DNA of 64,000 nt from Candidatus Binataceae bacterium (GTDB taxonomy: Bacteria > Desulfobacterota > Binatia > Binatales > Binataceae). This document shows, in pieces, positions 1 to 64,000 of the stretch. Position 1 is the stretch's first letter, and each line of letters begins with the position of its first letter. The stretch covers positions 548,090 to 612,089 of the forward strand of contig CAVRNO010000002.1 in the NCBI GenBank assembly GCA_963722605.1. Direction: 5' to 3'. Both the position numbers and the translations under genes were made by a program. The notes beneath the pieces are model-generated. The model was not told where the DNA came from. It saw nothing but the letters and a program-made list of their open reading frames with translations, and did not search any database.

Positions 1-239
1 AGCTTCGAGATGGGGCTTGGGCGTCAATTTCAGCCATGGAACAATTGGGCGCGGTCCCGTGTCGGTAGCTTGAGCCTGCTCAGCCATACAGATCCTCCGA
101 ACGATTCAATGATCGTGCTGCCAGAATGACTAACGCCGCCCCTGCGGCGGCCCGGTCCTTCTTTTCGCCGGAGTTTCCCACAGGGCGCCGGAAGTCGTCA
201 ACCCTCGCGCCCGCACCGCGAATCGAGCGCCTCCGGAGC

Positions 240-1019
240 CTACTTGTGCTGCCACTTGGGCGGGCGCTTCTCGACGAATGCGCTCGTCCCCTCGACTCGA
301 TCCGCGCTGCCGAACACTACCCCGAACGCCTCCTGCTCGAAACGCAGCCCGGCATCCTCTTCCATCGTGAACGCGGCCCGCAGCGCGGCCTTCGCCTGGC
401 GGATCGCGAAAGCGGATTTGGCCGCGAGTTTCTCCGCCAGCTTGCGCGCGCTTTCGATCAGGTCGGCGGGCGCCACGACCTGGTTCAGCGAGGCCCAGTT
501 CAAGCGCCGTCTTCGCGTCGAACATCTCGCCCGTCATGATCAGCTCGCGCGCCTTGTTATGGCCGATTCGATGCGGCAGGCGCTGCGTGCCGCCGAAGCC
601 CGGGATGAGTCCGAGATTTATCTCGGGCTGCCCGAAACGCGCCTTTTCGCTTGCGATGATCAGGTCGCACGCGAGTGCAAGCTCCAGACCACCGCCGAGC
701 GCGAAGCCGTTGACCGCCGCAATCACGGGTATCGGCAGGTCCTCGAAACTTTCCATCACGCGATGGCCCAGGCGCGAAAAATCGAGTCCGTCAGCGGCCG
801 ACATTTTTGACATCGCCGCGATATCCGCGCCCGCGACGAACGCCCGATCGCCCGCGCCGGTGAGGATTAGCACCCGCACCGACGAGTCGTGGCGGACCTC
901 GCGAATTACGCGCGCCATTTCCTCCAGCACCTCGCGATTCAACGCGTTCAGCGCCGCCGGACGGTTGACGGTCAGGGTTGCAATCGCGGCCTTTTCAAAA
1001 ATGATATTTTTAAACTCCA
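240..1019 (-). CDS. enoyl-CoA hydratase/isomerase (crotonase family); apparent frameshift near 495 splits it into ORFs 240..503 and ~495..1019
   Basis: Crotonase motifs (VEFKNIIFEKAAIATLTVNRPAALNALN, VIAAVNGFALGGGLELALACD) lie in the 403 aa ORF. The C-terminal crotonase helix region (ADLIESARKLAEKLAAKSAFAIRQAKAAL) lies in the other frame, ORF 240..503. The GTG start near 1019 was read from the sequence. Confidence 0.7.
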
Positions 1020-1141
1020 CCTGCCGACTCCCTGGGAAATCGCGACGCCCGCGCTGCGGCGCGGGTCCCGCGCCCTTAGTTCTGCCCTGCGCGCTTTGAC
1101 TGTCAACCCCCGCTGGAGCGCGTAGTCTGCCGCGCCGGCGC

Positions 1142-1651
1142 TTGCGCGAGACTCGTCGCGCGCGAAACAATGCGCACGTGCCAGGTAAATTCAGAGTGTA
1201 TGCCCGCGCAAGCATCGGCGCGATCGCCGGCTTGCTCACGTTCGCCGCCGCGCTCGTCGTTGCATCCGGATGCGCTTCGCGGGCGCAGAAATTTGTCGAT
1301 AAGATTCGCGCTGAATCAACCGAGCAATGCAGTGCAGGCAACCAGGCCGCCTGTCATACAATCGTGCAGGTGCTCCCCGACGGCAAGGTCGCGATCGAAT
1401 CCACCGCGCTGGTCGAGACGCAAACCCCCGCTTGCAACGCCGGCAATCAGGACGCATGCCAACAGCTCGCCGTACTGCAAGGCGAGTTGAGTTCATGGTG
1501 CTCGATGGGAAACGGTCAGGCGTGCGCTGCCGTCAACACCGGTCCGTGGCCGGCGAAATGGGACGAGCCCGCGCTGATCGATGCGGCCAAGCTGTCGTGC
1601 CTCGCGGCCGGTTCAAGCCGGATTCAAACACCTGCCAGGCTTTGGAAATGA
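1142..1651 (+). CDS. putative lipoprotein with three Cys-x-AGNQ-x-AC repeats
   Basis: Signal-peptide-like stretch with a lipobox (LVVASGC). Repeats CSAGNQAAC, CNAGNQDAC and CSMGNGQAC. The start codon is ambiguous (TTG at 1142, or GTG at ~1181 or ~1199). Confidence 0.5.
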   Translation: MRETRRARNNAHVPGKFRVYARASIGAIAGLLTFAAALVVASGCASRAQKFVDKIRAESTEQCSAGNQAACHTIVQVLPDGKVAIESTALVETQTPACNAGNQDACQQLAVLQGELSSWCSMGNGQACAAVNTGPWPAKWDEPALIDAAKLSCLAAGSSRIQTPARLWK

Positions 1652-1666
1652 TGTAGCCGCATCCGC

Positions 1667-2458
1667 TCAGGACGCGACGCGCTCGGCCACGATCACCATC
1701 CGCTTGCCGAACAGCAGCGCCGGCGACAGCACGTGGGCGATAATCTCGCGGGTGACCTCGTCGCGCGGCGGGCGATGGCCGGGCCGGCGCGCGTTGCGGG
1801 CGGACGCAGCCGCCGAAAATTTCATCGCCATCCACAGAGCCGGGATGATCGGAGACATCGCCACCGAGGTGGGGCTGAAGCGGTCGGTGTAAACCTCGAG
1901 ATGTCCAAAACCGGCCAGATGCATCATGTAGCGCGCGCGATAGTAGTCGAGCATGAAGGCGTGGCCGTGATAGACGCGGCCCGGATTTCGGCTGCGCGGG
2001 GTCTGAATCTCGTTCATCAAGCCGCGGCGCAGATTGCGCTGCCCGGTGAAAAAAGCGCTGGCCCGGGCCGACAGATGCATGAGGTTGGGCGTGGTCAGCA
2101 CGATCTTGCCGCCCGGCCGGATCACGCGCGCACAATCGCGGAGAAACCCCATCTGATTCTCGAGATGCTCGATGCCTTCGCGGGAGAGCACGTAGTCGAA
2201 GGAGCCGGCGCGAAACGGCAGCGTCTCATTGGCGTCGGCGCAGACCCAAGCGGACGGCGGTGGGCGGCGCGGCGCGGGAAAGAGATCGACCGAGACGACG
2301 CGGTAGCCCAAATCCGCCAGCGCCCGCGACTGGATCGCTCCGCCGGCCGGGATGTCGAGCACAATCCCCGGTTTCATCGCGGCGAACAGTCCGTGGCTTT
2401 GGCCGCGCCGGCGAACGGCGACGTCGCCCTCGATCGGCCGCGATTGCGAATCGGGCAA
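1667..2458 (-). CDS. class I SAM-dependent methyltransferase
   Basis: Rossmann-type MTase motifs (VLDIPAGGG-like, GSFDYVLSREGIEHL, IRPGGKIVLTTPN). The start may be the internal Met (MKPGIVLD, ~2377). Confidence 0.6.
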   Translation of the reverse strand: MPDSQSRPIEGDVAVRRRGQSHGLFAAMKPGIVLDIPAGGAIQSRALADLGYRVVSVDLFPAPRRPPPSAWVCADANETLPFRAGSFDYVLSREGIEHLENQMGFLRDCARVIRPGGKIVLTTPNLMHLSARASAFFTGQRNLRRGLMNEIQTPRSRNPGRVYHGHAFMLDYYRARYMMHLAGFGHLEVYTDRFSPTSVAMSPIIPALWMAMKFSAAASARNARRPGHRPPRDEVTREIIAHVLSPALLFGKRMVIVAERVAS

Positions 2459-2461
2459 GGG

Positions 2462-2653
2462 CTAGTGCCGCTCTTCGAAGCCGAGCGAAATCATCAGCTC
2501 GTGCAGCGATTGATCGACGACAACGTACTCGGTGAGGGAGAAATAGACGTGGCATCCGCGATGCCCCACCGCTTCCGGGCGCTCCACGATTTTCAAGACC
2601 AGGTCGGCGTTAATCATCGCCGGCTTGTCATCCATCGTCACGCGCAGCCACAT
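2462..2653 (-). CDS. small hypothetical protein (63 aa)
   Basis: An ORF immediately upstream of, and on the same strand as, the methyltransferase. I did not recognise a family. Confidence 0.3.
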   Translation of the reverse strand: MWLRVTMDDKPAMINADLVLKIVERPEAVGHRGCHVYFSLTEYVVVDQSLHELMISLGFEERH

Positions 2654-2679
2654 TTACGACTACCTTCCCGCGAACCGGC

Positions 2680-3633
2680 TTAGTACTCGGGCTTGAAATC
2701 GAAATGATGAATCGCTTCGATGAAGCGGATGGTTTGGGTCTTCGAGCGCATCACGACGCTGTTGGTCATCGCGCCGCCGGAGAAAAATCGCACGCCGCGC
2801 AGATAGTCGCCGGTGGTCACTCCGGTCGCCGCGAACATCACGTTATCCCCCGCCAGCTCCTCGAGCGTGTAGCGATGCTTCAAGTCCATGATTCCCATCG
2901 CCAGGCACGCCTCCGCCTCCTCCGGGTTACGCGGCACGAAGCGGCACTGCATCTCGCCACCGGCGGAACGAATCGCGGCGCCGGCGAGCACGCCCTGATG
3001 GGCTCCGCCGATTCCGATCAGCATGTCGATTTCGCTCTCCGGGCGGGTGGTCGCGATCGCGGCGGACAGGTCACCGGCCGAGATCATCTTGATTCCGGCG
3101 CCGGCGCGGCGCACTTCATTGATCAACTTCTCATGGCGCGGGCGATCCAGGATCGCGACGCGCAAATCCTCGACGTAAACTTTTTTCGCTTCGGCCAGCG
3201 CCTTGAGGTTGTCGGTCGGCGACCGGTCGATATCAATCACGCCGCGCCCGGCCGGTCCGCACGCGACCTTGTCCATGTAGGTATCGGGGCAGCGCAGGAT
3301 TCGGCCGCGCTCGGCGAGCGCGATGCACGACAGCGCGTTGGGACCGCCGGTGGCGCAAATCAGCGAACCTTCGATCGCGTCGAGGGCGAGGTCAATTTCG
3401 GTTCCGGCGCCGGTGCCGACGATTTCGCCCTCGTACAAGAACTCGGCGTCACCCTCTTTGCCTTCGCCGATCACTATTTTGCCGTCCATCGCGACCGAGT
3501 TCAGCGTCTTGCGCATCCCGTCGCACGCCGCTCGATCCGCCAACTGCTCGTCGCCCTTGCCGATGAAGCGCGCGGCCGCCAACGCCGCGGCTTCGGTCGC
3601 GCGTACTACTTCAAGCGCAAGATTCCGTTCCAT
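2680..3633 (-). CDS. glpX: fructose-1,6-bisphosphatase class II
   Basis: Full-length similarity to GlpX (MERNLALEVVRATEAAALAAARF..., DGKIVIGEGKEGDAEFLYEGE, C-terminal RFIEAIHHFD). Confidence 0.9.
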   Translation of the reverse strand: MERNLALEVVRATEAAALAAARFIGKGDEQLADRAACDGMRKTLNSVAMDGKIVIGEGKEGDAEFLYEGEIVGTGAGTEIDLALDAIEGSLICATGGPNALSCIALAERGRILRCPDTYMDKVACGPAGRGVIDIDRSPTDNLKALAEAKKVYVEDLRVAILDRPRHEKLINEVRRAGAGIKMISAGDLSAAIATTRPESEIDMLIGIGGAHQGVLAGAAIRSAGGEMQCRFVPRNPEEAEACLAMGIMDLKHRYTLEELAGDNVMFAATGVTTGDYLRGVRFFSGGAMTNSVVMRSKTQTIRFIEAIHHFDFKPEY

Positions 3634-3647
3634 CGCGGGCCTCCAGA

Positions 3648-4877
3648 TCAGTTCGACGCAGTCTTCAACGGGCGTCCGAACAAGGATTCTATCAGGTGAT
3701 AGCCGTCGGCGACGAGCAGGCCGGTGGCAGCACCGTCGCTTTCGGTGTAGCGGCGCGGCGCGCCGCCGGCCGCCTTGAACTCGGCCGAGGTCATCAACGC
3801 AAACGGGACGGGTTCCGGCGAATGAGTCTTGATCCGGCTCGGCGTCGCATGATCCGGCATCAGCAGAATCGCGAAATCGCCCAAGGCGGCCAGCCCCGCG
3901 AGCATCGGCCCGAGGATCAGCTCGTCGATTCGCTCGATCGCTTCCTTCTTGAGATCGGCGCGGCCCATGTGACCGGCCTCGTCAGGGGCCTCGATATGGA
4001 GCAGCAGGAAGTCGCGCGATTTGAGCGATTCGAGACCGTAACGCGCCTTGGCGGCGTAATCGGTATCGAGAAATCCGGTGGCGCCCGGAACCTTGATCAG
4101 TTTGAGTCCGGCCAGCCGGCCGAGCCCGTTGACCAGATCGACGGCCGATATGACCGAGCCCTCGACGCCGAAGCGCTCCTTCAGCGTCGGCACCGCGGGC
4201 CGCGTGCCCTGCCCCCAAAACCACGCCGAGGTCGCCTCGGGTTTGCCGGCGGCGCGGCGCGCCTGGTTGACCGGATGCTCGCGCAAAATCTCCACCGAAC
4301 GCCGCATCAGATCGCGGATCAGATCCGCGCCCGCGCCCTTGGGCAGATAGCCGAAGACCGGCTTGCCGGTGATGTCGTGCGGCGGCGTGAGCTGGGTGTC
4401 CGTGACTCCGCCGCGCCACATCATCAGATGGCGGTAGCTGACGCCGTTGAAGAACTCGATTGGGCCGCCCGCCAGTTTCGCCCGCAGGTCGGCGATGATC
4501 TGGGCGGCTTCTTCGCTGGAAATATGGCCGGCGGTGAAATCGTTCATTATCATCGCGCCGCCGTCACCGGGCTTGAGCGATACGAGATTCATGCGAAACA
4601 CCACGTCGCGCGGCCCCATCTCGATCCCCTGGCTCGCCGCCTCGATCGGCGCGCGCCCGGTATGATAACGCGCGGGGTCGTAGCCCAGCATCGTCATCGT
4701 GCCGACGTCGCTGCCCGGGGGCATACCCTTGGGAATCGTCGCGACCATCCCCAGCGTCCCGCGCGCCGCGATCAGGTCCATGTTGGGCTTGTGCGCCGCC
4801 GCAAGCGGGGTTTTACCGCCGAGTTCCTCGCACGGCCAATCGGCCATCCCGTCGCCGTGTATGATGACGTATTTCAT
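3648..4877 (-). CDS. apgM: 2,3-bisphosphoglycerate-independent phosphoglycerate mutase, archaeal type
   Basis: ApgM family motifs (MKYVIIHGDGMAD, LLLHIEAPDEAGHMG). The ATG at 4875..4877 was read from the sequence; the upstream 29 codons of the ORF are probably not translated. Confidence 0.85.
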   Translation of the reverse strand: MKYVIIHGDGMADWPCEELGGKTPLAAAHKPNMDLIAARGTLGMVATIPKGMPPGSDVGTMTMLGYDPARYHTGRAPIEAASQGIEMGPRDVVFRMNLVSLKPGDGGAMIMNDFTAGHISSEEAAQIIADLRAKLAGGPIEFFNGVSYRHLMMWRGGVTDTQLTPPHDITGKPVFGYLPKGAGADLIRDLMRRSVEILREHPVNQARRAAGKPEATSAWFWGQGTRPAVPTLKERFGVEGSVISAVDLVNGLGRLAGLKLIKVPGATGFLDTDYAAKARYGLESLKSRDFLLLHIEAPDEAGHMGRADLKKEAIERIDELILGPMLAGLAALGDFAILLMPDHATPSRIKTHSPEPVPFALMTSAEFKAAGGAPRRYTESDGAATGLLVADGYHLIESLFGRPLKTASN

Positions 4878-5050
4878 CGAATCAGGCGGTCCTCTTTTAA
4901 TCGCGCCGCTTAACGCGCCGCCGGTCATCCAGCCTCTTGCAGACCACCAGCACTGCACACACAAGGAACACGATCGCCGGATGAGTCCAGCAGAAGTTAG
5001 CCGCTTCGCCTAAGAACCAAGACATACGATTCCTATTACTTAGCCGCCGG

Positions 5051-6154
5051 TTATTCGCGCTCCAGAACTTTCATCACTTTCGCCAGCTCCGGCTCGACCA
5101 CAATCGTGTTGCTCAAGTTCTTGAGCGCCGTGTCGGGATCCTTGAGGCCGTGTCCCGTGAGCGTGCATACGACGACCGAATCCGGCGGGAGCATCCCGGC
5201 ACCCGCGTATTTGAGCAGTCCGGCGACCGAGGCGGCCGAGGCCGGCTCGGCGAACACGCCGCCGCTTGCGATCAAGCGATAGGCCGCGAGTATCTCCTCG
5301 TCGGTTACGATGTCGATAATTCCGCCCGACTCGTCGCGCGCGGCGGTCGCGCTCTTCCAGCTCGCGGGATTGCCGATTTTGATCGCCGTCGCAATGGTAT
5401 GCGGATCCTCGATCGGATGGCCGACCACGATCGGCGCCGACTCGGCCGCCTGGTAGCCCATCATCTTCGGGGTACGCCCGCTCAATCCCTCCGACTTGTA
5501 TTGCCGGTAGCCCGCCCAGTAGGCGGTAATATTGCCGGCATTGCCGACCGGCAGGAAATGATGGGTGGGCGCATCGCGCAATTGATCGCAAATCTCGAAC
5601 GCCGCGGTTTTCTGCCCGGCGATTCGATCGGGATTGACGCTGTTGACCAGCCGAATCCGGACCGGGTCGCGCTCCGCAAGATCGCGCACCAGGTTGAGGC
5701 AGACGTCGAAGTTGCCGATCACCTCGAGCACGCGCGCGCCATGCATCACGCTTTGCGACAGTTTGCCCAGCGCCACCGCACCCTTGGGGATCAGCACGTA
5801 CGCCTTGAGCCCGGCGCGACCGGCGTATGCCGCGGCGGAGGCCGCGGTGTTGCCGGTCGAGGCGCAGATGACGGCACGCGCACCCTCGCCCAGCGCCTTG
5901 GACATCGCCAGCGTCATGCCGCGGTCCTTGAACGAGCCGGTCGGGTTGGCGCCCTCGAACTTAAAGTAAACCTTGATGTTCTGCCCGAGCCGCTTGGCCA
6001 GCGCGGGCACCTGGATAAGCGGCGTGTTGCCCTCGTTCAGGGTGACGACCGGGGTCGAATCCGACACCGGCAGGAAGCGGCGGTAATGCTCGATCAGTCC
6101 GGGCCAGTAAGACAACCGCTGCGGATTGGATCCGTGCCTGGATTCCGACGCCAT
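5051..6154 (-). CDS. thrC: threonine synthase
   Basis: PLP-lysine motif (FEGANPTGSFKDRGM) and whole-length ThrC similarity. Confidence 0.9.
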   Translation of the reverse strand: MASESRHGSNPQRLSYWPGLIEHYRRFLPVSDSTPVVTLNEGNTPLIQVPALAKRLGQNIKVYFKFEGANPTGSFKDRGMTLAMSKALGEGARAVICASTGNTAASAAAYAGRAGLKAYVLIPKGAVALGKLSQSVMHGARVLEVIGNFDVCLNLVRDLAERDPVRIRLVNSVNPDRIAGQKTAAFEICDQLRDAPTHHFLPVGNAGNITAYWAGYRQYKSEGLSGRTPKMMGYQAAESAPIVVGHPIEDPHTIATAIKIGNPASWKSATAARDESGGIIDIVTDEEILAAYRLIASGGVFAEPASAASVAGLLKYAGAGMLPPDSVVVCTLTGHGLKDPDTALKNLSNTIVVEPELAKVMKVLERE

Positions 6155-6156
6155 CG

Positions 6157-7479
6157 CTAAAGCTTCTCCTCGATTCGGATAAACGCGGGCGCCGAACCCA
6201 CGATTTTTTTCCTTCGAATCTCCGCCAGCGCGCGTTTGAGGCTGCGCTCGGGCGTGCCGTGGGTGCGCATGATCACCGGCACCGTGCGCTCGGCTTCGCG
6301 GCCCTTCTGAATCACCGACGCGATCGACAGCCCGTGCCTGCCCAGCACCGACGCGATGGCGCCGAGCACTCCGGGCTTATCGAGCGCCATGAAGCGCAGA
6401 TAATACTCGCATACCACGTCGTCCATCGGCTTTACACGGGCGCTCTTCATCAGGTGGATCGGGAATCCAAAGGCGTGCGGCCGCGCCGAGCCTTCGGCCA
6501 GACGGTGGCGCGCGATATCCAGTATGTCGGCCACGACCGCCGTCGCCGTGGGCATCTCGCCCGCGCCGAGCCCCGAATACATCGTCGCGCCGAGCGCGTC
6601 GCCGTGGATATAGATGGCATTGTACGCGCCGCCGACGCTGGCCAGCAGATGGCGTTGCGGGATCATCGTGGGATGCACGCGGGCCTCGATCGCGCCGTCA
6701 ACATCCTTGCCGATGGCGAGCAGTTTGATCGCATAGCCAAGCTCGCGCGCGTAGGCGATGTCGGCCTGGGTAATCCGGGTGATCCCTTCGGTATAAATAT
6801 CCGCCGGTTTCACCATCACGCCAAAGGCAAGCGTGACCAGCAGACAAAGTTTGTGGGCCGAATCATGCCCCTCGACATCGAGCGCGGGGTTTTGCTCGGC
6901 CAGGCCCTTGCGCTGCGCGTCGGCGAGCGCGTCGGCGAACTCGACGCCGTCCTCGGTCATGGTGGTGAGGATAGAATTGCAGGTGCCGTTGACGATTCCA
7001 TACGCCGAGCGCTGGCGGTCGCCGGCCAGCGCCTCACGCAGGGTGCGGATGATCGGCACGCCGCCGCCGACGCTGGCCTCGTAACCGACGGTGAGGCCGC
7101 GCTTCCCGGCCTCGCGAAAAATCTCGCCGCCATGCTCTGCGAGCAGAGCTTTGTTGGCGGTCACGACGTCCTTACCGGCCGCGAGAGCCTTCATGATCAG
7201 CGCGCGAGCGGGTTGGTGGCCGCCAAACAGCTCGACCACGATATCGATATCGGGACGCGTGACGACCGCGGCGGCGTCGGGGGTAATCGACTTGGCCGGC
7301 ACGCCAAGCGAAGCGGCGAGCTTGACCCTCAGATCCGCCACCACCGCCAACTCGACCGGCGCACCGAGCATCCGCTCGTATTTGTCGCGGTTGTGCAGCA
7401 GCAGCTTGATTACGCCGCCGCCCACGGTACCGCATCCGAGCACAGCAATCCGCACCGGTCTCGATTTGTTCGGTTTCAT
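6157..7479 (-). CDS. hom: homoserine dehydrogenase
   Basis: VRIAVLGCGTVGGGV NAD-binding fold and a C-terminal ACT domain. The ATG at 7479 (MKPNKSRP) is inside the long 863 aa ORF, whose N-terminal part is non-coding readthrough. Confidence 0.9.
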   Translation of the reverse strand: MKPNKSRPVRIAVLGCGTVGGGVIKLLLHNRDKYERMLGAPVELAVVADLRVKLAASLGVPAKSITPDAAAVVTRPDIDIVVELFGGHQPARALIMKALAAGKDVVTANKALLAEHGGEIFREAGKRGLTVGYEASVGGGVPIIRTLREALAGDRQRSAYGIVNGTCNSILTTMTEDGVEFADALADAQRKGLAEQNPALDVEGHDSAHKLCLLVTLAFGVMVKPADIYTEGITRITQADIAYARELGYAIKLLAIGKDVDGAIEARVHPTMIPQRHLLASVGGAYNAIYIHGDALGATMYSGLGAGEMPTATAVVADILDIARHRLAEGSARPHAFGFPIHLMKSARVKPMDDVVCEYYLRFMALDKPGVLGAIASVLGRHGLSIASVIQKGREAERTVPVIMRTHGTPERSLKRALAEIRRKKIVGSAPAFIRIEEKL

Positions 7480-7496
7480 TCTTGCGATTGCCCTTT

Positions 7497-8702
7497 TTAG
7501 GCGCTGGCCGTGCGCACCCTGATCTCGGCTTCGCCGATCCGGAGCGCCTGACGAATTCCCCGTAGCGCCTGGCGGGTGCGATGTTCGTTCTCGATAAGCG
7601 CGAAGCGCACGAACCCGTCGCCGTCCTGCCCGAAGCCGATTCCCGGCGACACCGCGATCTTGGCCTCGGCCAGCAGAAACTTCGCGAACTCGAGCGAACC
7701 CATCGCGCGAAACGGCTCCGGAATCGGCGCCCACACGAACATCGTCGCCTTGGGTTTCTCCACCGGCCAGCCAGCCCGGTTGAGCCCGTCCACCAGCACG
7801 TCGCGCCGGCGCTGGTAGCGGGCGACGATCTCGGCGACGCAGTCCTGCGGTCCGTTGAGCGCCGCGATCGCGGCGACCTGCACCGGCGCAAACATCCCGT
7901 AGTCGAAGTACGATTTCAGCCGCGCCAGCGCCGCGATCATCTCGCGATTGCCGACCGCGAAGCCCACCCGCCAGCCGGGCATGTTGTAGCTCTTGGACAG
8001 GGTGAAGAACTCGACGCCGACGTCCTTGGCGCCCGCCACCTGCATCATCGACGGCGCCTTGTAACCGTCGAAGCACAAGTCGGCGTAAGCAAAGTCGTGC
8101 GCGACCATGATGTCGTTCTCGCGCGCGAACTCGACCACCCGCTGCATGAAGTGCAGATCGACGGTCGCGGTGGTCGGGTTGTGGGGGAAGTTCATGATCA
8201 GGAACTTGGGCCGCGGCCAGCATCGCGTCACCGCCGCCATCAATTCGTCGAAGAATTCCTCTCCGCGCCGAATGGGAACGCCCTGCACCTGCGCGCCCGC
8301 GATGATGCATCCGTACTGATGAATCGGATAGGTGGGCGTGGGTGCGAGCACCACGTCGCCCTGGTCGAGAATCGCCAGCGTCAGGTGCGCGATCCCTTCC
8401 TTCGATCCGATTGTGACGATCGCTTCCGAATCGGGATCGAGATCGACGCCGTAGCGCCGCTTGTACCAATCGCAGATCGCAAGCCGCAGCTTGTACACGC
8501 CGCGCGAGACCGAGTAGCGATGGTTGGCGTTCTTGGAGGCCGCCTCGATCAGCTTGGCCACGATGTGCGGCGGGGTCGCTTCGTCGGGATTTCCCATCCC
8601 GAAATCGATTACGTCCTCGCCGGCCCGCCGCGCCTTCAGACACAATTCTCCGATCGCGTTGAACACGTAGGGTGGCAGCCGTTTTATTCTTGGGAAATCC
8701 AT
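7497..8702 (-). CDS. pyridoxal-phosphate-dependent aminotransferase class I/II (AlaA/AspC-like)
   Basis: [15 protein letters not shown]-terminus, [16 protein letters not shown]-lysine region. It sits directly upstream of hom-thrC on the same strand. Confidence 0.85.
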
Positions 8703-9075
8703 TTGACCCTTGCGGTTGGCGATTATGCGCGGACTTCAGCGTCCGCAAAATACGCGAGCTATAAGTTTTAACGGACGCCCGCCGCCACTGCTAGTGTTGT
8801 GTCCTGCAAAAATCTTCAAAATGTTCTGGTACGACCAGCGAAGGGACTCTCTGGTCCGGTTCCCCCTTTACCGACTCGTGCGGCCAGCCAGGGACTCTCG
8901 GTTCCCCTTTCCGACGCGGAAAGGGGGCCAGGGGGATAGGACGGCGGCTTTCACAGGTGATTTTTGTGTTCCCCTTCCCCATTCTGTTTTGGGGAAGGGG
9001 CCGGGGTTAGGGCTTTGTTCTTCAATCGATTTACGGGACACGACACTAGTGGGCGCGTATCGCCCGCAATCCGGA

Positions 9076-10255
9076 TCAGTTCGCGGCGCTCGCCGGCGCG
9101 GCCTCTTGACGCCGGCGCGTCGCCCAATAGACGGGAGCTGCGCACACCGATATCAGCCCCGCGATCTGCCACGCGAAGGGTATCCCCGCGGTATCCGCGA
9201 TCCGCCCGCCAACCAGCAGCCCCATCGCGCCACCCATCGTCTGGAACGTGCTGTTGAACGACAGCAGCGTCGCGCGATTTCCCGCCTCGATCTGCTCGTT
9301 GAACCAGCTCTGCACCAGCGGCGTCATCGCCCCGGTGAACAGATTCATGACGAACAGCATCGCGAGCGAGACCACCGGCCGCCCGCCGAACAGCCCCGCC
9401 AGGAACAGCATCGCGCTCGTGCCGATAACCAGCATGCTGACGCGCGCGCGGCGCTGCGAATGGCTGGCCGGGATGCGCGCGCTTACCTCCGCGCCGACCA
9501 GCCGCGCCGCCGACAGAGCGCAATAGATCCAGCCGACGATCCACACGCCGACCCCGATGCTCTGGTTGAACATCACCGGCCATTCCATCCAGTACGGCGC
9601 CCACGCCGCAAAGGTGACTGCGCCCGCCACGCTCAGCATCAGGACCGTGTGCGCGCCCAGTCCGGCGCGGATGCCCGTGGCCAACGTTGGCGGCGACCTG
9701 GCGCGGGATCGCGGCGATGCTGACGTTGGTGGCGCGCGGACGCTCGTCGTGCATCAGGATTGCGCCGACCGCACCGCTGACCAGGTAGCCGGCCGCGCCC
9801 AGCAGCCACGGCCATGCGATATTGATGTTGGCGACGTAGGCGCCGATTATCGCCGAGCCCATGAAGCCGATCGTCGTCAGTTGCGAGATTCGCGAGAACA
9901 GGCGGTCCTTGAGCCCGTCGTATCCGGCGGCATCGAGCGCATCGACACCCCAGGCGTCGATCGCGCCGTTGCCGAAAGTCGTGCCGATACCGTCGATGCT
10001 CTCGGCGATGAGGAAGACGTAGTAATGATGCGCGAGGAAGTACAGGACGAAGGCGCAGACGCGCAGCGATGCGCCGAGCACATACGAGCGGCGCCTGCCG
10101 AGCAGATCGGCGAACGCGCCGGTGGGCACATCGGTCAGAAACAGGACGACGAAATACGTCGCCAGCACGCTGTTGGTCTGGAACTGGTTAAGCCCGCGCG
10201 AACGCAGAAAGATCGGATAGACGCTGAACAGAAAGCCGCCGGCGAACGAGTACAT
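9076..10255 (-). CDS. MFS transporter, apparent frameshift near 9690
   Basis: The N-terminal six-TM half lies in the 483 aa ORF frame (MYSFAGGFLFSVYPIFL...). The C-terminal half lies in ORF 9076..9684 (GLGAHTVLMLSVAGAVTFAAWAPYW...). The ATG at 10255 was chosen because a terminator-like hairpin lies at 10352..10390. Confidence 0.6.
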
Positions 10256-10351
10256 GCCCCACACCGCGTAGTAGCGGCGGATGATGTCGCGAATGGTCGG
10301 AGCATGCGGTCGTGCGGTATCCACGGAAATTTTCCACCCATTCAGCCGCGC

Positions 10352-10390
10352 AAAAAGAAAAAGCCCCGGGGCTCTCGCGCGCCCGGGGCT
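10352..10390 (-). terminator. hairpin terminator-like element
   Basis: A 9 bp GC stem (AGCCCCGGGG/CCCGGGGCT). On the minus strand it is followed by a T-rich tract (TTTTCTTTTTG, rc of 10351..10361). It lies in the divergent MFS/ubiB intergenic region. Confidence 0.4.
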
Positions 10391-10621
10391 TTTCGGAGCC
10401 AAGTCTCGATGTCCGTCTCAATTCAGGAGGACCCTCATTGAATTGGGGACGCGACGTACATCACCACTCGGCCTCATGCGCAGAGAATAATCGAGCGGAC
10501 GAACGCCAGTCAAGCCGGTGCTCGACGGAGCAAGCCGGGCGCTCTGTTCTCAGAGCCGCACGCATCGCATAGGATTTAGGCTTCGCGCGACGAGAGTGGA
10601 ACCCGGCGGCGAAATCCTCGC

Positions 10622-12025
10622 ATGAGCAACCCGAGCATCGAGCGCAGCTTCGATTTTCCTGCCGGCGTGGCCGAGCCCGGACTTGCGACGCGGCTGTGGC
10701 GCTTTTGGAACATGGTGTGGCTCGCGGTGCGCGTGTACGCGGGCTACAAAGGCACCCAGCTCTGGACGCGCTTTGTCAGCGATCGCAACAAGGCGGAACT
10801 CTATCGCCGCCAGGATCTTCGCGCGGCGCAAGCTCTCAATCGCACCGCAATCCGGCTGGAAGGCCTGCTGATCAAGGCATGCCAGTTCATCGCAACTCGC
10901 GCCGACGTGCTGCCCGACGAATGGGTATCCACCCTCTCCGGCCTGCACGATCGCGTCCCGCCGCGGCCGTTTGCGATGATCCGCGAACAGATCGAGCGCG
11001 AACTCGGCCGCCCGCTCGCGGCCGTTTACGCCGAGTTCGATCCCGCGCCGATTGCGTCGGCCTCGCTCGCGCAGGTGCATCAGGCGCGCCTTCACGACGG
11101 CCGTCGATGCGCGGTCAAGGTGCAGTATCCGGGAATCGACGGGATCGTCCGCGCCGATCTCCGTAACATGACGATGGTGTTGCGATGGCTCGCGATCCTC
11201 GAGCGTGACTTCGACTATCGGATCCTGATGCGCGAGGCGCTCAAGTACATCCCGATGGAGCTGGACTTCGATCACGAGGCCGGCAACTCGGAAACGATGC
11301 GCCGCAACTTCGCCGCCGATCCCGGCGTGATCGTCCCCGAGGTCTATCGCGAGTTCACCACCCGGCGCGTGCTCACGATGGAACTGGCCGAAGGAATCAA
11401 GGTCACCGATATCGGCGCGCTCGAGCGTGCGGGGATCTCCAAGCACGCGGTCGCGCAGAAACTGATCGAAATTTTCTGCGACCAGGTCCTGCGCGACGGC
11501 TTTTTTCACGCCGATCCGCATCCCGGCAACATCCTGGTTCAGCCCGGCCCGCGGATCGTGCTGCTCGACTTCGGCCTGGCCAAGGATTTCCCGCCCGAGT
11601 TCCGCGACGGCATCGTGCGGCTGACGTTTTCGATCCTTGCGTCGAATCGCGATGGAATCGCCGCCGCGTTTCAAGAGCTGGGCTTTCGCACGCGCAACGG
11701 CAATCCCGACACGCTGCTGGCGTTTTCCGACGCGTTTCTCGGCAGCACCATCAAGTCGAACAAGGCTTACGCGGACAAGGACATGGTCGAGAAATTCTCC
11801 GAGGAGCTTCCGCGCGCGATTCGCGCCAATCCCGTGGTCGAAATCCCGGCCGACGTCTTGCTCGTCGGCCGCATGATGGGTCTGCTGAGCGGACTCGGCA
11901 AGACACTCGACAGCCAGGTCGATCTGTTCGCGACGATCATGCCGTATGCGCAACGCCTCATGCTGGCGCAGCCGGCCCGCGCGAGCGAGCTGCCCGGCGT
12001 GGGCCTGGCCGCAACGCCGCGCTGA
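10622..12025 (+). CDS. ubiB: ABC1/UbiB family atypical kinase
   Basis: ADCK/ABC1 motifs (ASLAQVHQARLHDGRRCAVKVQYPGI, FFHADPHPGNILV, LLDFGLAKD). Confidence 0.85.
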   Translation: MSNPSIERSFDFPAGVAEPGLATRLWRFWNMVWLAVRVYAGYKGTQLWTRFVSDRNKAELYRRQDLRAAQALNRTAIRLEGLLIKACQFIATRADVLPDEWVSTLSGLHDRVPPRPFAMIREQIERELGRPLAAVYAEFDPAPIASASLAQVHQARLHDGRRCAVKVQYPGIDGIVRADLRNMTMVLRWLAILERDFDYRILMREALKYIPMELDFDHEAGNSETMRRNFAADPGVIVPEVYREFTTRRVLTMELAEGIKVTDIGALERAGISKHAVAQKLIEIFCDQVLRDGFFHADPHPGNILVQPGPRIVLLDFGLAKDFPPEFRDGIVRLTFSILASNRDGIAAAFQELGFRTRNGNPDTLLAFSDAFLGSTIKSNKAYADKDMVEKFSEELPRAIRANPVVEIPADVLLVGRMMGLLSGLGKTLDSQVDLFATIMPYAQRLMLAQPARASELPGVGLAATPR

Positions 12026-12125
12026 CAGACGCGAAATCCTCGCGCGCATCGCCGATTGTCGCTTGTCGATTGATCTGCGCCGCGAGGTGGACGGCCCTCC
12101 CCGCCAGTTATATCGTGCCTAGGTT

Positions 12126-12959
12126 GTGAACAACGAAATCGAACAGGTTGCGCTCCGCGCCGCGCGTGCCGCCGGCAGAATCCATCTCAAACGGCTCAGC
12201 CGAATAACGATAAACCGCAAGTCGAACTCGATTGATCTTGTCACCGAGGCCGACCGCGAATCGGAAGCCGCAATTATCGAGGTGATCCACCGCGCCTTTC
12301 CCACCCATGCGATCCTCGCCGAGGAAAGCGGCGCCAGCGCGCATCAAAGCGACCATCGATGGATTATCGATCCGCTCGACGGCACCACCAACTTCGCCCA
12401 CGGCTACCCGCAATTCTGCGTATCGATCGCGTACGAACGCCGCGGCCGCTTGCAATTCGGCGTGGTCTTCGACGCGCTGAGAAAAGAATGCTTCATCGCC
12501 CAGCGCGGACAGGGCGCGCGCTTAAACGGCAAGCCGATTCGCGTCAGCACCACACCGAACCTCTGCGCCGCGCTGCTGGCGACCGGATTCGCCTACGATC
12601 GGCGCGAGCGCCGGCGCTTCTATCTATGCTTCTGGGAAGAAATCATGGCGCGCGTCCAGGGCGTGCGCCGCACCGGGTCAGCCGCGCTCGATCTCGCCTA
12701 CGTCGCTGCCGGACGCACCGATGGATTCTGGGAGTTCGGGCTGCGCCCCTGGGACGTGGCGGCCGGCGCAATCATCGTCGAGGAAGCACGCGGGCGCGTG
12801 ACCAATATGGACGGCTCCGAGCTTGACCTTGCCGGCGGCAATATCGTGGCGACCAACGGCCGGCTGCACGAAGACCTCATCGAAGCGATTGCCCAGGCGC
12901 GCCCGGAAGCCGACCGCCGCCAGGCCGAGATGCTTCGCGAGACCAAGGCCTCAGCCTAG
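12126..12959 (+). CDS. suhB: inositol monophosphatase family protein
   Basis: IMPase motifs (WIIDPLDGTTNFAHG, DLAYVAAGRTDGFWE). The start is GTG (VNNEIEQ). Confidence 0.85.
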   Translation: MNNEIEQVALRAARAAGRIHLKRLSRITINRKSNSIDLVTEADRESEAAIIEVIHRAFPTHAILAEESGASAHQSDHRWIIDPLDGTTNFAHGYPQFCVSIAYERRGRLQFGVVFDALRKECFIAQRGQGARLNGKPIRVSTTPNLCAALLATGFAYDRRERRRFYLCFWEEIMARVQGVRRTGSAALDLAYVAAGRTDGFWEFGLRPWDVAAGAIIVEEARGRVTNMDGSELDLAGGNIVATNGRLHEDLIEAIAQARPEADRRQAEMLRETKASA

Positions 12960-13024
12960 AAATACCTGCTTGATTTTCCGGGCGCGCCTCAGGTGAGCGC
13001 GCAGATTCGCCGCGCGCCCCGCGG

Positions 13025-13825
13025 CTAGCGGCGCGCGATGAGCATCCCGGTATCCTTGCTGATTCGAATTTCGCCGTGCGCCGCGATTTCATTTTCGAGA
13101 TACCGCCGCAGGCCGGCAAGCTGTTCGTCGCTGACTCTGCTGCGCACCCGCATCGAGCAGATATAGTCCATCAACGGCGCAGCTTCGGTTACAACCAGCG
13201 AGTCGGGGTAGCGTTCGATTTGCACATCGCCGAAAGCCGCGCGCATGTACGTCGCGCCGCTCTCCAGCCCGAATCGCGCGATTGCCTCCGTCATTCGCGG
13301 AACCGAAAGAAAGCGCGCCGCAAGCTCGTCGATCTCCCGCATGTTCCCCGCCCCCATCGTGGCCGCATAGCAAAACCCCGACGGCTTGAGCACGCGCCGA
13401 ACCTCGCCAAGCGCGCGTGGAATGTCGGGCACATGGTAGAGCATGTGATTGGCGATCACCGCGTCGAACGATGCGTCGCGAAACGGGAGCGCCTGCGCGT
13501 CGGCCAGAGCGAAGATAAACGGATGGCCCAGCCGCGCGAGATTGGCGCGCGCTTCGCGGATCATCCCGTCCGACATGTCGGTCAGAACAACGCGCCATCG
13601 CGGCGGAACCTGCACCGGGCTGCGCCACAATATGCCGGTGCCGCAGCCGAGCTCGAGTACGCTCGCGTTTTCGGGAATCCGAAAACAATCGAACATCCAG
13701 CGCATCAGCCCGTAGCGATTGGTGCTGAAGCGATGATGCAGCCGTATCCGCGCCGACAGCTTGGAGCCGTCCTTGTATTGCTCGCGCAGGCGCCGTGCGG
13801 AATCGGTATCGTTGTCTGCCGCCAT
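13025..13825 (-). CDS. class I SAM-dependent methyltransferase
   Basis: VLELGCGTGILW motif I and LKPSGF post-II region. Confidence 0.7.
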   Translation of the reverse strand: MAADNDTDSARRLREQYKDGSKLSARIRLHHRFSTNRYGLMRWMFDCFRIPENASVLELGCGTGILWRSPVQVPPRWRVVLTDMSDGMIREARANLARLGHPFIFALADAQALPFRDASFDAVIANHMLYHVPDIPRALGEVRRVLKPSGFCYAATMGAGNMREIDELAARFLSVPRMTEAIARFGLESGATYMRAAFGDVQIERYPDSLVVTEAAPLMDYICSMRVRSRVSDEQLAGLRRYLENEIAAHGEIRISKDTGMLIARR

Positions 13826-13924
13826 CGCCGCGATGCTGGCGCGTGATTACTCTTCCGTCAATCAGTCAGGCTTTCTTGCCAGCCGCGATTCCCTGCTATA
13901 GTGCTTGGCTGTGCCGCACCATTC

Positions 13925-13996
13925 GCCCCGGTAGTGAAAAGGACATCACGGAGGTCTCCGGAACCTCAAGTCCGGGTTCGATTCCCGGCCGGGGCA
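13925..13996 (+). tRNA. tRNA-Arg (anticodon CCG)
   Basis: I folded the cloverleaf by hand. The acceptor stem is GCCCCGG/CCGGGGC with U8 and an A73 discriminator. The D arm is GTGA-AAAGGACA-TCAC. The anticodon arm is GAGGT-CTCCGGA-ACCTC, with U33 before CCG. The variable loop is 4 nt. The T arm is CCGGG-TTCGATT-CCCGG. CCA is not encoded, and a T7 run follows. Confidence 0.85.
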
Positions 13997-14039
13997 TTTT
14001 TTTGAAGATTCGACTCGCGTTTTTTCCCGGTTTCGATGG

Positions 14040-14246
14040 TTGGCCGCTTCGTCCGACGCGGAGACCGCAAGCCGTGCGAGAGTAGAATTTTTCAACGATC
14101 CCACCGCTTTTGAGAGTTGTAAACTTACAGTGGGTAGGTAATCCTTACTGTTTGCTCTATCTATGAGACTCTTTCAGACTGCTTATGCATGTTTTAGTAT
14201 CCTATATATCTCATGGCCCCCCTAGCCTTGCTTCAAGGTGTAATCA
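14040..14246 (+). promoter_or_regulatory. strongly AT-rich (~35-40% GC) boundary/promoter region downstream of tRNA-Arg
   Basis: Sequence composition contrasts with the ~67% GC background. It lies immediately upstream of ORF 14247. Confidence 0.4.
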
Positions 14247-14930
14247 GTGACACGATCTCCTGCGATGAGAGCGGAGACGCAAGACCAGCTGATTCCAGTG
14301 CCGAAAGAGGAGTGCGAGGTCCTCGATCTGATTCGAGAGGATCACGAACTGATCGAGCGCCTCCAGATAACCCCCGACGAGCTGGAAGCGCTATCGAAAT
14401 GCGCGATGTTTGGAACCCTGACCTGCAAGCAGCATATGCTTGCCATCTTGCGCCAGATTCGCGAGGCAGGCGGCCCCGCCGCGGGCGGCCCGGCGATCGC
14501 TCAGACGCCGCTCTTTCCTGAACCGGCTGTTCCGGAGGAAAGGGAAGGAGTTCCCCTTCCAGACTGCCGCCGCATGCTGGTTCGTCTCGCTGGCGACGCC
14601 GTATCCGAGCCGGGTTCGCTGGAGAGTACGGTTCGCCGCCGCGTCCCCGAGCAGTTAGGGATTCATTTCTGGCTGATCGTCCTGGTCGCAGGGCTGGCGT
14701 GGAACTTTATGATCGCGATATCACGCTGGCGCAACAACTTTCTGACCAGCATCGGAATGCCCGGCGCCCAGGCTGCTCCTTCGACTGCGTGGTACAGCAA
14801 CCTCAACCAGACCTATATTCTGCTCTGGGGCGAGGTTCTGATCGTGGTAGGCATCGCGCTTGTGATGTACTTCAAATCCCGCAGAGGCTACCGCCGCCTC
14901 AAAGTCAGACCGCGGCGAAGGTGGCTTTAG
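14247..14930 (+). CDS. hypothetical membrane protein (soluble N-domain, Pro/Ala linker, 2 C-terminal TM helices)
   Basis: ORF with an acidic N-domain (EECEVLDLIREDHELIERL) and hydrophobic segments (FWLIVLVAGLAWNFMIAI, ILLWGEVLIVVGIALVMYF). GC ~58%, below the local average. Confidence 0.5.
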   Translation: MTRSPAMRAETQDQLIPVPKEECEVLDLIREDHELIERLQITPDELEALSKCAMFGTLTCKQHMLAILRQIREAGGPAAGGPAIAQTPLFPEPAVPEEREGVPLPDCRRMLVRLAGDAVSEPGSLESTVRRRVPEQLGIHFWLIVLVAGLAWNFMIAISRWRNNFLTSIGMPGAQAAPSTAWYSNLNQTYILLWGEVLIVVGIALVMYFKSRRGYRRLKVRPRRRWL

Positions 14931-14989
14931 CCGGTCTGCACCTTTTCTTCCATTTCTTCCGGTAGCTACGCGGCGACCGCGCGCGGAAC

Positions 14990-15850
14990 TCACGATAAGC
15001 TGCGCCAAAATTCCTGCAGGAGCACGCTCATCAGCCGGGGATGCTCTTCGGGAAAGAACAGCTTCGCGCGCGGCACCATGATCACCCGCCGCACGCCCCC
15101 GAAATTGTGCTTGAGCCAATCCACCGACTTGAGGTCGAAAAGGGGATCGGCGTCGCCCCAGACAACCTGAGCCGGCACGGTGAGTTGCCGCAGTTGCGGA
15201 GCGATCGAAGCCGTCACCCGCACGTTGGCGAGACTGGCAAAGCGCCGCACATCGAGGCTGCGTTGCTCCGACGACAGCAACGGCTCCAAGTACGTCCTGA
15301 ACGCCTCGTCGGGGATGCGCTCGGGATCTTCATAGACTGAACTGAACGCCTGGCGCGCGGCCGCCGGCGACTCCATCGCCGCGTTCAGCAGCGCGATTAC
15401 CGACGGGTCCGCGAACTGGCCGAGCACCGATTCCAGCATTGCATTGGGCCACAGGTCGTGGACCTCGCAGTTGGTCAAGGTGAGGCTGCGCAGCCGCGAC
15501 GGATATCGCGCCGCGAACACCTGGCTGATACCACCGCCGGTGTCGTTGCCGACCAGGTCCACCTGGGGCAACCCCAGCCGGTCGATAAAAGCGGCTATCA
15601 TCCTCGCCTGATGGTCGAATTCGAGCTCCTGACCGGCGGCGACTTCGGTGTAGCCCAACCCCATCAGGTCCAGCGCGATACATCGCCGCGTCGCAGCGAG
15701 GTCATCCAGCGCGCCGCGCCAGGCGAAGCCGTTTAAGGGAAAGCCGTGAACGAACAGGGCCGCCGGCCCGGCGCCATTTTCGACGTATGCGATTCGGCCG
15801 AACGCGGTCTCGGCGAATTTCCGCGCCTGATGGAACTCCGCTGCCTTCAT
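14990..15850 (-). CDS. alpha/beta hydrolase fold protein (haloalkane dehalogenase/epoxide hydrolase-like)
   Basis: HGFPLNGFAWR and nucleophile-elbow-like VGNDTGGG motifs. The likely start is MKAAEFHQ. Confidence 0.75.
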   Translation of the reverse strand: MKAAEFHQARKFAETAFGRIAYVENGAGPAALFVHGFPLNGFAWRGALDDLAATRRCIALDLMGLGYTEVAAGQELEFDHQARMIAAFIDRLGLPQVDLVGNDTGGGISQVFAARYPSRLRSLTLTNCEVHDLWPNAMLESVLGQFADPSVIALLNAAMESPAAARQAFSSVYEDPERIPDEAFRTYLEPLLSSEQRSLDVRRFASLANVRVTASIAPQLRQLTVPAQVVWGDADPLFDLKSVDWLKHNFGGVRRVIMVPRAKLFFPEEHPRLMSVLLQEFWRSLS

Positions 15851-16294
15851 CGCTGAATTGCCTCCTGCCGCGGCAGGGCTGGACCCTGCCCCGGTATTAA
15901 AACAAATCGGCACCGCCGCGGGATACGGGCGGAGTTTACCCTGAACACTCGGAAGGGACCTGTTAAGTGGAACAGACCGGGATGAGAACCTCGCGGATGT
16001 TGCTTATGCGGAACGGAGTATTGTCAACTGAAAGTGTTGAGGAATGGTTAAGCGCCTGAAGAGACGGCGCTATTGGAGCGTCTGTGGCGAAGACGAAAGG
16101 CAAAACTTGAGGTCGTCGGGAAGTCTCCCGGACTCAAATCTGGGCGTAAACTGTGTGTTTGCAACCCGCATGCCTTGGTGCCAGTATGCACCGGATTTCA
16201 AAATGGAAATTCCGGATTCCGGTTCAGTATGTTGCTCTCGAATCATTCTCGCCGTTTGGCTTGAACGGACACCTGCTTAGAGGAGGACTCATCC

Positions 16295-17911
16295 ATGGCT
16301 GTAGCGAAGGGTATGACCGATCCCGCCACTCCGGCTAGCGTGATGGTGGAGGACAAAGCACCAGAACCCATCTGGGATCCTACGCTTGGGATCTCCGTTT
16401 CCGCTCCGGGACCGGGCACCCCGAAGAATCGGCTGGTCGCGATCGGAGATTCACTCACCCAAGGATTTCAAAGCGGGGCGATCTTCAATACGCGTCTATC
16501 CTACCCGATGATTATCGCTTGGGAGATGGGCTGGGACGCTCAGCTAAGGGTTCCGAGTTATGCCGGGTTCGGAGGGCTCCCGTTCAATATTGAGTATATC
16601 GTTCGTCATCTCGAGCAGCGGTTGGGGCCCGAAACCAAATGGTGGGAGGTACCGCTTGCCTATTTCGAACTACGGCAGATGCTGGCGGAGATAGAAGACT
16701 GGTGGGAACGGGGGCCGGGCTCTCAAGATCCGCGCGCAGTCGGGATCAAGCACAACTTGGCCGTGTGGGGCTGGGATTTGCGTGACACCCTGGCCCGAAA
16801 CTACACCGTCGAGAACGCGCTAATTGTAAAACCTCACGATCCCTTCTTCCTTCCCATGGTTTCGAATGCCAACGAGCGAACGGCCCTTCGTGTGCTCGAT
16901 ACCGCATTCGACAACGGCCAAGCGCTAAATCCTCTGGAAGCGGCGAGAGTGCTGAGTGATGAGGGTTCAGTTGAATCATCCACGGGCGACGGGATCGAGA
17001 CGCTGATTGTGATGCTGGGAGCTAATAATGCGCTGGGCACCGTGGTCCAGCTAAAGGTAAATTGGAGCAAGGCTCCGGCTTACCAGAACCTTCAGCAGAA
17101 ATCCGCGTTCACGGTTTGGGATCCTGACCATTTCGCTGCCGAGTTGAACCTGGTGGTGGCCGAGGTAAAGAAGATCCGCGCCCGACACGTAATCTGGGGG
17201 ACGGTTCCGCACGTCACAATCGCGCCAATCGCGCGAGGCGTCGGCGGAGCAAAGGTGCGGACCGGCTCTCGCTATTTCCCCTACTACACTCGCCCGTGGA
17301 TATCCGACAGCGATTTCGATCCTTCGGACGATCCATATATTACAGGCGCTCAGGCTCGGGCAATCGACAGTGCGGTCGATCAGTACAATCAGCAAATTGT
17401 AAACGCAGTAAGAGCCGCACGAAGCGGCGCTGCGGGAGTACCGCCGCGCGATTGGTATGTGCTCGACGTCGCCGGCTTGCTCGACCGGCTGGCGTCGCGA
17501 CGTTACCTGGACGACCCTGCGGCGCGGCCAGCGTGGTGGACCCCGTACGAATTGCCGCACGCATTGCAGCAGCTGGCGCCGGTGCCTGATTCGCGGTTCT
17601 TCACGTCCGGGCCGCAAGGGAGATTGGCGGGCGGACTGTTTGCTCTGGACGGAGTGCATCCGACGACGATCGGATACGGAATAGTGGCGCAGGAAATAAT
17701 CAACATCATGCAGTTGGCGGGAGTTCAATTCTTCATGGGAGACGGTAACACGCAGCGGCGGGGGCCCGTACGAGTCGATTTTGATCGGCTCATTCGCGAC
17801 GACACTCTGATCAGTAGTCCGCCGTCTTCAGTGAAGTCCGATCTTGCCGTGATTGGGTGGCTCGACGAAAGGTTCGAATGTCTGAAGAACCTGTTCAGCA
17901 AGAAAAGTTGA
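16295..17911 (+). CDS. large SGNH/GDSL hydrolase family protein (538 aa)
   Basis: Block I VAIGDSLTQG and block V DGVHPT. A strong RBS (GGAGGA) sits 7 nt upstream. No signal peptide. GC is lower than the host (~58%). Confidence 0.7.
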   Translation: MAVAKGMTDPATPASVMVEDKAPEPIWDPTLGISVSAPGPGTPKNRLVAIGDSLTQGFQSGAIFNTRLSYPMIIAWEMGWDAQLRVPSYAGFGGLPFNIEYIVRHLEQRLGPETKWWEVPLAYFELRQMLAEIEDWWERGPGSQDPRAVGIKHNLAVWGWDLRDTLARNYTVENALIVKPHDPFFLPMVSNANERTALRVLDTAFDNGQALNPLEAARVLSDEGSVESSTGDGIETLIVMLGANNALGTVVQLKVNWSKAPAYQNLQQKSAFTVWDPDHFAAELNLVVAEVKKIRARHVIWGTVPHVTIAPIARGVGGAKVRTGSRYFPYYTRPWISDSDFDPSDDPYITGAQARAIDSAVDQYNQQIVNAVRAARSGAAGVPPRDWYVLDVAGLLDRLASRRYLDDPAARPAWWTPYELPHALQQLAPVPDSRFFTSGPQGRLAGGLFALDGVHPTTIGYGIVAQEIINIMQLAGVQFFMGDGNTQRRGPVRVDFDRLIRDDTLISSPPSSVKSDLAVIGWLDERFECLKNLFSKKS

Positions 17912-18154
17912 GCGGAGCAGATTTCGGCGATGAGGGAAATGGAGGAAAGGAGAAGCGTCTGCGGAATCCATTGGGAGAATGGCATTCCCGGGCGTTGCGT
18001 GCCCGCGCGAGGCGCGAAACCGACACCTCCCGGCGCTGCTGGAAACACCGTGGACCAAACCCGGCGTCGAACCTTGCGCGAGGCAGCGATTCGATCTATG
18101 CGGGCCGCTAAAATCGGAGAGTTAGAATGGAAATTCCGGTAAAGAAGTTCAGTT

Positions 18155-19090
18155 ATGTCTGGAGCCGTTGGCTTTACGCCTATCTACGCGCCCGGCGGGT
18201 CGACCGGCAAGGGAAGGTTTCCGAGAATGACCTCAGGTAAGCCAAAAACACTTTGGGAACGCATCGATCCTGGAACCATCGTTGCTTTACTCGCTTTGGT
18301 GCTTACGCAGCTACCGTCAGTGAGCGTGATGTGGGTGGCGGTTTTCAAACCACGGCTTGTGACAGTATCCTTTCCGAATAGTTCATTCTATGCGGATCAA
18401 ACGCTCGGCCACAGCTCAGTCGTGATCCAACTTTCGCTTCATAACGATGGTGGGCGGGTCGCAACAATTGGGCAACTCAACGCTATCCTGAGTGGACCCA
18501 ACGGCTTCTTGGTGGCCCTCAAGGCTGATGAGTATGTAGGACTCGAGAACCAAACTTCGATTCCCCTTGCCCATCCGATGTCATCGATTGTACTCAGGCC
18601 TGGCAACCGCTGGGACGCGATGGTCGGTTTCCTAGAGAAGATGTCTGACCAAGCGCAGTCCGACGTCGCTCGACTCCAAGGCGCCATGTTGCAGCCAGCC
18701 TTTAGCGCGCCATCTTTCACACCACAGACGCCAGTACCGCCGGCCAAACCAATTGTGAGCGAGGCAATTGACATGTTTAATCGCTCATTCAAGTGGAAAG
18801 CCGGGACTTACCAGCTATTCGTCCAAGTCAATTCGGAAGACGACGACAAGCAAATCGGACTGAACGGGGTTGAGTTCACGCTATCCCCGGAAGGCGTTGA
18901 GCAAATGCATTCAGTGGTTAATGGATACCAGTTCGGTAGGCTGAACAATCCGGGCAATCCAGCGACCAGCGCGCTGGTGCGCGCGCATGTCCTGAGCGCC
19001 AACGACGCGCTGGCCAAGTTTCGCGCGCTTCCGACGCCTTCCAATGCTGAATCTGGCGATATGCCTCTACAGCCAGCCAGCGGCATGTAA
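18155..19090 (+). CDS. hypothetical protein with an N-terminal TM anchor
   Basis: ORF with a hydrophobic segment (IVALLALVLTQLPSVSVMWVAVF). I did not recognise a domain. ~53% GC. Confidence 0.45.
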   Translation: MSGAVGFTPIYAPGGSTGKGRFPRMTSGKPKTLWERIDPGTIVALLALVLTQLPSVSVMWVAVFKPRLVTVSFPNSSFYADQTLGHSSVVIQLSLHNDGGRVATIGQLNAILSGPNGFLVALKADEYVGLENQTSIPLAHPMSSIVLRPGNRWDAMVGFLEKMSDQAQSDVARLQGAMLQPAFSAPSFTPQTPVPPAKPIVSEAIDMFNRSFKWKAGTYQLFVQVNSEDDDKQIGLNGVEFTLSPEGVEQMHSVVNGYQFGRLNNPGNPATSALVRAHVLSANDALAKFRALPTPSNAESGDMPLQPASGM

Positions 19091-19602
19091 TTACCCTCGC
19101 ATGAGAAACCGCGTTTAGTTGATCAAGGCCGTCCGGGGCGAAGAGGCGCGGGTGAGGGTGGCGACCCTTCAGGAGCCTCGGAGCCGCTCTCCTCAGTAGA
19201 ATAAGGCGCGAGGAATATCCTAGAAGATTGCCTTTCAATGTTTATGTCCATTATTTCCGTGACGCGGGACCCTGCGGCGCTTACTGACGGGCTAGCAGAC
19301 TATGCGGCGGCGTGATTGCCCCAAGCGCTACAGCCTTCACGCTGTTCGCTGCCCACGGGCGAATAGTTCGAGCTTGGGCAGGGCCTGGTACATGCGCTAA
19401 ATCATTTCGTAGAGGAGTTGGGGTCCTTCACTGCGCGCCGCAGAACCCTCGCCTACCGGCCGCAAGGCGGCCGGCCTCCTGTCCCGTGAAGTAACGGGCG
19501 AGGTGAGAATCGGACTCGCACACGGCGTAGAAAAGGATTCGGGGTCGCTGTGCTTCGGTTGGGATGACCCAAGAAACGCAGACCGCGCGGGCGGAGTTAC
19601 TA

Positions 19603-20403
19603 TGGAATATCGAATCACACCGGGCAGATTGGAAATCGGCGAGTTCTCGCTCTACTACGAGCGCGTCGGCGCCGGCCCGCCGATCGTCTTCATGCACGGG
19701 CTGGGCGGCAGCCATCTCTCATGGTGGCAGCAAGTGCCCTACTTCATGCGATCGTTCGAATGTATCACGGTTGACCAGCGCGGCTTCGGCCTTTCGCCCG
19801 ACCCCGACGGCCATTTCAATCGCGCGCATGCCGAGCGATCTCGCCGCCCTGCTCGACCATCTTAAGATCGATACGGCCGTGCTGGTCGGGCAATCGATGG
19901 GCGGATGGACGATCGCCGGCTACGCGCTCGAGCATCCCGAGCGCGTCGCGGCGATGGTGATGGCGGATACACCGGCGGGAATTTTCACGCCTGAGATGAC
20001 GTTCGAACGTCCGCGCGAACCGCTCGCCGTCGATGCGACGCCACCGATCGGGTCGCTGCCGACCTACGCCGCCGATTATTTTTCGCGGAGCCCCGAGATG
20101 GCGTTTCTGTACGACGAAATCCGGATTCATGGCGCGCGGCCTCCGGCCGACGCGGGCATGCGGCTAATCAGCCTGCGCTACGATCTGGACGCGGTGAAGC
20201 GACGCCTGACGATGCCGGTACTGTGCATGGTGGGCGAGGAGGACACGCTTATCAGGCCCCAGATCGTCAAGGCGCTGGCATCGGCGCTCCCGAATTCGCG
20301 ATTGCGCACGGTCCCCGGCAGCGGCCATTCGATCTATTTCGAGAAGGCCGCGGTCTTCAATCAACTGGTGCGCGATTTCCTCGTCGAGATCGGGCAGGGG
20401 TGA
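19603..20403 (+). CDS. alpha/beta hydrolase, apparent frameshift near 19818
   Basis: The N-terminus (MEYRITPG...FMHGLGGSHLSWWQQ) is in ORF 19503..19865. The remainder (GQSMGGW nucleophile elbow, ...PGSGHS) is in ORF 19564..20403. The stop TGA is the centre of a palindromic repeat. Confidence 0.65.
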   Translation, partial: WNIESHRADWKSASSRSTTSASAPARRSSSCTGWAAAISHGGSKCPTSCDRSNVSRLTSAASAFRPTPTAISIARMPSDLAALLDHLKIDTAVLVGQSMGGWTIAGYALEHPERVAAMVMADTPAGIFTPEMTFERPREPLAVDATPPIGSLPTYAADYFSRSPEMAFLYDEIRIHGARPPADAGMRLISLRYDLDAVKRRLTMPVLCMVGEEDTLIRPQIVKALASALPNSRLRTVPGSGHSIYFEKAAVFNQLVRDFLVEIGQG

Positions 20404-20458
20404 CCCCTGCACTCAGTATTAGGGCCGCGCTCCGTTGTCGCGCGCGGCCCCTGCCGCG
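20394..20458. repeat. REP/MITE-like nested palindromic element, copy A
   Basis: GCAGGGGTGACCCCTGC palindrome, then CAGTATTAGGGCCGCGC-TCCGTTGTC-GCGCGCGGCCCCTGCC. Shares core motifs with copies at 22993, 25290 and 54605. Confidence 0.7.
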
Positions 20459-20514
20459 GGCGAGGCATAGATGATGAAACGAAATAGCGCGGAATTCGTC
20501 GATTTGTTGGGTGA

Positions 20515-21326
20515 GTGACGCGGGACTATAATCAAGGCGTTATGGGTCGTATCGCAAATGCCCTGGCGGCCTTCGGGCTGGCGGCGGCTATCGCGGGATT
20601 GGCCTCCTGCGAGCCGGTGCAGAATCCTTATGGAACCGCCGGTGCGGCGAAAGTGGCGCCTGTGGGGATCTCGAGCCGCTCCAATTCGAGTCTGCCGCCG
20701 CCGTCGAGCGCGGGCACAGTTGCCGGCGGCACGATCGATTCGCCGGACAGCCAGGGTCTGTCCGATTATCTCAAGCATCACTCGCTGCCGCTGGTCGGGG
20801 CGCAAGTCGTCACCAGCCCGAGCGGCGGCAAGCAGGTAATTCTGTTCGGTTTCGTCGCAAGCGAGTTCGGCAAGGCTGACGCCGAGCAGAAGGCTCGCCG
20901 CTATCTGAACGATCCGTCGATGGTGGTGGACAACCGGATCAAGATCAGCCCTGAACTGGGCGGGGGCGGATCGACGGGCAACGGAGTTCCGTCCGCGAAT
21001 GGGGCGGCGCTGACGGCTCCGATCCGGGCGACGCGACCGGCTCGCTCCAGGATTATGAGAACAACGAACCGCCCGCCGCGCAGGCCTACCAGCAACAACG
21101 GCAGTATCAGCAGTATCAGCAATACAACAGCGCGCCGCCCAGCATGCTGAGCACCATCCTTCCGCTGCTGCTCGGCGGAGGCGTGTCGATGGGCAGCGGC
21201 GGCTTCGGCGGAGGTACGGGTGGATTCAGTTCCGGTTACGCGCCGGGTTACGGCAGTTACGGCTATCCAACTTATCCGCCGCCGATGCCGGGTTCCGGGT
21301 TCGGCGCGCCGGGATACCCCTACTGA
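20515..21326 (+). CDS. BON-domain lipoprotein with Q/Y-rich and G/Y-rich C-terminal tail; apparent frameshift near 21000
   Basis: Lipobox (LASC). BON-like segment (LKHHSLPLVGAQVV...VILFGFVASEFGKADAEQKARRYLNDPSMVVDNRIKIS). The tail (QAYQQQRQYQQYQQY...GGGVSMGSGGFGGGTGGFSSGYAPGYGSYGYPTYPPP) reads in the +1 frame and joins ORF 21144..21326. Confidence 0.5.
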
Positions 21327-21362
21327 TTGGGCCGCAGGCCGTCGATCGATCGGCCGCTCGTT

Positions 21363-22157
21363 CTATCTCGCCAGCTTGAACCGCTCGCCCAAGAACACCT
21401 GGCGCACTTCGTCGCTGGCGACGATGTCGCGCGGCTTGCCCTCGAACAAAATCTTGCCGGCGTGAATGATATAAGCGCGATCGATGATCGACAACGTCGC
21501 GTGCACGTTGTGATCCGACATGAGCACCCCGATGCCGCGCTCTTTGAGATAAGTTACGACGCGCTGAATCTCGATGACGGTGATCGGATCGATGCCGGCG
21601 AACGGCTCGTCGAGGCATAGGTACACCGGATCGAGCACGAGCGCGCGGGTGATTTCGACGCGGCGGCGTTCGCCACCGGAGACCACGCCCGCCTTGGACT
21701 TGGCCAGTTTGGCGATTCCGAGTTCGTCGAGCAGCGAATGAAGGCGGGCGTAACGCTCCTCTTCGGTAAGCGGCAGGGTTTCGAGCACGGCCAGCAGATT
21801 TTGCTCGACGGTCAGCTTGCGAAAGACGCTTGGCTCCTGCGGCAGGTAGGAAATCCCGCGGCGCGCGCGCTGGTAGAGCGGCAGAGTCGTGATGTCCTCG
21901 CCGCTGAACATCACTCGCCCGTGGTCGGGCTTGAGCAATCCGACCAGCATGTAGAAGGTGGTGGTCTTGCCCGCGCCGTTGGGTCCGAGGAACCCCACCA
22001 CCTCGCCCGGCTTGACGACTACGTTGACGTTGTCGACGACCGCGCGGCCGCCGTATACCTTGGTCAGGCCTTCACCGCGAAGGGCGAGCTTTTCGGCCTT
22101 TTCAGCCGTGGTGTTGTCGCCGATCTCGCCCGATTTAATGCTTCCGACGTTTGCCAT
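21363..22157 (-). CDS. lptB: LPS export ABC transporter ATP-binding protein
   Basis: Walker A (GPNGAGKTTTF), signature LSGGERRRVEI, and an LptB-type C-terminus (VRQVFLGERF). Confidence 0.85.
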   Translation of the reverse strand: MANVGSIKSGEIGDNTTAEKAEKLALRGEGLTKVYGGRAVVDNVNVVVKPGEVVGFLGPNGAGKTTTFYMLVGLLKPDHGRVMFSGEDITTLPLYQRARRGISYLPQEPSVFRKLTVEQNLLAVLETLPLTEEERYARLHSLLDELGIAKLAKSKAGVVSGGERRRVEITRALVLDPVYLCLDEPFAGIDPITVIEIQRVVTYLKERGIGVLMSDHNVHATLSIIDRAYIIHAGKILFEGKPRDIVASDEVRQVFLGERFKLAR

Positions 22158-22337
22158 TTTCGAACACCGCTTGGGTGACCATCCCAGAACTTATCGGCTT
22201 TGATCGGGATTTGGAACGTGTCGGTGCAATTAGCCGCGCGCCGTTCAAACACGATCGGGCGGCGCGCCGCGGCCGCTGTTATCGATGCGATCCAATTGCG
22301 GCTGTGCTAAATTGCGGCGCGATCGAGGAGGATCCCA

Positions 22338-22625
22338 ATGGTCAAAGGATTATGTTTCGCGAGCGGCGCCATCTTCGGAATCTTGCTTAGCTGTGCCGCG
22401 TGCATGCAGAGCCCGGCGTACAGCGGCGCCGGCTATTACGGTCCTCCTCCCGCACCTCCGCCCGGCAGCCATCCCGCAATCTCGCAAGCGATGAACGATC
22501 TGCAGCATGCGCGCTACGTGCTGCAGGCCGAGGCCGCAAGCGATTTCCGAGGGCATAAGGCCAACGCCGTCGGCTTCATCGACAATGCGCTCGGCGAATT
22601 GCAAATCTGCATGACGATGCCGTAG
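22338..22625 (+). CDS. small putative lipoprotein
   Basis: Signal peptide with lipobox (ILLSCAAC), Pro-rich linker. Confidence 0.4.
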   Translation: MVKGLCFASGAIFGILLSCAACMQSPAYSGAGYYGPPPAPPPGSHPAISQAMNDLQHARYVLQAEAASDFRGHKANAVGFIDNALGELQICMTMP

Positions 22626-22699
22626 CCGCGGCGCACGCGGCTGCTCCCGGGCGCGCTCCGAAGCGACCGGCGATCGGCGCTTTTGCGCGGCGCGATGGG

Positions 22700-23002
22700 A
22701 TGCTACTGGATAGGATCGTGGCCAACGAAAACGAATATGACAGCGAGCGCTTTCCCGGAAATTTCTACCAGGGGATGATTCTCACGCTCGACCGCGCCCG
22801 CGGCCGTGGCGTGGTGCGCTCGCATAGCGGCAAGGAGATCCCGTTCGAGTTTCCCTTCGTGGCCGTAGTGGGCGCGCCACTTGGCGGCAAGATGCCGGGG
22901 ATCGATCTGATCCGCGAAGGCGATATCGTGGGCTTCGATGTCGGCTGGACCTCGAAGGGACTGCGCATCACGACGCTCCATCCTCGGCAGGTGCAGGGGT
23001 GA
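22700..23002 (+). CDS. hypothetical protein (100 aa)
   Basis: ORF only. It ends ...RQVQG with the TGA at 23000..23002 inside repeat copy B. Confidence 0.4.
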   Translation: MLLDRIVANENEYDSERFPGNFYQGMILTLDRARGRGVVRSHSGKEIPFEFPFVAVVGAPLGGKMPGIDLIREGDIVGFDVGWTSKGLRITTLHPRQVQG

Positions 23003-23104
23003 CCCCTGGCCGTTGGCGGCGGCAGCGCAGTATTAAGCCGTTGGCAGGGGCCGCGCGCGACAACGGAGCGCGGCCCTAACGGTGGGTGCAGGGCTCAGCC
23101 CTGC
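22993..23104. repeat. REP/MITE-like composite palindromic element, copy B
   Basis: GCAGGGGTGACCCCTG core. It also has CAGTATTAAG, an inverted copy of the copy-A arm (GGCAGGGGCCGCGCGCGACAACGGAGCGCGGCCCTAA), and a terminal GTGCAGGGCTCAGCCCTGC palindrome. Confidence 0.7.
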
Positions 23105-23739
23105 TGCTGCTTGCGCTGGTACATCAGCCACTGCCTGACGCCCAAGGGGTAGAGCTCGCCCATGATTTCGTAGCCCTTGGAACTGTAGAACGCGACGTTG
23201 GCCTCGGTCCCGGTCTCGAGGTAAACGCCGGCTATCTCAGGCCGCACCAGTGCCTCCAGCGCGAGCCGGTCGAGCAACGCCTTTCCGTAGCCTTTGCCCT
23301 GAAAATCCGGATCGACCCCGAGGGTTTGCAGATACAGATGCGGCTCCTTGGGATGGTGCTGTGCAAGCACACCGACCATATTCATCGCGCGGACCATCCC
23401 GCCCCATCCGACTCCCCGAATCAACCGCGGCAACTGTGGCAGCCCGGCGGTGATCAACCCAAGCACGCCTGAATGGCCCACACCTTCGGTGGCCGCGGCG
23501 GCAACCACGCGTCCATTATGGACCACGCCGAAGACCGGCTGTCCGTTCCGACGCTCCACACCCAGCTGCGCGCGAAACATATCCGCCAGGTGCTCGGCGC
23601 GCGCGACCGGCTCGGTAATATCCGGAAGGATCGCCTTGAAGGCCGGGTCGTTGATGAAGGCGCGGCCGAGCGCGACGGCGGCCTGCTCGTGCTGCTCGGG
23701 GTACAGGCTGGTTACGATCGGTTTTCCATTTTCAGGCAT
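23095..23739 (-). CDS. GNAT family N-acetyltransferase
   Basis: Acetyl-CoA binding motif (LQTLGVDPDFQGKGYGKALL). The likely start is MPENGKPIV. It ends ...QQQG with the stop (TCA on +) at the centre of the GCAGGGCTCAGCCCTGC palindrome. Confidence 0.7.
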   Translation of the reverse strand: MPENGKPIVTSLYPEQHEQAAVALGRAFINDPAFKAILPDITEPVARAEHLADMFRAQLGVERRNGQPVFGVVHNGRVVAAAATEGVGHSGVLGLITAGLPQLPRLIRGVGWGGMVRAMNMVGVLAQHHPKEPHLYLQTLGVDPDFQGKGYGKALLDRLALEALVRPEIAGVYLETGTEANVAFYSSKGYEIMGELYPLGVRQWLMYQRKQQQG

Positions 23740-23817
23740 TTCTTTTTTTCCTCGATTCAATCCGACGGCCTGGTGAGAGCGCGCCCGACTGCGTCGCGCC
23801 ATCCGGCGAGCAATTCT

Positions 23818-25261
<1,444 letters not shown>

Positions 25262-25289
25262 CGTCGTATTCTCCCGCGCCAATGTTACA

Positions 25290-25367
25290 GCAGGGGTGAC
25301 CCCTGCACCCAGTATTAAGGCCGCCCGCCGTTGGCGGGCGCGACCCCTGCCAACGGTTTAATACTGC
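25290..25367. repeat. REP/MITE-like palindromic element, copy C
   Basis: GCAGGGGTGACCCCTGCACCCAGTATTAAGG...CCCCTGCCAACGGTTTAATACTG. The CAGTATTAA / TTAATACTG arms are inverted. It lies in the divergent glpK/gshA intergenic region. Confidence 0.7.
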
Positions 25368-25482
25368 GCCGCCGTCGCTCACGGCCCCCCCGCCCGCCTT
25401 GTGCTTGCCTCGTATGTTTGCTGACGCCATTATACCCGCTTGGCGGAGCCTCTTCTCAGGCAGTCGCGCTTGGCTTTGATTC

Positions 25483-26847
25483 ATGAGTGAGTTGCTCGAA
25501 AAGAAAGAGGATCTAATCCGCTACTTCCGGGATGGCGGCAAGCCGCGCGCAAAATGGCGGATCGGCACCGAGTACGAGAAAGTGCTGGTCCGCAGCGCCG
25601 ACGGCACCGCCATACCCTACTCCGGTCCCGCCGGCGTCGAGGAGCTACTGCGCCGGACGGCGGCCGGCTACGGCCTGGAGCCCGAAGACGAGCACGGCCA
25701 CATCATGGCGCTCAAGAGCGCGCGCGCGGCGATCACGCTGGAGCCGGGCGGTCAGATCGAGTTGTCCGGCGAGCAGTGCGACACGATCCATTGCGCCCAC
25801 GCAGAGTTTGCGCTCCACGTGCGCCAGCTAGTCGATGTAGCCGGCCAGATCGGCGCGACCGTGCTTGGGCTGGGGATGCAGCCTTTGAGCCGCATCGACC
25901 AGATCGAGCTGCTGCCCAAGGCCCGCTACCACATCATGTACCCGTACATGAAGCGCACGGGGACGCTCGGCCAGCGGATGATGAAGCAGACTGCGGGCGT
26001 GCAGGCCAACCTGGACTATAGCGACGAGGCCGACGCGATGCGCAAAATGCGGGTCAGCATGGGTATCGTGCCGATCCTCTACGCGATCTTCGCCAACTCA
26101 CCGCTGAGCGACGGCGGCCTCAACGGTTATCACAGTTTTCGCGGACACATCTGGACCGACACCGACAAGCAACGCACCGGGGTTCCCGAGTTCGTGTTTC
26201 GCCCCGGCTGTTCGTTCGAGGATTACGCCGAGTACGCGCTCGACGTGCCGATGTACTTCCTGATTCGCAACCATGAGTACATCGATCTCACCCCGCCGCC
26301 GGGCCTCACCTTCCGCCAATACTTGGCCCGCGGATACGGCGCCGAGCGCGCCACCGTTGACGACTGGACCAATCACCTGACCACGATTTTTACCGAGGTC
26401 CGGCTCAAGCAATACGTCGAGGTGCGCACCGCCGACAGCCAGCCGCCGGAGTTCATGCTCGCGCTGCCGGCCCTGCTCAAGGGGATGCTTTACAACGACG
26501 ATTGCCTCGAGGCAGCGTGGGACCTGGTCAAGGGATGGAGCTATCCGCAGCGCCTGGAAATCACGGACGCCGCTCATAAGATCGGGCTCGACGCCCGTGC
26601 CGGAAAAATCAAGCTGCAGGCGCTCGGCTACGAATTGCTCCAGATCGCGGCCAAGGGATTGGAGCGCCAACAGGCGTTGAACATTAGCGGCCAGGATGAG
26701 AGCATCTATTTGTTGCGCCTGATGGACCTGGTCCGCAGCGGCAATAGCCAGGCCAGTGTTGTAATCGGCCGCTGGAAGGGTGAATGGAACTACGACATGG
26801 GCCGTCTAGTGAAGGGATGCGCTTACAAGGCTGAATCGATCGTCTGA
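25483..26847 (+). CDS. gshA: glutamate--cysteine ligase, GCS2 (plant/proteobacterial) type
   Basis: GCS2 family similarity across ~450 aa (IGTEYEKVLV, HIWTDTDKQRTG, FTEVRLKQYVEVRTADSQ). Confidence 0.8.
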   Translation: MSELLEKKEDLIRYFRDGGKPRAKWRIGTEYEKVLVRSADGTAIPYSGPAGVEELLRRTAAGYGLEPEDEHGHIMALKSARAAITLEPGGQIELSGEQCDTIHCAHAEFALHVRQLVDVAGQIGATVLGLGMQPLSRIDQIELLPKARYHIMYPYMKRTGTLGQRMMKQTAGVQANLDYSDEADAMRKMRVSMGIVPILYAIFANSPLSDGGLNGYHSFRGHIWTDTDKQRTGVPEFVFRPGCSFEDYAEYALDVPMYFLIRNHEYIDLTPPPGLTFRQYLARGYGAERATVDDWTNHLTTIFTEVRLKQYVEVRTADSQPPEFMLALPALLKGMLYNDDCLEAAWDLVKGWSYPQRLEITDAAHKIGLDARAGKIKLQALGYELLQIAAKGLERQQALNISGQDESIYLLRLMDLVRSGNSQASVVIGRWKGEWNYDMGRLVKGCAYKAESIV

Positions 26848-27813
26848 ATGAAACTCAGGTTCACACAAATCCACGTCACGATTCTGAACTTCGTCCTGGT
26901 CGGAGGACTGGCGATCGTTCTGGCCATGTGCGTGCGGGACGTCATCGAGCGCAGCGTTTCAAACGAATCCGACGTTCCCGCCGTGTCGTCGGCCACGCCC
27001 AAGGCCGCGGGCGGCCTACGCGCGCGCGCCTACTACGACGCGATCGTCAAGCGTGACATCTTCAACGAGGTCCCGCAGGAGACCGGACCGGCGCCGGTGG
27101 TGGAAGAGGACCTGAATATCAAGCTGATCGGCACTTCGCTGCTGAGCAAATCGAAACCGTACGCGATAATCGAGGATCAGGCGAACAACGAATCGCTCTA
27201 CCAGGTGGGAGAGGACATCCCGGACGCGGGCAAACTGGTAGGCGTCGAAAACGGCCGCGCGATCATCGACCGCGGCGGCCATCGCGTCGCGCTTGAGATC
27301 CCCGCCGCCGACCTTCCCCAAGCGCCGCCTTCCGTCGTGGGCGGGCCGATTAAGCCGCCCCGGTTCAGAGGCCTTCCCGCTGCCATGCGGCGCGGGTTGC
27401 CCGGATTTCACCATCCTGGGCGCGGTAATAACGACGCCAAAAACGACGACAGCAGCGCCAGCAAGACCAAACTTGAGCTGAAGAAAGTCGGCCCCGGAAA
27501 ATTCCAGGCCAGCCGCGCCGACGTTCAGCAGACGATGGAGAATCCTGCCCAGTTCTTCTCGCAGATGCGCGCGATGCCCCATTTCGTCAACGGCAAGACC
27601 GACGGCTTCTCGATCTCCCAGGTCGCGCCCGGCTCCGTCTTCGACCAGCTAGGGCTGCAAAGCGGTGACCTGGTCACCTCGATCGACGGCAAGCCCGTGA
27701 CCAATCCAATGCAGGCGATGGTCCTGATGCAATCGATGAAAACCCAGTCGGCGCTCGACCTCACGATCAATCGCGGCGGCGCGCCGACCTCCGTTCATCT
27801 CGATCTGCGCTGA
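26848..27813 (+). CDS. GspC-like membrane-anchored PDZ-domain protein (type II secretion protein C-like)
   Basis: N-terminal TM helix, an HR-like segment (KPYAIIEDQANNESLYQVGEDIPDAGKLVGVENGRAIIDRGG) and a C-terminal PDZ-like segment (VAPGSVFDQLGLQSGDLVTSIDGKPV). No other gsp genes are in the window. Confidence 0.5.
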   Translation: MKLRFTQIHVTILNFVLVGGLAIVLAMCVRDVIERSVSNESDVPAVSSATPKAAGGLRARAYYDAIVKRDIFNEVPQETGPAPVVEEDLNIKLIGTSLLSKSKPYAIIEDQANNESLYQVGEDIPDAGKLVGVENGRAIIDRGGHRVALEIPAADLPQAPPSVVGGPIKPPRFRGLPAAMRRGLPGFHHPGRGNNDAKNDDSSASKTKLELKKVGPGKFQASRADVQQTMENPAQFFSQMRAMPHFVNGKTDGFSISQVAPGSVFDQLGLQSGDLVTSIDGKPVTNPMQAMVLMQSMKTQSALDLTINRGGAPTSVHLDLR

Positions 27814-27816
27814 GCG

Positions 27817-28881
27817 ATGGAACTCAGGGCTGCGCACCACGGCGAGCGCGACGAGGTGCTCGACCTGCTCGCGCGATGGTACAACGACCGCGAATTTTTC
27901 GCCCGCTACAACCATAACGATTCCCGCTTTCGCGATGCGTTGTGCATAGTCGCGCGCGACCGCGGCCAACTGGTTTCCACCGCCCAGATTTTCGATCGCA
28001 CCATCAATCTCGACGGGCAAGCGGTTCCGATGGGCGGCATCGGCTCCGTCTTCACCCTCGAGGAGTACCGGCACAAGGGCGTCGCCTCGGCATTGATGCG
28101 CCTGGCGGTCGATACGATGGTGCGCGAGGGCTTCGAAGTATCCCTGCTGTTCGCGGAGCGCCTGACCTTCTACAACCAGTTCGGATGGCGCGAGATCGAG
28201 CGCAAGTTCAGCCTCCTCGGCGGCGCCGCTTCACTGAACGCGCTCAATCGTTTCGTCATCGACAGTTTTGAGATTGGGCGCGACCTTGCCGAAGTTGCCG
28301 CGATCCATCGCGGCTACAGCGGCAAATTCAATGTCACCGCGGTCCGCGACGACGCCGCGTGGCGCGCGAATCTCAAATTCGCCGGCAATCAGCCGCTCGA
28401 TCCCGGCGAAGGCTCCGAGGAGTATTTCGTGGTGTGTCGCGACGGCCCGCGAATCGCGGCGTACGCGCGGGTGACGCGCTTTTACGGCCTCTCGATGGTG
28501 ATGGAGTTCGGATACGCCGCCGGCGCGGGTGACGCGATGCTCGCGACGTTCAAGTGCCTCGGCCAAGAGGCGGCCTGCCTGCCGGTCACGAGCCGGCGCA
28601 TCGGGGACCATCGGCGCGCCGCCCTGCTCCACAGCGCATCCGCGCCCGCGGAACCGTCGACTCTCGTCACCCATACCGCGCACGATCCCGCACTGGAAAA
28701 AGCGCTCGACGCCGCGGGATGCCCGGTCGTGCATCACACCGACAACTTTTACATGTGGCAGGTGCTTGCGCCCGATAAACTCGCGCGCCGGTTCGCGATC
28801 AAGCCGGAGGCGGCGTCAGCGCGCGCGTTCGATATCTTCGCCGATTCGCGATCCGTGTTCTGGACCGCCGACCGCTTCTGA
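27817..28881 (+). CDS. GNAT-domain acetyltransferase family protein (354 aa)
   Basis: GNAT core (GGIGSVFTLEEYRHKGVASALMRLAV) plus a ~200 aa C-terminal extension. Confidence 0.6.
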   Translation: MELRAAHHGERDEVLDLLARWYNDREFFARYNHNDSRFRDALCIVARDRGQLVSTAQIFDRTINLDGQAVPMGGIGSVFTLEEYRHKGVASALMRLAVDTMVREGFEVSLLFAERLTFYNQFGWREIERKFSLLGGAASLNALNRFVIDSFEIGRDLAEVAAIHRGYSGKFNVTAVRDDAAWRANLKFAGNQPLDPGEGSEEYFVVCRDGPRIAAYARVTRFYGLSMVMEFGYAAGAGDAMLATFKCLGQEAACLPVTSRRIGDHRRAALLHSASAPAEPSTLVTHTAHDPALEKALDAAGCPVVHHTDNFYMWQVLAPDKLARRFAIKPEAASARAFDIFADSRSVFWTADRF

Positions 28882-28996
28882 CCAATCATCCCGTCGCTGA
28901 CGGGCTTCCGCAAGCGCGCCGCTCGCCGCGGCACGAGTTGTTGGCTACTATGATTTCGCTCTTTCACTTTTTCACTTTTTTCACCTGGTCGATGGG

Positions 28997-30280
28997 TTGG
29001 GAGGTGGTATGATGCAAGCTTTTTCAGTTTCGTTGTCCAGCGAATCCGTCGCCGGTATTTCCGCCCGCCGCAAATTTCGCGGACGCTTTGGATTGATCGC
29101 AGCGACCATCGCGCTCGCCGCATTGACGTTGCCGCGCACTGCCCTTGCTGCGCGCCGTCGTCATGCAGCCGCCCCGGCCGCCGAAGATGAGAGCGCCGCC
29201 AGCGCGTCGAAGGCCGGCCTGCAGGGGCCTTACACCGAGGCATGCGTGCTCGAGCCCGTCACCGGCACGGTCATCTTCGAGGCCAACGATCACACACCGT
29301 GGCCGACCGCGTCGCTGGCCAAGATGATGCTCATGCTGATTGCCGCCGAAAAAATCCACGACGGCTCACTCAAGCTCGGCGACAATGTAACCACCTCGCG
29401 CAAAGCGGCCGAGATGGGCGGTTCGCAGGTCTATCTCAAGGAGGGCGAGACGTTTTCGCTGGACGACATGATGAAAGCGATCGTCGTCCACTCGGCCAAC
29501 GACGCGTCGGTGGCGGTCGCCGAATATATCGCCGGCTCGACTGACGCGTTCGTAGTGATGATGAACCAGAAGGCCGCCGCGCTCGGGATGAAGGACTCGC
29601 ACTACTACAACGTTCACGGTCTGCCGCCCGCGCGGGGAGAATCGGCCGACGTCGCCAGCGCCTACGACCAGGCAATTCTCGCGCGCGAGCTGCTCAAGTA
29701 TCCCGACGTGATCCGATGGTCGTCGATCGACACCGCGCCGTTTCGCGCCGGAACGTTCGAGCTGCGCAACACCAATCACCTGGTGCGGACGTATCCGGGA
29801 TGCGACGGGCTCAAGACCGGATTCTATGACAAGGCGGGGTTCAACGTGGTCGCAACCGCAAAACGCGGCGGGCTGAGGCTGGTCGCGGTGGTGCTCGGCA
29901 GCCAGCACAAGTTGACGAATTTCAAGGAAGCGGCCGAGATGCTTTCGCAGGGATTTCTCAACTACGAGATGCATTCGGTCGCAAAGAAAGGCATGCCGAT
30001 CGCGCAATCCGTCGCGGTCACCGGCGCCGAAAATCCCAGTATCAAGCCCGTTTGGGGCGCCGACGCAGGCGTCTTCGTCAAGCGTGGCGACGCGAACAAC
30101 GCGATCAAGGTGGATTACAATCTGCCGGCGTCAATCCAGGCACCGGTCAAGGCTGGCCAGCAGATCGGCACGGCCAACGTGACCGCCGGCGGCAAAACGG
30201 TGGCCACGATCGCGTTGCTCGCACCTTCCGACATCGCCAGGAAAGTCTCGCTGACTAAACGGATATTGGGGATATTCTGA
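28997..30280 (+). CDS. dacC: D-alanyl-D-alanine carboxypeptidase (peptidase S11, PBP5/6-like)
   Basis: SxxK (ASLAKMM), SxN (HSANDAS), KTG (KTGF). Signal peptide. Confidence 0.85.
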   Translation: MGGGMMQAFSVSLSSESVAGISARRKFRGRFGLIAATIALAALTLPRTALAARRRHAAAPAAEDESAASASKAGLQGPYTEACVLEPVTGTVIFEANDHTPWPTASLAKMMLMLIAAEKIHDGSLKLGDNVTTSRKAAEMGGSQVYLKEGETFSLDDMMKAIVVHSANDASVAVAEYIAGSTDAFVVMMNQKAAALGMKDSHYYNVHGLPPARGESADVASAYDQAILARELLKYPDVIRWSSIDTAPFRAGTFELRNTNHLVRTYPGCDGLKTGFYDKAGFNVVATAKRGGLRLVAVVLGSQHKLTNFKEAAEMLSQGFLNYEMHSVAKKGMPIAQSVAVTGAENPSIKPVWGADAGVFVKRGDANNAIKVDYNLPASIQAPVKAGQQIGTANVTAGGKTVATIALLAPSDIARKVSLTKRILGIF

Positions 30281-30370
30281 GTCCAAGCTGCCACGCTTTG
30301 CTCCGCGGGGACATTCTCGATTAGTTTCTCAAGCTCGTACCTGCTAGCCTTGAGCCTGTAGTTCCACCTG

Positions 30371-31165
30371 ATGATCCCCAAAGAAAAGTTTTACCGCGCC
30401 TATATGGATTTCTTCGAGATTGCGGAGCGCAAGCGCCGCTGGAATCTCTTCGAGGATGTCCCGTGGGACAAGCTTTCTCCCCGCGCCAATACCGAGGAAC
30501 GAGCGATCCGCATCGAAACCTATTGCGCCGAGGAGATGTACCTGCCGGACTACAACGCGGCCGGCATCAAGCTGGTGCGCGGCGTCTTTGGGCTCTCATG
30601 GTTTCAGACCGCGTGGAGCTACGAGGAATCGCGCCATGCACTCGTGTTCCGCGAGTACCTGCTCCGCTCCGGGATGCGCACGCAGGAGCAATTCGACAAT
30701 TTGGAGACCGACGTATTCTCGCGCTCGTGGAAGCTTCCGTTCACGACGCAGCGCCGGATGAGTTGCTACGGGGCGCTGCAGGAAGCGGCGACCTATCTCG
30801 CCTATCGCGCGCAAAAGGATCGCGCCGAACTGGAGAAAGACCCGACGCTCGAGGCAATTTTCTTCCTGGTCAGCCGAGACGAGGCCGCTCACGCCGGTTT
30901 CTACCGCGAGATGGTCACGATCGAGATGGCTGAAGACCGCACCGGCACGCTGGCGGACCTCGCGCACGTGATCGCGAATTTCAAGATGCCGGGGGACGGC
31001 CTGATTCCGAACTATCACGAAAACCTGAGAATCGGCGGCGGTGGTATCAGCCCGCGCCTGTTCTTCACCCGGGCAGTGCTTCCATTGCTCAAGAATTTGG
31101 GCACCAGCCGCGACGAACTCAAGCGCGCCGGCGCCGCAGCGCTTCCACTGCGGGCTGCGTCTTAG
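30371..31165 (+). CDS. acyl-ACP desaturase (soluble di-iron fatty-acid desaturase family)
   Basis: Two E..H di-iron motifs (WSYEESRHALVF, SRDEAAHAGFYREMV) in a ferritin-like fold, as in DesA-type desaturases. Confidence 0.75.
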   Translation: MIPKEKFYRAYMDFFEIAERKRRWNLFEDVPWDKLSPRANTEERAIRIETYCAEEMYLPDYNAAGIKLVRGVFGLSWFQTAWSYEESRHALVFREYLLRSGMRTQEQFDNLETDVFSRSWKLPFTTQRRMSCYGALQEAATYLAYRAQKDRAELEKDPTLEAIFFLVSRDEAAHAGFYREMVTIEMAEDRTGTLADLAHVIANFKMPGDGLIPNYHENLRIGGGGISPRLFFTRAVLPLLKNLGTSRDELKRAGAAALPLRAAS

Positions 31166-31231
31166 CAGACGCGACCCGGCGCGATATAGTTTGAGCCGGC
31201 AAACTCGCTGCTTGATGCCGACTCCATTGCG

Positions 31232-32155
31232 ATGAACCGAAACCGACTCCTGTATGGCGCCGCGGCCCTGCTTCTCATTTGGGTTGGCGGCAACCTCGCG
31301 CTTCATTTCGGCCAGAAGCGCCACAATCGTCTCGACTACAATATCGACCAACTTTTTCCACCCGACAAATCGCCCCCGCCCGGTGAGATTTACGCCTCGA
31401 CGCTGGCCGCGATCATGGACCATGAGCTGCACACCGGCGTCGGCTGGCGTCCCAACGATTTCTTCCTATGGGGCCCGAAAGTCGCGGCGGACAACAACTC
31501 CGATCGGCAGCTCGGAATCATCCAGGCCGTTCGCGAAACCACGCGCATCTTCAAGGATCACCTGACCAAGGTTTCCTCGAATCAGTACGATCCAAATCTT
31601 GTGATCGCCGACACTGACTTTCGCAACGACGCCGAGCGATGGATACTGCCGTCGGCCGAAAGCAAGTACGACGACGGCATCAAGCATCTGCGCCTGTACG
31701 TCGCCGGGCTGCACACCACGCCGCCGTCGTCGCGCGAGCTCAACACCCGGGCGGTAGAGTTAGTCCGGTTGGTCCAAACGTGGACCGATCTGCTTGGCGA
31801 CGCGCACGCGAACCTGTACCGGTCCACAAAGGACGACGGCAGCCCGGTTCATAGCTGGGACTGCGACCATTATTTCTATCACTCGCAAGGTTACGCGCAC
31901 GTGATGTATCACATGATGCAGGCGCTAGAGCGCGAATACGCGGGGCAGCTCAAGGATGACCCGGTTCTCAAGACGCTGTTCGACGAATCGATCGACGCGC
32001 TGGGCAAGGCCGCCGTCCTGAAACCGTTGATCGTCATGAACGGCTCGCCCGACGGACTGTTCGCGAATCATCGCCGCAACCTCGACGCCTACATCACCGA
32101 GGCGCGCCAGAAGATGTACTCGATACGCGAAGAACTGGAACGCTCCCCGCTCTAG
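31232..32155 (+). CDS. hypothetical membrane-anchored protein (possibly DUF2333-like)
   Basis: N-terminal TM helix (LLYGAAALLLIWVGG). The DUF2333 family assignment is a weak guess made from memory, without a search. Confidence 0.4.
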   Translation: MNRNRLLYGAAALLLIWVGGNLALHFGQKRHNRLDYNIDQLFPPDKSPPPGEIYASTLAAIMDHELHTGVGWRPNDFFLWGPKVAADNNSDRQLGIIQAVRETTRIFKDHLTKVSSNQYDPNLVIADTDFRNDAERWILPSAESKYDDGIKHLRLYVAGLHTTPPSSRELNTRAVELVRLVQTWTDLLGDAHANLYRSTKDDGSPVHSWDCDHYFYHSQGYAHVMYHMMQALEREYAGQLKDDPVLKTLFDESIDALGKAAVLKPLIVMNGSPDGLFANHRRNLDAYITEARQKMYSIREELERSPL

Positions 32156-32163
32156 CAGCACCG

Positions 32164-33982
32164 CTACAGCTCGATAAACGGACAGAGCAGCATCACGCCG
32201 CCGCGCACGAGCATTTCGAGCATCGCGGGCGCCCACCGGCTGGGGATGCCCAGCGCGCCGCCGGCGGCGGCGATCGCCCACGGCGTCGAGGCCTCCGCGA
32301 TCCCGGGCCGAAGCTCCAGCCATCTGCGCTCGGCGCGATAGGTCACCAGTTGGTGGCGCTGATGCTCCGGGATATGCGCGCGCGCTCGCGCGATTGCCAC
32401 CGCGGTTGACAGCCCGCCGACTTCGTCGACGAGTCCGCGCTCCTTCGCCGCGAGCCCGCTCCAGATGCGCCCCTTGGCAACGGCTTCAGCCTGATCGGGG
32501 CTGAGGCGGCGGCCTTGCGCGACCTTCGCGGTGAACGCCGAGTACAGATGACCGAGGGTTTCATTGAGTTGTGCAAGCTCGCCGTCGGTCATCGCGCGCG
32601 CCATCGACATCGCATCGCTGACGGGTGCGCTTTTCACGAAATCAAAATGCACGCCGAGCTCGCCGAGCAGGTTGCCCAGATTGAACTTCGCGTACACGAC
32701 GCCGATGGAACCGGTGATCGTCGCCGGTTCCGCCACGATCGCGTCGGCGCCCGCCGCCACGTAATAGCCGCCCGAGCCCGCCACGTCGCCCATCGAGACC
32801 ACGACCGGCTTGCCGCGCCCCTGCGCCTCGCGCACGGCCCGCCACACCAGGTCCGAGCCGACCGCGGAGCCGCCGGGTGAATTCACGCGGAACACTATCG
32901 CGCTTACTCGTTCGTCGCGCGACGCTCGATCGATTTGCGCGGCCGTCGCGACGCCGCTGATGAATTCGCCGGCCGCAGGCGCCTCGCCCGAAATTACCGG
33001 CCCGCTGGCGTGCACCAGTGCGATTCGCGCGCGCCGCCCGCGCTCACGGGCAAACATTGCGTGGCGCCGGTATCGCGCCGCGGTGGTGAACACTTTGCGC
33101 TTGGCGTTGGGATCGAATTCGGCGCGGATGTCTTCGATATAGCCTTCGCGGTCAATCAGGTGATTTTCGACGGCGAACTTGGCGGTGACGAATCCCGCCG
33201 CAACGAGCTCGCGCGCGCGTTGCGCCGTCAGCTTGCGGGCCGCTGCGATCGTCTCGACCAGGATTTTCTCCCAGTCCGCGACGATCGCCTCCATGCTCTC
33301 GCGCACCGCCGGCGACATCGTGTCGCGGCCAAGAGTCTCGGCGGCGCCCTTGTACTCTTTCCATTGCAGGATTTGCGTTTGAATCTTGAGCTTGGCGAGC
33401 GCGTTCTTCAGATAAACGCCGCCCGTCGCCACCCCGAGCATCGTCAGCATCGTGTCAGGATTGGCGACGATTTCCCCCGCTCCTGCCGCGACCAGGTATT
33501 CGCGCAGCCCCGCGCTATCGCCTCGCAGCAGCGCGATCACCCGTTTGCCGCCCGCCTGCGCGGCGCGCAGGAGGCGATGGATTTCGTGTGCGGTGGCCAG
33601 ACCGGCGCCGAGCTCCGCGATCTCGACCACGATCGCGGCGAACGTCGTCATCGACCGCCGCCGACTCAAGCACGTAGCGGAGATGGTCGAGGCTCTGCGC
33701 GCCGCGGCGCATGAGCAGATCGAGCGGCGAGCCGCTCACGTCCTCTTCTATCGGGCCCGCCAGCCGAACCATCACGACCGCGTCACGCGGGATTTGCGCG
33801 GGCCTGACCACGGCAAACCAGAACGCCGCGACCATCGCCGCCGCAATTCCAAGGATCGTGATTCCCGCCTTCCACTCACCGGTCGCGCAGGCAACCGTGC
33901 CGGCGGCGCTCAAAATCGCGACGACAATTGCGAGCCGAACCTCGCGGCTTATCCACAATCGTTCAATAAACGGATTCTTCAT
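32164..33982 (-). CDS. sppA: signal peptide peptidase SppA (67K type, tandem ClpP-like domains), apparent frameshift near 33660
   Basis: The N-terminal TM plus first-domain start is in ORF 33515..33982. The body is in ORF 32164..33669 (FRVNSPGGSAVGSD, VVSMGDVAGSGGYYVA). Confidence 0.75.
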
Positions 33983-34025
33983 CGGTCGCCTTTTTTAATC
34001 GCGCCTAATACACTACCGTTTTTGA

Positions 34026-35096
34026 ATGTCCAAATCTGTCCTCATCGTGATTCTTGCGTTGGCCGCGGCGAGCCTTGCGTCGTGCTCGACTGCGAACGGG
34101 CGCAACTCCACCCCTCCCCCACTTCCCGCCCGTTCGACCACGCTGGAGGTCACCAAGGGCATCAAGGTGCTGACCAACGTCGAGATGCCGGATGGATTCG
34201 AGCCGATCGCCGCGCGTTCCCCCATCTGGCTCCAGCAGGGCGAGGAGATCGGCGTGATCGGGACCCAGGCGGGGCACACGATTATGTATGGTCTGGGAGG
34301 CGCCGCGTGGCGAACCGGGCGGATCCTCGCAGCGGAGACGGGCCCGGCCGCAGCCGAGACGGGAACTATCGCAGATCTCGCCGTGAACCCGAACGGCTTG
34401 ACGCTGGCGACAGCAATGATCGCGCCGGGCGGCAATCGGGTCGATGTGATTATTCGCGATCTGATCGCTACCGGCCCGGGCAACGTGATCGCCAGCTTCA
34501 ACGACCGGTACGATTCCATCTCGATGAGCTGGCTGAACAACGCGACGATTGCGCTTGCGCTACGACGCCATCCCGAACCGCTCGAAGCCGGCGTCAGCGG
34601 GGAGGCAGCCAAGTCCGAACCGGCCGAAGCTAGCGAGCAACCGCCGCCGAACCGCGCGGACGGATTGCAGTTGATCGTCGTGACCGGCGCCGGCTCCGTC
34701 GCACCGCTGAAGTTCTCGTGCCCGATGTCGGCGCTCAGCTGGAGCGTGCACGGCGTTTATGCGGTCGGCCAGGGCGATGCGGGCGCTTATCCGGTCATCC
34801 TCGATCGGCGCAACTCGACCTGCAGCAGATTTCACGTACGCGAGCCGATCCAGGTGCTCGATTGGGACCCGGACGACGAGGGATCGTTCCTGTACGCCGC
34901 GCATGAAGCCTCGGGCGGCACGATTGGCGTGTTCAAGTACAACATCGCGACCGGCGCCGATAATTTGATGGGCGTATCGACCGGCGCGTCCGCGTTCGCG
35001 GGCAGCAGCCATACGATCACGCTGGGCAACCAGAAGCTCACGTTCAAGCGGCGGTCGAGCATCCCGAGGCGCCGATGCTTGCGCAACTCGCAATAG
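34026..35096 (+). CDS. hypothetical lipoprotein
   Basis: Signal peptide plus lipobox (LASCS). No recognised domain. Confidence 0.5.
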   Translation: MSKSVLIVILALAAASLASCSTANGRNSTPPPLPARSTTLEVTKGIKVLTNVEMPDGFEPIAARSPIWLQQGEEIGVIGTQAGHTIMYGLGGAAWRTGRILAAETGPAAAETGTIADLAVNPNGLTLATAMIAPGGNRVDVIIRDLIATGPGNVIASFNDRYDSISMSWLNNATIALALRRHPEPLEAGVSGEAAKSEPAEASEQPPPNRADGLQLIVVTGAGSVAPLKFSCPMSALSWSVHGVYAVGQGDAGAYPVILDRRNSTCSRFHVREPIQVLDWDPDDEGSFLYAAHEASGGTIGVFKYNIATGADNLMGVSTGASAFAGSSHTITLGNQKLTFKRRSSIPRRRCLRNSQ

Positions 35097-35123
35097 CGCG
35101 ACCCGAACAAAGCGCGGTCGATC

Positions 35124-35414
35124 ATGAAGCCGCTTGGCTTCAACAGTGAGCCGCAGATGTTCGCGCAGAGCACGATGGAGTATTCGAGGAGCGCCAGCGA
35201 GGTCGCGATACAGACCTATGCGCCGAGCCTGCCGATCCCGTGGCGAAAAATCGTCACCTATTCGCTGAAATACGACAGCGCGTTTATCCTGGCCCAGGGT
35301 CCGGCGCGCGGCACCGTCACGATGAGCTGGTCGCCGAGGGGCCGATGGCTGGTGTTTTTGGACGGCGACGCGACGGCGGGCACGGTGATGACGGTGCTAA
35401 CTCCGCCCCGGTAG
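35124..35414 (+). CDS. hypothetical protein (96 aa), possibly co-transcribed with the lipoprotein
   Basis: ORF with an in-frame stop just upstream, so it is not a simple frameshift continuation. No family recognised. Confidence 0.3.
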   Translation: MKPLGFNSEPQMFAQSTMEYSRSASEVAIQTYAPSLPIPWRKIVTYSLKYDSAFILAQGPARGTVTMSWSPRGRWLVFLDGDATAGTVMTVLTPPR

Positions 35415-35448
35415 TTTTTCCACGCCGCCTCGGTCGTGCGCTCCGGGG

Positions 35449-35706
35449 TTATCTATAAACCTCGCGGCGGTGAGCGACGCGGACTACCAATACGACCAGG
35501 ACCTGGTCCCGGATCTGATAAACGATTCGATAATCGCCGGCGCGAATGCGCCACAGGTCGTGCGGCCCCTTGAGCTTCTTTGCGCCAGCCGGACGCGGCT
35601 CGCCTGCGAGCGCGTCGATGCGCGGGCGCAACTTGAGCTGAATTTCGCGCGCGAGTTTGCGGAACTCGCGCTCCGCGCCCGGCGAGAACTCGACCGCATA
35701 GGCCAT
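35449..35706 (-). CDS. relE: type II toxin-antitoxin system RelE/ParE family toxin
   Basis: RelE/ParE-like sequence (LWRIRAGDYRIVYQIRDQVLVVLVVRVAHRREVYR). Confidence 0.8.
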   Translation of the reverse strand: MAYAVEFSPGAEREFRKLAREIQLKLRPRIDALAGEPRPAGAKKLKGPHDLWRIRAGDYRIVYQIRDQVLVVLVVRVAHRREVYR

Positions 35707-35713
35707 CGCGTTG

Positions 35714-35995
35714 TCAGGTGAGGCCGAGTTCCTTTTTTATCCGCGGCCACGGAGTCGTTCCCTTGCGTTTGACCTCGCGGATCGCCGCCCGGGCCGCCTT
35801 CAAGTCGTCGCGGTCCTCCATCTCTTCAAGCAGCGCGATATCCTCGATCGGCACTACCGCCGCCAGCGGCCGGCTGCGGCGGGTCAGCAGAATCCGGTCC
35901 TTGCCGTAAGCAACGCGGTTGATAAGGTCGGCGAAGTGCTGGCGCGCCGCAACCGTAGTGATCGCTTCACTGGAGGATTTTTTCCTGGCTGGCAT
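35714..35995 (-). CDS. phd: type II toxin-antitoxin system Phd/YefM family antitoxin
   Basis: Phd/YefM-like N-terminus (ITTVAARQHFADLINRVAYGKDRILLTRRSRPLAAVVPIEDIALLEE). It is immediately upstream of the toxin with an 8 bp gap. Confidence 0.75.
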   Translation of the reverse strand: MPARKKSSSEAITTVAARQHFADLINRVAYGKDRILLTRRSRPLAAVVPIEDIALLEEMEDRDDLKAARAAIREVKRKGTTPWPRIKKELGLT

Positions 35996-36088
35996 CGGCG
36001 AATTTGCTCCTGTCGCTGAAACTGGCTCAATTGTACATTTGCGCTATTATGTACACTAGGCCCCAGAAAGCTTTGCGGTTGGCGCTCG

Positions 36089-38300
36089 TTAGCTGCCCAA
36101 CTGGGCGCGATTGCTCCAATAGTCGGCCGCGGTCCGGAATGCCGCGGCGGCGCGCTCGAAACTGTCGAACACGACCAGGCCGCGCGCGCGCGCAAGCTCC
36201 TTGCCCCGCGCCACGATCGCCTCGAGGTGGGCCGGATGCATCACGACCGCAAACGGCCTGGCCGAGCGTCCGGCAAAATCGGCCAGCTTGTCGAGCAGGC
36301 CGGTGAGTTCATGCTGGTGCGTGGCCCATCGCGACGCGCGCAGGCCGGTGCCAATCTCCAGCACGACTGCGTCGATCACCGGATCGCGTTCGAGGATATC
36401 GAGCATGCGATCGAGATTGCCCGGATCGTGCCCGAAGCCGATGGTGCCGCCGGCGTCGAGCGGATTGCGGTAGCTGCCGCCGATTATGTTGAAGAACGTC
36501 TTCAGCTCGTCGTAGGAGGACTCCGATAGCGCGGGAATCTCGAGCCCCGCGGCGGCAAAGGTGTCGGTGATTACCACCGATTGGCCGCCGGTCATCGCGA
36601 CGAGCCCCATCCGCCTGCCGCTGAGGCGCTTGGCGCGGGCGAACAGCTCGACCGCATCCAGCATCGCGTCAAGGCTCGCCACTTCGACCGCGCCGCTTTG
36701 GCGCACGACGGTGCGCCAGGTCGCCTGGGGAGTCGCGAGCGATCCGGTGTGGGAAAGCGTCGCGCGCGCGCCCGCCTCGGTCACCCCGCCCTTCCAGATG
36801 ACCACGGGATGACGCTCGGCGGCGTGGCGAACGCTGTCGAAGAAGCGCCGCCCGTCGCGCACGCCTTCGATATACATCCCGATGACGGTGGTCGCCGGGT
36901 CGGCCGCCATCAAGTCGATATAGTCGGCGGCCTCGAGCACCAGCGCGTTGCCGATCGAGGCGGCCTTGTTGACTTTGATTCCGCGGGTTGGCGCCTGGAG
37001 GCAGAAGTTGATCGTGTGGGTGCCGCTTTGCGAGATGAAGCAGACGTCGCCGGCGTCGCCGACTTTTTCCTCGGGAAAATTGCACAGTCCGGCCGCCGGG
37101 CTGTACAGGCCCATGCAATTGGGGCCGACCAGGGCGATTTCCGAGTTGATCGCGATTTCGCGAAGCTCGGCTTCGAGCCGGATTCCGGGCTGCTCGGAGG
37201 TCTCGGAAAATCCCGAGGTAAAGAATCCGATCGAGGCGACGTGATTGGCGACGCAATCCTTCAAAATTCGCGGCGCGATCTGCCGCGGGACGGCGCTGAC
37301 GGCGTAGTCGATTGGCTCGGTGATTTCCGCCAGGCTCTTGCGATTGTCCACGCCCATCGCTTCGATTCCGGCAATCTCGCCCGGATCGATTTGGACCGAG
37401 TAGAGCTTGCCCTTGAGATGCGCCATCGAGCGCAGCCACATGTAGCCGTTCATGAGTTTGTCGCCGATGACGACAACCGCGCGCGGGTTGAAGGCTCCTT
37501 TAAGATTTTTGAGCCGCGCCGCACGATGGGGGTCCGGCTGCGGCGTCTCGCCGGCGGAGACGGCGAGCACGATTCGCGCGTCGAGGATGGCGAGACCGTC
37601 CTCGTACGCGACGACCGGATTGAGATCCATCTCGGAGATTTCCGGATGGGTCGCGGCGATTCCCGAGACGGTCTGGAGGAGCGAGACGATCGCGTCGATA
37701 TCGGCGCCGGGCTGACCGCGGACGCCGCGGAAAATCTGAGCGCCGCGCAGCCGCGCCAGCATCGAGGCCGCCTCGCGCCCGCCAATCGGCGCGAGCGCCA
37801 GCGTGGTATCGTTCATCACTTCGACCAGCACGCCGCCCAGCCCCACCATCACCATCGCGCCGAATCGATCGTCGCGGTAGGTCCCTGCCAGAATCTCGAC
37901 ACCCGGCTTCGCCATCGGCTGCACGGCAACGCCCTCGAAGCGCGCGCCGCCGGCGCGCGCCGCAAGGTTGCGCGCGATGCGCTCGAACGCATCGCGCACC
38001 GCGCCCTCGCTGTCGAGATTCAGCTCGACGCCGCCGACCTCGGTCTTGTGACTCACATCCGGCGACAGCACTTTCAGCACCACCGGGAATCCGATGCGCG
38101 ACGCCGCCCGCGCGGCGTCGTCCGCAGTTGAAGCGGCTTCGGGCACTACCACGGGCAGGCCGAGCGAATGCAATATTCGCTTGCTCTCGATTTCCGTAAG
38201 CACGGTTCGTCCGCTGGAACGAACCGACGATATCAGCGAGGAAACGATGGGTTCAGTCACGCTTGTGGCGTATAGCAGAGCCGAGGAACTATTTGAACCG
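36089..38300 (-). CDS. ADP-forming acyl-CoA synthetase family protein (ATP-grasp + CoA-binding + CoA-ligase domains)
   Basis: ATP-grasp segment (ILHSLGLPVVVP...GFPVVLKVLSPDVSHKTEVGGVELNL). It is followed by a CoA-binding N-cap (FNPRAVVVIGDKLMNGY) and a CoA-ligase/flavodoxin-like region. The true start is uncertain within 38250..38440. Confidence 0.7.
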
Positions 38301-38526
38301 CCGGGGACACCAGCATGGTGCATGCGCCGCCCGGCGGGCTTCGGAGCAGACTCGACTCCGCGCGGCCTCAGTGAAGTCGAAGTGTTTTGCGTAGAGAAAG
38401 ATCCGGGATTCTTCGCGTCGCTCAGAATGACACAAAACAAGAGCGCGCCAGCGCGTATCGCTGCAGCACCGGCATCCGGCTATGCAGAGCGCTCCCTTTA
38501 GGGGAACCGATAGCTGCGCGAACTTT

Positions 38527-39966
38527 CTATTTTGAGAGGCGCAGGAGAATCTTCGACGCGATAATCTGGAACACCGAGTTTAGCTGCGCAGAGGTGGCCG
38601 CAAACACCGCCTGTCCCTGCGGCAGGCTGGGACTGAAGATGGGGCTGGCGGGATCGTTGGCGACCTCCTGGAGGAATTGCTCGGCGGTCGGCTGGCCGGT
38701 GATCGCGCTTCCCATTCCGATCGAGTAAACATAGACATTCTGGGCCAGCAAGCCGGTAACGCCGGCGGTGGACACCTGGACCGAGCGATACATTGCCTCG
38801 CTGTATTGCGATGAGGTGCCGCCACAATAGTTGATATTGCTAAGCGACTCGCTCGCGCCGATATACAGATCCGGAAAAGTCGTCGGGAAAGGCAGCTTCG
38901 TAGATCCCGTAGATCCGCAGTAGGACGATGGTGCGCTACAGCTACCGCTTGCGGTGCAGGTAGTGGGATCAAAGAAACAAACAGGCTGGCTGCTATTTGT
39001 GGCGCATGGCGTGTTCCTGCACAAACCCAGAGCTTCATCGCCCACATCGCAGCCGCAGTATATGAGGTTGGTTTTGTTCGAACCCGCAGGACAGCCTGCG
39101 CTGGTACGCGTAGAGCCGGAACAAAGCAGGCAATCCTGGATTACATTTGGCCAGCCGTCGGTGAAAAATACCAACACCTTCAGCACGTTCTGGCCCGCCG
39201 GCACCAGCGCGAACTGGTTGGCGATCTGAGTCTGTCCGGCCAGCAATCCCGCTTGTGAGTTAGTGAAGTTGGTTGGCCAGCTTATTGAGGAGACCGCATT
39301 GTCAACCGGAGTCTTGAGGGGCTGCGTCATGGCAAGATTGACATGTGAGGATGTTCCAAAAGTGACCACCGAGGCGTAATCGACCGTATCGTTGTTGTCG
39401 GGGTCGAAGTCAGCGATGAAGTTTTCGACGGCGGGCGCGAGCGCCGCCTCTCCGCCATTGGATCCCATGGAAGACGATATGTCGAGCACCAGCGCCATTA
39501 TCATCGGATTGCGCATGGCCGTGGCGCTTTCCGTGATGCTCAACGTCTTGTAGTTGGATCCCAGCACGCCGAGGAAGTAAGTGGGGAGCGCGGCGGTGGC
39601 GGTGACGGTGACCAGCTTGTTGTTGTTGGCGTCTGTGCTGAAGTTCACGACGGCCCCCGAAGTAACCCCGAGGCCGGGCAGTGATTTATAGTTGACGGTG
39701 AACACCGTCTGCGCGACCGTCGTAGCCGTAGCCGTCCCCTCGTTAAAGTTGCGCATCGCCGCAAGTGCGGCAGCATCCACCGATTTGGAGAGGGTCGTCT
39801 TGGTGAGGTAGGCCATGCCAAAGTCGATCGAGAGCCCGATGAACATGATCAGGACAGGAATGGCGAGAGCGAGCACATAAAAAATTTGCCCACGCTCATT
39901 TTTTCTAATTTTCCCTTGATCCAAGAGATTCACCTCATCCTTGTCCCTAAAAATATGTGTAGTCAT
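38527..39966 (-). CDS. TadG-like pilus-associated protein with von Willebrand factor A domain and Cys-rich insert
   Basis: Pseudopilin-like N-terminus (ERGQIFYVLALAIPVLIMFIGLSIDFG). vWA MIDAS motif (VLDISSSMG). A ~70 aa segment holds 16 Cys. GC is lower than the background. Confidence 0.7.
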   Translation of the reverse strand: MTTHIFRDKDEVNLLDQGKIRKNERGQIFYVLALAIPVLIMFIGLSIDFGMAYLTKTTLSKSVDAAALAAMRNFNEGTATATTVAQTVFTVNYKSLPGLGVTSGAVVNFSTDANNNKLVTVTATAALPTYFLGVLGSNYKTLSITESATAMRNPMIMALVLDISSSMGSNGGEAALAPAVENFIADFDPDNNDTVDYASVVTFGTSSHVNLAMTQPLKTPVDNAVSSISWPTNFTNSQAGLLAGQTQIANQFALVPAGQNVLKVLVFFTDGWPNVIQDCLLCSGSTRTSAGCPAGSNKTNLIYCGCDVGDEALGLCRNTPCATNSSQPVCFFDPTTCTASGSCSAPSSYCGSTGSTKLPFPTTFPDLYIGASESLSNINYCGGTSSQYSEAMYRSVQVSTAGVTGLLAQNVYVYSIGMGSAITGQPTAEQFLQEVANDPASPIFSPSLPQGQAVFAATSAQLNSVFQIIASKILLRLSK

Positions 39967-40532
39967 ACAGCATCGAGGGCAAAGCGATCCCGGCGCCTTT
40001 GCTCGGCCAGTTCTGGGTCAGTGTCAGAAGCGGCGTGAGCGGCGTGTATTGGTAGTAATATCTCCGTAACGTACGTGGACTGACTCGCCTGGAGTGTGCC
40101 CGGGGTGAACGCAGCCGGCATAGTGGCCGTATTTTTCGCTCCCGTCGCCGTCGAGTACGTCCCTACCCTGCTTGCTGCCGCAACCCCCCCCGACGATGCC
40201 TGGCCGGTCATCGTGTAGGTTGGGCTTGCGGTGGTGCCCGTGTTGGTGACTTGCGTAATGATTACTTCGCCGGATTTGGCTATATTCAGGCCGGATTCAC
40301 CGGCTATCACGGCTGCCACCGCATTTGGCAAAGTGTCATTGCGTGAGGCCAGATTCGAGCCTTGCCGGGTCAGCTCGGCCATCACCTGCAGCGTGTACAG
40401 CGCGCGGCCGAAGTCGATCGAAGCGGTCACGAGTATGAGGAGCAGGGGCACTATAAGCGCAAACTCCGTCATCGCCTGGCCTGACCCGTTGGCTGTGAGC
40501 CTTTTCCGCGCTGAGCGATAAAACAGTGACAT
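39963..40532 (-). CDS. TadE/TadF-like minor pilin
   Basis: TadE N-terminal domain (GQAMTEFALIVPLLLILVTASIDFGRALY), Thr/Ser-rich C-terminus. Confidence 0.7.
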   Translation of the reverse strand: MSLFYRSARKRLTANGSGQAMTEFALIVPLLLILVTASIDFGRALYTLQVMAELTRQGSNLASRNDTLPNAVAAVIAGESGLNIAKSGEVIITQVTNTGTTASPTYTMTGQASSGGVAAASRVGTYSTATGAKNTATMPAAFTPGTLQASQSTYVTEILLPIHAAHAASDTDPELAEQRRRDRFALDAV

Positions 40533-40544
40533 ATTCTCTATCCC

Positions 40545-41126
40545 CTAGTCGGTCTGGGATGGATTAAACGGCTCGTTGACGAAGGTGGTGCTCGAGGTGA
40601 AGGTGAAAACGCCCCCGGTAAAAAGCTTTGAAAGGCCCGGCGTCATCAACGGCAAGGTGGAGGTGAGCGAGATCGTGACGGTGTAGCCCGGCCCCCCCGC
40701 CGCGCCAATAGTGCCACTTGGGTTCGCAGGGTTGTAGCACGAGGCTGTCACTGAGGCGGGTGGAGTACTGCAAATTGAAACGTTCGAGGCGTTCACGCCG
40801 GGTATGGCGATTTCGTTTTGAATCTGTTGAATGATCGACAATATGCGGTTCCCGCTACCGGTTTCCTGCCCGGTGGACGCATACCGTCCTCCATCATCCA
40901 CCGCCTGCTGCACGTTGAGTTGCGCAAACATGAGCCAACCGAAGTCCATGACCGCAAAGAGCAGGAAAAGGAACAATCCCAACACCATGGCGTATTCCAC
41001 CATGGTCTGACCCTTCGCCAATCCGAACATCGACGCTCCCCGCTTAAGGGGCGCCATCCGGCCAGTCTTGTCCAGCGTGCGGCCGCTAAGCTTACCCATG
41101 CGCTCCCCCAGCGTCAGCATCGGCAC
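40545..41126 (-). CDS. TadE/TadF-like minor pilin
   Basis: TadE N-terminal domain (GQTMVEYAMVLGLFLFLLFAVMDFGWLMF). The start is possibly the internal MFGLAKGQ (~41030). Confidence 0.7.
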   Translation of the reverse strand: MPMLTLGERMGKLSGRTLDKTGRMAPLKRGASMFGLAKGQTMVEYAMVLGLFLFLLFAVMDFGWLMFAQLNVQQAVDDGGRYASTGQETGSGNRILSIIQQIQNEIAIPGVNASNVSICSTPPASVTASCYNPANPSGTIGAAGGPGYTVTISLTSTLPLMTPGLSKLFTGGVFTFTSSTTFVNEPFNPSQTD

Positions 41127-41193
41127 GCATCGGCTGTGCCAGCCGAAATGTCTTTATTTTTAGGCCCTTTTTGCCGGAAATTACTGCGAGTTA

Positions 41194-41227
41194 GCGCCGT
41201 TGCTACGCCGAGACGTAGCAACGGCGC
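41194..41227 (-). terminator. perfect 14 bp stem hairpin between flp and downstream tadE-like genes (attenuator/terminator candidate)
   Basis: GCGCCGTTGCTACG - CCGAGA - CGTAGCAACGGCGC, read from the sequence. No U-tract. A second 10 bp hairpin at 41347..41376 (GGGCTGAGCG/CGCTCAGCCC) lies right after the flp stop. Confidence 0.4.
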
Positions 41228-41397
41228 GACATTCCCGCCAGCTTTAATGCAAGGATGAAGGGCTGTCATGTGCGCTACCCCATGCTTTATACATCTCCGG
41301 CAGGCGAAACGGTAGCTGCGCCCAATATACATTCGCGCCGATCCGGGGGCTGAGCGTCACCCTGTCCGCTCAGCCCTGATCCGGCCGGCACACGCCA

Positions 41398-41568
41398 TTA
41401 GAGTTGGCTGTCCACGCTGTTCAGCACGCTCTTGATGGTCGTACCCATCGTCTGATAGCCGGCAAAGACAACGACCGCAACCGCCGCGAGAATCAGCGCG
41501 TATTCAGTCATCGTCTGGCCCCGGGCAAATTCGTCGGCCTTCACATACAGTTTCCTGATCAGATCCAT
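41398..41568 (-). CDS. flp: Flp family type IVb pilin
   Basis: MDLIRKLYVKADEFARG leader, G/QTMTEY prepilin motif, hydrophobic helix, ~56 aa mature length. It lies inside the longer 90 aa ORF. Confidence 0.75.
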   Translation of the reverse strand: MDLIRKLYVKADEFARGQTMTEYALILAAVAVVVFAGYQTMGTTIKSVLNSVDSQL

Positions 41569-41670
41569 TTTGGTGTCTCTCCGTCCGTTTATTTCGTTCA
41601 AACGACCATCCGCGGGAATAGAAATCCCCGCGCCCTCTGAAAGCTTACTCATTGTAGAAAAACTGCTCAT

Positions 41671-42043
41671 TTCGGCTCAAACGACTAATCCATCGGCAGA
41701 GATTCGCTCTCGACCGATATTTGCTCTTGATTGGTTACGTTTACTTCAGACCATGAACTAACGTCTATGACCAATTGCGTTATTATCCGCACGCTTCGTG
41801 CCTATGTCAAGAGCCTTGCGCCCTCATAAGTTCTACTCAGCTCGAAATTTTACCTATTCACTCTGGTAAAGCGGTTCAAGACGAATAAAGGCGTTAAGGC
41901 GCGTGGTATTATTATTTTCGGCCGTAGTCTGCCGATTAGCGCTACTAAGTGCTGATTTGGTAGCGAGAGAGAAATAGAAAGTAGTGCAGCAATCGTTTGG
42001 ATTGGTGTAGAGTAGCTATAGCGACAGATGTTTCGACGCTTTG
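41671..42043. promoter_or_regulatory. AT-rich (~45% GC) intergenic region upstream of flp
   Basis: Compositional contrast with the background. The likely flp promoter and the hisA-side boundary of the inserted cassette. Confidence 0.4.
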
Positions 42044-42781
42044 CTAGCCGATAGCTGCGGCTAACGCGTCGCTCAGGCTGAAATTTCCTTCGTACAGCGC
42101 CCGTCCCACCACGACGCCCACGACCCCAGCCTCGAATCGCGTCCGAAGAGCGCGAATGTCGTCGAGACTCGCCACGCCACCCGACGCGATGACGGGGATA
42201 CGGACGGCGCCGGCGATTTCCGCCATCCGCGCCGGATCGACGCCCACCTGCGCGCCGTCGCGCGAGATGTCCGTCAGGATCGCAGCCGCGACCCCTGCCG
42301 AACGAAACCGGTTCGCCGCCTCGGCTAGCGTGAGCTGGCTCGTTTCGACCCACCCTTTGACGGCAAGCCGGCCATCGCGAATGTCGATCGAGCCGAAGAC
42401 CCTCCCCGGGAACTCGGCGCAGGCGCGGCGCACCAGCTCGGGATCGAGGAGTGCGGCCGAGCCAATCGAGACCCGGTCGGCCCCGCGCGCGAATGCGGCG
42501 CGAACCGCCTCGATAGCGCGCAGCCCGCCGCTCACGTCGATAGCGCATCGGACGGCCGCGCGGATTTTCGCGATCGCTTCGATATTTTGCGGCGTGCCGG
42601 CAATCGCGCCGTCAAGATCGACGATATGAATCAGCGACGCGCCCGCATCCTCGAAGCGACGCGCGGTCTGGCCGGGATCGGTGCCATAGACGGTCGCCCG
42701 GTTCATGTCGCCGCGCAGCAGGCGCACGACCTGGCCGCGCTTCAGGTCAATCGACGGAATAACGGTGAAGCTATCGAACAA
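42044..42781 (-). CDS. hisA: 1-(5-phosphoribosyl)-5-[(5-phosphoribosylamino)methylideneamino]imidazole-4-carboxamide isomerase
   Basis: HisA (beta/alpha)8 motifs (VIPSIDLKRGQVVRL, IASGGVASLDDI). Confidence 0.9.
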   Translation of the reverse strand: MFDSFTVIPSIDLKRGQVVRLLRGDMNRATVYGTDPGQTARRFEDAGASLIHIVDLDGAIAGTPQNIEAIAKIRAAVRCAIDVSGGLRAIEAVRAAFARGADRVSIGSAALLDPELVRRACAEFPGRVFGSIDIRDGRLAVKGWVETSQLTLAEAANRFRSAGVAAAILTDISRDGAQVGVDPARMAEIAGAVRIPVIASGGVASLDDIRALRTRFEAGVVGVVVGRALYEGNFSLSDALAAAIG

Positions 42782-42786
42782 GCGGT

Positions 42787-43458
42787 CTAGCTGAGCGTGC
42801 CTTTGGTCGAGAGCACGCCTGAGAGCCGCGGCTCGCGCGCCGTTGCCTGATCCATCGCGCGCGCCAACGCCTTGAAGGTCGCCTCGATGATGTGATGCGG
42901 GTTGCGGCCGCTGGCGAGGTTGAGATGCAGGTTCATCCCGACTTCGTCGGTCAGCGCCTTCATAAAATCGTGCACCAGCTCGGTCTGAAAGCTGCCGACC
43001 CGCTCCTGGCTGATCGGGACGTTGTATCCCAGGTAGGCGCGCCCGCTGATATCGACGATCGCGGTGCAGACGGCCTCGTCGAGCGGCACCGTCGCCTCGC
43101 CGAAGCGCTTGATTCCCGCGCGATCGCCCAGCGCCTCGCGAAACGCCCTGCCCAGCACGATCGCAACATCCTCGACCGTGTGGTGGTCATCTACGTGCAA
43201 ATCGCCCTTGGCCTCGACCTTCAAGTCGAAGAATCCGTGGCGCGCGAAGCTTTCCAGCATGTGATCGAGGAAGGCAACGCCGGTCCTTGCCTCGGCGCGT
43301 CCGGTCCCGTCGAGCTTGAGCGCCACCGCGACCGAAGTCTCGCGCGTCTTGCGCTCGACCTCCGCGACGCGCTTGGCCTCGGCCGGGGCGGGTTCCGCGA
43401 CCGGCCGCGCGCGGCTCTTATCCTGATTTTGGGTGCTGGGTTTGCGTTTGTTTTGCAT
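42787..43458 (-). CDS. hisB: imidazoleglycerol-phosphate dehydratase
   Basis: IGPD motifs (RKTRETSV, FLDHMLESFARHG, DDHHTVEDVAI). The start is MQNKRKP inside the longer ORF. Confidence 0.85.
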   Translation of the reverse strand: MQNKRKPSTQNQDKSRARPVAEPAPAEAKRVAEVERKTRETSVAVALKLDGTGRAEARTGVAFLDHMLESFARHGFFDLKVEAKGDLHVDDHHTVEDVAIVLGRAFREALGDRAGIKRFGEATVPLDEAVCTAIVDISGRAYLGYNVPISQERVGSFQTELVHDFMKALTDEVGMNLHLNLASGRNPHHIIEATFKALARAMDQATAREPRLSGVLSTKGTLS

Positions 43459-44785
43459 TTCTATTCCGCCGTCCCCGCGTTTCATCTGCCGCGCCGATTC
43501 GCAGTTCCATCGCGCGCGCATGGCCCTCGAACCCTTCCATCCGCGCCAGATGCGCCACCGCCGGTCCGAGCGCCGCAATCGCGCCCTTCGACGCCTCGAT
43601 TATACTGGTTCGTTTCAGGAAATCGTATGCACCCAAAGGCGACGCGAAACGCGCCGCGCCCCCGGTCGGCAGAACGTGATTGGGGCCCGCAAGGTAGTCG
43701 CCGAGCGGCGCCGGCGTGAGCGGGCCGAGGAAAACCGCGCCCGCCGCCTTGACCTTCGGCACCCATCGCGACGGATTGCGCACCTCGAGCTCGAGATGCT
43801 CCGGGCCTATCTGGTTGGCCAGGTCGAAGGCCTCGTTCAGATCGCGAACGATAACCATGGCGCCCCGTCGGACCAGTGCATTCTCGGCCTGGCGGGCGCG
43901 CGGCAGGCTTTTGAGCGCGACTTCCACCGCCTCGGCGACGCGATGCGCGATGCTCGCCGACGTCGTCAGCAGCATCGCCGTTTCGTCGCCGGAACCATGC
44001 TCCGCCTGCGCGATCAGGTCGGCGGCGATCCATTCGGGACGCGCGCGGTCGTCGGCGATCACCAGCACCTCGCTCGGCCCCGCCATCTTGTCGATATCCG
44101 CAACGCCATAGACCATCCGCTTGGCCGCCTGTACGAATGCGTTGCCGGGACCAACGATCTTGTCCACCGGCTTGATGCTTTTGGTCCCGTATGCGAGCGC
44201 TGCGACCGCCTGCGCTCCTCCGACGCGGTAGAATTCGTCGACGCCGGCAATTTCCGCAGCCGCAAGCACAGCCAGCCGCTCGCCATCCGCCGACGGCGGC
44301 GAGACCATCACGATTTCGGCGACGCCGGCGACCTTGGCGGGAATCGCATTCATCAGCACCGTCGACGGATACGCGCCGAGCCCGCCGGGCACATAAATCC
44401 CCACCCGGCGCATCGGTTGCACCATCTGGCCGAGCCGCATCCCGCAGTTGTCGCGATAGATGAACGATTTCTCCATCGTGCGGCGATGGAAATCGGCGAT
44501 TCGCCGCGCCGCCAGCTCCAGTGCGCTGCGATCTTCAGCCGCGATTCGCTTGAGCGCCGATCGGCGCTCAGCCGGCGTCACCCGGAGCGTGGCCGGGGTA
44601 AGCTTCACCCGGTCAAATTTGGCCGTCAGATCGATAAGCGCGCGATCGCCGCGCTTTCGCACGTCGGCAATAATCTTCGACACGGCCCGGTCGATTCCGG
44701 CGCCGTCGCCGCCTCGGCGCGCGAGTATCGCGGCCAGAAATTTTCTGAACTCCGCCGTCTGAGACTTAAGCACCCGGGGCCGCAT
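43418..44785 (-). CDS. hisD: histidinol dehydrogenase
   Basis: HisD signature (IVGPGNAFVQAAKRMVYG, AQAEHGSGDE). The C-terminal tail overlaps the hisB start, so the exact stop is uncertain. Confidence 0.85.
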   Translation of the reverse strand: MRPRVLKSQTAEFRKFLAAILARRGGDGAGIDRAVSKIIADVRKRGDRALIDLTAKFDRVKLTPATLRVTPAERRSALKRIAAEDRSALELAARRIADFHRRTMEKSFIYRDNCGMRLGQMVQPMRRVGIYVPGGLGAYPSTVLMNAIPAKVAGVAEIVMVSPPSADGERLAVLAAAEIAGVDEFYRVGGAQAVAALAYGTKSIKPVDKIVGPGNAFVQAAKRMVYGVADIDKMAGPSEVLVIADDRARPEWIAADLIAQAEHGSGDETAMLLTTSASIAHRVAEAVEVALKSLPRARQAENALVRRGAMVIVRDLNEAFDLANQIGPEHLELEVRNPSRWVPKVKAAGAVFLGPLTPAPLGDYLAGPNHVLPTGGAARFASPLGAYDFLKRTSIIEASKGAIAALGPAVAHLARMEGFEGHARAMELRIGAADETRGRRNRNAKQTQTQHPKSG

Positions 44786-44816
44786 GCGGTTTCATCCCTC
44801 TAAATTGACTTGCGAT

Positions 44817-46073
44817 TTATTCCTGGGCGCGCTCGATGCGCGCGCCGAGATGCTTGAGCTTGGCGTCGAGCGCCTCGTAGCCGCGGTCCAGATGATAGAT
44901 GCGGCTGAGCTCGGTCGAGTTTTCCGCGGCCAGGCCCGCGATTATCAAGCCCATGCTGGCGCGCAGATCGGTCGCCATCACCGGAGCGCCGCTCAGCTTC
45001 GACGGCCCGCGGACCACGGCGGTGGGACCTTTCATCACTATGTCGGCGCCCAGGCGCGCCAGTTCCTGGGCGTGCATGAATCGATTTTCAAAAATCGTCT
45101 CGGTGATGACGGAGGTACCGCCGGCCTGCGTCAGCATCGCCATCATCTGCGCCTGAAGATCGGTCGGAAACCCCGGGTACGGCAGCGTGCGCAGCTCGAC
45201 CGACTTGAGTTTATCGCCGCGCGTGACGCGGATGCCCTTGCCGACCGCCTCGACCACGACGCCCGCCTCGCCGAGCTTGGCCACGACCGCGTCCAGATGC
45301 TCGATCGGGGCGTTTGAAATCGTAACGTCGCCGCCGGTGATCGCCGCCGCCGCCATCATCGAGCCCGCCTCGATTCTGTCGGCTATCACTTCGTGCTCGG
45401 CGCCATGGAGGCGCTCGACGCCCTCGATTTCCAATACGTGCGTGCCGGCGCCGCTGATTTTCGCGCCCATCTTGACCAGCACTCGCGCGAGATCCTGCAC
45501 CTCGGGCTCGCGCGCGGCGTTTTCGATCACGGTGCGGCCGCGGGCGGTGACCGCCGCCATCAGAATGTTCTCGGTTGCGCCGACCGAGGGAATATCAAGC
45601 CAGATCCGCCCGCCGGACAGTTTTTCGGCGTGCGCCTCGACGTAACCGTGGCGAAACTGGATCTTGCTTCCGAGCGCGCGAATCCCCGAGATGTGCAAAT
45701 TCACCGGCCGCGCCCCGATCGCGCATCCACCCGGAGTCGAAACGCGCGCGCGTCCGGTGCGCGCCAGCAACGGGCCGAGCACGACGAACGACGCGCGCAT
45801 CGTCTTGACCAGTTCGTACGACGCCTCGTTCGAGGTAATTTTTGCGGCGCAAAGCTCGACGCTATGCTCCCCGGTCCAGCGCGCCGCGACGCCGAGCTGG
45901 GACAGAAGCGCGATCGCGGTTTTCACGTCGCGCAGCCGCGGAACGTTGGTGAGATGCAGCGGTTCCGGCGTCAGGATCGACGCCATCATGATCGGCAGCG
46001 CGGCGTTCTTGCTGCCACTGAGCGTGACGGTGCCGCGCAGCGGAACGCCCCCATGAATTATCATTTTCTCCAT
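44817..46073 (-). CDS. murA: UDP-N-acetylglucosamine 1-carboxyvinyltransferase
   Basis: Full-length MurA similarity (IHGGVPLRGTVTLSGSKNAALP, active-site C in TPGGCAIGARPV). The ATG at 46073 is preferred over the TTG at 46079. Confidence 0.9.
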   Translation of the reverse strand: MEKMIIHGGVPLRGTVTLSGSKNAALPIMMASILTPEPLHLTNVPRLRDVKTAIALLSQLGVAARWTGEHSVELCAAKITSNEASYELVKTMRASFVVLGPLLARTGRARVSTPGGCAIGARPVNLHISGIRALGSKIQFRHGYVEAHAEKLSGGRIWLDIPSVGATENILMAAVTARGRTVIENAAREPEVQDLARVLVKMGAKISGAGTHVLEIEGVERLHGAEHEVIADRIEAGSMMAAAAITGGDVTISNAPIEHLDAVVAKLGEAGVVVEAVGKGIRVTRGDKLKSVELRTLPYPGFPTDLQAQMMAMLTQAGGTSVITETIFENRFMHAQELARLGADIVMKGPTAVVRGPSKLSGAPVMATDLRASMGLIIAGLAAENSTELSRIYHLDRGYEALDAKLKHLGARIERAQE

Positions 46074-46079
46074 CGCCAA

Positions 46080-46250
46080 CTACGCCCCGCTTCTTCGCGC
46101 GCGCACGACGCGCGGATGCCCCGCGAGACCGTTTATCACAGAGACGGCCCGCAAGCCCGCTTCCTCGAACAGCTTCGCCACCGCCGCCCCCTGCCCCACC
46201 CCCATTTCCACGATCAGCTCGCCATCGCGCGCAAGGATATCGACGCTCAT
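46080..46250 (-). pseudogene. duplicated remnant of the prmC 3' end (56-codon ORF with its own ATG)
   Basis: 46093..46236 is a near-copy of 47071..47218, with ~4 substitutions plus a divergent ~30 bp stretch that has an 11 bp indel. It translates to ...GELIVEMGVGQGAAVAKLFEEAGLRAVSVINGLAGHPRVVRARRSGA*, and the stop abuts murA. Confidence 0.5.
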
Positions 46251-46251
46251 T

Positions 46252-47052
46252 CTACGGGTGGATTGCGGGCAAACTCATTCCGTGAGCATCAATATGAACT
46301 GTCCGAATGATCGAAAGCAGTGGGAACTTTCCGTCGTGCGGCGGCGGAACAGATTCAGCGTAGTCACTTCCCCCCATGCCCGTGGAAATCCTGCAGGGGC
46401 GAGGCTGCAATATGTTTATCGCCCAGTGCCATGCCGCGCGGCCACAGTCGATCCGCAGCAGAGCCTCATGCCCGTCTAACTGCATGGGGCTGAGCGACGA
46501 GCAGACGGGGCGGCCTGTCTCCGGGGCAGTCTTAATTTCATCTTCGTGAAGTCGCGACTGAAATTCAAACGCCTTCTTGATTTTCTCGGCCGCCACTTCT
46601 GGAGTCGTGCTCTCACTATGGACGAGAACCCGCAGCACGAGCTCGCCCTGGGTGACCGGAGTGTCACCGACCAGATCGACTACCTTGGCCAAGTCTGACG
46701 GCGGATTGTCGAGACCGAAGGGATCCAAGACAGCAGGAGTCCGGAACTCTCTCTCGTTCACCCGCAGCGACGGCGGGTAACGAAATGAAAGCCCTGTGGC
46801 TGGGTCGTGGAACTCTCGCCAACCACTTGTGCCGATCCGCGCCTGTTCGGTGGGAACCGCAGCCGGCATCGCGGTCGCCGCGACCATCTCCAGCGGTTCT
46901 GGGCCCGCGTCAAACCGGATGCCCGTCGGGCCGGGGTATAAGATCAATGCGGCTGGGCGTTCAGCCGCTTCGACTTGCTGCGGACCATTGCACAGTGCCG
47001 CACAAATGGCGATGCAGAGAAAGAAAGCGGCGGATGTGTGTCCAAATATCAT
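46252..47052 (-). CDS. hypothetical secreted protein (266 aa) inserted between prmC and its duplicated 3' end
   Basis: Signal peptide (FFLCIAICAALC). No recognised domain. The 3' part is lower in GC. Confidence 0.5.
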   Translation of the reverse strand: MIFGHTSAAFFLCIAICAALCNGPQQVEAAERPAALILYPGPTGIRFDAGPEPLEMVAATAMPAAVPTEQARIGTSGWREFHDPATGLSFRYPPSLRVNEREFRTPAVLDPFGLDNPPSDLAKVVDLVGDTPVTQGELVLRVLVHSESTTPEVAAEKIKKAFEFQSRLHEDEIKTAPETGRPVCSSLSPMQLDGHEALLRIDCGRAAWHWAINILQPRPCRISTGMGGSDYAESVPPPHDGKFPLLSIIRTVHIDAHGMSLPAIHP

Positions 47053-47063
47053 TGCTTTCGTAC

Positions 47064-47942
47064 TTAAACCCTTCGCGCGCGCACGACGCGCGGATGCCCC
47101 GCGAGATCGTTTATCACAGAGACGACCCGCAAGCCCGCTTCCTCGATCAGCTTCGCCACCGCCGCTTTCGTTGCATCCCCCTCCCCCACTTCCACGATCA
47201 GCTCGCCATCGCTCGCAAGATGCCGCGGCGCGCCCGCTGCAATTCTGCGAAAGATGTCGAGCCCTCCCGCTCCCGCGCTCAGCGCAACGCGCGGCTCGAA
47301 GGCGCGCACCTCGGGTTCCAGCGCGGCGATCTCCGCGTCATCCAGGTAAGGCGGATTGGAGACTATCAGCTCGAAAGACTCAAGCGCCGCTCCGCCGTCC
47401 AGGACGTCGAAGCAGTCGGCGCGCCGGAACGTCACCCGATCCTCGACCCGATGCCGCCGCGCGTTGCGCGACGCGATCGCAATCGCGCCGGCGGAAATTT
47501 CCACTGCCGTCACGCGAACGCGCCGAGCGTTGACCGCGATTGCGATAGCGATTGCCCCCGACCCGGTGCCGATGTCGAGCACGCGCGCGTCCGGCGCTCC
47601 GGCGATAAACTTGAGCGCCGCGTCAACGACTAGCTCGGTCTCGGGCCGCGGAATCAGGACCGCCGGACTTACCTCGAAATCGAGCGAGTAGAATTCCTTG
47701 CACCCCAGGATGTACGCGACCGGCTCGCGTTTTTCGCGCCGCACGATCATCGTCTCGAATTTGTCTAGCGTCGCGGGCGATAGATCGATCGAACCCGTGA
47801 TAGCGGCTTCGCGCGAGACTCCCGCCGCCGCGGCAATCAGAAGTTCAGCGTCGAGCCGCGCCGATTCGATGCCGCTTGCGGCGAGCCTGCGCGCGGCCTT
47901 GTCTATCTCCTCCAACGCGCGCCGCGCGGGCACCCGGTTCAT
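47064..47942 (-). CDS. prmC: release factor glutamine N5-methyltransferase
   Basis: HemK/PrmC motifs (VLDIGTGSGAIAIAIA, IVSNPPY). It immediately follows prfA. Confidence 0.85.
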   Translation of the reverse strand: MNRVPARRALEEIDKAARRLAASGIESARLDAELLIAAAAGVSREAAITGSIDLSPATLDKFETMIVRREKREPVAYILGCKEFYSLDFEVSPAVLIPRPETELVVDAALKFIAGAPDARVLDIGTGSGAIAIAIAVNARRVRVTAVEISAGAIAIASRNARRHRVEDRVTFRRADCFDVLDGGAALESFELIVSNPPYLDDAEIAALEPEVRAFEPRVALSAGAGGLDIFRRIAAGAPRHLASDGELIVEVGEGDATKAAVAKLIEEAGLRVVSVINDLAGHPRVVRARRV

Positions 47943-47949
47943 GGCGATG

Positions 47950-49011
47950 CTACGCGCTGAGCGCCTGCTCCTGATCGTAGGCCGCCAGCGCGTCGATAAT
48001 CGGATCGATTTCGCCGTCGAGAAACTTGTCGAGCTGATGAATCGTCACGTTGACGCGATGGTCGGTCACGCGCGATTGCGGAAAATTGTAGGTGCGGATG
48101 CGCTCGGAACGGTCGCCCGTACCCACCATCGAACGCCGCGTCTGCGCGATCTTCGCCTGCTGCTCCGACTGCGCCGCCTCGAGCAGCCGAGCCCGCAGGA
48201 TCTTCAACGCCTTCGCTTTGTTCTTGTGCTGCGACTTTTCGTCGCGTTGGATTATCACCATGCCGCTCGGGATATGCGTGATGCGCACCGCCGAGTCGGT
48301 GGTATTGACGCTCTGGCCGCCCGGTCCCGACGCGCGCATCACGTCGATTCGCAGGTCCTTGGCTTCGTTGATATTGACCTCGACCTCGTCCGCCTCGGGC
48401 ATCACCGCGACGGTGACCGCGGAGGTGTGGATGCGCCCCGAGCCTTCGGTTTCAGGTACGCGCTGCACGCGATGCACCCCGCCTTCGTACTTGAGCCGCG
48501 AGTATGCGCCGCGTCCGCTCACCAGCGCGATCACTTCCTTGATTCCGCCAAGCCCGGTCTCGCTCAGGCTGAGCGACTCGATCTTGAACCCGTGGCGCTC
48601 GGCGTAGCGCGTGTACATCCGATACAGGTCCCCGGCAAACAGCGAGGCCTCCTCGCCGCCGGTTCCGGCGCGGATTTCGAGGATCACGTTCTTTTCGTCG
48701 TTGGGATCGCGCGGCGTGAGCAGCTCCTTGAGTTTGTCCTCGACCGCGGCAAGATTTTTCTGCAACGCCGGCATCTCGGCCTTGGCCAGCTCGCGCAAGT
48801 CGGCGTCGTCGCCATCGAGGATCGACTTGTGGCCCGCGATCTCGTCGGCGATGCGGATATATTCGCGGGCGCAATGCGCCGCCTCGGAAAGCTGCGCGCG
48901 CTCTTTGGCCAGCCGGGCGTATTCGCGCTGATTGCCGAGCGTGGCCGGATCGCTGAGCTTGCGCTCCAGCTCCGCCACCCGCTCTTCTATCGCGCTTGCC
49001 TTATCCAGCAT
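47950..49011 (-). CDS. prfA: peptide chain release factor 1
   Basis: GGQ motif (RASGPGGQSVN), PxT-region, full-length RF1 similarity. Confidence 0.9.
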   Translation of the reverse strand: MLDKASAIEERVAELERKLSDPATLGNQREYARLAKERAQLSEAAHCAREYIRIADEIAGHKSILDGDDADLRELAKAEMPALQKNLAAVEDKLKELLTPRDPNDEKNVILEIRAGTGGEEASLFAGDLYRMYTRYAERHGFKIESLSLSETGLGGIKEVIALVSGRGAYSRLKYEGGVHRVQRVPETEGSGRIHTSAVTVAVMPEADEVEVNINEAKDLRIDVMRASGPGGQSVNTTDSAVRITHIPSGMVIIQRDEKSQHKNKAKALKILRARLLEAAQSEQQAKIAQTRRSMVGTGDRSERIRTYNFPQSRVTDHRVNVTIHQLDKFLDGEIDPIIDALAAYDQEQALSA

Positions 49012-49192
49012 CGGATTCTTTGCACGCTTGTACTCATCTGGGCGTTAGTCTGTACGTTCGCGTGGCAGTGAGAAGGATCGCCTGGGCGAAATGGGGCAAC
49101 GGTAGTGGAAAGTCCCTGAAAAAGCCGTGCCGGTAGATTCTCCCCCGCGCACCCGGGTGCGTAGCGCACCGCAGGCGGCGGGAGTTGCTATG

Positions 49193-49432
49193 CTACTTCT
49201 CGGCGGCGGTTGCCGCCGTCTTTTCCGCCGGCTTCTTGATGCCGTACTTGCGATTAAACCGCTCGACCCGCCCCGCGGTATCGACCAGGCGCTGCGTGCC
49301 GGTGTAAAAGGGGTGACACTTCGAGCAGACCTCGACCTGCAACTGCTTGAGCGTCGAGCGCGTTTCGAAGGTGTTGCCGCACGCACAGACGACTGTGCAG
49401 CGACGGTATTCAGGATGGATTCCAGCTTTCAT
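49193..49432 (-). CDS. rpmE: 50S ribosomal protein L31
   Basis: MKAGIHPEY start, CxxC...CxxCH zinc ribbon (CACG...[10 protein letters not shown]). Confidence 0.85.
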
Positions 49433-49459
49433 TTTTGCTTCTCGAACTCTGTTTCCTCT

Positions 49460-51058
49460 TGCGTCAGAGGATACCATCGGGAGCTATCGCACACAATTCG
49501 CGCGCCGCGACCGCCCTTTCGGGCTTTTCGGCTCGCAATCGCCGTGGCTGCCTCGACTGCGGTTATTTTAATCACAATATTCCCGATTGCCAGCTTCGCC
49601 GCGCCAGCCGCCACGGCTGCGCCAACGACCGGCTTCGCGCCCGATGATCGAACGCTTTTCGCGCCGATCGTCGATCTCGCGCCGCCCGGCCCCGCGCGCG
49701 CGTCGCGTGCGATCGCAATCCTGAACCGGCAGCTCGATTTCCAGCGCAAGATCTCGTTCCACCCCACGCTTGCCCCGGCGCTCCAGGATGTCCTCGATCT
49801 GCTTCCGCCGCGCCAATCGACGATGATCCGCGCCGCCGCCCTCTACTCGAAACCGTCGATCCCGTGGCGCGACGAGCCGGACGGTACGCATCAGATTTGC
49901 GTCGCCGGACGGCCAAGTGACGGCGAGTATTTGTACACGCTGTCCCCCGGCTGGGATCGGCCGGAGGAGCCCGCGCAATTTTCGGGCGTGTTCGGCCTCA
50001 AGCCCGGCGCCGATTCCTCTCCCACCGACATTTCGAGCGTCACCGGCACGCTCGCCGGCGAGCTGATGATCGATACCTACGGTCTCGGCGGGCTGGTTGA
50101 CGCCGCGGCCGATGCGATCCGCGAGGTTCACGGCGATCTGAGACCGCCGTGGGATTCTTCGCCCGGCGCATTCAACCATCACGACCGAGCCGCGCTCGAC
50201 AAATTCCACCGCCAGATGCCGCATCTTGCGGCGAAGTTCGACCACTACTTCAAATTCAACAACCTGCTCGACGAGTTCAATTCGCCCGCGGGCCCCGTCG
50301 TGCTGCTGAACGTCGATGCCGAAGTTCGCCAGGACGCGCTCAGGAAATATCCGTTGCTGTACGATTTCTATCGCAAAGTCGTACCCGCGGTGACGGCGAA
50401 ATCCGCTATCCTGGATTCGCACGGAAATTTCTGGGTGCGCGAGGGCTTCGACCACGGCCGCATCCACTTCACCATGATGATTCGGGGCGGACTGCTCACG
50501 CCGTTCAACGCCGCGATGCAACCGGCCGGCGACGGTATTGCGCTCAATCGAATCGCGCGCGGCGGTTACCGGACGTTGTCGTCGGCGCAGGTGACCAGTC
50601 TCGCGATGAATTTCGGGCTGGCCAACGTTGGATTTGCAACCGACTACCGCCGCGACCCGGGCTCGGTGACGTTCGTCAACCGGATGGACGCGGTCCCCCA
50701 AATGATCGCGCCACCCGGCGTGCATCAGGTGATGGACTTGATCGCGGGGGACTTTCTGCGCGCGCTGGCTACCGAAAGCGGCGGCATGAACGTAAGCCTC
50801 AGCTCGCGGATGCTCCCCAGCGGGATGTACGATTTCTCGGGCGGCGTCACCGCGCAGTTGAATTACTCGCCCGCGCTGGAGTTGCTCGCGCGAATCGGCG
50901 ATGCGATCGCGAACAGGCACAACGACCAGGTTCGCGCCGAGGAACGCGCATTCGGCGAGGAACTGTTCGACGCCTTCGTCGCCGATTACAATGATGCGCG
51001 TGGGGCAATTGTCGCCCTGGATTCGGATAAAGACAGCCGACAGGAAAAATCCAAATGA
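49460..51058 (+). CDS. hypothetical secreted protein (~530 aa)
   Basis: Signal-peptide-like segment ([29 protein letters not shown]). No recognised domain. The start is uncertain; the ORF opens at 49127, but its upstream part overlaps rpmE. Confidence 0.5.
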
Positions 51059-51756
51059 GCCGCGCACGACGCAAACGGTTTTTCACCGCGATGCTCTTTG
51101 CCGCCGCAATTCTCACCGCGGGATGCGCCGCCGAGGACAAGCCGCCGCCGAGCATGCCTGACGCCGGCCCGCAAGCGAAGCTGCTCAGCGATTTGTCGGC
51201 CGTCTCCGACGCCCCCGTCGGTCCGCTCGTCGCCAATGCGGTTCCTGCCCCCGGCGAAGGACTGTTACACGATCAAGCCGCGGTCTCGGCCGGGCCCCGC
51301 ACCTTTGAGACCGAGCCCGGCATGTCGCGCCAGATCGGCACCGAAAGAACTCCCAGCACGGTGCGCCTGCTGAACGCGAAAGCCGCCAAGTTCGGGATTT
51401 TTTCCACCGCAATACTCGATCGCCTCTATGCGCACCTCAGCATCGCCGAAAAATCCGAGGAGATTTCGCAAACCAGGCTGCCCACCGAAATCAAGCCCGT
51501 CGTCATCACCGCAATCCTTGACAAAACCGGCAAGCTCACCGAACTCATCCTCGAGCAACACTCCGGCAAGGCGAAAATCGATCTGATGATGCTCGAGGTC
51601 TGCAAGAAGGGTCTCTGGTACGAGAATCCTCCCGCCGCCGCGCTTTCAGGCGACGGCAACTACAAGCTGACTATCCGCATGAAGCTCGAGAACTACGGCA
51701 CCGTGGACGAGCGTCATTGGACCTTTATCACCGACCTCGCACTCGGCATCGGCTAG
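51055..51756 (+). CDS. hypothetical lipoprotein
   Basis: Lipobox (LTAGC). Its start overlaps the upstream stop (ATGA), which suggests translational coupling. Confidence 0.5.
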   Translation: MSRARRKRFFTAMLFAAAILTAGCAAEDKPPPSMPDAGPQAKLLSDLSAVSDAPVGPLVANAVPAPGEGLLHDQAAVSAGPRTFETEPGMSRQIGTERTPSTVRLLNAKAAKFGIFSTAILDRLYAHLSIAEKSEEISQTRLPTEIKPVVITAILDKTGKLTELILEQHSGKAKIDLMMLEVCKKGLWYENPPAAALSGDGNYKLTIRMKLENYGTVDERHWTFITDLALGIG

Positions 51757-51768
51757 CCGCGCCCCTCG

Positions 51769-52947
51769 ATGCCATCCACGCAGCAGCCGCCGCCTGCTTC
51801 TGCTACAATCGCCGCCGTGGATTCGCTCGACGACTACATCCCGCGCCCGGGCCTCGCCGTCCCGATCGTCACGATTTTCGACGACCGCGGCCGCATCCTC
51901 GAAGACCAGCAGCGCGCTGTCGTTCGCTTTGCGCTCCAGAATGGCGCCGGCGCCGACATAATTTTTGCCGCAGGCACCACCGGCGAGTGGGACCGCATCG
52001 ACAACCCGCGCCGCCAGGCGGTCGCCCGAATCGCGATCGAGGAATGCCGCCGTGCGCGCGCCTCCGCCGCCAAGAAGATCGAGGCATGGGCCGGCATCAC
52101 CGCGCATACCCGAAGCGACACGCTCGACAATCTCAGCCACGCGCTGAAGGCCGGCGCCGACGCGGCCGTGGTCGCGCCGCTCTCGATCAAGGACGTCGAG
52201 CATCCCGCCGAATTCGTCGAGCGCGACATCGGCGCGGTGTTCGAGCGCGCGGGCCGGATGCTTGCGCTGTTCCTCTACGACAACGCCGGCATCGCCGCGC
52301 CCGGCAAACCGCCGCATCTGCACACGCGCGACGTCAAGGCGATGAGCCGGCTGCCATACGTGCGCGGGATAAAAGTCACCGCCGGCAAAACCGTCATCGG
52401 CAACTACACTCGCGCCGCGTCGCACTTCAAGGCGGGCCACGAATTCGCGATCTACGCCGGCAACCCCTACCTCATCTTCGATTTGTTCGCCCCGCCCGAA
52501 GGCGTCGGCGATCGCATGCGCCATTACTGGAACCGCTACCTGACTCAGCGCACGCGCCCCTACGGCGTCGTTGCCGGCGCGGGCAACGCGATGCCGCGCG
52601 AATGGCAGCGCGCGTGGCAGGTCTGCCGCTCGGGCGACATCGAATTGATGCGGTTGTATGCCGAGGCGCTCGGCGAATTTCGCGTCGCATGCACTTTCAG
52701 GCGCGGCGCGCGGGCATGGCGCCCGACCATCGCATCGCTTAAGGCCTCGCTAAAGGAAATGGGCGTCATCGAGAGCGACGCCGTCGGCGCGGGAACCCCG
52801 GCGCTCAGCGACATCGAACGCCGCGAATTCTCCGCGCGATTCTCGGCCCTGCGCGAGCGCGCCGCCGAGACGCTGGAGCGCGGATGGGTCAGCGAATACG
52901 ATTCGGGGATTCGTGCCGGCGCAAAATCGGTTGGGAGCAATGGCTGA
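51769..52947 (+). CDS. dihydrodipicolinate synthase/N-acetylneuraminate lyase (DapA) family protein with ~100 aa C-terminal extension
   Basis: DHDPS-family GTTGE motif (AAGTTGEWDRI), TIM-barrel-like pattern. Confidence 0.65.
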   Translation: MPSTQQPPPASATIAAVDSLDDYIPRPGLAVPIVTIFDDRGRILEDQQRAVVRFALQNGAGADIIFAAGTTGEWDRIDNPRRQAVARIAIEECRRARASAAKKIEAWAGITAHTRSDTLDNLSHALKAGADAAVVAPLSIKDVEHPAEFVERDIGAVFERAGRMLALFLYDNAGIAAPGKPPHLHTRDVKAMSRLPYVRGIKVTAGKTVIGNYTRAASHFKAGHEFAIYAGNPYLIFDLFAPPEGVGDRMRHYWNRYLTQRTRPYGVVAGAGNAMPREWQRAWQVCRSGDIELMRLYAEALGEFRVACTFRRGARAWRPTIASLKASLKEMGVIESDAVGAGTPALSDIERREFSARFSALRERAAETLERGWVSEYDSGIRAGAKSVGSNG

Positions 52948-54598
52948 AGAAAAACTCGATGTCGTCGGATGTGGGAGCATGGTGGTGGACATGTTCTACC
53001 GCACCCCGCGCATAATCCGCGCCGACGAAAAAATTCTGCTCCGCGCGCATACCGCCAGCGCCGCCATCGAACGCACCCAGGTCGGCGGGCTGGTCCTGAA
53101 TCATCTCGGATGGGGCCGAATCCTCGGGCTGAAAACCGGCGTCTTCGGCAAGATGGGCGACGACCGCAACGGCGAGTTCCTCCGCGACGGGATGGATCGC
53201 CTCGGCATCCGCCATCACCTGACGTTCGACGGCACCGCCAGCGCGTTTGCCAACATCTTCGTGGACGCCGCCGGCGATCGCGCCATCTACATGGCGCGCG
53301 GCGCGACCGGCGAGCTCACTCCCGCCGAGGTTCGCAGCCGCCACGGCGCATTCATCCGCCGCGCCAATCTTGTTTCGACCGAGATTTCGCAACTCCCCAT
53401 TCGCACCGTGCTCGCGATTCTGCTCTTCGCGCGAACCCATTCGATTCCCACCGTGCTCGACGTTGACGTGCCGCCCTCCGACGCGATCGGATCGCTCGGC
53501 ACGCGCACCGAACTCGAACGCGCGCTGAAGCTCGCGACCTACCTCAAGCCCGCCAAAGCCGCCGCGCGCGAAATCGTCGCCGGCAACGGCCGCGATCCGC
53601 TCAAGATGGCCGAGGCGATTCGCGCCCGGTACGGAAATCGCGCGGTCGTAATTACCGAGGGCGACAAGGGATGCTCGATAGCGGCGCGCGAGACTTCCGT
53701 TCGCGTGCCCGCGTTCAAGGTCAAGCAGATCGATTCGACCGGCGCCGGCGACGCGTTTTTGGCCGGCGTCTTTGCCGGCCTTCGGCTGGGGATGCCGTGG
53801 GACAAAATCGGGCGGCTCGCCAACGCCGCCGGAGCGGTCGCGGTCACGCGGCTCGGCGCGTTTCCGTCGGGATTTGAGGTGCGCGAGGAAATCCTCGACT
53901 TGTACGGCGAGCCGATCGCGTTGCCCATTGCGCGGCGCGATAGCGAGCCGCGCGAAGCCGCCATCGTCGATTCGAGCACTGAAGTCGAGAAATTTTTCGA
54001 TCTCGCGATCGGCGAACTCGCCGCGCTTCGCGGTGGATTGAACATCGCCGCCATCTCGCGCACCGTCGAGATTATTCGCACCGCGCTCGGCCGCGGCGGC
54101 CGCGTCCACGTGACCGGAGTCGGCAAGCCCGAGCACGTCGCGCGTTACGCAGCCAGCCTGTTCTGCTCGGTCGGCACGCCCGCCACTTTTCTACACGCGA
54201 CCGAAACCCTGCACGGCAGCCTCGGCCAGGTGCATCCGCGCGACATCGTCATCGCGATTTCAAACAGCGGCAACACCGACGAATTGCTCTCCACCGCCAC
54301 CGCCATTCGCGAACAGGGCGCGCAGTTGATCGCGATCACCGGCAACAAGGATTCCGCGCTGGCCCAACTCGCCGACCTCGTCATCCACGCCCCCGTCCCC
54401 AATGAAGGCGGCGGGCTCGGACTCGTGCCGCGCATCAGCGTGCTCGGCGAAGTCTTCGTGCTCGCGGGATTGTCGGTCGCGCTCGAACTCGCCCACGGCC
54501 TCACGGTCGAGGAGTACAGCCGATGGCATCGAGCGGGCACAATCGGCGAAGCCGCCCGCCGTCTCGCCGAGACCCGCAGCTCCACCCGCCGCGCCTAA
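52913..54598 (+). CDS. bifunctional PfkB-family sugar kinase / SIS-domain sugar-phosphate isomerase fusion
   Basis: PfkB signature DSTGAGDAF and an N-terminal GG-like motif. The C-terminal SIS domain is KpsF/GmhA-like (VHVTGVGKPEHVARYAASLF, AISNSGNTDEL). The probable start is the internal MAEEKLDVVGCG (~52940). Confidence 0.65.
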   Translation: MPAQNRLGAMAEEKLDVVGCGSMVVDMFYRTPRIIRADEKILLRAHTASAAIERTQVGGLVLNHLGWGRILGLKTGVFGKMGDDRNGEFLRDGMDRLGIRHHLTFDGTASAFANIFVDAAGDRAIYMARGATGELTPAEVRSRHGAFIRRANLVSTEISQLPIRTVLAILLFARTHSIPTVLDVDVPPSDAIGSLGTRTELERALKLATYLKPAKAAAREIVAGNGRDPLKMAEAIRARYGNRAVVITEGDKGCSIAARETSVRVPAFKVKQIDSTGAGDAFLAGVFAGLRLGMPWDKIGRLANAAGAVAVTRLGAFPSGFEVREEILDLYGEPIALPIARRDSEPREAAIVDSSTEVEKFFDLAIGELAALRGGLNIAAISRTVEIIRTALGRGGRVHVTGVGKPEHVARYAASLFCSVGTPATFLHATETLHGSLGQVHPRDIVIAISNSGNTDELLSTATAIREQGAQLIAITGNKDSALAQLADLVIHAPVPNEGGGLGLVPRISVLGEVFVLAGLSVALELAHGLTVEEYSRWHRAGTIGEAARRLAETRSSTRRA

Positions 54599-54604
54599 GC
54601 GCAG

Positions 54605-54635
54605 CCTTAATACTGGGTGCAGGGCTCAGCCCTGC
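54605..54635. repeat. REP/MITE-like element, copy D (partial, inverted orientation)
   Basis: CCTTAATACTGGGTGCAGGGCTCAGCCCTGC is the reverse orientation of the GCAGGG..CCCTGCACCCAGTATTAAGG core. An adjacent 11 bp palindrome GCGGAACCCAC/GTGGGTTCCGC at 54645..54668 sits between convergent genes. Confidence 0.65.
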
Positions 54636-54700
54636 CCAAGGAGGTGCGGAACCCACGGTGGGTTCCGCATTGAATAAAATGATTTACCCTTCCCGCCGCG

Positions 54701-55480
54701 TCATTTCCCCTTGAACTTCGGCGAGCGCTTTTGCTGAAGCGCCGCGATGCCTTCCTTGTAGTCGGCCGTCCGCCGCGCCGCGCCCTGCGCCTGCGCCTCG
54801 CATTTCAGAACCGCGAACAGGCCCATCGCCTCTTCGTCGATCCTGCGCACCAAATGCTTCGATTGCATAAACGCCGCGGTCGGACCCAACGCCACCTGCG
54901 ATGCGAGCTTGCGGGTCTCCGCGACCAGCGAGGCCTTCGCGATGCTGCGGTTGACGAGTCCGAGATTGGCCGCCTCCGCGCCCGAGAGCATCCGTCCGGT
55001 GTAGATGAGTTCGAGCGCGCGATGGGTTCCCAGGCGCGAGACGAAAAACGAATGGCCGCCCGAATCCGGCACCGCGCCGATACGCGCGAACGGCGAACCG
55101 ATTTTGGTGTCATTGTCGTCGGCGACATAGACCACGTCGCACGCGAGTGCGAGGCCAAGTCCGACTCCCACACAGGCGCCGTGAACCGCCGCGAAGGTCG
55201 GCGCTGGGAAAGCGACGACTCGTTTGATCAGCGGATTGAATATGTCCTCGATTATAGCTTCGGCGTCCTCGACGCCCGCCGCGCCATCCGCAGGCTCTCG
55301 TCCCACCGAGAATGCCGGTCCCTCACCGCGGATCATCAAAGCCCGCGCGCCCTGCGACGCCGCGCGCTCCAGGCATCCGTTCAGCTCGGCCGCCATCGCC
55401 TCGTCAACCGCGTTCATCTTGTCAGGACGGTTTAGGACAATCTCCGCCAGACCGTTTTCGACCGACAATTCAACGCTCAT
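54701..55480 (-). CDS. enoyl-CoA hydratase/isomerase family protein
   Basis: Crotonase fold motifs (AAVHGACVGVGLGLALACD). Confidence 0.85.
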   Translation of the reverse strand: MSVELSVENGLAEIVLNRPDKMNAVDEAMAAELNGCLERAASQGARALMIRGEGPAFSVGREPADGAAGVEDAEAIIEDIFNPLIKRVVAFPAPTFAAVHGACVGVGLGLALACDVVYVADDNDTKIGSPFARIGAVPDSGGHSFFVSRLGTHRALELIYTGRMLSGAEAANLGLVNRSIAKASLVAETRKLASQVALGPTAAFMQSKHLVRRIDEEAMGLFAVLKCEAQAQGAARRTADYKEGIAALQQKRSPKFKGK

Positions 55481-55704
55481 AATCGTGGCCTCAGAGTTTG
55501 CTGAAACACAGGGATAATGCCTTCGGCGGTGATATCGCCCACGGCAACCCCCTCAATATCAAGTTCCGCAATCGCGGGGAACGGGATGCTCCGTCGCTCT
55601 GCCGTCGAACGTGTGCCGTTTGCCGAGAGCGTTTTCCAGCAAGCCGCCGCGCGATATTATATTTGCGACTGGTTCACTTGAATGCGTATGCGAAGGGCGG
55701 CGTG

Positions 55705-57018
55705 AATTCACCTCTAGCTCTACTCAAAAGCGACTCCCTGAACCGCCGCGAACTGACGTTCAAGGCGCTTGCGGGCCTGGTCGGCGGCGCGATCGGATGG
55801 CTGCCGGTCGAGATGGCCTCGCACAACCACACGCTGACCGAGCAGATGACTTCGGCCCAGGCATTGGCCGCGACCATTTCGATGTGCGTGCTTTCGGGAT
55901 TGATCGGTGGATTTATACTTGCCGCCGAAGGGCAGCGCCTTGATTTCAACCGGGATGCGCAACTTCGCTTTGCCCGCGGTTTCGCCATCTGTGCTTTCCT
56001 GGCCTACTTCGGCAACGGATGGTCCAACGCTTTGTTCACCGCGATGCTGAACGCCGGCGGATGGGGTGTGGGCCACCAAGGGTCGGCGCTCTTCCTGGTC
56101 CTGGGCCGGGTGATGAGCTGGACGGTGCTGGGTGCGGTGCTCGGCGCCGGCGTGGGCATAGCGACGCTTTCCCCGCCCAATATCCTGAAAGGCGGCTTCG
56201 GCGGCGTGGTCGGCGGATTTCTCGGCGGACTCACCTTCGATTTCATCAACCTGATTACCGGCGGCGGCCTGTTCGCGCGGCTGGTGGGGCTCAGTTCAAT
56301 CGGTCTTGCGATTGGATTGTTCATCGGGCTGGTGCAAGAGCTGACCAAGGCGGCGTGGGTCACGGTCGAGCAGGGACGGCTGCGCGGCCGCCAGTACCGG
56401 ATCGAAGGTGCCCGCGCGTCGATCGGCCGCGCCGAGGAAAATCCGGTCGGCCTGTTCGGCGATCCAGCCGTGCAGCCGCGGCACGCCGTAATCGAACGGC
56501 GCGGCGCCGACTACGTGATCAGGAATCTCGCGGTCCAGGCCGGCACCTTCGTCAACGGCAATCGAATCGAAAGCGTTGACCTCCACGACGGCGATCGAAT
56601 CAACATCGGAGGCTACCAAATCCTGTTCCATCTGCGCGCGACGCCGGCGCAGGCCCGCCAACAAGCGTCGCTCGCCGTCGATACGGCGAGTCAAGCGCGC
56701 GTCGCCCCGCGGATGGCCGCGGCCAACGCGCAGATCGAGGGGCCGAGCCTGGTCGATGCGTCGGGGCAGTCCTACCCCGTCCGCACCGGTGCGATTACCC
56801 GCATCGGACGCGCGCTCGACAACGAAATCGTGGTCGGCCATTCCTCGGTCTCACGCCATCACGCGAGTATCGAACATTCGGACGGCGTGTTCGCGGTGAA
56901 AGACCTCGACAGCCAGAACGGAACCTTCGTCGGCAACCGGCGCGTGACCGAGCCAACGCGCGTGAGCGACGGCGACGCGCTCAGATTCGGCGACGCGCAG
57001 TTTACCTTCCGTGGCTGA
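55705..57018 (+). CDS. polytopic membrane protein with two C-terminal FHA domains
   Basis: Multiple hydrophobic helices, then two FHA cores (IGRAEENPVGL...HAVIERRGADYVIRNL...NGTFVNG and IGRALDNEIVV...SVSRHHASIEH...SQNGTFVGN). The GTG start (VNSPLALL) was read from the sequence. Confidence 0.7.
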   Translation, partial: NSPLALLKSDSLNRRELTFKALAGLVGGAIGWLPVEMASHNHTLTEQMTSAQALAATISMCVLSGLIGGFILAAEGQRLDFNRDAQLRFARGFAICAFLAYFGNGWSNALFTAMLNAGGWGVGHQGSALFLVLGRVMSWTVLGAVLGAGVGIATLSPPNILKGGFGGVVGGFLGGLTFDFINLITGGGLFARLVGLSSIGLAIGLFIGLVQELTKAAWVTVEQGRLRGRQYRIEGARASIGRAEENPVGLFGDPAVQPRHAVIERRGADYVIRNLAVQAGTFVNGNRIESVDLHDGDRINIGGYQILFHLRATPAQARQQASLAVDTASQARVAPRMAAANAQIEGPSLVDASGQSYPVRTGAITRIGRALDNEIVVGHSSVSRHHASIEHSDGVFAVKDLDSQNGTFVGNRRVTEPTRVSDGDALRFGDAQFTFRG

Positions 57019-57353
57019 AGCGGATTTCGAGAAACCGAGGTTTTGCTCGCGATGCGGTCAGCCGATCGTCGTCGCCGACGCGAGCTTCTGCAAATCGTGC
57101 GGCGCGCCGGTGACTCGTTTCGCGATGCTGCGGCGCGGTCGCAGGGTTCAGCCCGATGCTGGCGCTCGTGCTAAGCATCGTGCCGGGCGTCGGTCAGATT
57201 TATCGGGGCAAACCGTTGCGGGGAATCTTGTGGTTTTTCGGCGTATCGTTGGCGTACGGCGCGGGACCGCCGTTCGGCTTCCTGATGCATCTGATATGCG
57301 CCGCCAATGCAGCCTTCTCGGATACGATGCGCGGGGACATGCTCGCCCGATAA
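57011..57353 (+). CDS. zinc-ribbon membrane protein, apparent frameshift near 57135
   Basis: The N-terminal CxxC...CxxC ribbon (CSRCGQPIVVADASFCKSCG) is in ORF 57011. The TM segment with GVGQIYRGKPLRGILWFF is in ORF 57156..57353. Confidence 0.45.
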
Positions 57354-57413
57354 ACATGAACACGCCGCCGGCTGCCGCAGAATTGAAGAAATGGTTAGAT
57401 TCCGATTGAACGC

Positions 57414-58925
57414 ATGATTGCGCCCAACACCATCGTCGGCGGCCGTTACCGCGTGACCAAGCCGCTCGGCGGGGGCGGGATGAAGCTCGTCTATCTCGCC
57501 GAGGACTTGCGGCTTGCCGCGCGGCCGTGTGCGCTGGCCGAGATGGTCGATAGTTTCACCAGCCCGGATACGCAGAAACAGGCGGTGGCGGCTTTTCAGC
57601 GCGAGGCCGACATGCTCGCGCAACTCAGCAACGAACACATCCCGCGCGTGTTCGATCGCTTCAGCGACCAGAACCATCACTATCTCGTCATGGAGTTCAT
57701 CGACGGGATCACGCTGGAACAGAAACTCAAAGACGCCGGCGGCAAGCTTCCCGAGGACGCCGTCATCGATGTGGCGCTGCAAGTCCTGGACACGCTCGAG
57801 TACCTGCACAACCTGGAACCGCCGGTGATCTATCGCGACCTGAAGCCGTCGAACCTGATGCTCACGCCGTCGGGACAGGTCAAGCTCATCGACTTCGGTA
57901 TCGCGCGCCTGTTCCAACCACTGCGCAACGCCACGATGATCGGCACGCAGGGCTACGCGCCGCCCGAGCAATATCGCGGCAAGGTCGAGTCCCGCTCGGA
58001 CCTGTACGCGCTCGGCGCCACGATGCATCATGCGCTGTCGGGCCGCGATCCCGCGCTCGAGCCGCCCTTCAGCTTTCCGCCGTTGCGCCCGCTATGCCCT
58101 GGAATTACTCCCGCGCTTGCCGACCTGGTCGATCAGGCGCTCAAGTACGACGTGGTCTTGCGGATGGCCGACGCCGCGGAATTCAAGCAACGGCTCATCG
58201 CGATCAAGTCGGGCGGCGCGCCGGCGGCGACGGCGGAGCGCAGTTCGTCAACCGGAGCGGCGCCACGCCCGCAACTCAAGCTGCCGCTCGTCGGCGTCAA
58301 GTCCAGAGAGCAGTACGCGTCGGCGCCGACGATACTGAGCAACCAGATCGATACGGAATGTCCGCGATGCGGCCGGAATATCCCGGTGGATTCAAACTTC
58401 TGCTCGTTCTGCGCCGCCGACGTAACCGGACGATTGTCGGCGCCGGATCGCGGCGCGCACGAGGCGCGGACGATCGTGCTCGACGACGTTGCTTCGCCGG
58501 GAGATTTTCCGGGTCCGATCTTTCACGAGCGCCGTCACCGGCGGCATACCGCGCGGACGCTGGCGATTGTAGTCGGCGGATTTTTTCTCATCGGGTACCT
58601 CGTGTTCCACTGGTCGCAACCGCAGCCTTCCGACGGCGACACGGGGCCCGGCTTCGGCGCGCCTCCGGGAGTGCCGTACGGCGGCGTTCCCGACGCGGCC
58701 GAGCCGGTGCATACGGAACCACGGGAAATAGCGCTGCGCCGCGTGCTCAACGCGCAGGGCTACACCTCGGTGCATTTCAGGATGGAGGGTGACACGATCG
58801 TCCTGTGGGGCACGGTGCTGACGGAAGCCGATCGCCTCATGGTGCAGACGCAGATTTTCATGTTTGCGCATATTTTCTCGATCGAGGACCACCTCCAGGT
58901 GCGCGACACCTTCGCCGCGCCGTAG
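57414..58925 (+). CDS. serine/threonine protein kinase with Zn-ribbon, TM helix and C-terminal extracytoplasmic domain
   Basis: Hanks kinase motifs (GGGGMKLVYLAED, YRDLKPSN, DFGIAR, GTQGYAPPE), CPRCGRNIPVDSNFCSFCAADV, TM helix (LAIVVGGFFLIGYLVF). Confidence 0.85.
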   Translation: MIAPNTIVGGRYRVTKPLGGGGMKLVYLAEDLRLAARPCALAEMVDSFTSPDTQKQAVAAFQREADMLAQLSNEHIPRVFDRFSDQNHHYLVMEFIDGITLEQKLKDAGGKLPEDAVIDVALQVLDTLEYLHNLEPPVIYRDLKPSNLMLTPSGQVKLIDFGIARLFQPLRNATMIGTQGYAPPEQYRGKVESRSDLYALGATMHHALSGRDPALEPPFSFPPLRPLCPGITPALADLVDQALKYDVVLRMADAAEFKQRLIAIKSGGAPAATAERSSSTGAAPRPQLKLPLVGVKSREQYASAPTILSNQIDTECPRCGRNIPVDSNFCSFCAADVTGRLSAPDRGAHEARTIVLDDVASPGDFPGPIFHERRHRRHTARTLAIVVGGFFLIGYLVFHWSQPQPSDGDTGPGFGAPPGVPYGGVPDAAEPVHTEPREIALRRVLNAQGYTSVHFRMEGDTIVLWGTVLTEADRLMVQTQIFMFAHIFSIEDHLQVRDTFAAP

Positions 58926-58935
58926 TATCCGCCTG

Positions 58936-59592
58936 ATGATCGCCGATCTGCACGTCCACACCCGGCTTTCGTCCGACACCAACGTCGGGCCGGAGCAATA
59001 TCTCGAATTTGCGAAAAGCTCGGGCCGCGCGCTGGGCGCGATTTGCTTCACCGAGCATCGCCTGTTCCCGAGCGATCGCGAAGTCGGCCGGCTCTACGCG
59101 GAACTCGCGCAGCAATTTCAAATCGCCATCTTCAAGGGAATCGAAGCCGACACCGACCTCGGCCATCTGCTGCTATTCGGCGTGACCGACGAAGTGACGC
59201 GCCGATTCGATCTGACGGCGCGGATGCTCAAGAGCGACAGCCTGATCGAAGTGCTGCATGATCAGGGCGGCATCGCAATTCCGGCGCATCCGTTTCGCGA
59301 TTCCGGTTACGGCCCGCGCCTGGACGCGCTGCTCAGCCGCCACGGCGCGGCGCTTGGCGCGATCGAGGCGCTCAACGGCCAGAACTCGATCGAGGAGAAT
59401 CGCCGCGCGCAGGACGCCGCGCTCAAGCTCGGCCTGGCGGCGGTCGGCGGCAGCGACGCTCATTTCGCGACTGCCCAATGGTTCATGACGACCGCGACGG
59501 AATTCGAACGCGACCTGCGCACGGTGGAGCAACTGTGCGCCGAAATCCGCGCCGGACGCGCTCGCCCCTACGTCTTTGCGGGTCCGGACTGA
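58936..59592 (+). CDS. PHP-domain metal-dependent phosphoesterase
   Basis: PHP motif I (MIADLHVHTRLSSD), downstream His/Asp motifs (FTEHR, GGSDAH). Confidence 0.7.
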   Translation: MIADLHVHTRLSSDTNVGPEQYLEFAKSSGRALGAICFTEHRLFPSDREVGRLYAELAQQFQIAIFKGIEADTDLGHLLLFGVTDEVTRRFDLTARMLKSDSLIEVLHDQGGIAIPAHPFRDSGYGPRLDALLSRHGAALGAIEALNGQNSIEENRRAQDAALKLGLAAVGGSDAHFATAQWFMTTATEFERDLRTVEQLCAEIRAGRARPYVFAGPD

Positions 59593-61634
59593 GCCGCGCC
59601 CCGCGCCGCGCCCGGCGGTTGCGCTCTTTCCAACTCGTACGTGAATTGCCGGATGTCTTGCGGACGCCCTGCCGCGATCAGTTCGTCGCCTTCCTTGAGC
59701 GGGCGATCGGGCGTAATCGGCGCAAATCCGCCATCCGAATTGCCCGCTTGCTGAACCCCGAGAACCGTGACGCTGAATCGCGCGCGCGGGTCCAGTTGAC
59801 GCACCGTTTTTCCCGCCGCGTTGGCGGGCACCGTGAGCCGCGTCACTCGATAACCGGTCGCCCAATAGATATTCGGGTCGCGCGTCGCAAGCGTCGAGAT
59901 GGAAACCGTCACGCGGTTGAGCGCCTGCGCGATATGCTGCCCGTTGACCAGACCGAGAAAGCGCCGGGTGGCGCGATCGACGACCGGAACCTCGTCGAGG
60001 CCGTCGTGCTCCATCAATTGGCTCGCCTCATCGAGATTCGCCTCGAGCGGCACGGTGGGACCATGCGCGTTGCAGATGTCGAATGCGTTGACCAGCGGGC
60101 CGAGTTCCTCTCCTCCGCCGATCATGGACAGCAAATCGCGCACCACGATTGTCCCCGCGAGCTCGCCTTCGCTGTTCACCACCGGCAGCGTGGATTGCGC
60201 CGTCTCGCCCGCGGTGCGCAGCACATCCAACAGCGAAGTGTTCTCGGCCACCGTCGTCACGTTCCGGGTTACCACGGCGCTGACCGGTATCAGCGCCAGC
60301 GCCAGCCGCTCGCGGCCGATTTGCAGCGTCTTGCCCGCGCGCGCCAGGCGGAACTCGTCGATCGATTCGGTTTCGATCGCGCGCGCCACCACCAGCGCCG
60401 TAATCGTCGCGATCATCGCGGGCAATGCGATCGTGTCGCTGTGCGTCATCTCCCAAAGCAGGAACAGCGCCGTCAGCGGCGCGTGCGTGGTGCCGGCCAG
60501 AAACGCGCCGAGCCCGACCAGCGCGTACGATCCGCGCGGGCCGGTCAGCGCGGGTATCAGCCTCGCCGACACCCGCTGGAACAACCCGCCCGCCATCGTG
60601 CCGATGAAAAACGTCGGGCCGAAGCATCCTCCCGGCGCGCCGCATCCGAGCGACACGCTGCTGGCGAAGAACTTCGCGCAGGTCAGCGCCGCCAGCATTC
60701 CCATGCCGAACTCGCCCGCCATCGCGCTGTTGATAACCGGATATCCGTCGGACAGGTTTTGCGGCCGCCAGATCGCAATCACACCGACCACCGCAAGTCC
60801 CGCTTCGAGCTTCACCCATACCGGCAGATTCAGCCGGCGAAACCATGCGTCGGTTGCGTTGAAAAACCGGATGTAGTTTGCCGCGAGCACGCCCAGCGCC
60901 GCGCCCATCATCGCGTAGGTGGCCATTTCCCAGTAACTGCGCAGCACGAATTCAGGCACGACGAAGACCGCCGCGTTGCCCACGATCGCTCGCGAGGTGA
61001 TCACGGCGGTGAAGGTGGCGATGATCAGCAATGTGAGGTTGGCGATTTCGGTGTGGCCGAGCAGAACGATTTCCTGCGCGAACATCAAGCCGCCGATCGG
61101 CGCGTTGAACGTCGTCGCGATACCGGCGCCCGCTCCAGCCGCGACCAGCACCTTGGCGCGATCGGGCGACAACTTTCTGAGCTGCGCGATAGTCGATCCG
61201 ATCGCGCCTCCGACCTGGGCGATCGGACCTTCGCGCCCGACCGACGCGCCTGCCCCCAATGAAATCGCGGCGCCCGCAGCCTTGACGAAGATCCAGCGCC
61301 GCTTGAGTCGCGCGGTGCCCAGGTTGACCATCTCCAGGAAATTCGGAAAGCCGTAACCGAGCACGTCCTCGGGAAAGATCCGGTCAAGCAGCAGGATTGC
61401 TGCGCCGCCGCTCAGCAGGATCAACGGGATCAGGGCGCGATGCGGTCCGCCGAGCCCGATTCCGAGCGCGTTCCATTCGAGCACGCGAAACAGCCACGAG
61501 AAGAATTCGATCAGTTTGCGAAAGCCGAGATTTCCAAGCGCCGCAAGCACGCCCACGGTCACCGCGAGCAGGATCAGTTGAACGTATTCGAACTGGTCGC
61601 TGCGCAGCGCAAAAGAAGGTCGTCGCATCAGCAA
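59568..61634 (-). CDS. ClC family H+/Cl- antiporter/channel with C-terminal CBS pair and TrkA-C-like domain
   Basis: ClC selectivity motifs (GREGP, GxFxP-like GIATTFNAPIGG), many TM helices, CBS domains. Confidence 0.85.
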   Translation of the reverse strand: MLMRRPSFALRSDQFEYVQLILLAVTVGVLAALGNLGFRKLIEFFSWLFRVLEWNALGIGLGGPHRALIPLILLSGGAAILLLDRIFPEDVLGYGFPNFLEMVNLGTARLKRRWIFVKAAGAAISLGAGASVGREGPIAQVGGAIGSTIAQLRKLSPDRAKVLVAAGAGAGIATTFNAPIGGLMFAQEIVLLGHTEIANLTLLIIATFTAVITSRAIVGNAAVFVVPEFVLRSYWEMATYAMMGAALGVLAANYIRFFNATDAWFRRLNLPVWVKLEAGLAVVGVIAIWRPQNLSDGYPVINSAMAGEFGMGMLAALTCAKFFASSVSLGCGAPGGCFGPTFFIGTMAGGLFQRVSARLIPALTGPRGSYALVGLGAFLAGTTHAPLTALFLLWEMTHSDTIALPAMIATITALVVARAIETESIDEFRLARAGKTLQIGRERLALALIPVSAVVTRNVTTVAENTSLLDVLRTAGETAQSTLPVVNSEGELAGTIVVRDLLSMIGGGEELGPLVNAFDICNAHGPTVPLEANLDEASQLMEHDGLDEVPVVDRATRRFLGLVNGQHIAQALNRVTVSISTLATRDPNIYWATGYRVTRLTVPANAAGKTVRQLDPRARFSVTVLGVQQAGNSDGGFAPITPDRPLKEGDELIAAGRPQDIRQFTYELERAQPPGAARGAAQSGPAKT

Positions 61635-61672
61635 TACCGCCGCGTGAGCGCGCTATCCGCCACCGGTCGCCG

Positions 61673-62551
61673 CTACACGCCCAGGAAGCGATGCGTGACT
61701 GCCAGGAACTCGTCGAGGCGATCGTGATGCACCCAGTGGCCGGCTTTGTCGATGGTCACCGATTCCGCGTGCTTGAAGGCCCCGATGCGTCCGTCCTTGA
61801 CCCAATCGCCCGCCCACGATTCCGTGCCGCGAACCAGCAGGGTCGGGCAGGCGATGCGGCCCCATATTTCGCGCGCGTCGCGGTTGTTGAACATGTAGGG
61901 CGACGTCGCGTGAACGTAGTTGTCGAACTTCCAGGAGTAAGTGCCGTTTTCGTTGCGGCGAATTCCCCAAATCGTCAGATGGCGCGCCTGCTCGCGGCTC
62001 AACTGCGGATTGGCCTCGATCATGCGCGCCAGCGCCTCCTCGATCGACGGATACTCGCGCACCTTGCGCCGCGCCAGCGTTTGCATCTGGCCGATCCAGT
62101 TGTTCATCCGCTCGTGCGCCGGCGAGTCCTTGATCATTCCGGGCGGCGGACCCATCCCCTCGATCGAAACCACGCGCTTGACCGCGTCGGGATGCGTGCC
62201 GGTGTATTGCAAAACGATCCCGCCGCCGAGCGAATGCCCGATAAGCGTCGCCGGCTCGCTGGCCACCGCGCTCATCAGTTGCGCGAGATCGAGCACGTAG
62301 TCGATCATCGAATAGCCGCTGCCCACGGCCCAGTCGGAGTCGCCGTGGCCGCGAAGGTCGGGGGCGATAATGTGGAAGTGCTCGCGCAGATCGAGCGCGA
62401 CCCAGTCCCAGTTGCGGCAATGGTCGCGGCCGCCGTGCACCAGCACCAGCAGCGGCTTGCCGGGATTGCCCCAATCGACGTAGTGCAGTTTCAGGCGCTG
62501 CGAATAAAAATAATGCGAAGTCGGCCCGATGATGCTATCGGCCATGTGCAT
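61673..62551 (-). CDS. alpha/beta hydrolase fold protein
   Basis: HGGRDHCRNW, nucleophile elbow GHSLGG, C-terminal DKAGHWVHHD. Confidence 0.75.
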   Translation of the reverse strand: MHMADSIIGPTSHYFYSQRLKLHYVDWGNPGKPLLVLVHGGRDHCRNWDWVALDLREHFHIIAPDLRGHGDSDWAVGSGYSMIDYVLDLAQLMSAVASEPATLIGHSLGGGIVLQYTGTHPDAVKRVVSIEGMGPPPGMIKDSPAHERMNNWIGQMQTLARRKVREYPSIEEALARMIEANPQLSREQARHLTIWGIRRNENGTYSWKFDNYVHATSPYMFNNRDAREIWGRIACPTLLVRGTESWAGDWVKDGRIGAFKHAESVTIDKAGHWVHHDRLDEFLAVTHRFLGV

Positions 62552-62587
62552 GCCTCTCCACGAATCCGGTACGGGTTGCGTCAAACG

Positions 62588-63910
62588 CTACAGCTTGGGC
62601 TGGATCTCGTCGAGGGCCGCGCGCGCCGTGCGGATGATGAACTCGATTTCGGCGTCGCCGATGATGAACGGCGGCGTGATCATCATCGCGTCGCCGCCCG
62701 CCTTCCCCGCCATCCCGGTCGCCGGGTAAAAGTACATCCCTTTCCGCACTGACGCGCCCAGCACCCGATTGGTCACTTTTTTCTCAGGCGCAAAAGGTCT
62801 CCGAGTCGCCTTGTCCTGCACCAATTCGATCCCCCAGAACATCCCGGCGCCGCGGATATCGCCGACCATTGGATGCCCCGACAGTTCTTCCTTCAAACTG
62901 GAACCGAGCCTCGCGCCGACTTCTGCCGACCGCTCCACCAGCCGCTCGCGCTCCATGATCGCCAGCACCTCGTCGGCGACCGCGCACGCCACCGGATGCG
63001 AGCTGTAGGTGTAGAACATGAAGTCGGCCTTGGCGCGCTCGAGTTCCTCGACAATCGATTCCTTGACCGCGATCATTCCCATCGGCATGTATCCGCCGGT
63101 CAGTCCCTTGCCGCCGACCAGAATGTCCGGCACCACGCCCCAATGATCGACGCCGAAGCGCCGGCCGGTGCGGCCGAAGCCGGTCATTACTTCGTCGGCT
63201 ATCAGCAGCACGTTGTGGCGCGTGCAGATCTCGCGAATTTTCGGCCAGTATTCCTTGACCGGCGGGACCACGCCGCCGCTCGAGCCCATCATTGGCTCGG
63301 CGATAAACGCGGCGATCGACCCGGCGCCGTTCTTTACAATCTCTTTTTCAAGCGCCGTGGCGCAGTCCAGTTCGCATGACGGGTAGGTTTTCCCCCACGG
63401 ACATCGGTAGCAGTAGCTCGGATCGATCTTCGGCCAGTCGATTAAAACGCGTTCGTAGTCCGCACGCCGCGCGCTCCCGCCTACCGACAACGCCGCGATC
63501 GTGTTGCCGTGATAGGAGAAGCGCCGCCCGATTATCTTGTTCTTCGATTTTTCGCCGCGAGCGTGATGGTAGAGAATCGCGAACTTCAGCGCCGCTTCCA
63601 CCGACTCCGATCCGCCACTGGTGAAAAAGAACCGCGTCATCCCCGCCGGAGTCCACCGCGAGAGCCGCTCGACCAGCCGCTCGCGCTCGGGCGAGGTCCA
63701 GACCGGCACGATGTAATCGAGGTTGGCAATCGTGCGGGCTGCGACCTCGGCAATTTCGCGGCGTCCCTGCCCGACGTTCACCACCACGGCGCCGGCGCCT
63801 GCGTCCAGGAGCTTGAGCCCGTTGGAGGCGTAGAGCCATGGACCTTCGGCGCGCTCGATGCGAAGGGGATCGTGCGTGCCGCGCATGAACATCGGTGGTG
63901 GCTGTGACAT
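62588..63910 (-). CDS. class III (omega) aminotransferase family protein
   Basis: PLP-binding region (LLIADEVMTGFGRTGRRFG), Lys in ...LVGGKGLTGGYMPMG, class III length (440 aa). Confidence 0.85.
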   Translation of the reverse strand: MSQPPPMFMRGTHDPLRIERAEGPWLYASNGLKLLDAGAGAVVVNVGQGRREIAEVAARTIANLDYIVPVWTSPERERLVERLSRWTPAGMTRFFFTSGGSESVEAALKFAILYHHARGEKSKNKIIGRRFSYHGNTIAALSVGGSARRADYERVLIDWPKIDPSYCYRCPWGKTYPSCELDCATALEKEIVKNGAGSIAAFIAEPMMGSSGGVVPPVKEYWPKIREICTRHNVLLIADEVMTGFGRTGRRFGVDHWGVVPDILVGGKGLTGGYMPMGMIAVKESIVEELERAKADFMFYTYSSHPVACAVADEVLAIMERERLVERSAEVGARLGSSLKEELSGHPMVGDIRGAGMFWGIELVQDKATRRPFAPEKKVTNRVLGASVRKGMYFYPATGMAGKAGGDAMMITPPFIIGDAEIEFIIRTARAALDEIQPKL

Positions 63911-64000
63911 AGCCGAATCTTAACCGTGATTCGATGCGGCGGGCAACGCGCGGCCAATCTCGCGCCGCCGCCGGATGACGCGCTACTTGATCGCGCCCGC

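Follow-up and report, generated by a model that had tools for sequence, protein, structure and literature searches.

Closest Described Systems

The closest known enzymes to one of the two proteins encoded by the segment described below are the lipolytic GDSL/SGNH hydrolases with lid insertions, i.e., the Photobacterium sp. J15 GDSL esterase (8hwp), the Legionella lysophospholipase A PlaA (8a24-8a26), Pseudomonas ChoE, the EstA passenger domain, and the fungal CE16/AnAE acetylesterases. Most of these enzymes are secreted or surface-exposed. The SGNH protein encoded in the window (the whole 64-kb stretch of DNA analysed here) shares with them the four catalytic blocks GDS, G, GxN, and DxxH. It differs from them in (i) its length of 538 aa versus 270-330 aa, of which only 210-250 residues align, at 13-19% sequence identity, (ii) its large helical insertions and conserved 45-residue N-terminal extension, (iii) the lack of a signal peptide, and (iv) its scores below the gathering thresholds of the Pfam GDSL models (18.6 versus 23.6, and 17.9 versus 32.9), with no NCBIfam model for it.

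Two further kinds of system invite comparison. As in tRNA-associated integrative islands, the segment is strain-specific, of lower GC, and situated <2 kb from a tRNA that is used as an integration site in relatives; unlike such islands, it has no integrase or att repeat, does not directly adjoin the tRNA, and takes the place of a resident gene elsewhere. As for prophage morons and lysogenic-conversion genes, among them those of membrane-anchored superinfection-exclusion proteins adjoining a repressor or integrase gene, the family of the second encoded protein (orf311) is small, membrane-anchored, and found in (pro)phages beside a repressor, integrase, Mor, or tail-module end, where it frequently runs counter to the surrounding genes; unlike for morons, no prophage surrounds orf311 in the window, and the protein displays no sequence or profile similarity to named exclusion proteins or PHROG. 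Taken with the comparisons below, the locus is probably best read as a short accessory segment gained by horizontal transfer at a variable site in the chromosome of Candidatus Binatus, an uncultured soil bacterium of the Binatota, and not as a tRNA-integrated island.

The tRNA-Arg Flank

The left side of the locus is composed of the following features:

13925-13996, + strand: tRNA-Arg(CCG), native (ARAGORN; Rfam, 63 bits)
13997..14264, + strand: conserved AT-rich intergenic region (GC 0.456), collinear in seven relatives
14265..14930, + strand: orf227/221, native membrane protein (homologues, synteny)
14990..15850, - strand: alpha/beta-fold hydrolase (ABH), 286 aa (Pfam Abhydrolase_1, E = 6e-25)

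A sequence-only reading of this DNA had called the tRNA correctly, and all of the open reading frames that it listed are present; it had also proposed that the tRNA, an AT-rich stretch, and orf227 open a low-GC islet ending in the SGNH block. The relatives against which this proposal was compared include 80 loci found via the flanking IMPase gene and examined within +/-10 kb; 66 of these (L007-L072) mostly bear Binatus or Binataceae names, or older ones such as "delta proteobacterium". Nearly all tRNA-bearing relatives have a tRNA-Arg(CCG) that is 97-100% identical. The spacer that follows is low in GC as had been noted, at 46% for 14040-14246 and 41% for 14090-14246 rather than the 35-40% given, against a background of 63% and not ~67% (3.57-kb windows: mean 0.632, sd 0.021). 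It is collinear in L172, L174, L010, L040, L013, L028, and L052 (304-309 nt, GC 0.44-0.50) and contains near-invariant blocks, e.g., GTTTTAGTATCCTATATATCTCATG; an Rfam search of 13997..14264 gave no match. The spacer is native DNA, and would supply orf227 with its promoter and 5' leader.

For orf227 itself, the membrane protein had been recognised, with its start placed at 14247; the starts of its homologues indicate ATG 14265 as the most likely one, yielding 221 aa with two C-terminal transmembrane segments (residues 131-155 and 182-205). All of its 226 homologues that bear an organism name are from Candidatus Binatus, and most relatives have the gene 3' of the tRNA (43-79% aa identity); it is a core gene of the genus, and searches of Pfam, NCBIfam, and PADLOC with the protein gave no match. 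Neither the AT-rich stretch nor orf227 is thus part of an islet, both being conserved and collinear in relatives. The adjoining ABH, which had been judged native-looking, is indeed of native composition (GC3 0.81), with its start put at ATG 15850, and not 15913, on the basis of the L009 and L172 genes. It is found in about 10 relatives and missing in others, e.g., L010, L013, and L040.

The tRNA-Arg(CCG) gene is nonetheless a genuine integration hotspot within the genus, since L033 carries a tyrosine integrase directly beside it and L046 contains three copies of the tRNA 3' 22-mer; many relatives also have 1-5 kb of extra DNA inserted between the tRNA and orf227. This activity, together with the lowered GC of both the immediate tRNA 3' flank and the SGNH block, is what lends appeal to a degraded island spanning all of 13997-19500, integrated at the tRNA 3' end and later stripped of its integrase and att repeat. 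Such an origin is very unlikely and, judged by synteny, largely refuted. The 300 nt past the tRNA and orf227 are the conserved, collinear DNA described above; foreign DNA begins only 1.9 kb from the tRNA, past two native genes, so that the cassette is not adjacent to the tRNA as had been supposed; and the limits of the segment fit the slot of a TetR regulator gene rather than the tRNA. The search that the sequence-only reading had suggested for a repeat of part of the tRNA 3' end was run across the whole 64 kb with <=3 mismatches allowed and found none, and no integrase was found there either, in keeping with what had been seen by eye. The integration site beside tRNA-Arg is thus unoccupied in the window genome.

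A Strain-Specific Segment in the Slot of a TetR Gene

Past ABH, the following features were delineated:

15899..19573, no strand: strain-specific foreign segment, ~3.67 kb (breakpoints versus relatives; GC 0.57)
16202..16215, + strand: AATGGAAATTCCGG, exact 14-nt repeat, copy 1, 80 nt 5' of the SGNH ATG
16295..17911, + strand: SGNH/GDSL-type serine hydrolase, 538 aa (SGNH motifs and SGNH fold)
18126..18139, + strand: AATGGAAATTCCGG, exact 14-nt repeat, copy 2, upstream of the orf311 start codon
18227..19090, + strand: orf311, single-pass membrane protein, 287 aa (HMMER family; 311 aa if ATG 18155 is used)
19441..19511, + strand: 72-nt element close to the segment's right end (blastn, 83-92% identity to L031, L011, and L020)
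19602..20403, + strand: ABH2, native alpha/beta-fold hydrolase, frameshifted (Pfam; alignment to L172)

In blastn comparisons with seven relatives, homology to the window ends at 15867 and restarts at 19602; with L172, which is 97.2% identical over 11.6 kb on one side and 97.1% over 8.8 kb on the other, it ends at 15885 and restarts at 19585. When aligned to L172 by eye, the segment has its junctions at about 15899 and 19573. Synteny at the tRNA, which had been set beforehand as the refuting test of the islet, therefore divides the stretch in two: relatives have the same content for 13997-15885, and not for 15899-19573. The SGNH gene and orf311 are absent at the locus (+/-10 kb) in 66 of 66 Binatus loci by tblastn, with flanking genes conserved, and likewise in two closer relatives, one of which is L172. 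The lower GC reported for 16000-19300 was confirmed (56.6%; 300-nt windows of 0.53-0.60), with only one other region of the 64 kb, at 38-42 kb, being equally low in 3.57-kb windows. GC3 is 0.65 for the SGNH gene and 0.60 (0.603) for orf311, versus 0.77-0.82 for native genes.

At the position of the segment, a TetR regulator gene is intact in six relatives, whereas L172 and L174 retain only its N- and C-terminal remnants, which in L172 amount to a mere 219 bp; no TetR trace was detected in the window. ABH is a member of an ABH-TetR pair that varies within the genus, the pair being missing in L010, L013, and L040. The ancestral order would thus have been tRNA-Arg, orf227, an alpha/beta hydrolase on the minus strand, TetR, and a second alpha/beta hydrolase. 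TetR would then have decayed to a ~200-bp remnant in a sub-lineage that includes the window strain, after which, in this strain alone, the remnant interval would have been replaced by ~3.67 kb of lower-GC DNA (~15899-19573). The segment has no integrase, transposase, or other mobility gene, and its junctions display no target-site duplication, terminal inverted repeats, or convincing flanking repeats; replacement by illegitimate or homology-facilitated recombination is probable. The segment is a case of ordinary accessory-gene turnover, in which a small TetR regulator gene was exchanged for ~3.7 kb. No coding remnants were found in its non-coding arms. No near-identical DNA from a putative donor was found either; the best protein match is 79% identical, and the best foreign nucleotide match only 74%.

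That the segment instead dates back to the Binatus ancestor, with deletion from every sampled relative, is highly improbable. The locus is deletion-prone, as the TetR losses in L172 and L174 and the absence of ABH-TetR from three relatives attest. However, many losses, each independent and precise, would be required among 66 loci spanning several phylogenetic depths, relatives hold a different gene exactly there, segment GC3 is 0.12-0.2 lower than that of native genes, and the closest SGNH homologues (76-79% aa identity) reside on contigs of 53% and 58% GC whose DNA, beyond the gene itself, has nothing in common with the window.

An assembly chimera is even harder to credit, even though the source is a contig of a metagenome-assembled genome (P0001, from a 2.05-Mb contig). 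ABH2, which starts at 19602 and is intact in L172 (266 aa), has one extra G at 19833, i.e., a 1-nt frameshift with the indel placed by alignment; Pfam Abhydrolase_1 spans only the C-terminal part of its called reading frame. Single-base frameshifts are typical long-read errors. The sample of the closest SGNH homologue (ERZ25039465, ENA) is also close in number to that of L172 (ERZ25039467). However, synteny restarts exactly on both sides of the 3.7-kb insert, unlike in a chimeric join, and the low identity of the best foreign match argues against a known co-occurring contig having been pasted in. Of the original choice between a degraded tRNA island and a small cargo cassette, it is the low-GC cassette missing from relatives that stands, with synteny speaking against the island.

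Cargo Genes

The large SGNH/GDSL hydrolase was borne out in each respect, with its catalytic motifs and SGNH fold, a strong ribosome-binding site (GAGGAGG, 7-8 nt 5' of the ATG), no signal peptide, and no transmembrane segment (Kyte-Doolittle maximum of 1.37 over 19 residues, i.e., no hydrophobic segment). A cytoplasmic location is predicted solely from the absence of a recognisable signal peptide. The predicted catalytic triad is S53-D452-H455, with G93 and N244 as oxyanion residues. As its fold is nearest to those of lipolytic GDSL enzymes, the protein is most likely an esterase that removes acyl or acetyl groups from a lipid-like or small-molecule substrate. It belongs to an unnamed family of >2,400 members at ~60% identity spread across phyla, the genes of which are solitary; the biggest neighbour cluster contained five proteins from 4 of ~80 loci, and recurrent neighbours are unrelated metabolic genes.

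For orf311, alignment to relatives and an upstream GGGAAGG motif support ATG 18227 as the most likely start. The earlier description of a membrane-anchored protein outside known families held: the 311-aa reading frame has one N-terminal transmembrane segment and gave no match in Pfam, PHROG, or the PDB, and the predicted structure had a pLDDT of 31.8. Only two close homologues were found; a full HMMER profile search yielded 136 cluster representatives with motifs in common. Family members occur on five IMG/VR contigs and at one prophage end, where they adjoin the genes for a CI-like repressor, an integrase, or the Mor activator, or else the tail-end gene gpD, and are mostly encoded on the other strand; another lies near a PIN toxin-antitoxin pair. 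In temperate phages, the orf311 family takes up accessory positions. As it recurs there as a moron-like gene, we infer that orf311 plausibly acts at the cell envelope.

These phage neighbourhoods raise the idea of a joint phage-resistance role, in which the SGNH protein would be a lipolytic suicide/abortive-infection effector or receptor-modifying enzyme, orf311 a prophage-derived superinfection-exclusion factor, and the 14-nt motif a means of coordinating both. All three of the closest SGNH homologues do sit in defence-like neighbourhoods, namely a Gabija-like OLD-TOPRIM ATPase with a UvrD helicase, a KAP NTPase with McrBC, and an AAA_16 NTPase, and the exact repeat AATGGAAATTCCGG precedes both genes. 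Nevertheless, such a role is unlikely, and the family-wide data give it no support. No PADLOC model matches the SGNH protein or orf311; among 149 neighbours at ~80 SGNH-family loci, no PADLOC model had more than three protein matches, and the 25 models listed were all DNA methyltransferases with three members each. The metabolic character of the recurrent neighbours also counts against it, as do the absence of the SGNH family from IMG/VR and INPHARED phages and the SGNH-orf311 linkage never being found elsewhere. As for the repeat, when the block was dinucleotide-shuffled 1000 times, an exact 14-mer direct repeat of any kind arose in 30 of the shuffled sequences (~3% by chance), and AATGGAAATTCCGG was not found upstream of homologues; its two copies may represent a shared putative regulatory site.

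Returning to the horizontally acquired segment, its right edge differs from the remainder. The last 130-160 nt contain the 72-nt element and are of native GC (0.636), with copies of this element in L031, L011, and L020, all Binatus, in regions unrelated to this locus. Given this Binatus-type repeat and native GC, the actual right-hand junction may be at about 19440, and another Binatus genome may have supplied part of the segment.

Gene content and base composition of the tRNA-Arg region

Only one tRNA is present in the 64-kb window, namely tRNA-Arg(CCG), as detected by ARAGORN and in agreement with Rfam. The ORFs listed for this region in the sequence-only reading are all present, with some start codons corrected; those of orf227, both alpha/beta hydrolases, and orf311 were set by comparison with homologues.

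Features of the tRNA-Arg locus (coordinates, strand, description)
12126-12959: inositol monophosphatase (IMPase) gene
13925-13996: tRNA-Arg(CCG)
13997-14246: AT-rich spacer
14265-14930, plus: orf227, membrane protein of 221 aa, start ATG 14265
14990-15850, minus: alpha/beta hydrolase of 286 aa, start ATG 15850
16295-17911, plus: SGNH hydrolase gene, 538 aa
18227-19090, plus: orf311, membrane protein of 287 aa, start probably ATG 18227
19602-20403, plus: ABH2, second alpha/beta hydrolase, 266 aa when intact, start ATG 19602

Mean GC content across the window is 63%, as opposed to the ~67% background first proposed, and the flagged interval contains two dips. The first is the post-tRNA spacer, for which 14040-14246 had been put at ~35-40% GC but measures 46.4% (45.6% for 13997-14246). 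The second spans ~15900-19500, with 300-nt windows of 0.53-0.60 GC; here the low GC claimed for 16000-19300 holds, the proposed ~50-58% becoming 56.6% overall. For 3.57-kb windows taken across the 64 kb (mean GC 0.632, sd 0.021), values of 0.56-0.57 are reached only by this block and by 38-42 kb. The other low-GC block (38500-41130; 0.53-0.58 GC) contains three minus-strand ORFs (38527-39966, 39963-40532, and 40545-41126) that, by eye, look like TadG/TadE-type Flp-pilus assembly proteins.

ABH2 is frameshifted by one extra G at position 19833 relative to the 97%-identical locus L172 from the closest relative, reflecting either recent pseudogenization or an error of long-read sequencing. The ORF that follows (20515-21150; 211 aa) matches no family and has a hydrophobic segment at its N-terminus. 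In its C-terminal half it differs from the 270-aa homologue in the related locus L009, and tblastn matches in relatives span only ~140-170 residues; a further frameshift, or a low-complexity tail that varies, may be the cause.

A strain-specific segment of foreign composition

Relatives of the locus were fetched via the IMPase gene just upstream of the tRNA, with 80 loci returned; L007-L072 (66 loci) display 70-95% identity in the IMPase protein and are mostly named Candidatus Binatus/Binataceae or, in older entries, "delta proteobacterium." Presence and absence of genes were taken from a tblastn table, with breakpoints determined by blastn. Conserved across these relatives are UbiB, IMPase, a methyltransferase, and tRNA-Arg, with orf227 directly after the tRNA in most, and with ABH2, the 211-aa protein, and LptB as the next conserved genes. 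The interval between orf227 and ABH2 is without genes in L010, L013, and L040, and holds the minus-strand hydrolase together with a 202-aa TetR-family regulator in L008, L009, L014, L016, L019, L020, and L026. Neither the SGNH gene nor orf311 was found by tblastn at this locus in any of the 66 loci, and blastn homology to the window ends at 15867 and restarts at 19602 in seven relatives.

The closest relative, L172, was reached through a 99%-identical orf227 (P0123), by looking up the exact protein. It is 97.2% identical to the window over 4271-15885 and 97.1% identical over 19585-28353; in L172, these two stretches are separated by only 219 bp (L172:11622-11840). These 219 bp encode the first ~15 and last ~25 codons of the TetR gene; a second locus, L174, is arranged in the same manner (92-96% identity). 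TetR is intact in six relatives and reduced to N- and C-terminal fragments in L172:11622-11840 and L174:2082-2272, leaving the flanking hydrolase genes of this sub-lineage without their presumed repressor. A palindrome, CATACTAACAGTATG, lies within the remnant interval of both loci and would be a candidate TetR operator. Given these breakpoints and the L172/L174 arrangement, the 3.67 kb at ~15899-19573 have, in this strain alone, replaced the TetR slot, i.e., the place held by the regulator gene in relatives.

The coding sequences within the segment differ in composition from their surroundings, with GC3 values of 0.653 (SGNH gene) and 0.603 (orf311), compared to 0.77-0.82 in seven native genes nearby. 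The closest homologues of the SGNH gene (76-79% amino acid identity; 71-74% nucleotide identity, over the coding sequence only) are encoded on contigs of 53% and 58% GC, with no other DNA common to these contigs and the window. The segment thereby has the properties of a generic horizontally acquired accessory segment, being missing from close relatives, bounded by conserved flanks, and deviant in composition. An assembly chimera is improbable, since synteny picks up again on both sides of the segment.

At its right end, the segment is of native GC over its final ~130 nt (19441-19573), which include a 72-nt GC-rich element with hairpin potential (19441-19511), just upstream of ABH2. Copies of this element with 83-92% identity lie between genes in L011, L020, and L031, from other Binatus genomes, at a position unrelated to this locus, and it could be mobile or regulatory. 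The right junction is thus approximate, and a Binatus intermediate may have been the donor.

Relationship of the segment to the tRNA

The locus had been interpreted as a degraded island or small cargo cassette adjoining the tRNA. Genomic islands integrated at tRNA genes are characterized by (i) an integrase at the tRNA end, (ii) an attR repeat, and (iii) contiguity with the tRNA, whereas the segment has none of the three. As already noted in the sequence-only reading, no integrase or att direct repeat was detected: integrase and transposase domains are absent from the ORFs of 13997-21150, the small ORFs of the non-coding arms contain no recognisable remnant, and the 20-mer and 27-mer from the tRNA 3' end each have a single occurrence in the 64 kb when up to 3 mismatches are tolerated, leaving no partial copy downstream. 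Moreover, the foreign DNA begins 1.9 kb from the tRNA and hence is not contiguous with it. Inverted or direct repeats were not found at the segment junctions, nor were hallmarks of an insertion sequence, transposon, or MITE (terminal inverted repeats, target-site duplication, or a transposase-like ORF). A 13/15 match to the tRNA 5' end at 15888-15902 (D14) was rejected as a chance occurrence, involving the wrong end of the tRNA and being a short two-copy repeat. Judged on these features, the segment is not a tRNA-integrated island.

Elsewhere in the genus, the same tRNA presents a different picture. A tyrosine integrase immediately adjoins tRNA-Arg(CCG) in L033 (L033:12011-13168), the tRNA 3' 22-mer is present in three copies at L046:7514-11060, and 1-5 kb of varying cargo follows the tRNA in other relatives, among it luciferase-like monooxygenase, BON, hemerythrin, and Metallophos proteins. 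By such gene arrangements, tRNA-Arg(CCG) is a real integration hotspot in other members of the genus, with active island integration. In the window genome, the tRNA integration site is empty.

The DNA next to the tRNA is native. The region 13997-15885 is collinear with relatives, at 85% nucleotide identity to L010, L013, and L040 and 97% to L172, with strain-specific DNA confined to ~15899-19573. Seven relatives keep a spacing of 304-309 nt between the end of the tRNA and a conserved anchor within orf227, with GC of 0.44-0.50 and extended blocks that hardly vary; by this conservation, the AT-rich stretch is a native intergenic region and not an integration scar. It would most simply represent the promoter and leader of orf227. 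In the non-coding parts of the region, the only Rfam match is the tRNA, a sigma-70 promoter scan returned 0 sites, and terminator-like sites are no more frequent than expected by chance. The orf227 product, with two transmembrane segments (both C-terminal), has no family assignment in Pfam, NCBIfam, or PADLOC; among its 226 homologues, all those with an organism name are from Candidatus Binatus, and by this distribution orf227 is core to the genus.

The original observation was thus largely correct and its interpretation half right: a small foreign cassette does exist, but the proposed link to the tRNA does not stand, the tRNA-proximal half of the flagged interval being native.

A large SGNH hydrolase family

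The 538-aa protein had been described as an unusually large SGNH/GDSL hydrolase lacking a signal peptide, and both aspects are borne out by its motifs, fold model, and lack of any hydrophobic segment. In an alignment of 32 members, block I (G51-D52-S53-L54) has invariant G51, D52, and S53 and a nearly invariant L54, with G91, G93, and G94 of block II, G242, N244, and N245 of block III, and D452, G453, and H455 of block V (D452-G453-V-H455) all invariant; which block II glycine is catalytic we assign by inference. An AlphaFold model built on this alignment (pLDDT 84.8, pTM 0.90) displays the three-layer alpha/beta/alpha fold of SGNH enzymes, and a Foldseek search with it matched PlaA (E = 5e-5). 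Structural matches align over only ~210-250 of the 538 residues, the remainder consisting of helical insertions and a conserved N-terminal extension. With such motifs and predicted fold, the protein clearly belongs to the SGNH superfamily; these, together with the lack of a hydrophobic segment, lead us to classify it as a predicted serine esterase of the SGNH superfamily, lipolytic GDSL in type and probably located in the cytoplasm.

Profile searches detect this family poorly. Matches to Pfam PF00657 (Lipase_GDSL; 18.6 vs 23.6 bits) and PF13472 (Lipase_GDSL_2; 17.9 vs 32.9 bits) are below the gathering threshold and cover block I only, precomputed matches to either model exist for a minority of family members, and no match was found in NCBIfam, PADLOC, or PDB sequence searches. 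The family nonetheless comprises at least 2,473 homologues of ~525-565 aa, with ~58-66% identity to the 538-aa protein, from Cyanobacteria, Acidobacteriota (Pyrinomonadaceae), Actinomycetota, Binatota, and unnamed metagenome bins, nearly all labelled "hypothetical." A record for the window's own SGNH protein was sought and not found.

Genes of this family always stand alone, in surroundings that vary. Across ~80 loci, no conserved neighbour of the SGNH gene was found, the largest neighbour cluster being 5 proteins from 4 loci. Recurrent neighbours (peroxidase, deacetylase, methyltransferase, and DDE transposase) are functionally unrelated and come from sets of related loci, which also appear partly responsible for an apparent enrichment of peptidoglycan-related neighbours (PG_binding_1, 6/149). 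No confirmed viral member was found in IMG/VR, none in INPHARED, and nothing significant in a BFVD fold search; plasmid matches are only distant paralogues (25-35% identity).

orf311 belongs to a phage-associated membrane protein family

A word-indexed search with orf311 returned only two relatives, the better being P0121 (56% identical), a protein encoded between a CI-like repressor (HTH_3 + Peptidase_S24) and host genes, where a prophage with Mu-type head genes ends. Searching with a full HMMER profile expanded the family to 136 cluster representatives of ~250-280 aa that have the same layout: a transmembrane helix at the N-terminus (AL.LSQLPPI), a beta-rich region bearing N.GG and PGE.WS motifs, and a YKYG.GI motif at the C-terminus. 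No match was found in Pfam, PHROG, or PDB profile searches, and a structure model from a three-sequence alignment was unusable (pLDDT 31.8).

Family members were located on five IMG/VR contigs, in four of which the gene is on the strand opposite both flanking genes. Their neighbours include (i) a Mor transcription activator (L175), (ii) the tail gene gpD and a DUF4062 protein (L176:8789-9937), (iii) a phage integrase (L178), and (iv) an AAA_14/DUF4143 ATPase and a DNA ligase (L179:5709-7292). Genes of the DUF4062 and AAA_14/DUF4143 types are frequent in variable or defence-type regions. One chromosomal member lies near a PIN toxin-antitoxin pair, and the isolate phage genome collection contained no family match. 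Such placement is typical of phage accessory (moron) genes, and orf311 may plausibly act in exclusion or in modifying the envelope.

Pairing of the cargo genes and a possible defence role

Linkage of the SGNH gene with orf311 occurs in the window only. An exact 14-nt repeat, AATGGAAATTCCGG, containing a GGAA-N-TTCC palindrome, is present 80 nt upstream of the SGNH start (16202-16215) and again just upstream of orf311 (18126-18139). When the block was shuffled 1000 times with dinucleotides preserved, an exact 14-mer direct repeat of any sequence arose in 30 shuffles (~3% chance expectation), and AATGGAAATTCCGG is missing upstream of the homologues in L005, L006, and L087; as a candidate shared regulatory site, it is suggestive, no more.

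We consider it improbable that these cargo genes act in anti-phage defence. All three of the closest SGNH homologues are encoded near defence-type genes (a Gabija-like pair, a KAP NTPase with McrBC, and an AAA_16 NTPase, respectively), and the orf311 family is phage associated; however, PADLOC-DB v2 gave no match at E <= 0.1 for any of six proteins of the region, SGNH and orf311 included, and the wider SGNH family has no clear defence neighbourhood. In a simple tally of 149 neighbours from ~80 SGNH loci, each PADLOC model hit at most 3 proteins, those listed all being methyltransferase models. A literature search for SGNH proteins together with anti-phage defence found nothing relevant. It is very doubtful that the SGNH family represents a hitherto overlooked stress or anti-phage effector, encoded by one horizontally mobile gene and paired here with a prophage-derived exclusion factor or sensor; were this so, the SGNH protein could, for example, be a lipase acting inside the cell to kill or protect it upon infection.

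Gene turnover at the locus and other repeats

The locus is an instance of ordinary accessory-gene turnover in a hotspot region, involving one member each of two uncharacterised families; its architecture reflects routine strain-level gene turnover, with no unusual mechanism shown. It also provides a worked example that a GC dip beside a tRNA is insufficient for an island call, since the post-tRNA dip is here a conserved native spacer. Two by-products emerge, namely (i) a very large, strongly conserved ~535-aa SGNH family with no signal peptide and no Pfam or NCBIfam name, and (ii) an unannotated family of ~250-280-aa membrane proteins in accessory slots of temperate phages, both being reasonable targets for biochemical or phage-challenge work.

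Separately, a ~62-nt intergenic repeat occurs at 20394-20455, 23043-23104 (inverted), and 25290-25351, as well as in L010, L013, L040, and L172, and looks like a REP-like element of Binatus genomes.

Follow-up and report, generated by a model that had tools for sequence, protein, structure and literature searches.

A mosaic palindromic repeat family of Candidatus Binataceae whose loop triplet can serve as the stop codon of host genes

Three genes in a 64-kb stretch of Candidatus Binataceae DNA (the window, i.e., the whole 64,000 nucleotides that were analysed) end in the dipeptide QG and take their stop codon from the centre of the same short palindrome (PAL), which raises the question of how one sequence came to close three reading frames. 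The preliminary description had assigned the three loop TGAs to an alpha/beta hydrolase, a 100-aa open reading frame (ORF100) and a GNAT acetyltransferase, and reading of the sequence and its translations confirmed this for each of them. Its perfect inverted repeat is found at 20394-20410, whereas the copy at 22993-23009 has one terminal mismatch. All three stop-codon palindromes are real, but they belong to only two elements, one short and one double-ended. The features concerned are:

19602..20403, plus strand: alpha/beta hydrolase (3-oxoadipate enol-lactonase-like), frame broken near 19832
20394..20410, plus strand: PAL, GCAGGGGTGACCCCTGC, a perfect palindrome; CAG-GGG-TGA encodes the final Q and G of the hydrolase together with its stop
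20394..20464, plus strand: short element, composed of PAL, ACTCAGTATTAG, a GC hairpin and an inverted half-PAL (CCCCTGCCGCGGGCG)
20465..20477, plus strand: probable remnant, now decayed, of the displaced native hydrolase tail and its TGA, as read from the alignment with the relative L123
22700..23002, plus strand: ORF100, conserved in Binataceae, 332 homologues, no Pfam domain
22993..23009, plus strand: right-end PAL, GCAGGGGTGACCCCTGG; its TGA is the stop of ORF100
22993..23104, minus strand: full-length 112-nt element with a PAL at both ends and an internal long hairpin
23088..23104, minus strand: left-end PAL, reading GCAGGGCTGAGCCCTGC on that strand; its TGA terminates the GNAT gene
23095..23739, minus strand: GNAT N-acetyltransferase, stop at 23095-23097

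A pattern scan of the 64-kb window for GCAGGG-S-TGA-S-CCCTGC with up to two mismatches returned six sites (12 strand-matches), while 0.21 +/- 0.43 PAL matches are expected in the shuffled window and 12 strand-matches were reached in 0 of 100 shuffles, so that a chance origin is excluded. Three of these sites, at 15873, 25290 and 54619, are additional to those of the preliminary description:

15873..15967, plus strand: PAL with the degenerate loop CTGGA (TGG) and a different inner module
25290..25399, plus strand: third copy of the long element, right PAL decayed, 84% identity to 23008-23106
54605..54668, minus strand: core (PAL and ACCCAGTATTAAGG) with another hairpin module (gcggaaccc...gggttccgc)

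The first lies 22 nt 5' of the start of a minus-strand hydrolase gene and the second in a divergent intergenic region, 28 nt 5' of the start of an FGGY kinase gene; the third is located between convergent genes, 7 nt beyond the TAA of a PfkB/SIS gene, with its PAL 20 nt 3' of that stop. None of the three supplies a stop codon.

What the element did to the genes it closes can be read from orthologues and empty sites. The hydrolase ends in ...VEIGQG with its stop at 20401-20403, and this GQG end is restricted to the window and the 99%-identical P0241, being absent from every other orthologue; those with an aligned C-terminus mostly end in GYAK, GYAR or GY. Alignment of the empty site of L123 (gagatcggCTACGCCAAATGAaacgaaa) with the window (gagatcgg, the element, then GCATAGATGATGAaacgaaa) reveals an insertion of ~71 nt three codons ahead of the native stop, by which ...EIGYAK was converted to ...EIGQG. 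The right end of this short element is found again in L021, L091 and L079.

At the convergent junction, the GNAT and ORF100 stops lie only 1 nt apart in the element-free relatives L118 and L123 (GNAT ending in ...QRKR, ORF100 in ...PRDSAS); in the window, the 112-nt element occupies the whole gap and provides the stops of both genes. Most GNAT orthologues end in QRKR, with QRKRQG in 11 of 120, and the ancestral ...MYQRKR was changed to ...MYQRKQQQG. ORF100 in turn ends in ...HPRQVQG (stop at 23000-23002), its tail beyond ...TT(I/L)xPR having been replaced by QVQG, and the tails of its homologues differ among DAAS, TAAS, QG, QGQG, QVQG and others. In P0032 the PAL stands in frame 1 and the protein ends in ...AGVTPAPSI; P0152 is a read-through. 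The element at this junction is kept across species with only 74–93% protein identity, and such retention fits selection for retention as well as neutrality. The empty junction of L123 already reads cggCAGGcgg, and the Q may partly predate the element.

When other QG-ending genes of the listed loci were searched with tblastn for element-free orthologues, one further family was informative, a 908-aa protein in three genomes that ends in RA (element-free), in RQG (at the PAL) or in RPVGTGSQC (stop in the head of the element). The earlier suggestion that the element entered gene 3' ends and rewrote the C-termini is therefore upheld by orthologues and empty sites for all three window genes, and for this fourth family in other genomes; none of the element-free relatives ends in QG, and the C-termini differ.

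The 17 nt of the PAL form a GC stem of 7 bp around a 3-nt loop, and as RNA a single copy forms a hairpin of -12.1 kcal/mol. It is always adjoined by a conserved 12-nt head (ACCCAGTATTAA), and the resulting 29-nt core joins several further hairpin modules in at least three combinations, with tandem and inverted PALs occurring as well. One common form is an element of ~112 nt with an inverted PAL at both ends (as RNA -75.6 kcal/mol, z = -3.1 for the window copy); the long form thus terminates in inverted PALs, the short form in a PAL and an inverted half-PAL. A strand running into the core from the PAL side has TGA in the loop, and one running in from the opposite side has TAA in the head; among the matches listed, the inbound strand has TGA in 155 of 164 oriented copies. 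The closing pair of the stem covaries (G-C in 157, C-G in 40 and non-pairs in 7 of the matches listed).

The core pattern was found in at least 117 stretches of about 30 assemblies, nearly all of them Binatus/Binataceae, and at least 206 PALs were counted in 947 kb of pattern-selected loci from ~30 MAGs, a figure that describes these loci and is no per-genome count. Called genes harbour only three of the 206, and the gene calls in question are doubtful (genes in the 117 loci were called with a home-made codon-bias caller). In the listed loci, a PAL is present in 25% of convergent intergenic regions, compared with 14–15% of the other types. The PAL is hence the unit of an apparently high-copy REP/BIME- or REPIN-like mosaic repeat family that is specific to Candidatus Binatus/Binataceae (Binatota).

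How often this repeat closes a gene depends on which copies are considered. By the preliminary description's own refuting condition, most copies are indeed out of frame with gene ends: only 14 of 196 copies in the listed loci (7%) supply a stop, and the stop-codon role is consequently a recurrent minority outcome rather than the purpose of the element. QG is the second commonest C-terminal dipeptide in the sample (21 of 938 genes), GCAGGGSTGA being present in 18 of the 21, and the frame is biased, with 14 genes stopping at the TGA versus two doubtful read-throughs (binomial p about 1e-5). Among the outermost PALs that face a gene end, 23 of 34 lie in or against the stop codon (13 are the stop, 10 abut it) and only 3 of 34 at 2–20 nt from it. 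This pile-up exceeds what simple random insertion plus selection would predict; either a function or a preference in insertion could lie behind it.

Taken as a whole, the data are most likely explained by a Binataceae mosaic repeat that inserted or recombined into gene ends and thereby donated stops preceded by QG. On entry of the element into the final codons of a gene, CAG-GGN-TGA would yield a protein ending in QG if the frame is right, and in the other frames the protein would be longer by 9 to more than 20 residues. Copies in those other frames are rarely seen and have therefore presumably been removed by selection. In the window, the short element entered the hydrolase gene, and the double-ended one occupies the former 1-nt convergent gap and provides a new stop for both genes there. 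We infer an essentially selfish or neutral repeat whose bias of frame stems from selection; in the transcript, its hairpin at the stop codon may influence the stability of mRNA 3' ends or termination.

Regarding mobility, comparison of two empty sites gave no target-site duplication at either the hydrolase or the GNAT/ORF100 site, and at both about 13–19 nt of native sequence were replaced. The outer flanks of the copies revealed no target consensus, and TA, TAG or TGA immediately precedes the PAL only at gene ends. Transposition is accordingly no more than a candidate route of spread, with recombination or gene conversion beside it on equal terms. In REPIN/RAYT systems the gene of the cognate Y1/HUH transposase is flanked by inverted REPs. 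All ORFs of 90 aa or more from the window and 123 loci, about 1 Mb in total, gave no match to RAYT in phmmer with E. coli RayT (--max, E <= 10), and a search of the same ORFs for HUH plus YxxNP motifs had no match either.

Several other types of sequence were considered and rejected. Integron attC sites are imperfect palindromes that directly follow cassette stops, carry RYYYAAC...GTTRRRY cores and lie in co-oriented cassette arrays next to intI; against them speak the host genes, which are syntenic core genes of both orientations, further copies 5' of genes and core motifs without exact match; a transcription-factor regulon and CRISPR were ruled out by arrangement, copy number, orientation and the evidence from orthologues.

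The strongest alternative to insertion with donated stops holds that the hairpin is a cis-element beneficial to the host, which was placed at stops by its function, with the QG tail as a by-product. It could act e.g., as a stabiliser of mRNA 3' ends, as a non-canonical or bidirectional terminator, or as a modulator of translation termination like the E. coli REPs located no more than 15 nt from a stop, at which ribosome stalling was reported (Liang et al., 2015, as cited in PMC5082802). The edge copies at and against stops described above would be in line with such a role, as would the covarying stem with its stable fold, the conservation of the GNAT/ORF100 element in several species and the in-frame TGA, which survives inversion, arm reiteration and exchange of PAL types. 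However, the repeat also occurs ahead of gene starts and between divergent genes, and 127 of 191 PALs lie inside repeat clusters, mostly 21–140 nt from a stop or with no inbound gene end within 150 nt. The close relatives L118, L122 and L123 carry intact genes with no element at the corresponding sites, and selection on the proteins would by itself be expected to keep the frame. As to termination, the idea of the preliminary description that the palindrome is a terminator at the stop codon found no support in the sequence: the PAL lacks a T-tract (ACCCAGUAUUAAGG follows the stem), and none is among the eight terminator-like sites between 15000 and 26000. Overall, we regard a host function of this kind as rather unlikely.

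A bolder version of donation by a mobile repeat would treat the core as a "stop-capped" palindrome, whose inward stops (UGA in the loop, UAA in the head) were retained and aid the colonisation of last codons and of spacerless convergent junctions, the loop stop at the same time serving as a host lever on termination efficiency, ribosome rescue or decay of the mRNA 3' end. Such a lever, with the stop in a hairpin loop of -12 kcal/mol, would explain why two thirds of the gene-end-facing edge copies lie at or against a stop, yet we consider this extension unlikely and put it forward as speculation.

It is highly improbable that the loop UGA is recoded, as selenocysteine or by programmed read-through, the GC hairpin downstream taking a SECIS-like role, so that the proteins would not end in QG at all. 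The hydrolase frame does stay open for ~27 codons past the TGA, with a stable hairpin ~20 nt downstream, but long open frames are expected at 63% GC, and the frame downstream is repeat sequence common to hundreds of non-genic copies. Element-free orthologues, moreover, stop within 0–4 codons of the same position, and neither SECIS nor another Rfam family matched the element, as Rfam 15 at gathering score recovered only tRNAs in the window and in 18 element-rich loci. That QG is an ancestral or convergent C-terminal motif around which the palindrome arose, or that the junctions reflect chance or faulty assembly, is hardly credible, since, despite an empty site that already carries CAGG at its junction and indel-type frame breaks in two window genes (including the hydrolase near 19832) as a sign that assembly errors exist, element-free orthologues never end in QG and the same junctions recur in independent assemblies, among them the short-read MAGs UBA7539, the palsa bins and the SPRUCE bins.

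An abundant, previously undescribed repeat family is added to the Binatota, an uncultured but widespread soil phylum, and its recognition is of use in annotation, where QG tails as well as short "hypothetical" ORFs that consist of the repeat can be identified; the repeat may further help in binning checks and strain typing. The before/after pairs are unusually clean, as a repeat enters a 1-nt convergent junction and both genes stay intact via the donated stops. Furthermore, many different genes with their stop in the same stable hairpin loop represent a natural series for studying how structure at the stop codon relates to termination, tmRNA rescue and 3'-end decay.

The comparison with REP-, RPE- and Correia-type elements drawn in the preliminary description proved apt. 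With the RAYT-mobilised REP/BIME/REPIN systems of E. coli, Pseudomonas and Stenotrophomonas, the Binataceae repeat shares a short, imperfect palindrome rich in GC and bearing an asymmetric flank that is conserved, an apparently high copy number, an extragenic location biased toward 3' ends and convergent regions, lineage-specific sequence, mosaic arrangements that include other motifs, doublets in inverted orientation folding into a long hairpin, and the lack of target-site duplications (PMC2817692). REPs are described as GC-rich stem-loops of about 20–40 nt, to which the PAL as a 17-nt unit with a 7-bp stem corresponds. A further REP trait is a copy number above about 100 per genome with almost exclusively extragenic copies, beside which stand six copies in the 64-kb window and at least 206 in the selected loci. 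Unlike in those systems, the host belongs to the Binatota, the stem is preceded by ...TACTGGGTG instead of a GTAG/GTGG head, the loop is a conserved stop codon and many edge copies lie in or against stops. On the complementary strand the conserved flank reads TTAATACTGGGTG-CAGGGG and contains GGTG/GGGTG, not GTAG; its GGGTGC is similar to the Smal3 REP of S. maltophilia (PMC2817692). Br-REP1 of Bradyrhizobium (Hahn et al., 2016, PMC5082802) likewise has ~200 intergenic copies and modules whose abundance differs between relatives, but differs in sequence and host phylum and lies in UTRs, with no supply of stop codons reported.

Terminal inverted repeats, as in MITEs, are present in the Binataceae element, whereas the target-site duplication is absent at the two sites compared. 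Repeats fused in frame to ORFs are also known from Correia/CREE elements of Neisseria, RPEs of Rickettsia, BOX/RUP, ERIC and BRE, and some of these fusions lengthen or replace 3'-terminal coding sequence (Delihas, 2011, PMC3184786). RPEs, however, insert internally and are translated, while the Binataceae repeat donates only QG and a stop, and Correia elements duplicate a TA target and carry a promoter and IHF sites. QMITE1 and QMITE2 of Coxiella burnetii are likewise structured small repeats that overlap the 3' ends of functional genes, by 1–50 bp, altering the composition of the tail with little change in protein length, and in one Coxiella strain the C-terminus of enhC and the region of its stop come from a QMITE (Wachter et al., 2018, PMC5896051). 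QMITEs differ in having terminal inverted plus direct repeats, an unrelated sequence and no stop fixed in a hairpin loop. The alteration of gene 3' ends by small repeats is thus already documented in several other phyla, e.g., for Coxiella QMITEs, Correia elements, RPEs and BOX, and the Binataceae repeat joins these examples without overturning the current understanding.

With up to two mismatches allowed, the window contains six sites of the 17-nt palindrome GCAGGG-S-TGA-S-CCCTGC (PAL; 7-bp stem, 3-nt loop), against an expectation of 0.21 from shuffled sequences. Direct reading of the sequence confirmed the three palindromes of the preliminary description, and each does hold the stop codon of a gene, namely of an alpha/beta hydrolase, of a conserved 100-aa ORF (ORF100) and of a GNAT N-acetyltransferase gene convergent with ORF100; this association is real and well above chance. 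None of the three additional sites (15873, 25290, 54619) is a stop codon. A single 112-nt element, bounded by the PALs at 22993 and 23088 in inverted orientation, occupies the whole gap between ORF100 and GNAT.

PAL sites and element copies in the window
15873: PAL with loop TGG, 22 nt ahead of the start of a minus-strand gene; no stop-codon role
20394-20464: shorter element form at the hydrolase 3' end
20401-20403, plus strand: hydrolase stop in PAL; tail ...VEIGQG
23000-23002, plus strand: ORF100 stop in PAL; tail ...HPRQVQG
23095-23097, minus strand: GNAT stop in PAL; tail ...QRKQQQG
25290: PAL 28 nt ahead of the start of the FGGY kinase gene; no stop-codon role
25290-25399: long element copy, 84% identical to the 112-nt element of the ORF100/GNAT gap
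54619: PAL about 20 nt beyond a TAA stop; no stop-codon role

The main interpretation of the preliminary description, that the element rewrote gene C-termini, proved correct and is borne out by orthologue tails and empty sites (orthologous loci without the element) for hydrolase, GNAT and ORF100. Among 120 hydrolase homologues, the tail ...EIGQG recurs only in P0241, a protein 99% identical to the window hydrolase and encoded at locus L121 of a 97.5%-identical strain, while the remaining homologues with an aligned C-terminus end mostly in ...GYAK, ...GYAR, ...GYPR or ...GY. At locus L123, where the downstream sequence is as in the window and the element is absent, the site reads gagatcggCTACGCCAAATGAaacgaaa; the window reads gagatcgg, the 71-nt element and then GCATAGATGATGAaacgaaa. 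Compared with this empty site, the hydrolase end YAK has thus become QG, with the element three codons ahead of the native stop. A fourth, unrelated family of 908-aa proteins ends in ...LIRA in L093 without an adjacent element, in ...LIRQG at a PAL in L084, and in ...LIRPVGTGSQC in L103, where the stop lies in the element's head.

At the GNAT/ORF100 junction, the stops of the two convergent genes are 1 nt apart in L118 and L123, which carry no element (...cgcTAGgTCAcga...). The majority of GNAT orthologues end in ...MYQRKR and 11 of 120 in ...QRKRQG; ORF100 orthologues have ...TT(I/L)xPR in common and then differ (DAAS, TAAS, QG, QQG, QVQG, QGQG, QGQGQG, QGQEQGQG). The filled junction takes several forms, and a PAL or PAL-derived TGA stays in frame with the flanking genes in each of these five: those of the window, L047, L121 (ORF100-side PAL degenerate and of CTGAG type, vs. 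GTGAC type in the window), L127 (internal part flipped) and L126 (additional modules inserted). L128 carries a different composite, whose PAL is read in frame 1 by GNAT (P0032, tail ...QRK-AGVTPAPSI). In L127 (1789-1900) the element interior lies opposite to window 22993-23104 and L047 1063-1175, pointing to an inversion between the inverted PALs at its ends or to a separate insertion event. On the ORF100 side, L126 (1860-1905) and L127 (1775-1805) have in-frame repeats of the left arm GCAGGG, and tails of this kind (QGQG, QGQGQG, QVQGQG, QGQEQGQG) occur in various Binataceae (P0123, P0124, P0126, P0129).

Every PAL copy bears the same asymmetric flank, PAL-ACCCAGTATTAA, and PAL plus its 12-nt head forms a 29-nt core. 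A search for this core with free loop (GCAGGGNNNNNCCCTGCACNCAGTATTA) in one genome per species matched at least 117 stretches in about 30 assemblies, and the matches listed belong nearly all to Candidatus Binatus, Binataceae or same-lineage "uncultured delta proteobacterium" bins (phylum Binatota). Contigs L038, L040, L045, L048, L067 and L089 (DATNLS...) and L081 (JBEKBA...) also bear the core and are labelled as parts of a "Candidatus Acidiferrales" MAG and a "Verrucomicrobiota" MAG; here the repeat may point to mis-binned contigs. The window and the loci picked by core match hold 206 PALs in 947 kb, with G-C as the stem-closing pair in 157, C-G in 40 and an unpaired position in only 7. On the strand entering from the PAL side, the loop is TGA in 155 of 164 flank-oriented copies and TAA in 5 more. 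The core is joined to differing hairpin modules on either side in at least three recurrent architectures, tandem PALs also being present, and this anatomy is that of REP/BIME/REPIN-type repeats (PMC2817692). In the sampled loci, intergenic regions with a PAL are longer (median 257 vs. 70 nt), and a PAL is present in 25% of the convergent regions, compared with only 14-15% of those that are tandem or divergent. Four Binataceae loci obtained via orthologous proteins (L118, L119, L122, L123; about 28 kb together) contain no PAL, whereas two are present in L120, which shares its sample of origin with L122, so that copy density strongly differs between lineages.

Further abundant hairpin modules accompany the core in L120 (3640-3940) and many other loci (e.g., L005, L007, L062). 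These include gtgaaaccc-N4-gggtttcac or gcggggctgcgcgccccgc, followed by cttccttcgg, whose complement (GAAGGAAG/AAGGAGGTG) is Shine-Dalgarno-like, as well as gatgcgggacttcgtccctgttagaa, tcgcaaaatggcgaggacgccattttgc and, in L120, a three-fold ttccccctttcc..ggaaagggg repeat. Neither these modules nor the element itself, searched in the window and element-rich loci, matched an Rfam family.

Several other features of the window were observed. A 3.7-kb strain-specific segment (15851-19584; GC about 58% vs. 63-64% in the flanks) starts at the first PAL copy and stands in place of 254 nt of intergenic DNA in L121; a Pfam search of its two ORFs (16295-17911, 538 aa; 18155-19090, 311 aa) gave no match. 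Direct repeats about 980 nt apart (46093-46235 and 47071-47219; 95 nt at 97% and 42 nt at 93% identity) lie inside two neighbouring minus-strand ORFs (46252-47052 and 47064-47942), which look like tandem paralogues. Relative to intact orthologues, the reading frame is broken once in the hydrolase (~19832) and twice in the FGGY sugar kinase (~25076-25086, ~23830-23840), reflecting either indel errors of long-read MAG assembly or pseudogenisation; in L121, GNAT and FGGY are called as a fusion.

The preliminary description would count against itself a majority of copies out of frame with gene ends, and such a majority was seen in the sampled loci. A gene map of all loci, built by codon bias, has a called gene ending at the loop TGA for only 14 of 196 PALs (7%), three of them in the window; most copies are thus not gene ends, and only a minority of the family provides a stop codon. 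Stop-to-loop distances nevertheless have their mode at offset 0, and a second peak comprises 10 cases in which the stop codon lies immediately against the PAL or shares a single base with it (TA|G). Among 64 outermost PALs, defined by an outer flank not itself repeated, 34 are oriented towards a gene 3' end no more than 150 nt away: 13 supply the stop, 10 abut it, 3 lie at 2-20 nt and 8 farther. The head side is similar, the TAA of cTTAATACTGGGT being the stop of three genes. Genes running into a PAL use the TGA frame in 14 cases vs. 2 doubtful read-throughs (p ~1e-5 against equal frames), the other frames adding nine residues (xRGDPCTQY, then stop) or more than 20. Among C-terminal dipeptides in these sampled loci, QG ranks second in frequency (21 of 938 genes, 18 of them ending in GCAGGGSTGA); the loci are element-enriched by design and do not stand for genome-wide frequencies.

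We infer that the repeat is in essence a selfish or neutral one, that a copy in a gene end would persist if its own stop falls in frame, and that protein-level selection could maintain the TGA frame through later rearrangements; in keeping with this, the left arm is repeated in frame in units of six nucleotides (QG, QGQG, QGQGQG). At the two empty sites compared, about 13-19 nt of native DNA are replaced by the element and no target-site duplication was found; the outer flanks of elements yielded no target consensus, and about 1 Mb (window and sampled loci) no RAYT/Y1 transposase. Recombination or template-switching, and exchange between copies, are hinted at by a microhomology at one junction (cggCAGG in the empty L123 site), by the PAL type swapped on the ORF100 side between window and L121, and by 10-nt direct duplications GCAGGGGTGA-GCAGGGGTGACCCCTGC, in which a full PAL comes after a half-PAL (L011 7047-7075; L054 ~3743 and ~4875; L064 ~5518; L084 ~4747; L074 ~100-130). 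These duplications, and a 26-nt module between two GCAGGGCTGA copies in L074, may be footprints of PAL-loop insertion or of slippage.

It is unlikely, albeit worth retaining, that the pile-up of PALs at stop codons reflects a function; its sharpness is the sole feature which random insertion plus selection does not fully explain. A role as terminator, as had been proposed, is unsupported: no T-tract comes after the stem, and a terminator scan of 15000-26000 called no PAL terminator-like. At the RNA level, the predicted fold is -12.1 kcal/mol for PAL, with UGA as loop, and -75.6 kcal/mol for the 112-nt element; at a PAL-borne stop, such a stable hairpin would begin inside the last codons, where every terminating ribosome would have to melt it. 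REPs of E. coli lying no farther than 15 nt from a stop codon were described to cause ribosome stalling and trans-translation (Liang et al., 2015, as cited in PMC5082802).

Small repeats fused to ORFs, some of which extend or replace 3'-terminal coding sequence, have been reviewed by Delihas (PMC3184786). In Coxiella, many functional genes have a 3' end that extends 1-50 bp into a QMITE1 or QMITE2 copy, and in one strain these elements are the source of the EnhC C-terminus (PMC5896051); Br-REP1 of Bradyrhizobium is a three-palindrome repeat between convergent genes (PMC5082802). The Binataceae element acts like all of these. It lacks the target-site duplication that serves as a criterion for MITEs, has the anatomy of REP/BIME repeats, and is a candidate member of the RAYT-REPIN system. 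Particular to it are the phylum, a hairpin loop with the stop codon at a fixed place, stop codons on either edge of the core, and a double-ended copy from which both members of a convergent gene pair (stops 1 nt apart in the empty state) receive their stops.

Follow-up and report, generated by a model that had tools for sequence, protein, structure and literature searches.

Short palindromes dispersed through this DNA form a repeat family that is new but of a familiar kind, resembling REP, BIME and REPIN elements. We favor the view, at a probability of about 0.7, that they are lineage-specific, non-coding, hairpin-forming dispersed repeats of Binatus/Binataceae (candidate phylum Binatota) that spread non-autonomously. 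All copies share a conserved module, about 30 nt long, in which a 7-bp stem closed by a 3-nt loop (GCAGGGS-TGA-SCCCTGC) precedes an A/T-rich single-stranded box (ACYCAGTATTAAG), and they lie almost exclusively between genes, favoring 3′ ends. A literature search found no description of repeat elements of Binatota.

Repeat copies in the window and beyond

The window, meaning the whole 64-kb stretch of DNA that was analyzed, contains six matches to the hairpin GCAGGGSTSASCCCTGC with at most two mismatches (at 15873, 20394, 22993, 23088, 25290 and 54619), where 0.07 would be expected; none of 100 shuffles had six. A second motif, CAGTATTAAGG, has four matches with at most one mismatch, against 0.15 expected. 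Four sites had been flagged in a preliminary description of this DNA, and these, together with a decayed fifth (copy E), are confirmed as genuine copies of one hairpin-forming intergenic repeat family:

Copy A, 20394..20458, plus strand: type I half element (positions 1-62 of the type I model, E = 1e-15)
Copy B, 22993..23104, minus strand: complete type I inverted doublet (model positions 1-112, E = 2e-27)
Copy C, 25290..25386, plus strand: type I element without the distal hairpin (E = 2e-27)
Copy D, 54606..54693, minus strand: type II element (E = 2e-22)
Copy E, 15868..15905, plus strand: decayed core, GCAGGGCTGGACCCTGC then CCCGGTATTAAAAC (E = 1e-5 to 0.02)

While all four flagged sites are real, and each module named for them was found where it had been placed, the last had been drawn too short (54605..54635, whereas the copy reaches about 54693), and the fifth copy, at 15868-15905, had been missed. 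Profile models built from other genomes detected no copies in the window beyond A to E. All of these are intergenic or overlap just the final codons of a gene. Coverage of the window by 11- and 12-mers that are frequent in related loci was drowned by GC-rich codon words, and that approach was dropped.

The copies are also related to one another over longer stretches. A 62-nt segment (20394-20455) is 90% complementary to 23043-23104, bearing out the earlier suggestion that the copy at 22993 holds the inverted arm of the copy at 20394, and a 99-nt segment (23008-23106) is 84% complementary to 25288-25386. That three copies fall within 5 kb (20.4-25.4 kb) is the one point in favor of a chance feature of GC-rich DNA or of a duplication confined to this region. 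We give this negligible weight: chance is excluded by the shuffle controls, and local duplication is contradicted by a fourth copy 29 kb off and by hundreds of copies in other genomes and metagenomes.

The exact 28-nt core, defined as the 17-nt hairpin plus ACYCAGTATTA, is present in more than 116 stretches of 30 Binatus/Binataceae metagenome-assembled genomes, at positions scattered along contigs of 3.3-4.6 Mb, and on more than 120 soil and peat metagenome contigs; a scan of viral contigs found none. This census upholds the original proposal of a dispersed, modular family of the REP/BIME or MITE type, not a local duplication. In the 1.78 Mb of sequence around repeat loci there are 369 exact hairpins, and the density outside the anchoring matches (about 0.06-0.08 exact hairpins per kb) extrapolates to some 200-350 copies per genome. 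In size (17-nt hairpin, 30-nt core), copy number and extragenic position, the family behaves as REPs do.

Architecture and folding

Two subfamilies can be distinguished. In type I (copies A to C), two cores are inverted around a central hairpin, giving a REPIN-like doublet of about 115 nt. In type II (copy D), a covarying upstream hairpin and an anti-SD-like box precede the core, and most copies have an additional downstream hairpin with a cUUCGg loop. Type II units placed face to face produce composites of about 270 nt, in which two units of about 95 nt are inverted around a center of about 75 nt; seven such composites were found as inward-facing core pairs about 200 nt apart. The copy at 54.6 kb, previously treated as the same kind of element as the others, belongs to the same family but to a different subfamily and element type.

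Copy A begins with hairpin H (20394-20410; loop TGA, 20401-20403), continues with the core ACTCAGTATTAGG, and ends with a second hairpin, GGCCGCGC..GCGCGGCC, at 20424-20452 and the tail CCCCTGCC. Copy B runs from H′ (22993-23009) through CAGTATTAAG (23028-23037) and a central hairpin (23049-23076) to the other arm, where a degenerate CCCTAACGGTGGGT is followed by H at 23088-23104. It has H at each end and CAGTATTAAG opposite its degenerate complement, as expected of a REPIN, and its predicted minimum-energy fold pairs the two ends. Copy C consists of H (25290-25306), ACCCAGTATTAAGG, an alternative central hairpin GCCCGCCGTTGGCGGGC, CCCCTGCCAACGG and TTTAATACTG; in its predicted fold, CAGTATTAAG pairs with the near-exact complement TTTAATACTG. 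A stem formed by GGGCCGCGC and GCGCGGCCC, which had been described as a shared module, is present only in A and B; in C, the alternative stem is GCCCGCC/GGCGGGC. Copy D, read on the minus strand, has an A/T-rich leader, the hairpin GCGGAACCC-ACCG-TGGGTTCCGC, the anti-SD-like box CACCTCCTTGG, H (54619-54635 on the plus strand) and ACCCAGTATTAAGG; it includes a second hairpin, GCGGAACCCACGGTGGGTTCCGC, and BLAST matches to it run as far as 54703.

Folding z-scores of the elements range from -3 to -4.3, with copy D at -4.0 as DNA and -4.3 as RNA. The seventh pair of hairpin H is G-C in 286 copies, C-G in 86 and T-A in 3, and is unpaired in 8. In the type II hairpin, compensatory changes occur at 3 pairs, with 99.2% of cells paired. 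As in BIMEs, modules are assembled as mosaics, upstream modules (U1, U2, tandem H, half H) being joined to downstream ones (D1, D2, D3) in defined combinations. Tandem arrays of the H-core-hairpin unit exist; such arrays, single units and half units are no rarer than doublets, and many copies are truncated or decayed.

Gain and loss at orthologous sites

Comparison of syntenic loci shows that gains or losses of the repeats have occurred among related species. Locus L045 (86% identical) has no repeat at site A, and copy B is kept at the orthologous site of the same locus with 90% identity, equal to that of its flanks. In syntenic locus L092, other repeats occupy the position of copy C. Further filled and empty pairs are L016 and L101 versus L003, L049 versus L035, L092 versus window positions 27810-27841, and L059 and L091 versus L080. 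The composites of about 270 nt are likewise present in L016, L101 and L068, with the same site empty in L003 and L100.

The junctions are not those of single clean insertions: flanks have diverged by 14-20%, and repeats of several types are clustered in some of the inserts. Four junctions (L003/L016, L035/L049, window/L092 and window/L045) showed no target-site duplication. Since the junctions are not clean and such duplications are lacking at them, we infer transposition rather than regard it as demonstrated. The repeats are probably mobile and non-autonomous.

One form that such mobility could take is that of classical MITEs, internally deleted IS derivatives with long terminal inverted repeats that are moved by a DDE transposase acting on double-stranded ends. 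The filled and empty sites of the inverted type II composites, the seven inward-facing pairs and the inverted doublet of type I would all suit this interpretation. What makes it quite improbable in our judgment is that the four comparable junctions show no target-site duplication, that single, half and tandem units are as common as doublets, that the 1.78 Mb yielded no ORF-containing element with these ends, and that the neighboring proteins that recur are housekeeping paralogs, with no transposases among them.

Gene context and stop codons

Repeats lie between co-directional genes with the upstream gene running into the TGA side (38), between convergent genes (38), between co-directional genes in the other orientation (23) and between divergent genes (18), so that there is a 3′-end preference without strict orientation. 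The outer hairpin very often abuts or contains the stop codon of the neighboring gene. Stops of called genes cluster at offset +7, the TGA of the loop (n = 10), and at -3/-2 (n = 11), other offsets having one or two and at most four; of 142 unique junctions, 13 have a stop triplet immediately before H, compared to a background of 2.2% (p = 1.5e-5). Three genes of the window end within the TGA loop:

19564..20403, plus strand: alpha/beta-hydrolase gene, its final two codons and stop (Q-G-TGA) provided by hairpin H of copy A
22700..23002, plus strand: 100-aa ORF with no Pfam match, its stop TGA (23000-23002) being the loop of H′ in copy B
23095..23802, minus strand: GNAT acetyltransferase gene, its stop (TCA on the plus strand, 23095-23097) being the loop of H in copy B

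This supply of stop codons by the hairpin loop had been overlooked in the preliminary description. The hydrolase ends in ..EIGQG* in the window and in ..EIGYAK* in its L045 ortholog; an exact-protein look-up of the window protein returned no record. The arrangement in which the acetyltransferase stops inside the copy B hairpin is also found in L045. Copy B wholly fills the gap between two convergent genes, and copy D takes up nearly all of a convergent-gene gap of 102 nt. Copy C lies between divergent genes, with a start codon at 25261, 29 nt away and downstream of it, and copy E is upstream of a minus-strand hydrolase gene, at 18-55 nt from its start codon (15850).

Besides the TGA of its hairpin loop, the element has a TAA in other frames, within the TATTAA box. 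One can envision that the hairpin-plus-AGTATTAA core is the recognition and cleavage module of a non-RAYT enzyme that inserts at or just after stop codons, so that the element would be built to land on gene ends. We think this unlikely; if it were true, dozens of Binatia genes per genome would have an element-encoded '-Q-G-stop' C terminus. A SECIS element was considered for the same TGA and dropped, because the hairpin is not preceded by the TGA but has it in its loop, which is also where orthologs end. Integron attC hairpins likewise sit after gene stops; attC sites were set aside, as there is no cassette array and the copies, in both orientations, are scattered beside housekeeping genes. 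A CRISPR array was dismissed for want of regular spacing and spacers.

Host selection as a possible source of conservation

The coupling to stop codons also bears on whether the repeats are host cis-acting elements under selection, with their spread incidental. They could then act as 3′-UTR RNA hairpins or as palindromic sites for nucleoid or regulatory proteins. For 3′-UTR hairpins, transcript stabilization, transcript termination and modulated translation termination are the candidate functions. E. coli REPs located at most 15 nt from a stop codon have been reported to cause ribosome stalling and tmRNA tagging. In line with a host function, 30 species share an identical 28-nt core despite only 80-87% identity in the flanking genes, copy B is retained at an orthologous site, stems show compensatory changes, the downstream hairpin of type II usually has the RNA-type cUUCGg tetraloop, the type II box CACCTCCTT resembles the 3′ end of 16S rRNA, and convergent gene ends are enriched, with stop codons tightly coupled to the hairpin.

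Other observations speak against it. Relative to flanking genes the repeats have both orientations, some, such as copies C and E, are in 5′ or divergent regions, many are truncated or decayed, and their presence differs between close species beside the same genes. An intrinsic terminator scan called no element, the window copies having no U-tract (the sequence after the hairpin is ACCCAG), and a scan of these copies for a promoter consensus found none. With Rfam 15, only a tRNA passed the gathering threshold in the whole window; the element regions gave only weak, unrelated matches (E ≥ 0.6, none near gathering score); no Rfam family matches them. Core conservation in 30 species and the retention of copy B fit host-level selection and ongoing mobility equally well, although as an account of the whole family we hold host selection with incidental spread to be rather doubtful.

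Search for a mobilizing enzyme

The preliminary description had proposed a RAYT/IS200-like transposase as the mobilizing enzyme, and this is so far not supported in the sequence covered, namely the window and 236 core-containing loci (about 250 copies, 1.78 Mb). A regular expression for HUH plus Y..NP motifs of Y1/RAYT proteins found none there, and phmmer with E. coli TnpA-REP (the query was checked against PDB 4ER8) and IS608 TnpA gave no match (best E, 0.56). Nor was there a match in the 1.78 Mb to a 109-sequence RAYT profile (best E, 0.31), made from 108 of 150 diverse RAYTs obtained in an exhaustive representative search plus E. coli RayT. In a word-indexed protein search with E. coli RayT, the best 120 matches were all from Enterobacteriaceae. 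Had a RAYT gene been flanked by two of about 200 exact cores, a miss of this size would have had a probability of only about 10%. No transposase of any type could be tied to the repeats.

We also looked for an autonomous version, defined as two cores that face inward across 0.4-3.5 kb and enclose an ORF. The 1.78 Mb contained a single such pair, by coincidence, around two genes of ordinary appearance with recurring relatives at other loci. No transposase families were found among the proteins recurring near repeats; these form clusters of metabolic, housekeeping paralogs only (luciferase-like monooxygenase, SDR, enoyl-CoA hydratase and acyl-CoA dehydrogenase).

Relation to known repeats

Like the REPs and BIMEs of E. 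coli, the repeats are short G+C-rich imperfect palindromes in hundreds of copies, extragenic with a 3′-end preference, gathered in mosaic clusters with other motifs in alternating orientation, and altered by compensatory changes that preserve the stem in variants. However, they have no sequence similarity to these elements and no GTAG tag, the host phylum differs (Binatota), and no RAYT gene was found near them; here, a perfect 7-bp stem with a TGA/TCA triloop is followed by a conserved A/T-rich single-stranded box. One end of a REP carries the tetranucleotide tag GTAG or CGTC, REP termini can supply the stop codon of flanking ORFs, and REP-like families are found in many phyla (Di Nocera et al. 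2013, PMC3733652). Only 1 of 369 hairpins in our set has either tag, and the stop comes from the loop TGA or lies directly before the first G of the hairpin, in contrast to stops supplied by a tag. In the 'TIRtrons' of the same study (PMC3733652), long terminal inverted repeats with the common motif GGGGWSAS flank RAYT-like 'TIRYT' genes. The GGGGTGAC within our hairpin fits this motif, a lead rather than a test at 8 nt, but we found no TIRYT gene.

REPINs of Pseudomonas and Enterobacteria are defined together with the cognate single-copy RAYT gene that they flank (Bertels and Rainey, PMC3116915, PMC3337134). The full type I copies and the 270-nt composites resemble them as inverted doublets foldable into one long hairpin, as do the mostly vertical inheritance with persistence across species and the conserved ends around a variable but structured spacer. 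They differ in that no cognate RAYT was found in 1.78 Mb of flanks and that many copies are single units or tandem arrays. Moreover, the type I arms, unlike those of REPINs, are asymmetric, with 3 nt between hairpin and box in one arm and about 18-21 nt in the other.

A further comparison is with the Correia elements of Neisseria, which are small, non-autonomous and intergenic, have inverted ends, are co-transcribed with their neighbors and vary in presence between strains. The present repeats share these features. Correia elements have defined terminal inverted repeats and a TA target duplication, whereas we saw neither fixed termini nor a target duplication.

How the repeats may spread, and what they mean

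We propose that the repeats spread as non-autonomous elements: an enzyme acting in trans, with its gene elsewhere, would recognize the hairpin and the adjacent single-stranded box in single-stranded DNA and might be of the HUH/Y1 type or something else. Inserted copies would persist as transcribed 3′-UTR or intergenic hairpins, and these may shield mRNA 3′ ends or damp convergent transcription.

Binatota is an uncultured, globally distributed phylum of soil and peat, for which the family offers a lineage sequence marker as well as natural insertion polymorphisms for the comparison of strains and species. In annotated genomes, gene callers will produce C termini derived from the element (..QG*) as well as spurious small ORFs within repeats. 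More broadly, the family provides a test case for REPIN-like populations outside Proteobacteria without a recognizable RAYT. The coupling to stop codons is tight and, in quantitative terms, striking: should it stem from targeting and not from selection, it would suggest an insertion mechanism out of the ordinary, and should it stem from function, a role in controlling translation termination or mRNA 3′ ends.

Results

Copies of the repeat in the window

Profile models derived from the copies in other genomes recovered five members of a hairpin repeat family in the window, and no further ones.

Copies of the repeat family in the window
15868-15905, copy E, decayed
20394-20455, copy A, type I
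22992-23104, copy B, type I
25290-25385, copy C, type I
54606-54693, minus strand, copy D, type II

A preliminary description, made from the sequence alone, had flagged four of these, and on re-inspection the modules it named were all present at the four sites. Its fourth copy (54605..54635) was real, but the extent was not, with copy D running about 60 nt longer than noted. The hairpin GCAGGGSTSASCCCTGC is found six times in the 64 kb with up to two mismatches, compared to 0.07 matches expected from shuffles, and CAGTATTAAGG four times with at most one mismatch (0.15 expected). Copies A and C form a direct repeat (20394-20455 and 25290-25351; 89% identity). The inverted arm of A described within B was also recovered, with 20394-20455 matching 23043-23104 in inverted orientation at 90% complementarity; further inverted pairs are 23008-23106 with 25288-25386 (99 nt, 84%) and 25290-25324 with 54601-54635 (91%). 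Folding z-scores of the window copies against shuffled sequence ranged from -1.3 to -4.3, mostly from -2.5 to -4.3.

Several identities were rejected. The repeat matched no Rfam family and has neither a U-tract intrinsic terminator nor a sigma-70 consensus promoter; CRISPR array, integron array, and SECIS element were ruled out by spacing, dispersion, and position. The family lacks a GTAG/CGTC tag, which accompanied just 1 of 369 hairpins.

One core in two architectures

The core common to all copies consists of a hairpin, H (7-bp stem; loop, TGA or TCA), and, directly after it, ACYCAGTATTAAG. At the seventh stem position, 286 cases had G-C, 86 had C-G, and 3 had T-A, and only 8 were unpaired. 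Two architectures are built on this core, type I in copies A, B, and C and type II in copy D.

Modules of the two architectures, in order
Type I, first modules: H, ACC, CAGTATTAAGG
Type I, central hairpin: CCGCGC..GCGCGG or GCCCGCC-GTT-GGCGGGC
Type I, after the central hairpin: CCCCTGCCAACGG, CTTAATACTG, spacer of ~20 nt, second H
Type II, first modules: A/T-rich leader, hairpin GYGRAACCC-N4-GGGTTYCRC
Type II, box: C(A/G)C(T/C)TCCTTSG, similar to the 16S rRNA 3′ end
Type II, after the box: H, ACCCAGTATTAAG
Type II, distal module: GATGC-GGGAC-TTCG-GTCCC-TGTTAGAAC or GCAAAATGGCG/CGCCATTTTGC hairpin (most copies; not in D)

Type I is an inverted doublet of ~115 nt whose two central hairpin versions are one compensated pair apart; frequent variants keep just the initial 55 nt, form tandem arrays, or have an additional H, whole or half, in front. 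In the type II hairpin, three pairs have changed on both sides (28 cells), and pairing reaches 99.2% over 62 copies; none of the shuffles did as well, and sliding the partners by 1 to 3 columns lowered pairing to 28 to 56%. Composites of ~270 nt place two type II units face to face with ~75 nt between them.

Type II units, for example at window 54640-54650 (plus strand CCAAGGAGGTG), read as a near-perfect Shine-Dalgarno sequence on one strand and as the anti-SD-like CACCTCCTT on the other. The box varies with the adjacent hairpin subfamily: CCTCC occurs with GCGGAACCC and CTTCC with GTGAAACCC.

Other repeats were seen in the window. A separate family at 19434-19514 (...CAGAACCCTCGCCTACCGGCCGC..GCGGCCGGCCTCC..CCCGTGAAGTAACGGGCGAGGTG) is matched at 89 to 93% identity in three core-containing loci from other genomes (L003, L029, and L071). 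A third hairpin repeat, GGTTCCCCTTYCC-N-GGRAAGGGG.. with a TTAGGG-like tail, has two copies (8850-9020; also 14550) and is very common in Binatia loci (e.g., L005, L015, L081, L090, and L092). A fourth type, GATCCGGGATTCTTCGC..GCTCAGAATGACACAAAA, at 38400-38436, adjoins elements in L006, L042, L049, L055, and L110.

Distribution of the family

Exact matches to the 28-nt core GCAGGGSTSASCCCTGCACYCAGTATTA were found in at least 116 stretches from at least 30 MAGs among one-genome-per-species contigs and in at least 120 JGI metagenome contigs; a scan of viral contigs gave none. The MAGs are named Candidatus Binatus, Binataceae, or "uncultured delta proteobacterium" (Microflora Danica, palsa, SPRUCE). 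Core positions are spread over the full length of single 3.3- to 3.6-Mb contigs, in keeping with the dispersed family suggested previously. With anchoring matches left out, the density of exact hairpins is 0.07 to 0.08 per kb in the fetched loci; the window has 0.06 per kb. Extrapolated, these densities amount to a few hundred per genome.

One MAG with the core on six contigs (SMAG_U11458; L037, L039, L043, L046, L063, and L082) is labeled Candidatus Acidiferrales. Two of the six, L039 and L043, match Binatus contigs over stretches of 0.5 to 2.5 kb at 80 to 84% identity, so the label may stem from misbinning or misnaming.

Gene context and stop codons

Copy A lies between codirectional genes, B and D occupy gaps between convergent genes, and C and E are in divergent regions, with start codons 18 to 55 nt downstream. 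Of the contexts in the window and the first 116 loci, 38 were convergent, 61 codirectional (38 + 23), and 18 divergent. The repeats thus prefer 3′ ends, and their orientation is not strict.

Beside copy C, a minus-strand sugar-kinase gene (23818-25261) is apparently divided over two reading frames: ORF 24635-25261 matches FGGY_N at residues 4 to 60 only and is overlapped by ORF 23818-25005 in another frame. The split may stem from a frameshift, from decay to a pseudogene, or from misassembly.

The most distinctive trait of the family is its coupling to stop codons. The TGA of the hairpin loop is the stop of three window genes, each with a C terminus of ..Q-G-stop.

Window genes ending in the hairpin-loop TGA
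19564-20403, hydrolase gene
22700-23002, ORF
23095-23802, GNAT gene

With GC3-based gene calls, 10 stops fell at offset +7 (the loop) and 11 at -3/-2 (abutting H or having the first G in common), compared to a background elsewhere of 1 to 2 per position and at most 4. Length-based ORF analysis placed 15/60 and 11/60 at the same offsets. At 13 of the 142 unique junctions, H comes directly after a stop triplet (background, 2.2%; P = 1.5e-5). A second frame of the core offers TAA within TATTAA; the TGA frame is used far more than the others.

Filled and empty sites

The window is syntenic with L045 (MFD01299.bin.2.36; 86 to 87% nucleotide identity) and L092 (MFD09286.bin.2.99; ~80%), which places its source among Binatus-like members of candidate phylum Binatota. 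Site A is empty in L045, where the hydrolase ends in ..EIGYAK-stop and 38 unrelated nt stand in place of 83 nt; copy B is kept at the same position there, with 90% identity, equal to that of its flanks. In L003, two convergent stops are adjacent (CTGTAG/TCAG, the slash marking the junction), and repeats amounting to 255 to 271 nt lie exactly between them in L016 and L101. L035 reads AAGATAG/AAGCGG where L049 reads AAGATAG/CAGGGGTGACC..., and window operon genes 3 nt apart (TGA GCG ATG, 27811-27819) correspond in L092 to a type I unit beginning at the stop (CGATAG/CAGGGG). A type II unit is present in L059 and L091 and absent from L080. None of these junctions showed a target duplication. The pairs are not single clean events, because the flanks have diverged and some inserts are clusters.

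Other differences between the window and L045 were noted. A segment of ~4.6 kb (14938-19593) near a tRNA gene (13925-13996) is missing from the otherwise collinear L045, which has ~290 nt there; it holds a hydrolase gene, two lower-GC3 ORFs (16295-17911, with no Pfam match, and 18155-19090), and the decayed copy E, has a further repeat at the right-hand end, and may be an indel or island. Conversely, 465 nt of L045 (2848-3312), with no core hairpin, stand against 13 nt of the window (21329-21341). Within the window, 46093-46235 and 47071-47219 are near-identical stretches 978 to 984 nt apart (95 nt at 97%, 42 nt at 93%), within or beside adjacent minus-strand genes (46252-47052 and 47064-47942), suggesting recent tandem duplication or gene conversion.

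Search for a transposase

RAYT (TnpA-REP), a Y1 (HUH) transposase tied to REP/REPIN repeats, had been proposed as the mobilizer. In six frames of the window and 236 core-containing loci (1.78 Mb), no RAYT was found with an HUH/Y..NP motif regex, by phmmer with E. coli TnpA-REP (checked against PDB 4ER8) and IS608 TnpA, or with a 109-sequence RAYT profile, made from E. coli RayT and 108 sequences that an exhaustive representative search had supplied, the best E value being 0.31. Protein families recurring beside the repeats were metabolic paralogs, and no inward-facing core pair in this set encloses a candidate transposase. Assuming a single RAYT per genome, with two of ~200 cores on its flanks, the chance of missing it in the 236 loci would be ~10%, and the proposal is weakened to that extent.

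Discussion

These repeats form a dispersed, structured, mosaic family with one conserved core, which sits at gene ends and differs in presence between species. The core, the sole part common to all architectures, sets a stable hairpin beside a conserved single-stranded A/T-rich box, the layout recognized by HUH enzymes specific for single strands (Y1 transposases, Rep proteins, and relaxases); the absence of target duplications fits this enzyme class. On these two grounds, we favor a model in which an enzyme encoded elsewhere would mobilize the repeats in trans as single-stranded DNA. That this enzyme is specifically a RAYT seems rather doubtful. The literature offers one lead, the motif GGGGWSAS, which is common to the TIRs on either side of RAYT-like "TIRYT" genes from several phyla (Di Nocera et al., PMC3733652); H includes GGGGTGAC.

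Supply of a stop by a repeat is known in kind, since REP termini often provide TAG stops (Di Nocera et al., PMC3733652), whereas in the Binatia repeats the stop comes from the hairpin loop. The coupling may reflect selection, if a compact genome tolerates insertions only at or after stops and a TGA in frame keeps the extension as short as possible, or it may reflect real targeting.

Elements of this kind (REP/BIME/REPIN-like) are well known, and this family is a fresh example of them; our literature search turned up no account of repeats from Binatota. It is noteworthy for having no recognizable RAYT nearby, one core in two architectures, a loop-encoded stop, and exact conservation in at least 30 species. 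Once inserted, the hairpins would be transcribed along with the neighboring genes; cUUCGg loops, together with an excess of copies at convergent gene ends, suggest RNA-level selection for 3′-end protection or insulation.

Follow-up and report, generated by a model that had tools for sequence, protein, structure and literature searches.

How would four genes for the subunits of a Tad (tight-adherence) pilus be served when no other part of such a pilus is encoded near them? This question is raised by a minus-strand block in an uncultured Binataceae (Binatota) bacterium, which is flanked by hisA on one side and by the gene for an ADP-forming acyl-CoA synthetase (acd) on the other. We call the whole 64-kb stretch of DNA that was analysed the window.

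Gene content and genomic position of the cassette

Four consecutive minus-strand ORFs score above the Pfam gathering threshold, as a Flp pilin, two TadE proteins and a protein with Tad (PF13400) and VWA domains. Pfam thereby confirmed all four genes of the Flp, TadE, TadE and TadG-vWA set named in the initial annotation:

41398..41568, minus strand: flp, a prepilin of the Flp/Fap family (56 aa: a 17-aa leader and a 39-aa mature pilin) with a G/QTMTEY processing-type motif (Pfam Flp_Fap E=2e-10)
40545..41099, minus strand: tadE1, a minor pilin of TadE type (184 aa, of which 30 aa are leader) with a G/QTMVEY processing-type motif (Pfam TadE E=8e-13)
39947..40532, minus strand: tadE2, a TadF-like minor pilin with a G/QAMTEF processing-type motif; the intact form has 194 aa, ends in LYDYTYF and overlaps tadG by 20 nt
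38527..39966, minus strand: a tadG-like modular minor pilin of 479 aa, with an N-terminal pilin module (helix 14-72, sheet 101-152) and a vWA domain with a MIDAS site

The 56-aa Flp scores 40.7 bits against Flp_Fap (PF04964; cut-off 32.2), and the two TadE proteins score 48.7 and 44.6 bits against TadE (PF07811; cut-off 22.9). Flp begins with the leader MDLIRKLYVKADEFARG, which ends in Gly and is followed by QTMTEYALILAAVAVVVFAGY..., that is, by XXXXEY and a hydrophobic stretch. It thus has the features that define the Flp/Fap family, namely a short Gly-ended leader, XXXXEY, a hydrophobic stretch and a mature length of ~40-60 aa. Flp is 64-78% identical to the flp products at Tad machinery loci, and relatives carry the same 56-aa Flp in 1 to 3 tandem copies. 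A 90-aa reading of the flp ORF is over-extended; the conserved start is the ATG at 41568, which gives 56 aa.

Pfam searches of the ~58 ORFs of the 64-kb window found no T2SSE, T2SSF, secretin, CpaB/RcpC, TadZ or A24 peptidase domain. Likewise, tblastn of the window with Binataceae TadA/B/C/Z and secretin queries returned no machinery gene, so that both searches agree with the original report that cpaA-F, tadA/B/C, rcpA and prepilin peptidase genes are missing from it. The ATPase, platform protein, secretin, TadZ/CpaE and peptidase that make a pilin cluster into a complete tad/cpa locus are therefore not present in the 64-kb window, which makes the block a satellite operon for pilin and tip rather than a tad locus. 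Among the CpaF matches, none lies on the same contig as the cassette; in the genome collection, which lacks this species, the best TadG match stands at 56%.

The lack of machinery in the window is also the one argument for a vWA-tipped adhesin fibre made by the four genes alone, independent of any Tad machine, which was one of two readings offered initially. We consider such a fibre extremely improbable. All four proteins keep class-III-type pilin N-termini, and N-termini of this type, found in type IV filaments, require a peptidase, a platform protein and an ATPase. Moreover, a tadC-tadB-tadA-tadZ-secretin operon adjoins the tadE-tadE-tadG triad in ~9-10 of 79 related loci (e.g. L004/L008, L010 and L027), and the machinery operons of the relatives lack tadE and tadG genes of their own. 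On related metagenome contigs, flp is present at the machinery operons, nearly all of which have no tadE or tadG within 10 kb; weak matches at two of them (L107 and L109) are exceptions. Thus, we infer, as the other initial reading had it, that the pilins rely on Tad machinery encoded elsewhere.

The position of the block is not peculiar to this genome. The order hisD-hisB-hisA-[flp]-tadE-tadE-tadG-acd recurs in at least 12 Binataceae genomes, with an S49 gene beyond acd also in synteny, and the order tadE-tadE-tadG is conserved in 79 of 79 related loci. A ParE/Phd toxin-antitoxin pair lies just beyond acd. In the syntenic genomes, the flanking proteins are 63-98% identical (hisA, 63-91%), and TadG only 33-51%. 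Close relatives differ in the TadG type found in the slot, some genomes have two cassettes in tandem there, and flp varies in copy number. In the family, the interval between hisA and acd is a fixed slot of long standing, with turnover of the cassettes in it. There are 2 or 3 cassettes in several related genomes, and in L006/L007 the cassette has another context, beside a terminase small-subunit gene.

As first observed, the block is visibly lower in GC, with 57.3% compared to 63.2% in the window and 65-66% in the flanks; such a low value is reached in just 2.3% of 3.1-kb windows. This difference of ~6-9 points from the flanks, the terminase gene beside the L006/L007 cassette, and the ParE/Phd pair would fit a low-GC island recently acquired between his and acd. 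Such an origin is very unlikely, since cassettes with the same dip fill this slot in at least 12 genomes, among which hisA identity is no higher than 63-91%, and since the block has no flanking integrase, tRNA or direct repeats. The dip is found in every syntenic genome and lies mainly in GC1 (0.51 compared to 0.68-0.72), which implies that it reflects amino-acid composition. The earlier implication that low GC and the his and acd flanks mark an oddly placed orphan was thus not upheld; the arrangement is family-wide and normal in this lineage, where tip cassettes as a rule lie far from the machinery operons.

Signals of two predicted transcription units

The region from upstream of flp to the start of tadE1 contains the following features:

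41782..41810, minus strand: a sigma-70-like promoter of flp, TTGACA-17 nt-GATAAT, with 11 of 12 consensus positions
41569..41775, minus strand: a conserved flp 5' leader of ~205 nt, with a hairpin (41611-41632) and a GGAGAG ribosome-binding site
41347..41376, minus strand: a perfect, GC-rich 10-bp stem-loop, 24 nt 3' of the flp stop, without a U tract
41194..41227, no strand assigned: a perfect 14-bp palindrome, GCGCCGTTGCTACG-N6-CGTAGCAACGGCGC, centred ~95 nt upstream of the start site predicted for sigma-54
41127..41141, minus strand: a predicted sigma-54 (RpoN) -24/-12 promoter of tadE1-tadE2-tadG, TGGCAC-AGCCG-ATGC

With flp starting at 41568, the non-coding region between flp and hisA comes to ~475 bp, instead of the ~370 bp (41671..42043) initially described as AT-rich; GC upstream of flp is 45.5%. 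Of 9 his-linked loci, 8 have the sigma-70-like promoter in the same position, as cTTGACAt-N17-GAgAAT. The leader has a mean column identity of 68% in an alignment of 8 loci, with indels that are not multiples of 3, and a single 9-bp helix in it is maintained through G-U pairs and compensatory changes. The leader matched no Rfam family.

Three inverted repeats separate flp from tadE1, perfect ones of 10 bp (41347-41376) and 14 bp (41194-41227) and another of 7 bp (41130-41146), and the description of perfect hairpins following flp is correct to that extent. Two of the three are better accounted for as DNA signals, the 7-bp repeat as the predicted sigma-54 promoter and the 14-bp repeat as a candidate palindromic activator site. 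The promoter element, TGGCACAGCCGATGC at 41141-41127, differs from the consensus TGGCAC-N5-TTGC by 1 mismatch, at -15, and has the -24 GG and -12 GC elements with correct spacing. A window-wide search gave 2 matches to the sigma-54 pattern compared to 0.6 expected, a number reached in 13 of 100 shuffles and not significant alone. The case for the promoter is made instead by its conservation at orthologous positions: the motif lies upstream of tadE1 in 15 of 73 loci, compared to 0.007 expected per locus, and in 12 of those 15 its distance from the mature site of TadE1 is fixed, at 128-133 nt. The 7-bp repeat falls on this conserved TGGCAC-N5-ATGC element.

The 14-bp palindrome is a candidate upstream activator site, predicted from its sequence and position, for an enhancer-binding protein. 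Its core, TGCYAC-N5-8-GTRGCA, precedes the -24 element by 76-79 nt in 8 loci under a strict pattern, and in L006 as well under a looser one; by chance, 0.002 such cores would be expected per locus at that place. Conservation is confined to the core half-sites, where changes are non-compensatory, and the spacer varies. An NtrC-type regulator gene (Response_reg, Sigma54_activat and HTH_8 domains) adjoins tadG or tadC in many of the relatives' loci, and the machinery-linked flp genes have a sigma-54 motif and GTTGC/GCAAC repeats upstream. No NtrC-type regulator gene was found in the 64-kb window.

Could all three repeats instead act as RNA hairpins, to terminate or attenuate a transcript specific to the pilin? 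Folding of the region is better than that of shuffled sequences (z = -3.55), high pilin with low minor-pilin expression is the norm (PMC12075869), and the first stem-loop, 24 nt past the flp stop, is retained in L002, a 90%-identical relative, with imperfect stem-loops at the same place in more distant loci. However, tested as an RNA helix, the 14-bp repeat showed no covariation (score 0.139 compared to 0.164 in shuffles, 442 of 500 of which equalled or exceeded the observed value), and it is still present in L023, a locus without any flp. The 7-bp repeat is the conserved promoter, and none of the three repeats has a U tract. We therefore give little credence to this account as a whole. Of the proposed pilin-specific transcript ending at hairpins, only the first stem-loop fits, as a candidate terminator or mRNA-stabilising hairpin.

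Minor pilins, the vWA protein and a proposed mechanism

Orthologues of tadE1 occur in all loci, and its ATG start and GGGGGAG ribosome-binding site are conserved. We place its start at ATG 41099 and not at GTG 41126, because the conserved promoter covers 41127-41141. The tadE1 frame is intact. In contrast, the tadE2 ORF of the window (39963-40532) is frameshifted by a +1 insertion relative to L001 and all homologues, an extra T at ~40058, through sequencing error or real mutation, that puts the last ~45 codons out of frame; Pfam TadE recognises both this ORF (E=1.3e-11) and the intact L001 form (E=1.6e-11). Should the frameshift be real, this copy may fail to produce a functional tip. One could then suppose that the copy is decaying and that another cassette elsewhere does its job, which the related genomes with 2 or 3 cassettes make plausible; the extra T does divert the protein from the conserved ...YYQYTPLTPL...LYDYTYF tail. 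We consider decay unlikely, because the T is the sole difference across 3169 bp from the independent contig L001, whose frame is intact, which is the pattern of one assembly indel, and because the remaining genes are all intact, as are the promoters and the MIDAS site.

The TadG-like protein matches PF13400 (Tad) with E=1.6e-10. Structure prediction, proposed as a check in the initial annotation, gave an AF2 model with a pilin module, consisting of a long helix (14-72) and a 3-stranded sheet (strands 101-152) at pLDDT ~90, and a vWA domain. The Rossmann fold of the latter carries a complete MIDAS motif (DxSxS...T...D; D162, S164, S166, T235 and D270), and none of the five residues varies among 61 homologues. 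Of the solved structures, those nearest in fold are the pilus-tip adhesins Mfa5, PilB, SpaC, RrgA and GBS104. Together, the MIDAS site and the modelled fold make a tip adhesin plausible.

By an older view of Aggregatibacter TadG, the protein would be an assembly factor anchored in the inner membrane, with its vWA domain in the periplasm. Its G26-Q27 is conserved in at least 90% of homologues, and at position +5 this protein has V and its homologues L or V, rather than E/F; the prepilin peptidase site of CpaL is given as G/A-X4-F/E (PMC12607857). Cleavage of the TadG-like protein by prepilin peptidase is thus uncertain from its sequence, and an uncleaved protein may stay in the membrane. Nevertheless, the model shows a full pilin module, the best fold matches are surface pilus adhesins, and a variable vWA insert combined with a conserved pilin module fits an exposed ligand-binding head. 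Published modelling and genetics also put CpaL (PMC12607857) and KilN (PMC12075869) at tips, and we regard a membrane-anchored assembly factor as rather improbable.

The putative head of this candidate tip adhesin is interrupted by one further feature:

38797..39144, minus strand: an insert rich in predicted disulfides within the vWA domain, with 12 Cys in residues ~275-390; it follows immediately on FFTDGWPN, the strand that carries the MIDAS Asp

This insert is fast-evolving and lineage-variable, and model confidence is moderate in it (pLDDT 62-79 at residues 301-330). The protein has 12 Cys and not the 16 first counted. Disulfide-pattern analysis, also proposed as a check at the outset, showed that Cys co-occur in pairs across homologues (337-350, 304-381, 321-330 and 279-292), with C282, C306, C316 and C343 forming the core, and that family members have 4, 6, 8, 10 or 12 Cys. 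This pairwise gain and loss indicates that the 12 Cys form six predicted disulfides and argues against metal binding. Of the two original suggestions for the Cys-rich protein, the adhesin remains plausible, and the metal-binding tip does not fit the paired Cys.

Taken together, these results make it highly probable that the block encodes the filament subunit and the priming/tip complex of a Tad (type IVc) pilus, in two transcription units, with the machine located remotely. Flp would be the pilin, and TadE1, TadE2 and the TadG-like protein the minor pilins, whose N-terminal helices would bundle, start the filament and stay at its tip with the vWA domain of TadG facing outward. The strict co-occurrence and fixed order of TadE-TadE-TadG in 79 of 79 loci indirectly support such a complex. 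The proteins would be processed and assembled by a prepilin peptidase and a TadZ/A/B/C-secretin machine whose genes lie at other sites in the genome. In the first unit, flp would be transcribed from its sigma-70-like promoter through the long conserved leader, with the strong stem-loop behind it; in the second, tadE-tadE-tadG would be transcribed from the sigma-54 promoter, which an NtrC-type enhancer-binding response regulator bound to the palindrome ~95 nt upstream probably activates. A shared regulator could couple the remote tip genes to the machinery locus, the site of such a regulator gene and of an flp with a predicted sigma-54 promoter. A tentative extension, which we hold to be possible and less than probable, is that the slot between hisA and acd is dedicated to the exchange of interchangeable Tad tip cassettes, wired to the distant machine through this shared sigma-54/enhancer-binding-protein circuit. 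If so, the lineage could change pilus binding by swapping the disulfide-rich vWA head, leaving the machine untouched.

Comparison with known pilus systems

The block is a new Tad pilin and tip-adhesin set of an already known kind. In type IVa pili, PilS-PilR and RpoN provide a regulatory parallel, in which an NtrC-family regulator, an upstream activator site and a sigma-54 promoter drive pilA. Here, by contrast, sigma-54 signals mark the Tad minor-pilin operon and the machinery-linked flp, and the his-linked flp has a sigma-70-like promoter. The classical tad locus of Aggregatibacter and others, flp-tadV-rcpCAB-tadZABCDEFG, draws on the same families (Flp with G/XXXXEY, TadE/TadF of PF07811, TadG of PF13400), and its minor pilins are the distal genes of one long machinery operon; here they form a separate unit with its own promoter, at least 22-25 kb from any machinery gene. 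Streptococcus sanguinis PilB (PDB 7B7P), a type IV minor pilin, is also modular and has a vWA domain. However, its bacterium is Gram-positive and its pilus type IVa-like, and PilB is only 16% identical, with neither Flp nor TadE partners.

The Kil system of Myxococcus xanthus has tip clusters with KilL/KilM/KilN and the adapter Flp pilins KilK/KilO (PMC12075869). Its TadE/TadF/TadG-like three-gene units likewise occur in distinct, remote clusters, several per genome, encode a large variable C-terminal domain with many predicted disulfides, and include a tip3 cluster associated with the Flp-type adapter pilin gene kilO (PMC12075869). In contrast, tip1-4 are reported as restricted to Myxococcota, and the resemblance is one of architecture only; KilN heads are not described as vWA/MIDAS, nor are a fixed slot between hisA and acd and a sigma-54 promoter described for Kil (PMC12075869). 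Kil functions in prey killing (PMC12075869), and there is no evidence of predation here.

Caulobacter crescentus CpaL, which with CpaJ/CpaK belongs to the Tad pilus, fuses a pilin-like N-terminal module to a vWA domain with MIDAS (PMC12607857), and it shares its best structural analogues, SpaC, RrgA, Mfa5 and PilB, with the TadG-like protein (PMC12607857). This likeness is one of architecture and fold matches, drawn from the published description and coordinates and not from sequence. The two differ in that the vWA protein here shares an operon with two TadE partners and a copy of flp, and in that CpaL has ~626 aa and a beta-rich domain that splits its vWA domain, whereas the 479-aa protein described here carries a Cys-rich insert after the MIDAS Asp strand.

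Gene content of the cassette and its TadG-like protein

ORF listing and profile searches delimit the cassette as four adjoining minus-strand genes.

Genes of the cassette
flp, minus strand: match to Flp_Fap
tadE1 and tadE2, minus strand: both match TadE (PF07811)
tadG-like gene, minus strand: 479 aa, Tad N-terminal segment (PF13400) and von Willebrand A (vWA) domain

One flank is hisA-hisB-hisD-murA, and the other is acd, the gene for an ADP-forming acyl-CoA synthetase (ATP-grasp_5, CoA_binding_2, and Succ_CoA_lig). Pfam searches of the ≈58 ORFs in the window gave no match to an ATPase, a platform protein, a secretin, CpaB, TadZ, or an A24 peptidase, and tblastn of the window with Binataceae TadA, TadB, TadC, TadZ, and secretin was likewise negative. 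Because neither search detected machinery in the window, the core observation of the initial annotation, a four-gene cassette without Tad machinery, holds. It is well supported that this block is an ordinary Tad pilin and tip operon, an already-known kind of system. Exact-sequence look-ups for hisA and for TadE2 in its frameshifted form returned no record.

The conserved flp start is ATG 41568, preceded by GGAGAG, which gives a 56-aa prepilin (MDLIRKLYVKADEFARG/QTMTEY...) that is nearly unchanged among relatives. A 90-aa extension of flp and a 72-aa ORF at 41114-41332 were rejected as coding, based on DNA-level conservation and indel lengths not divisible by 3. tadE1 starts at ATG 41099, downstream of GGGGGAG; GTG 41126 was ruled out as its start, because a conserved promoter abuts this codon. 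Over 3169 bp, the sole difference between the window and an independent contig (L001) is one extra T at ≈40058 in tadE2, which puts the final ≈45 codons out of frame, so that unrelated residues take the place of the conserved C-terminus ...YYQYTPLTPL...LYDYTYF. Intact tadE2 encodes 194 aa and has a 20-nt overlap with tadG. The extra T could reflect an indel introduced during assembly or a genuine mutation that inactivates tadE2.

An AlphaFold2 model of the TadG-like protein (mean pLDDT 86.3, pTM 0.79) consists of a pilin module followed by the vWA domain (155-477). The pilin module has a long helix at the N-terminus (14-72), then another helix and a sheet of three strands (101-152). The MIDAS residues of the vWA domain, D162, S164, S166, T235, and D270, do not vary among 61 homologues. 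The Cys-rich segment (≈275-390) starts directly after the MIDAS Asp strand FFTDGWPN, and TadG contains 12 Cys (279, 282, 292, 304, 306, 316, 321, 330, 337, 343, 350, and 381), rather than the 16 initially counted in this insert. Family members carry 4, 6, 8, 10, or 12 Cys, and all of them have C282, C306, C316, and C343. Co-occurrence is perfect for the pairs 337-350, 321-330, and 279-292 and nearly perfect for 304-381. This pairwise co-occurrence across homologues led us to reject the metal-binding Cys cluster proposed earlier and points to a predicted insert of six disulfides that were added as modules. Myxococcus tips are likewise reported to be rich in predicted disulfides (PMC12075869). 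Gly26-Gln27 of the peptidase site in TadG is conserved and position +5 is Val or Leu, and cleavage of TadG by the peptidase is uncertain.

Elsewhere in the window, four adjoining plus-strand ORFs (46785-51756; 282, 457, 643, and 233 aa) lack any Pfam match even at E<0.05, and the last, 233-aa ORF starts with a lipoprotein-like signal (..LTAGC). A lone GspC-like protein (26848-27813, plus strand; T2SSC domain and PDZ) is encoded between genes for a glutamate-cysteine ligase family 2 protein and a GNAT acetyltransferase, and no other type II secretion genes were found in the window. Positions 55498-58925 (plus strand) encode a two-FHA-domain protein, followed by a Ser/Thr protein kinase.

The hisA-acd slot and Tad machinery in relatives

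The order hisD-hisB-hisA-[0-3 flp]-tadE-tadE-tadG-(0-1 extra gene)-acd-...-S49 peptidase is kept in at least 12 genomes (L002, L014, L015, L019, L020, L022, L023, L031, L062, L068, L079, and L081). Identity to the window is 63-98% for the flanking proteins of these syntenic loci and 33-51% for TadG outside of the 90% relative L002. The contrast is sharpest in L023 (genome CAVURG01), where identity is 94% for HisB, 93% for HisD, and 93% for Acd but only 44% for TadG, which has 6 Cys there; this cassette lacks flp and has an extra dehydrogenase gene ahead of acd. In a neighbour-joining tree of 56 TadG proteins, the his-linked copies, which are those at the hisA-acd site, fall into at least two separate clades and are intermixed with copies from other contexts. 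Moreover, L015 contains both TadG types, one copy each, in tandem. From these comparisons, the hisA-acd position is old, and the cassette content appears to turn over.

The lower GC content noted at first sight was confirmed: 57.3% in the cassette compared to 63.2% in the window and 65-66% in the flanks, with 45.5% in the region upstream of flp. All syntenic genomes share this drop (54-56% compared to 60-66%), which in the window lies mainly in GC1 (0.51 versus 0.68-0.72) and so reflects amino-acid composition. The low GC thus belongs to the genes themselves and does not mark recent import, and recent horizontal acquisition of the cassette was rejected on synteny and the GC1-based composition. 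The only other stretch of the window as low in GC is 15700-19100 (plus strand), whose ORFs (16295-17911 and 18155-19090; 55-58% GC) match no Pfam family above threshold. Just beyond acd lie genes for a ParE-family toxin (35449-35706, minus strand; Pfam E=7e-16) and, beside it, a Phd/YefM antitoxin (35714-35995, minus strand; Pfam E=4e-12), a pair that is absent from the L002 gene calls.

Searches with TadG returned 318 homologues at E ≤ 1e-5, and those named are from Candidatus Binataceae. Scanning genomes with a profile of 61 sequences identified 79 loci, all in MAGs of Binataceae, Acidobacteriota, and Verrucomicrobiia; the top match shares only 56% identity with the window TadG, which implies that the window species is absent from that genome collection. 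The gene order is tadE, tadE, tadG in every locus. Among loci with full flanks, CpaF, TadB, or TadC lies ≤10 kb from the triad in only ≈9-10; in L004/L008, the triad is ≈5 kb from tadC-tadB-tadA-tadZ-secretin. Machinery operons on related metagenome contigs (CpaF 76-85% identical) are arranged flp(1-4)-...-secretin-tadZ-tadA-tadB-tadC, with flp 64-78% identical to that of the window. Nearly all lack tadE/tadG within 10 kb, and only L107 and L109 showed weak matches. The layout of these machinery operons and triads implies that the machine retains an flp of its own and that the minor pilins are in satellite operons. The cassette is thus an orphan within the window, yet this layout is normal for the lineage. 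Of the two explanations offered in the initial annotation, a Tad machine encoded elsewhere is supported by the separation of machinery operons from triads in relatives, and the same layout argues against an autonomous vWA module. Among the matches listed in a CpaF search, none lay on a contig equal in length to the cassette contigs (566,875 or 522,544 bp), and none of the 80 loci returned by a metagenome scan with CpaF was on the relative's contig Ga0181527_1000002.

Some genomes contain two tadE-tadE-tadG cassettes in tandem or within ≈15 kb (L015, 6145-11464; L025, 6981-11275; L014 and L037, on one contig), and several MAGs contain 2-3 cassettes on different contigs. Flp copies per cassette range from 0 to 3, in tandem.

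Predicted regulatory signals around flp and tadE1

The predicted flp promoter, TTGACA-17-GATAAT (41810-41782, minus strand), matches at 11/12 positions and is conserved in 8/9 his-linked loci. The conserved flp leader of ≈205 nt (41569-41775, minus strand) is common to L002, L014, L015, L020, L022, L062, and L081 and is missing from machinery-linked flp genes. It contains a GTAACCAATCAAGAGCAA box, a covarying hairpin that is kept through wobble and compensatory changes, and ACGGACGGAGGGACAC ahead of the ATG. No Rfam family matched the leader; BTH_s1, the only Rfam match in 38000-42500, was rejected (23.5 bits versus a gathering score of 74), and no canonical intrinsic terminators above chance were found in 38000-42500.

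Three inverted repeats lie between flp and tadE1.

Inverted repeats between flp and tadE1
41347-41376: first repeat, 10-bp GC-rich stem, 24 nt past the flp stop codon, no U tract
41194-41227: second repeat, perfect 14-bp palindrome
41141-41127: TGGCACAGCCGATGC, near-consensus sigma-54 -24/-12 element, overlapped by the third repeat

The stem-loop at 41347-41376 is a reasonable candidate for a terminator or stabiliser. The sigma-54 motif occurs upstream of tadE1 in 15/73 loci, compared to 0.007 expected per locus, and 12 of these 15 motifs sit 128-133 nt from the mature N-terminus. The palindrome core TGCYAC-N5-8-GTRGCA is 76-79 nt upstream of -24 in 8 loci under a strict pattern (0.002 expected) and in L006 under a looser one; an A-tract follows the 14-bp palindrome, which is present in L023 despite the lack of flp there. 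An RNA helix was rejected for the palindrome, which showed no covariation (0.139 versus 0.164 in shuffles). Perfect hairpins had been noted after flp. Perfect inverted repeats are indeed there, but the second and third overlie DNA signals, as indicated by the lack of covariation and the sigma-54 element, respectively. Enhancer-dependent promoters have a standard layout of an activator site, a bend, and then -24/-12, and the order of palindrome, A-tract, and predicted -24/-12 element corresponds to it.

Many related loci have a gene for an NtrC-type response regulator (Response_reg, Sigma54_activat, and HTH_8) adjoining tadG or tadC. In the machinery operon, a conserved sigma-54 motif, TGGCACGAGAGATGC, precedes the ATG of the first flp by ≈200 nt (L094 ≈1005, L095 ≈4712, and L097 ≈4556), with GTTGC-N6-GCAAC-N5-GTTGCA repeats ≈80-100 nt further upstream in the same loci. 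From the linked NtrC-type regulators and the sigma-54 motif at machinery-linked flp, we infer that the putative tip operon would be co-regulated with the machine through sigma-54, probably by an NtrC-type regulator. Copies of this regulator on Binataceae-like contigs lie beside tadC in L091, L098, L103, L104, L105, L107, L141, L143, and L163 and beside tadG in L008, L010, L013, L021, and L027, and are 59-93% identical to the L004 copy.

Comparison with known Tad tip systems

These results provide a family-wide picture of Tad pilus layout in the uncultured soil/peat phylum Binatota, where the machine and its flp are together and putative tip minor pilins are in satellite operons tied in by predicted sigma-54 promoters. 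They open no new class of system. Their practical value is better annotation (start codons, frameshift, and promoters) and a set of candidate regulatory sites. They also add natural, predicted vWA/MIDAS tip pilins with a ligand-facing insert that expands in disulfide pairs, in line with the recent idea that it is through their tips that Tad pili diversify.

The cassette shares its protein families with the classical tad locus but, since no machinery is present in the window, falls outside the definition of that locus. In function, it most closely parallels Caulobacter CpaL with CpaJ and CpaK, and the Myxococcus Kil "Tip" clusters. CpaL, an orphan minor pilin of the vWA/MIDAS type, has been modelled at the tip (PMC12607857). 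The Kil clusters comprise several TadE/F/G-like triads per genome, each in a distinct cluster, with tip3 associated with an adapter Flp gene (PMC12075869). Relative to the CpaL and Kil tips, the predicted sigma-54 wiring of a Tad minor-pilin operon may be new, as we found no description of it in a literature search of incomplete coverage. The fixed hisA-acd slot with cassette turnover and the pairwise growth of the disulfide-rich insert may likewise be new relative to these tips.
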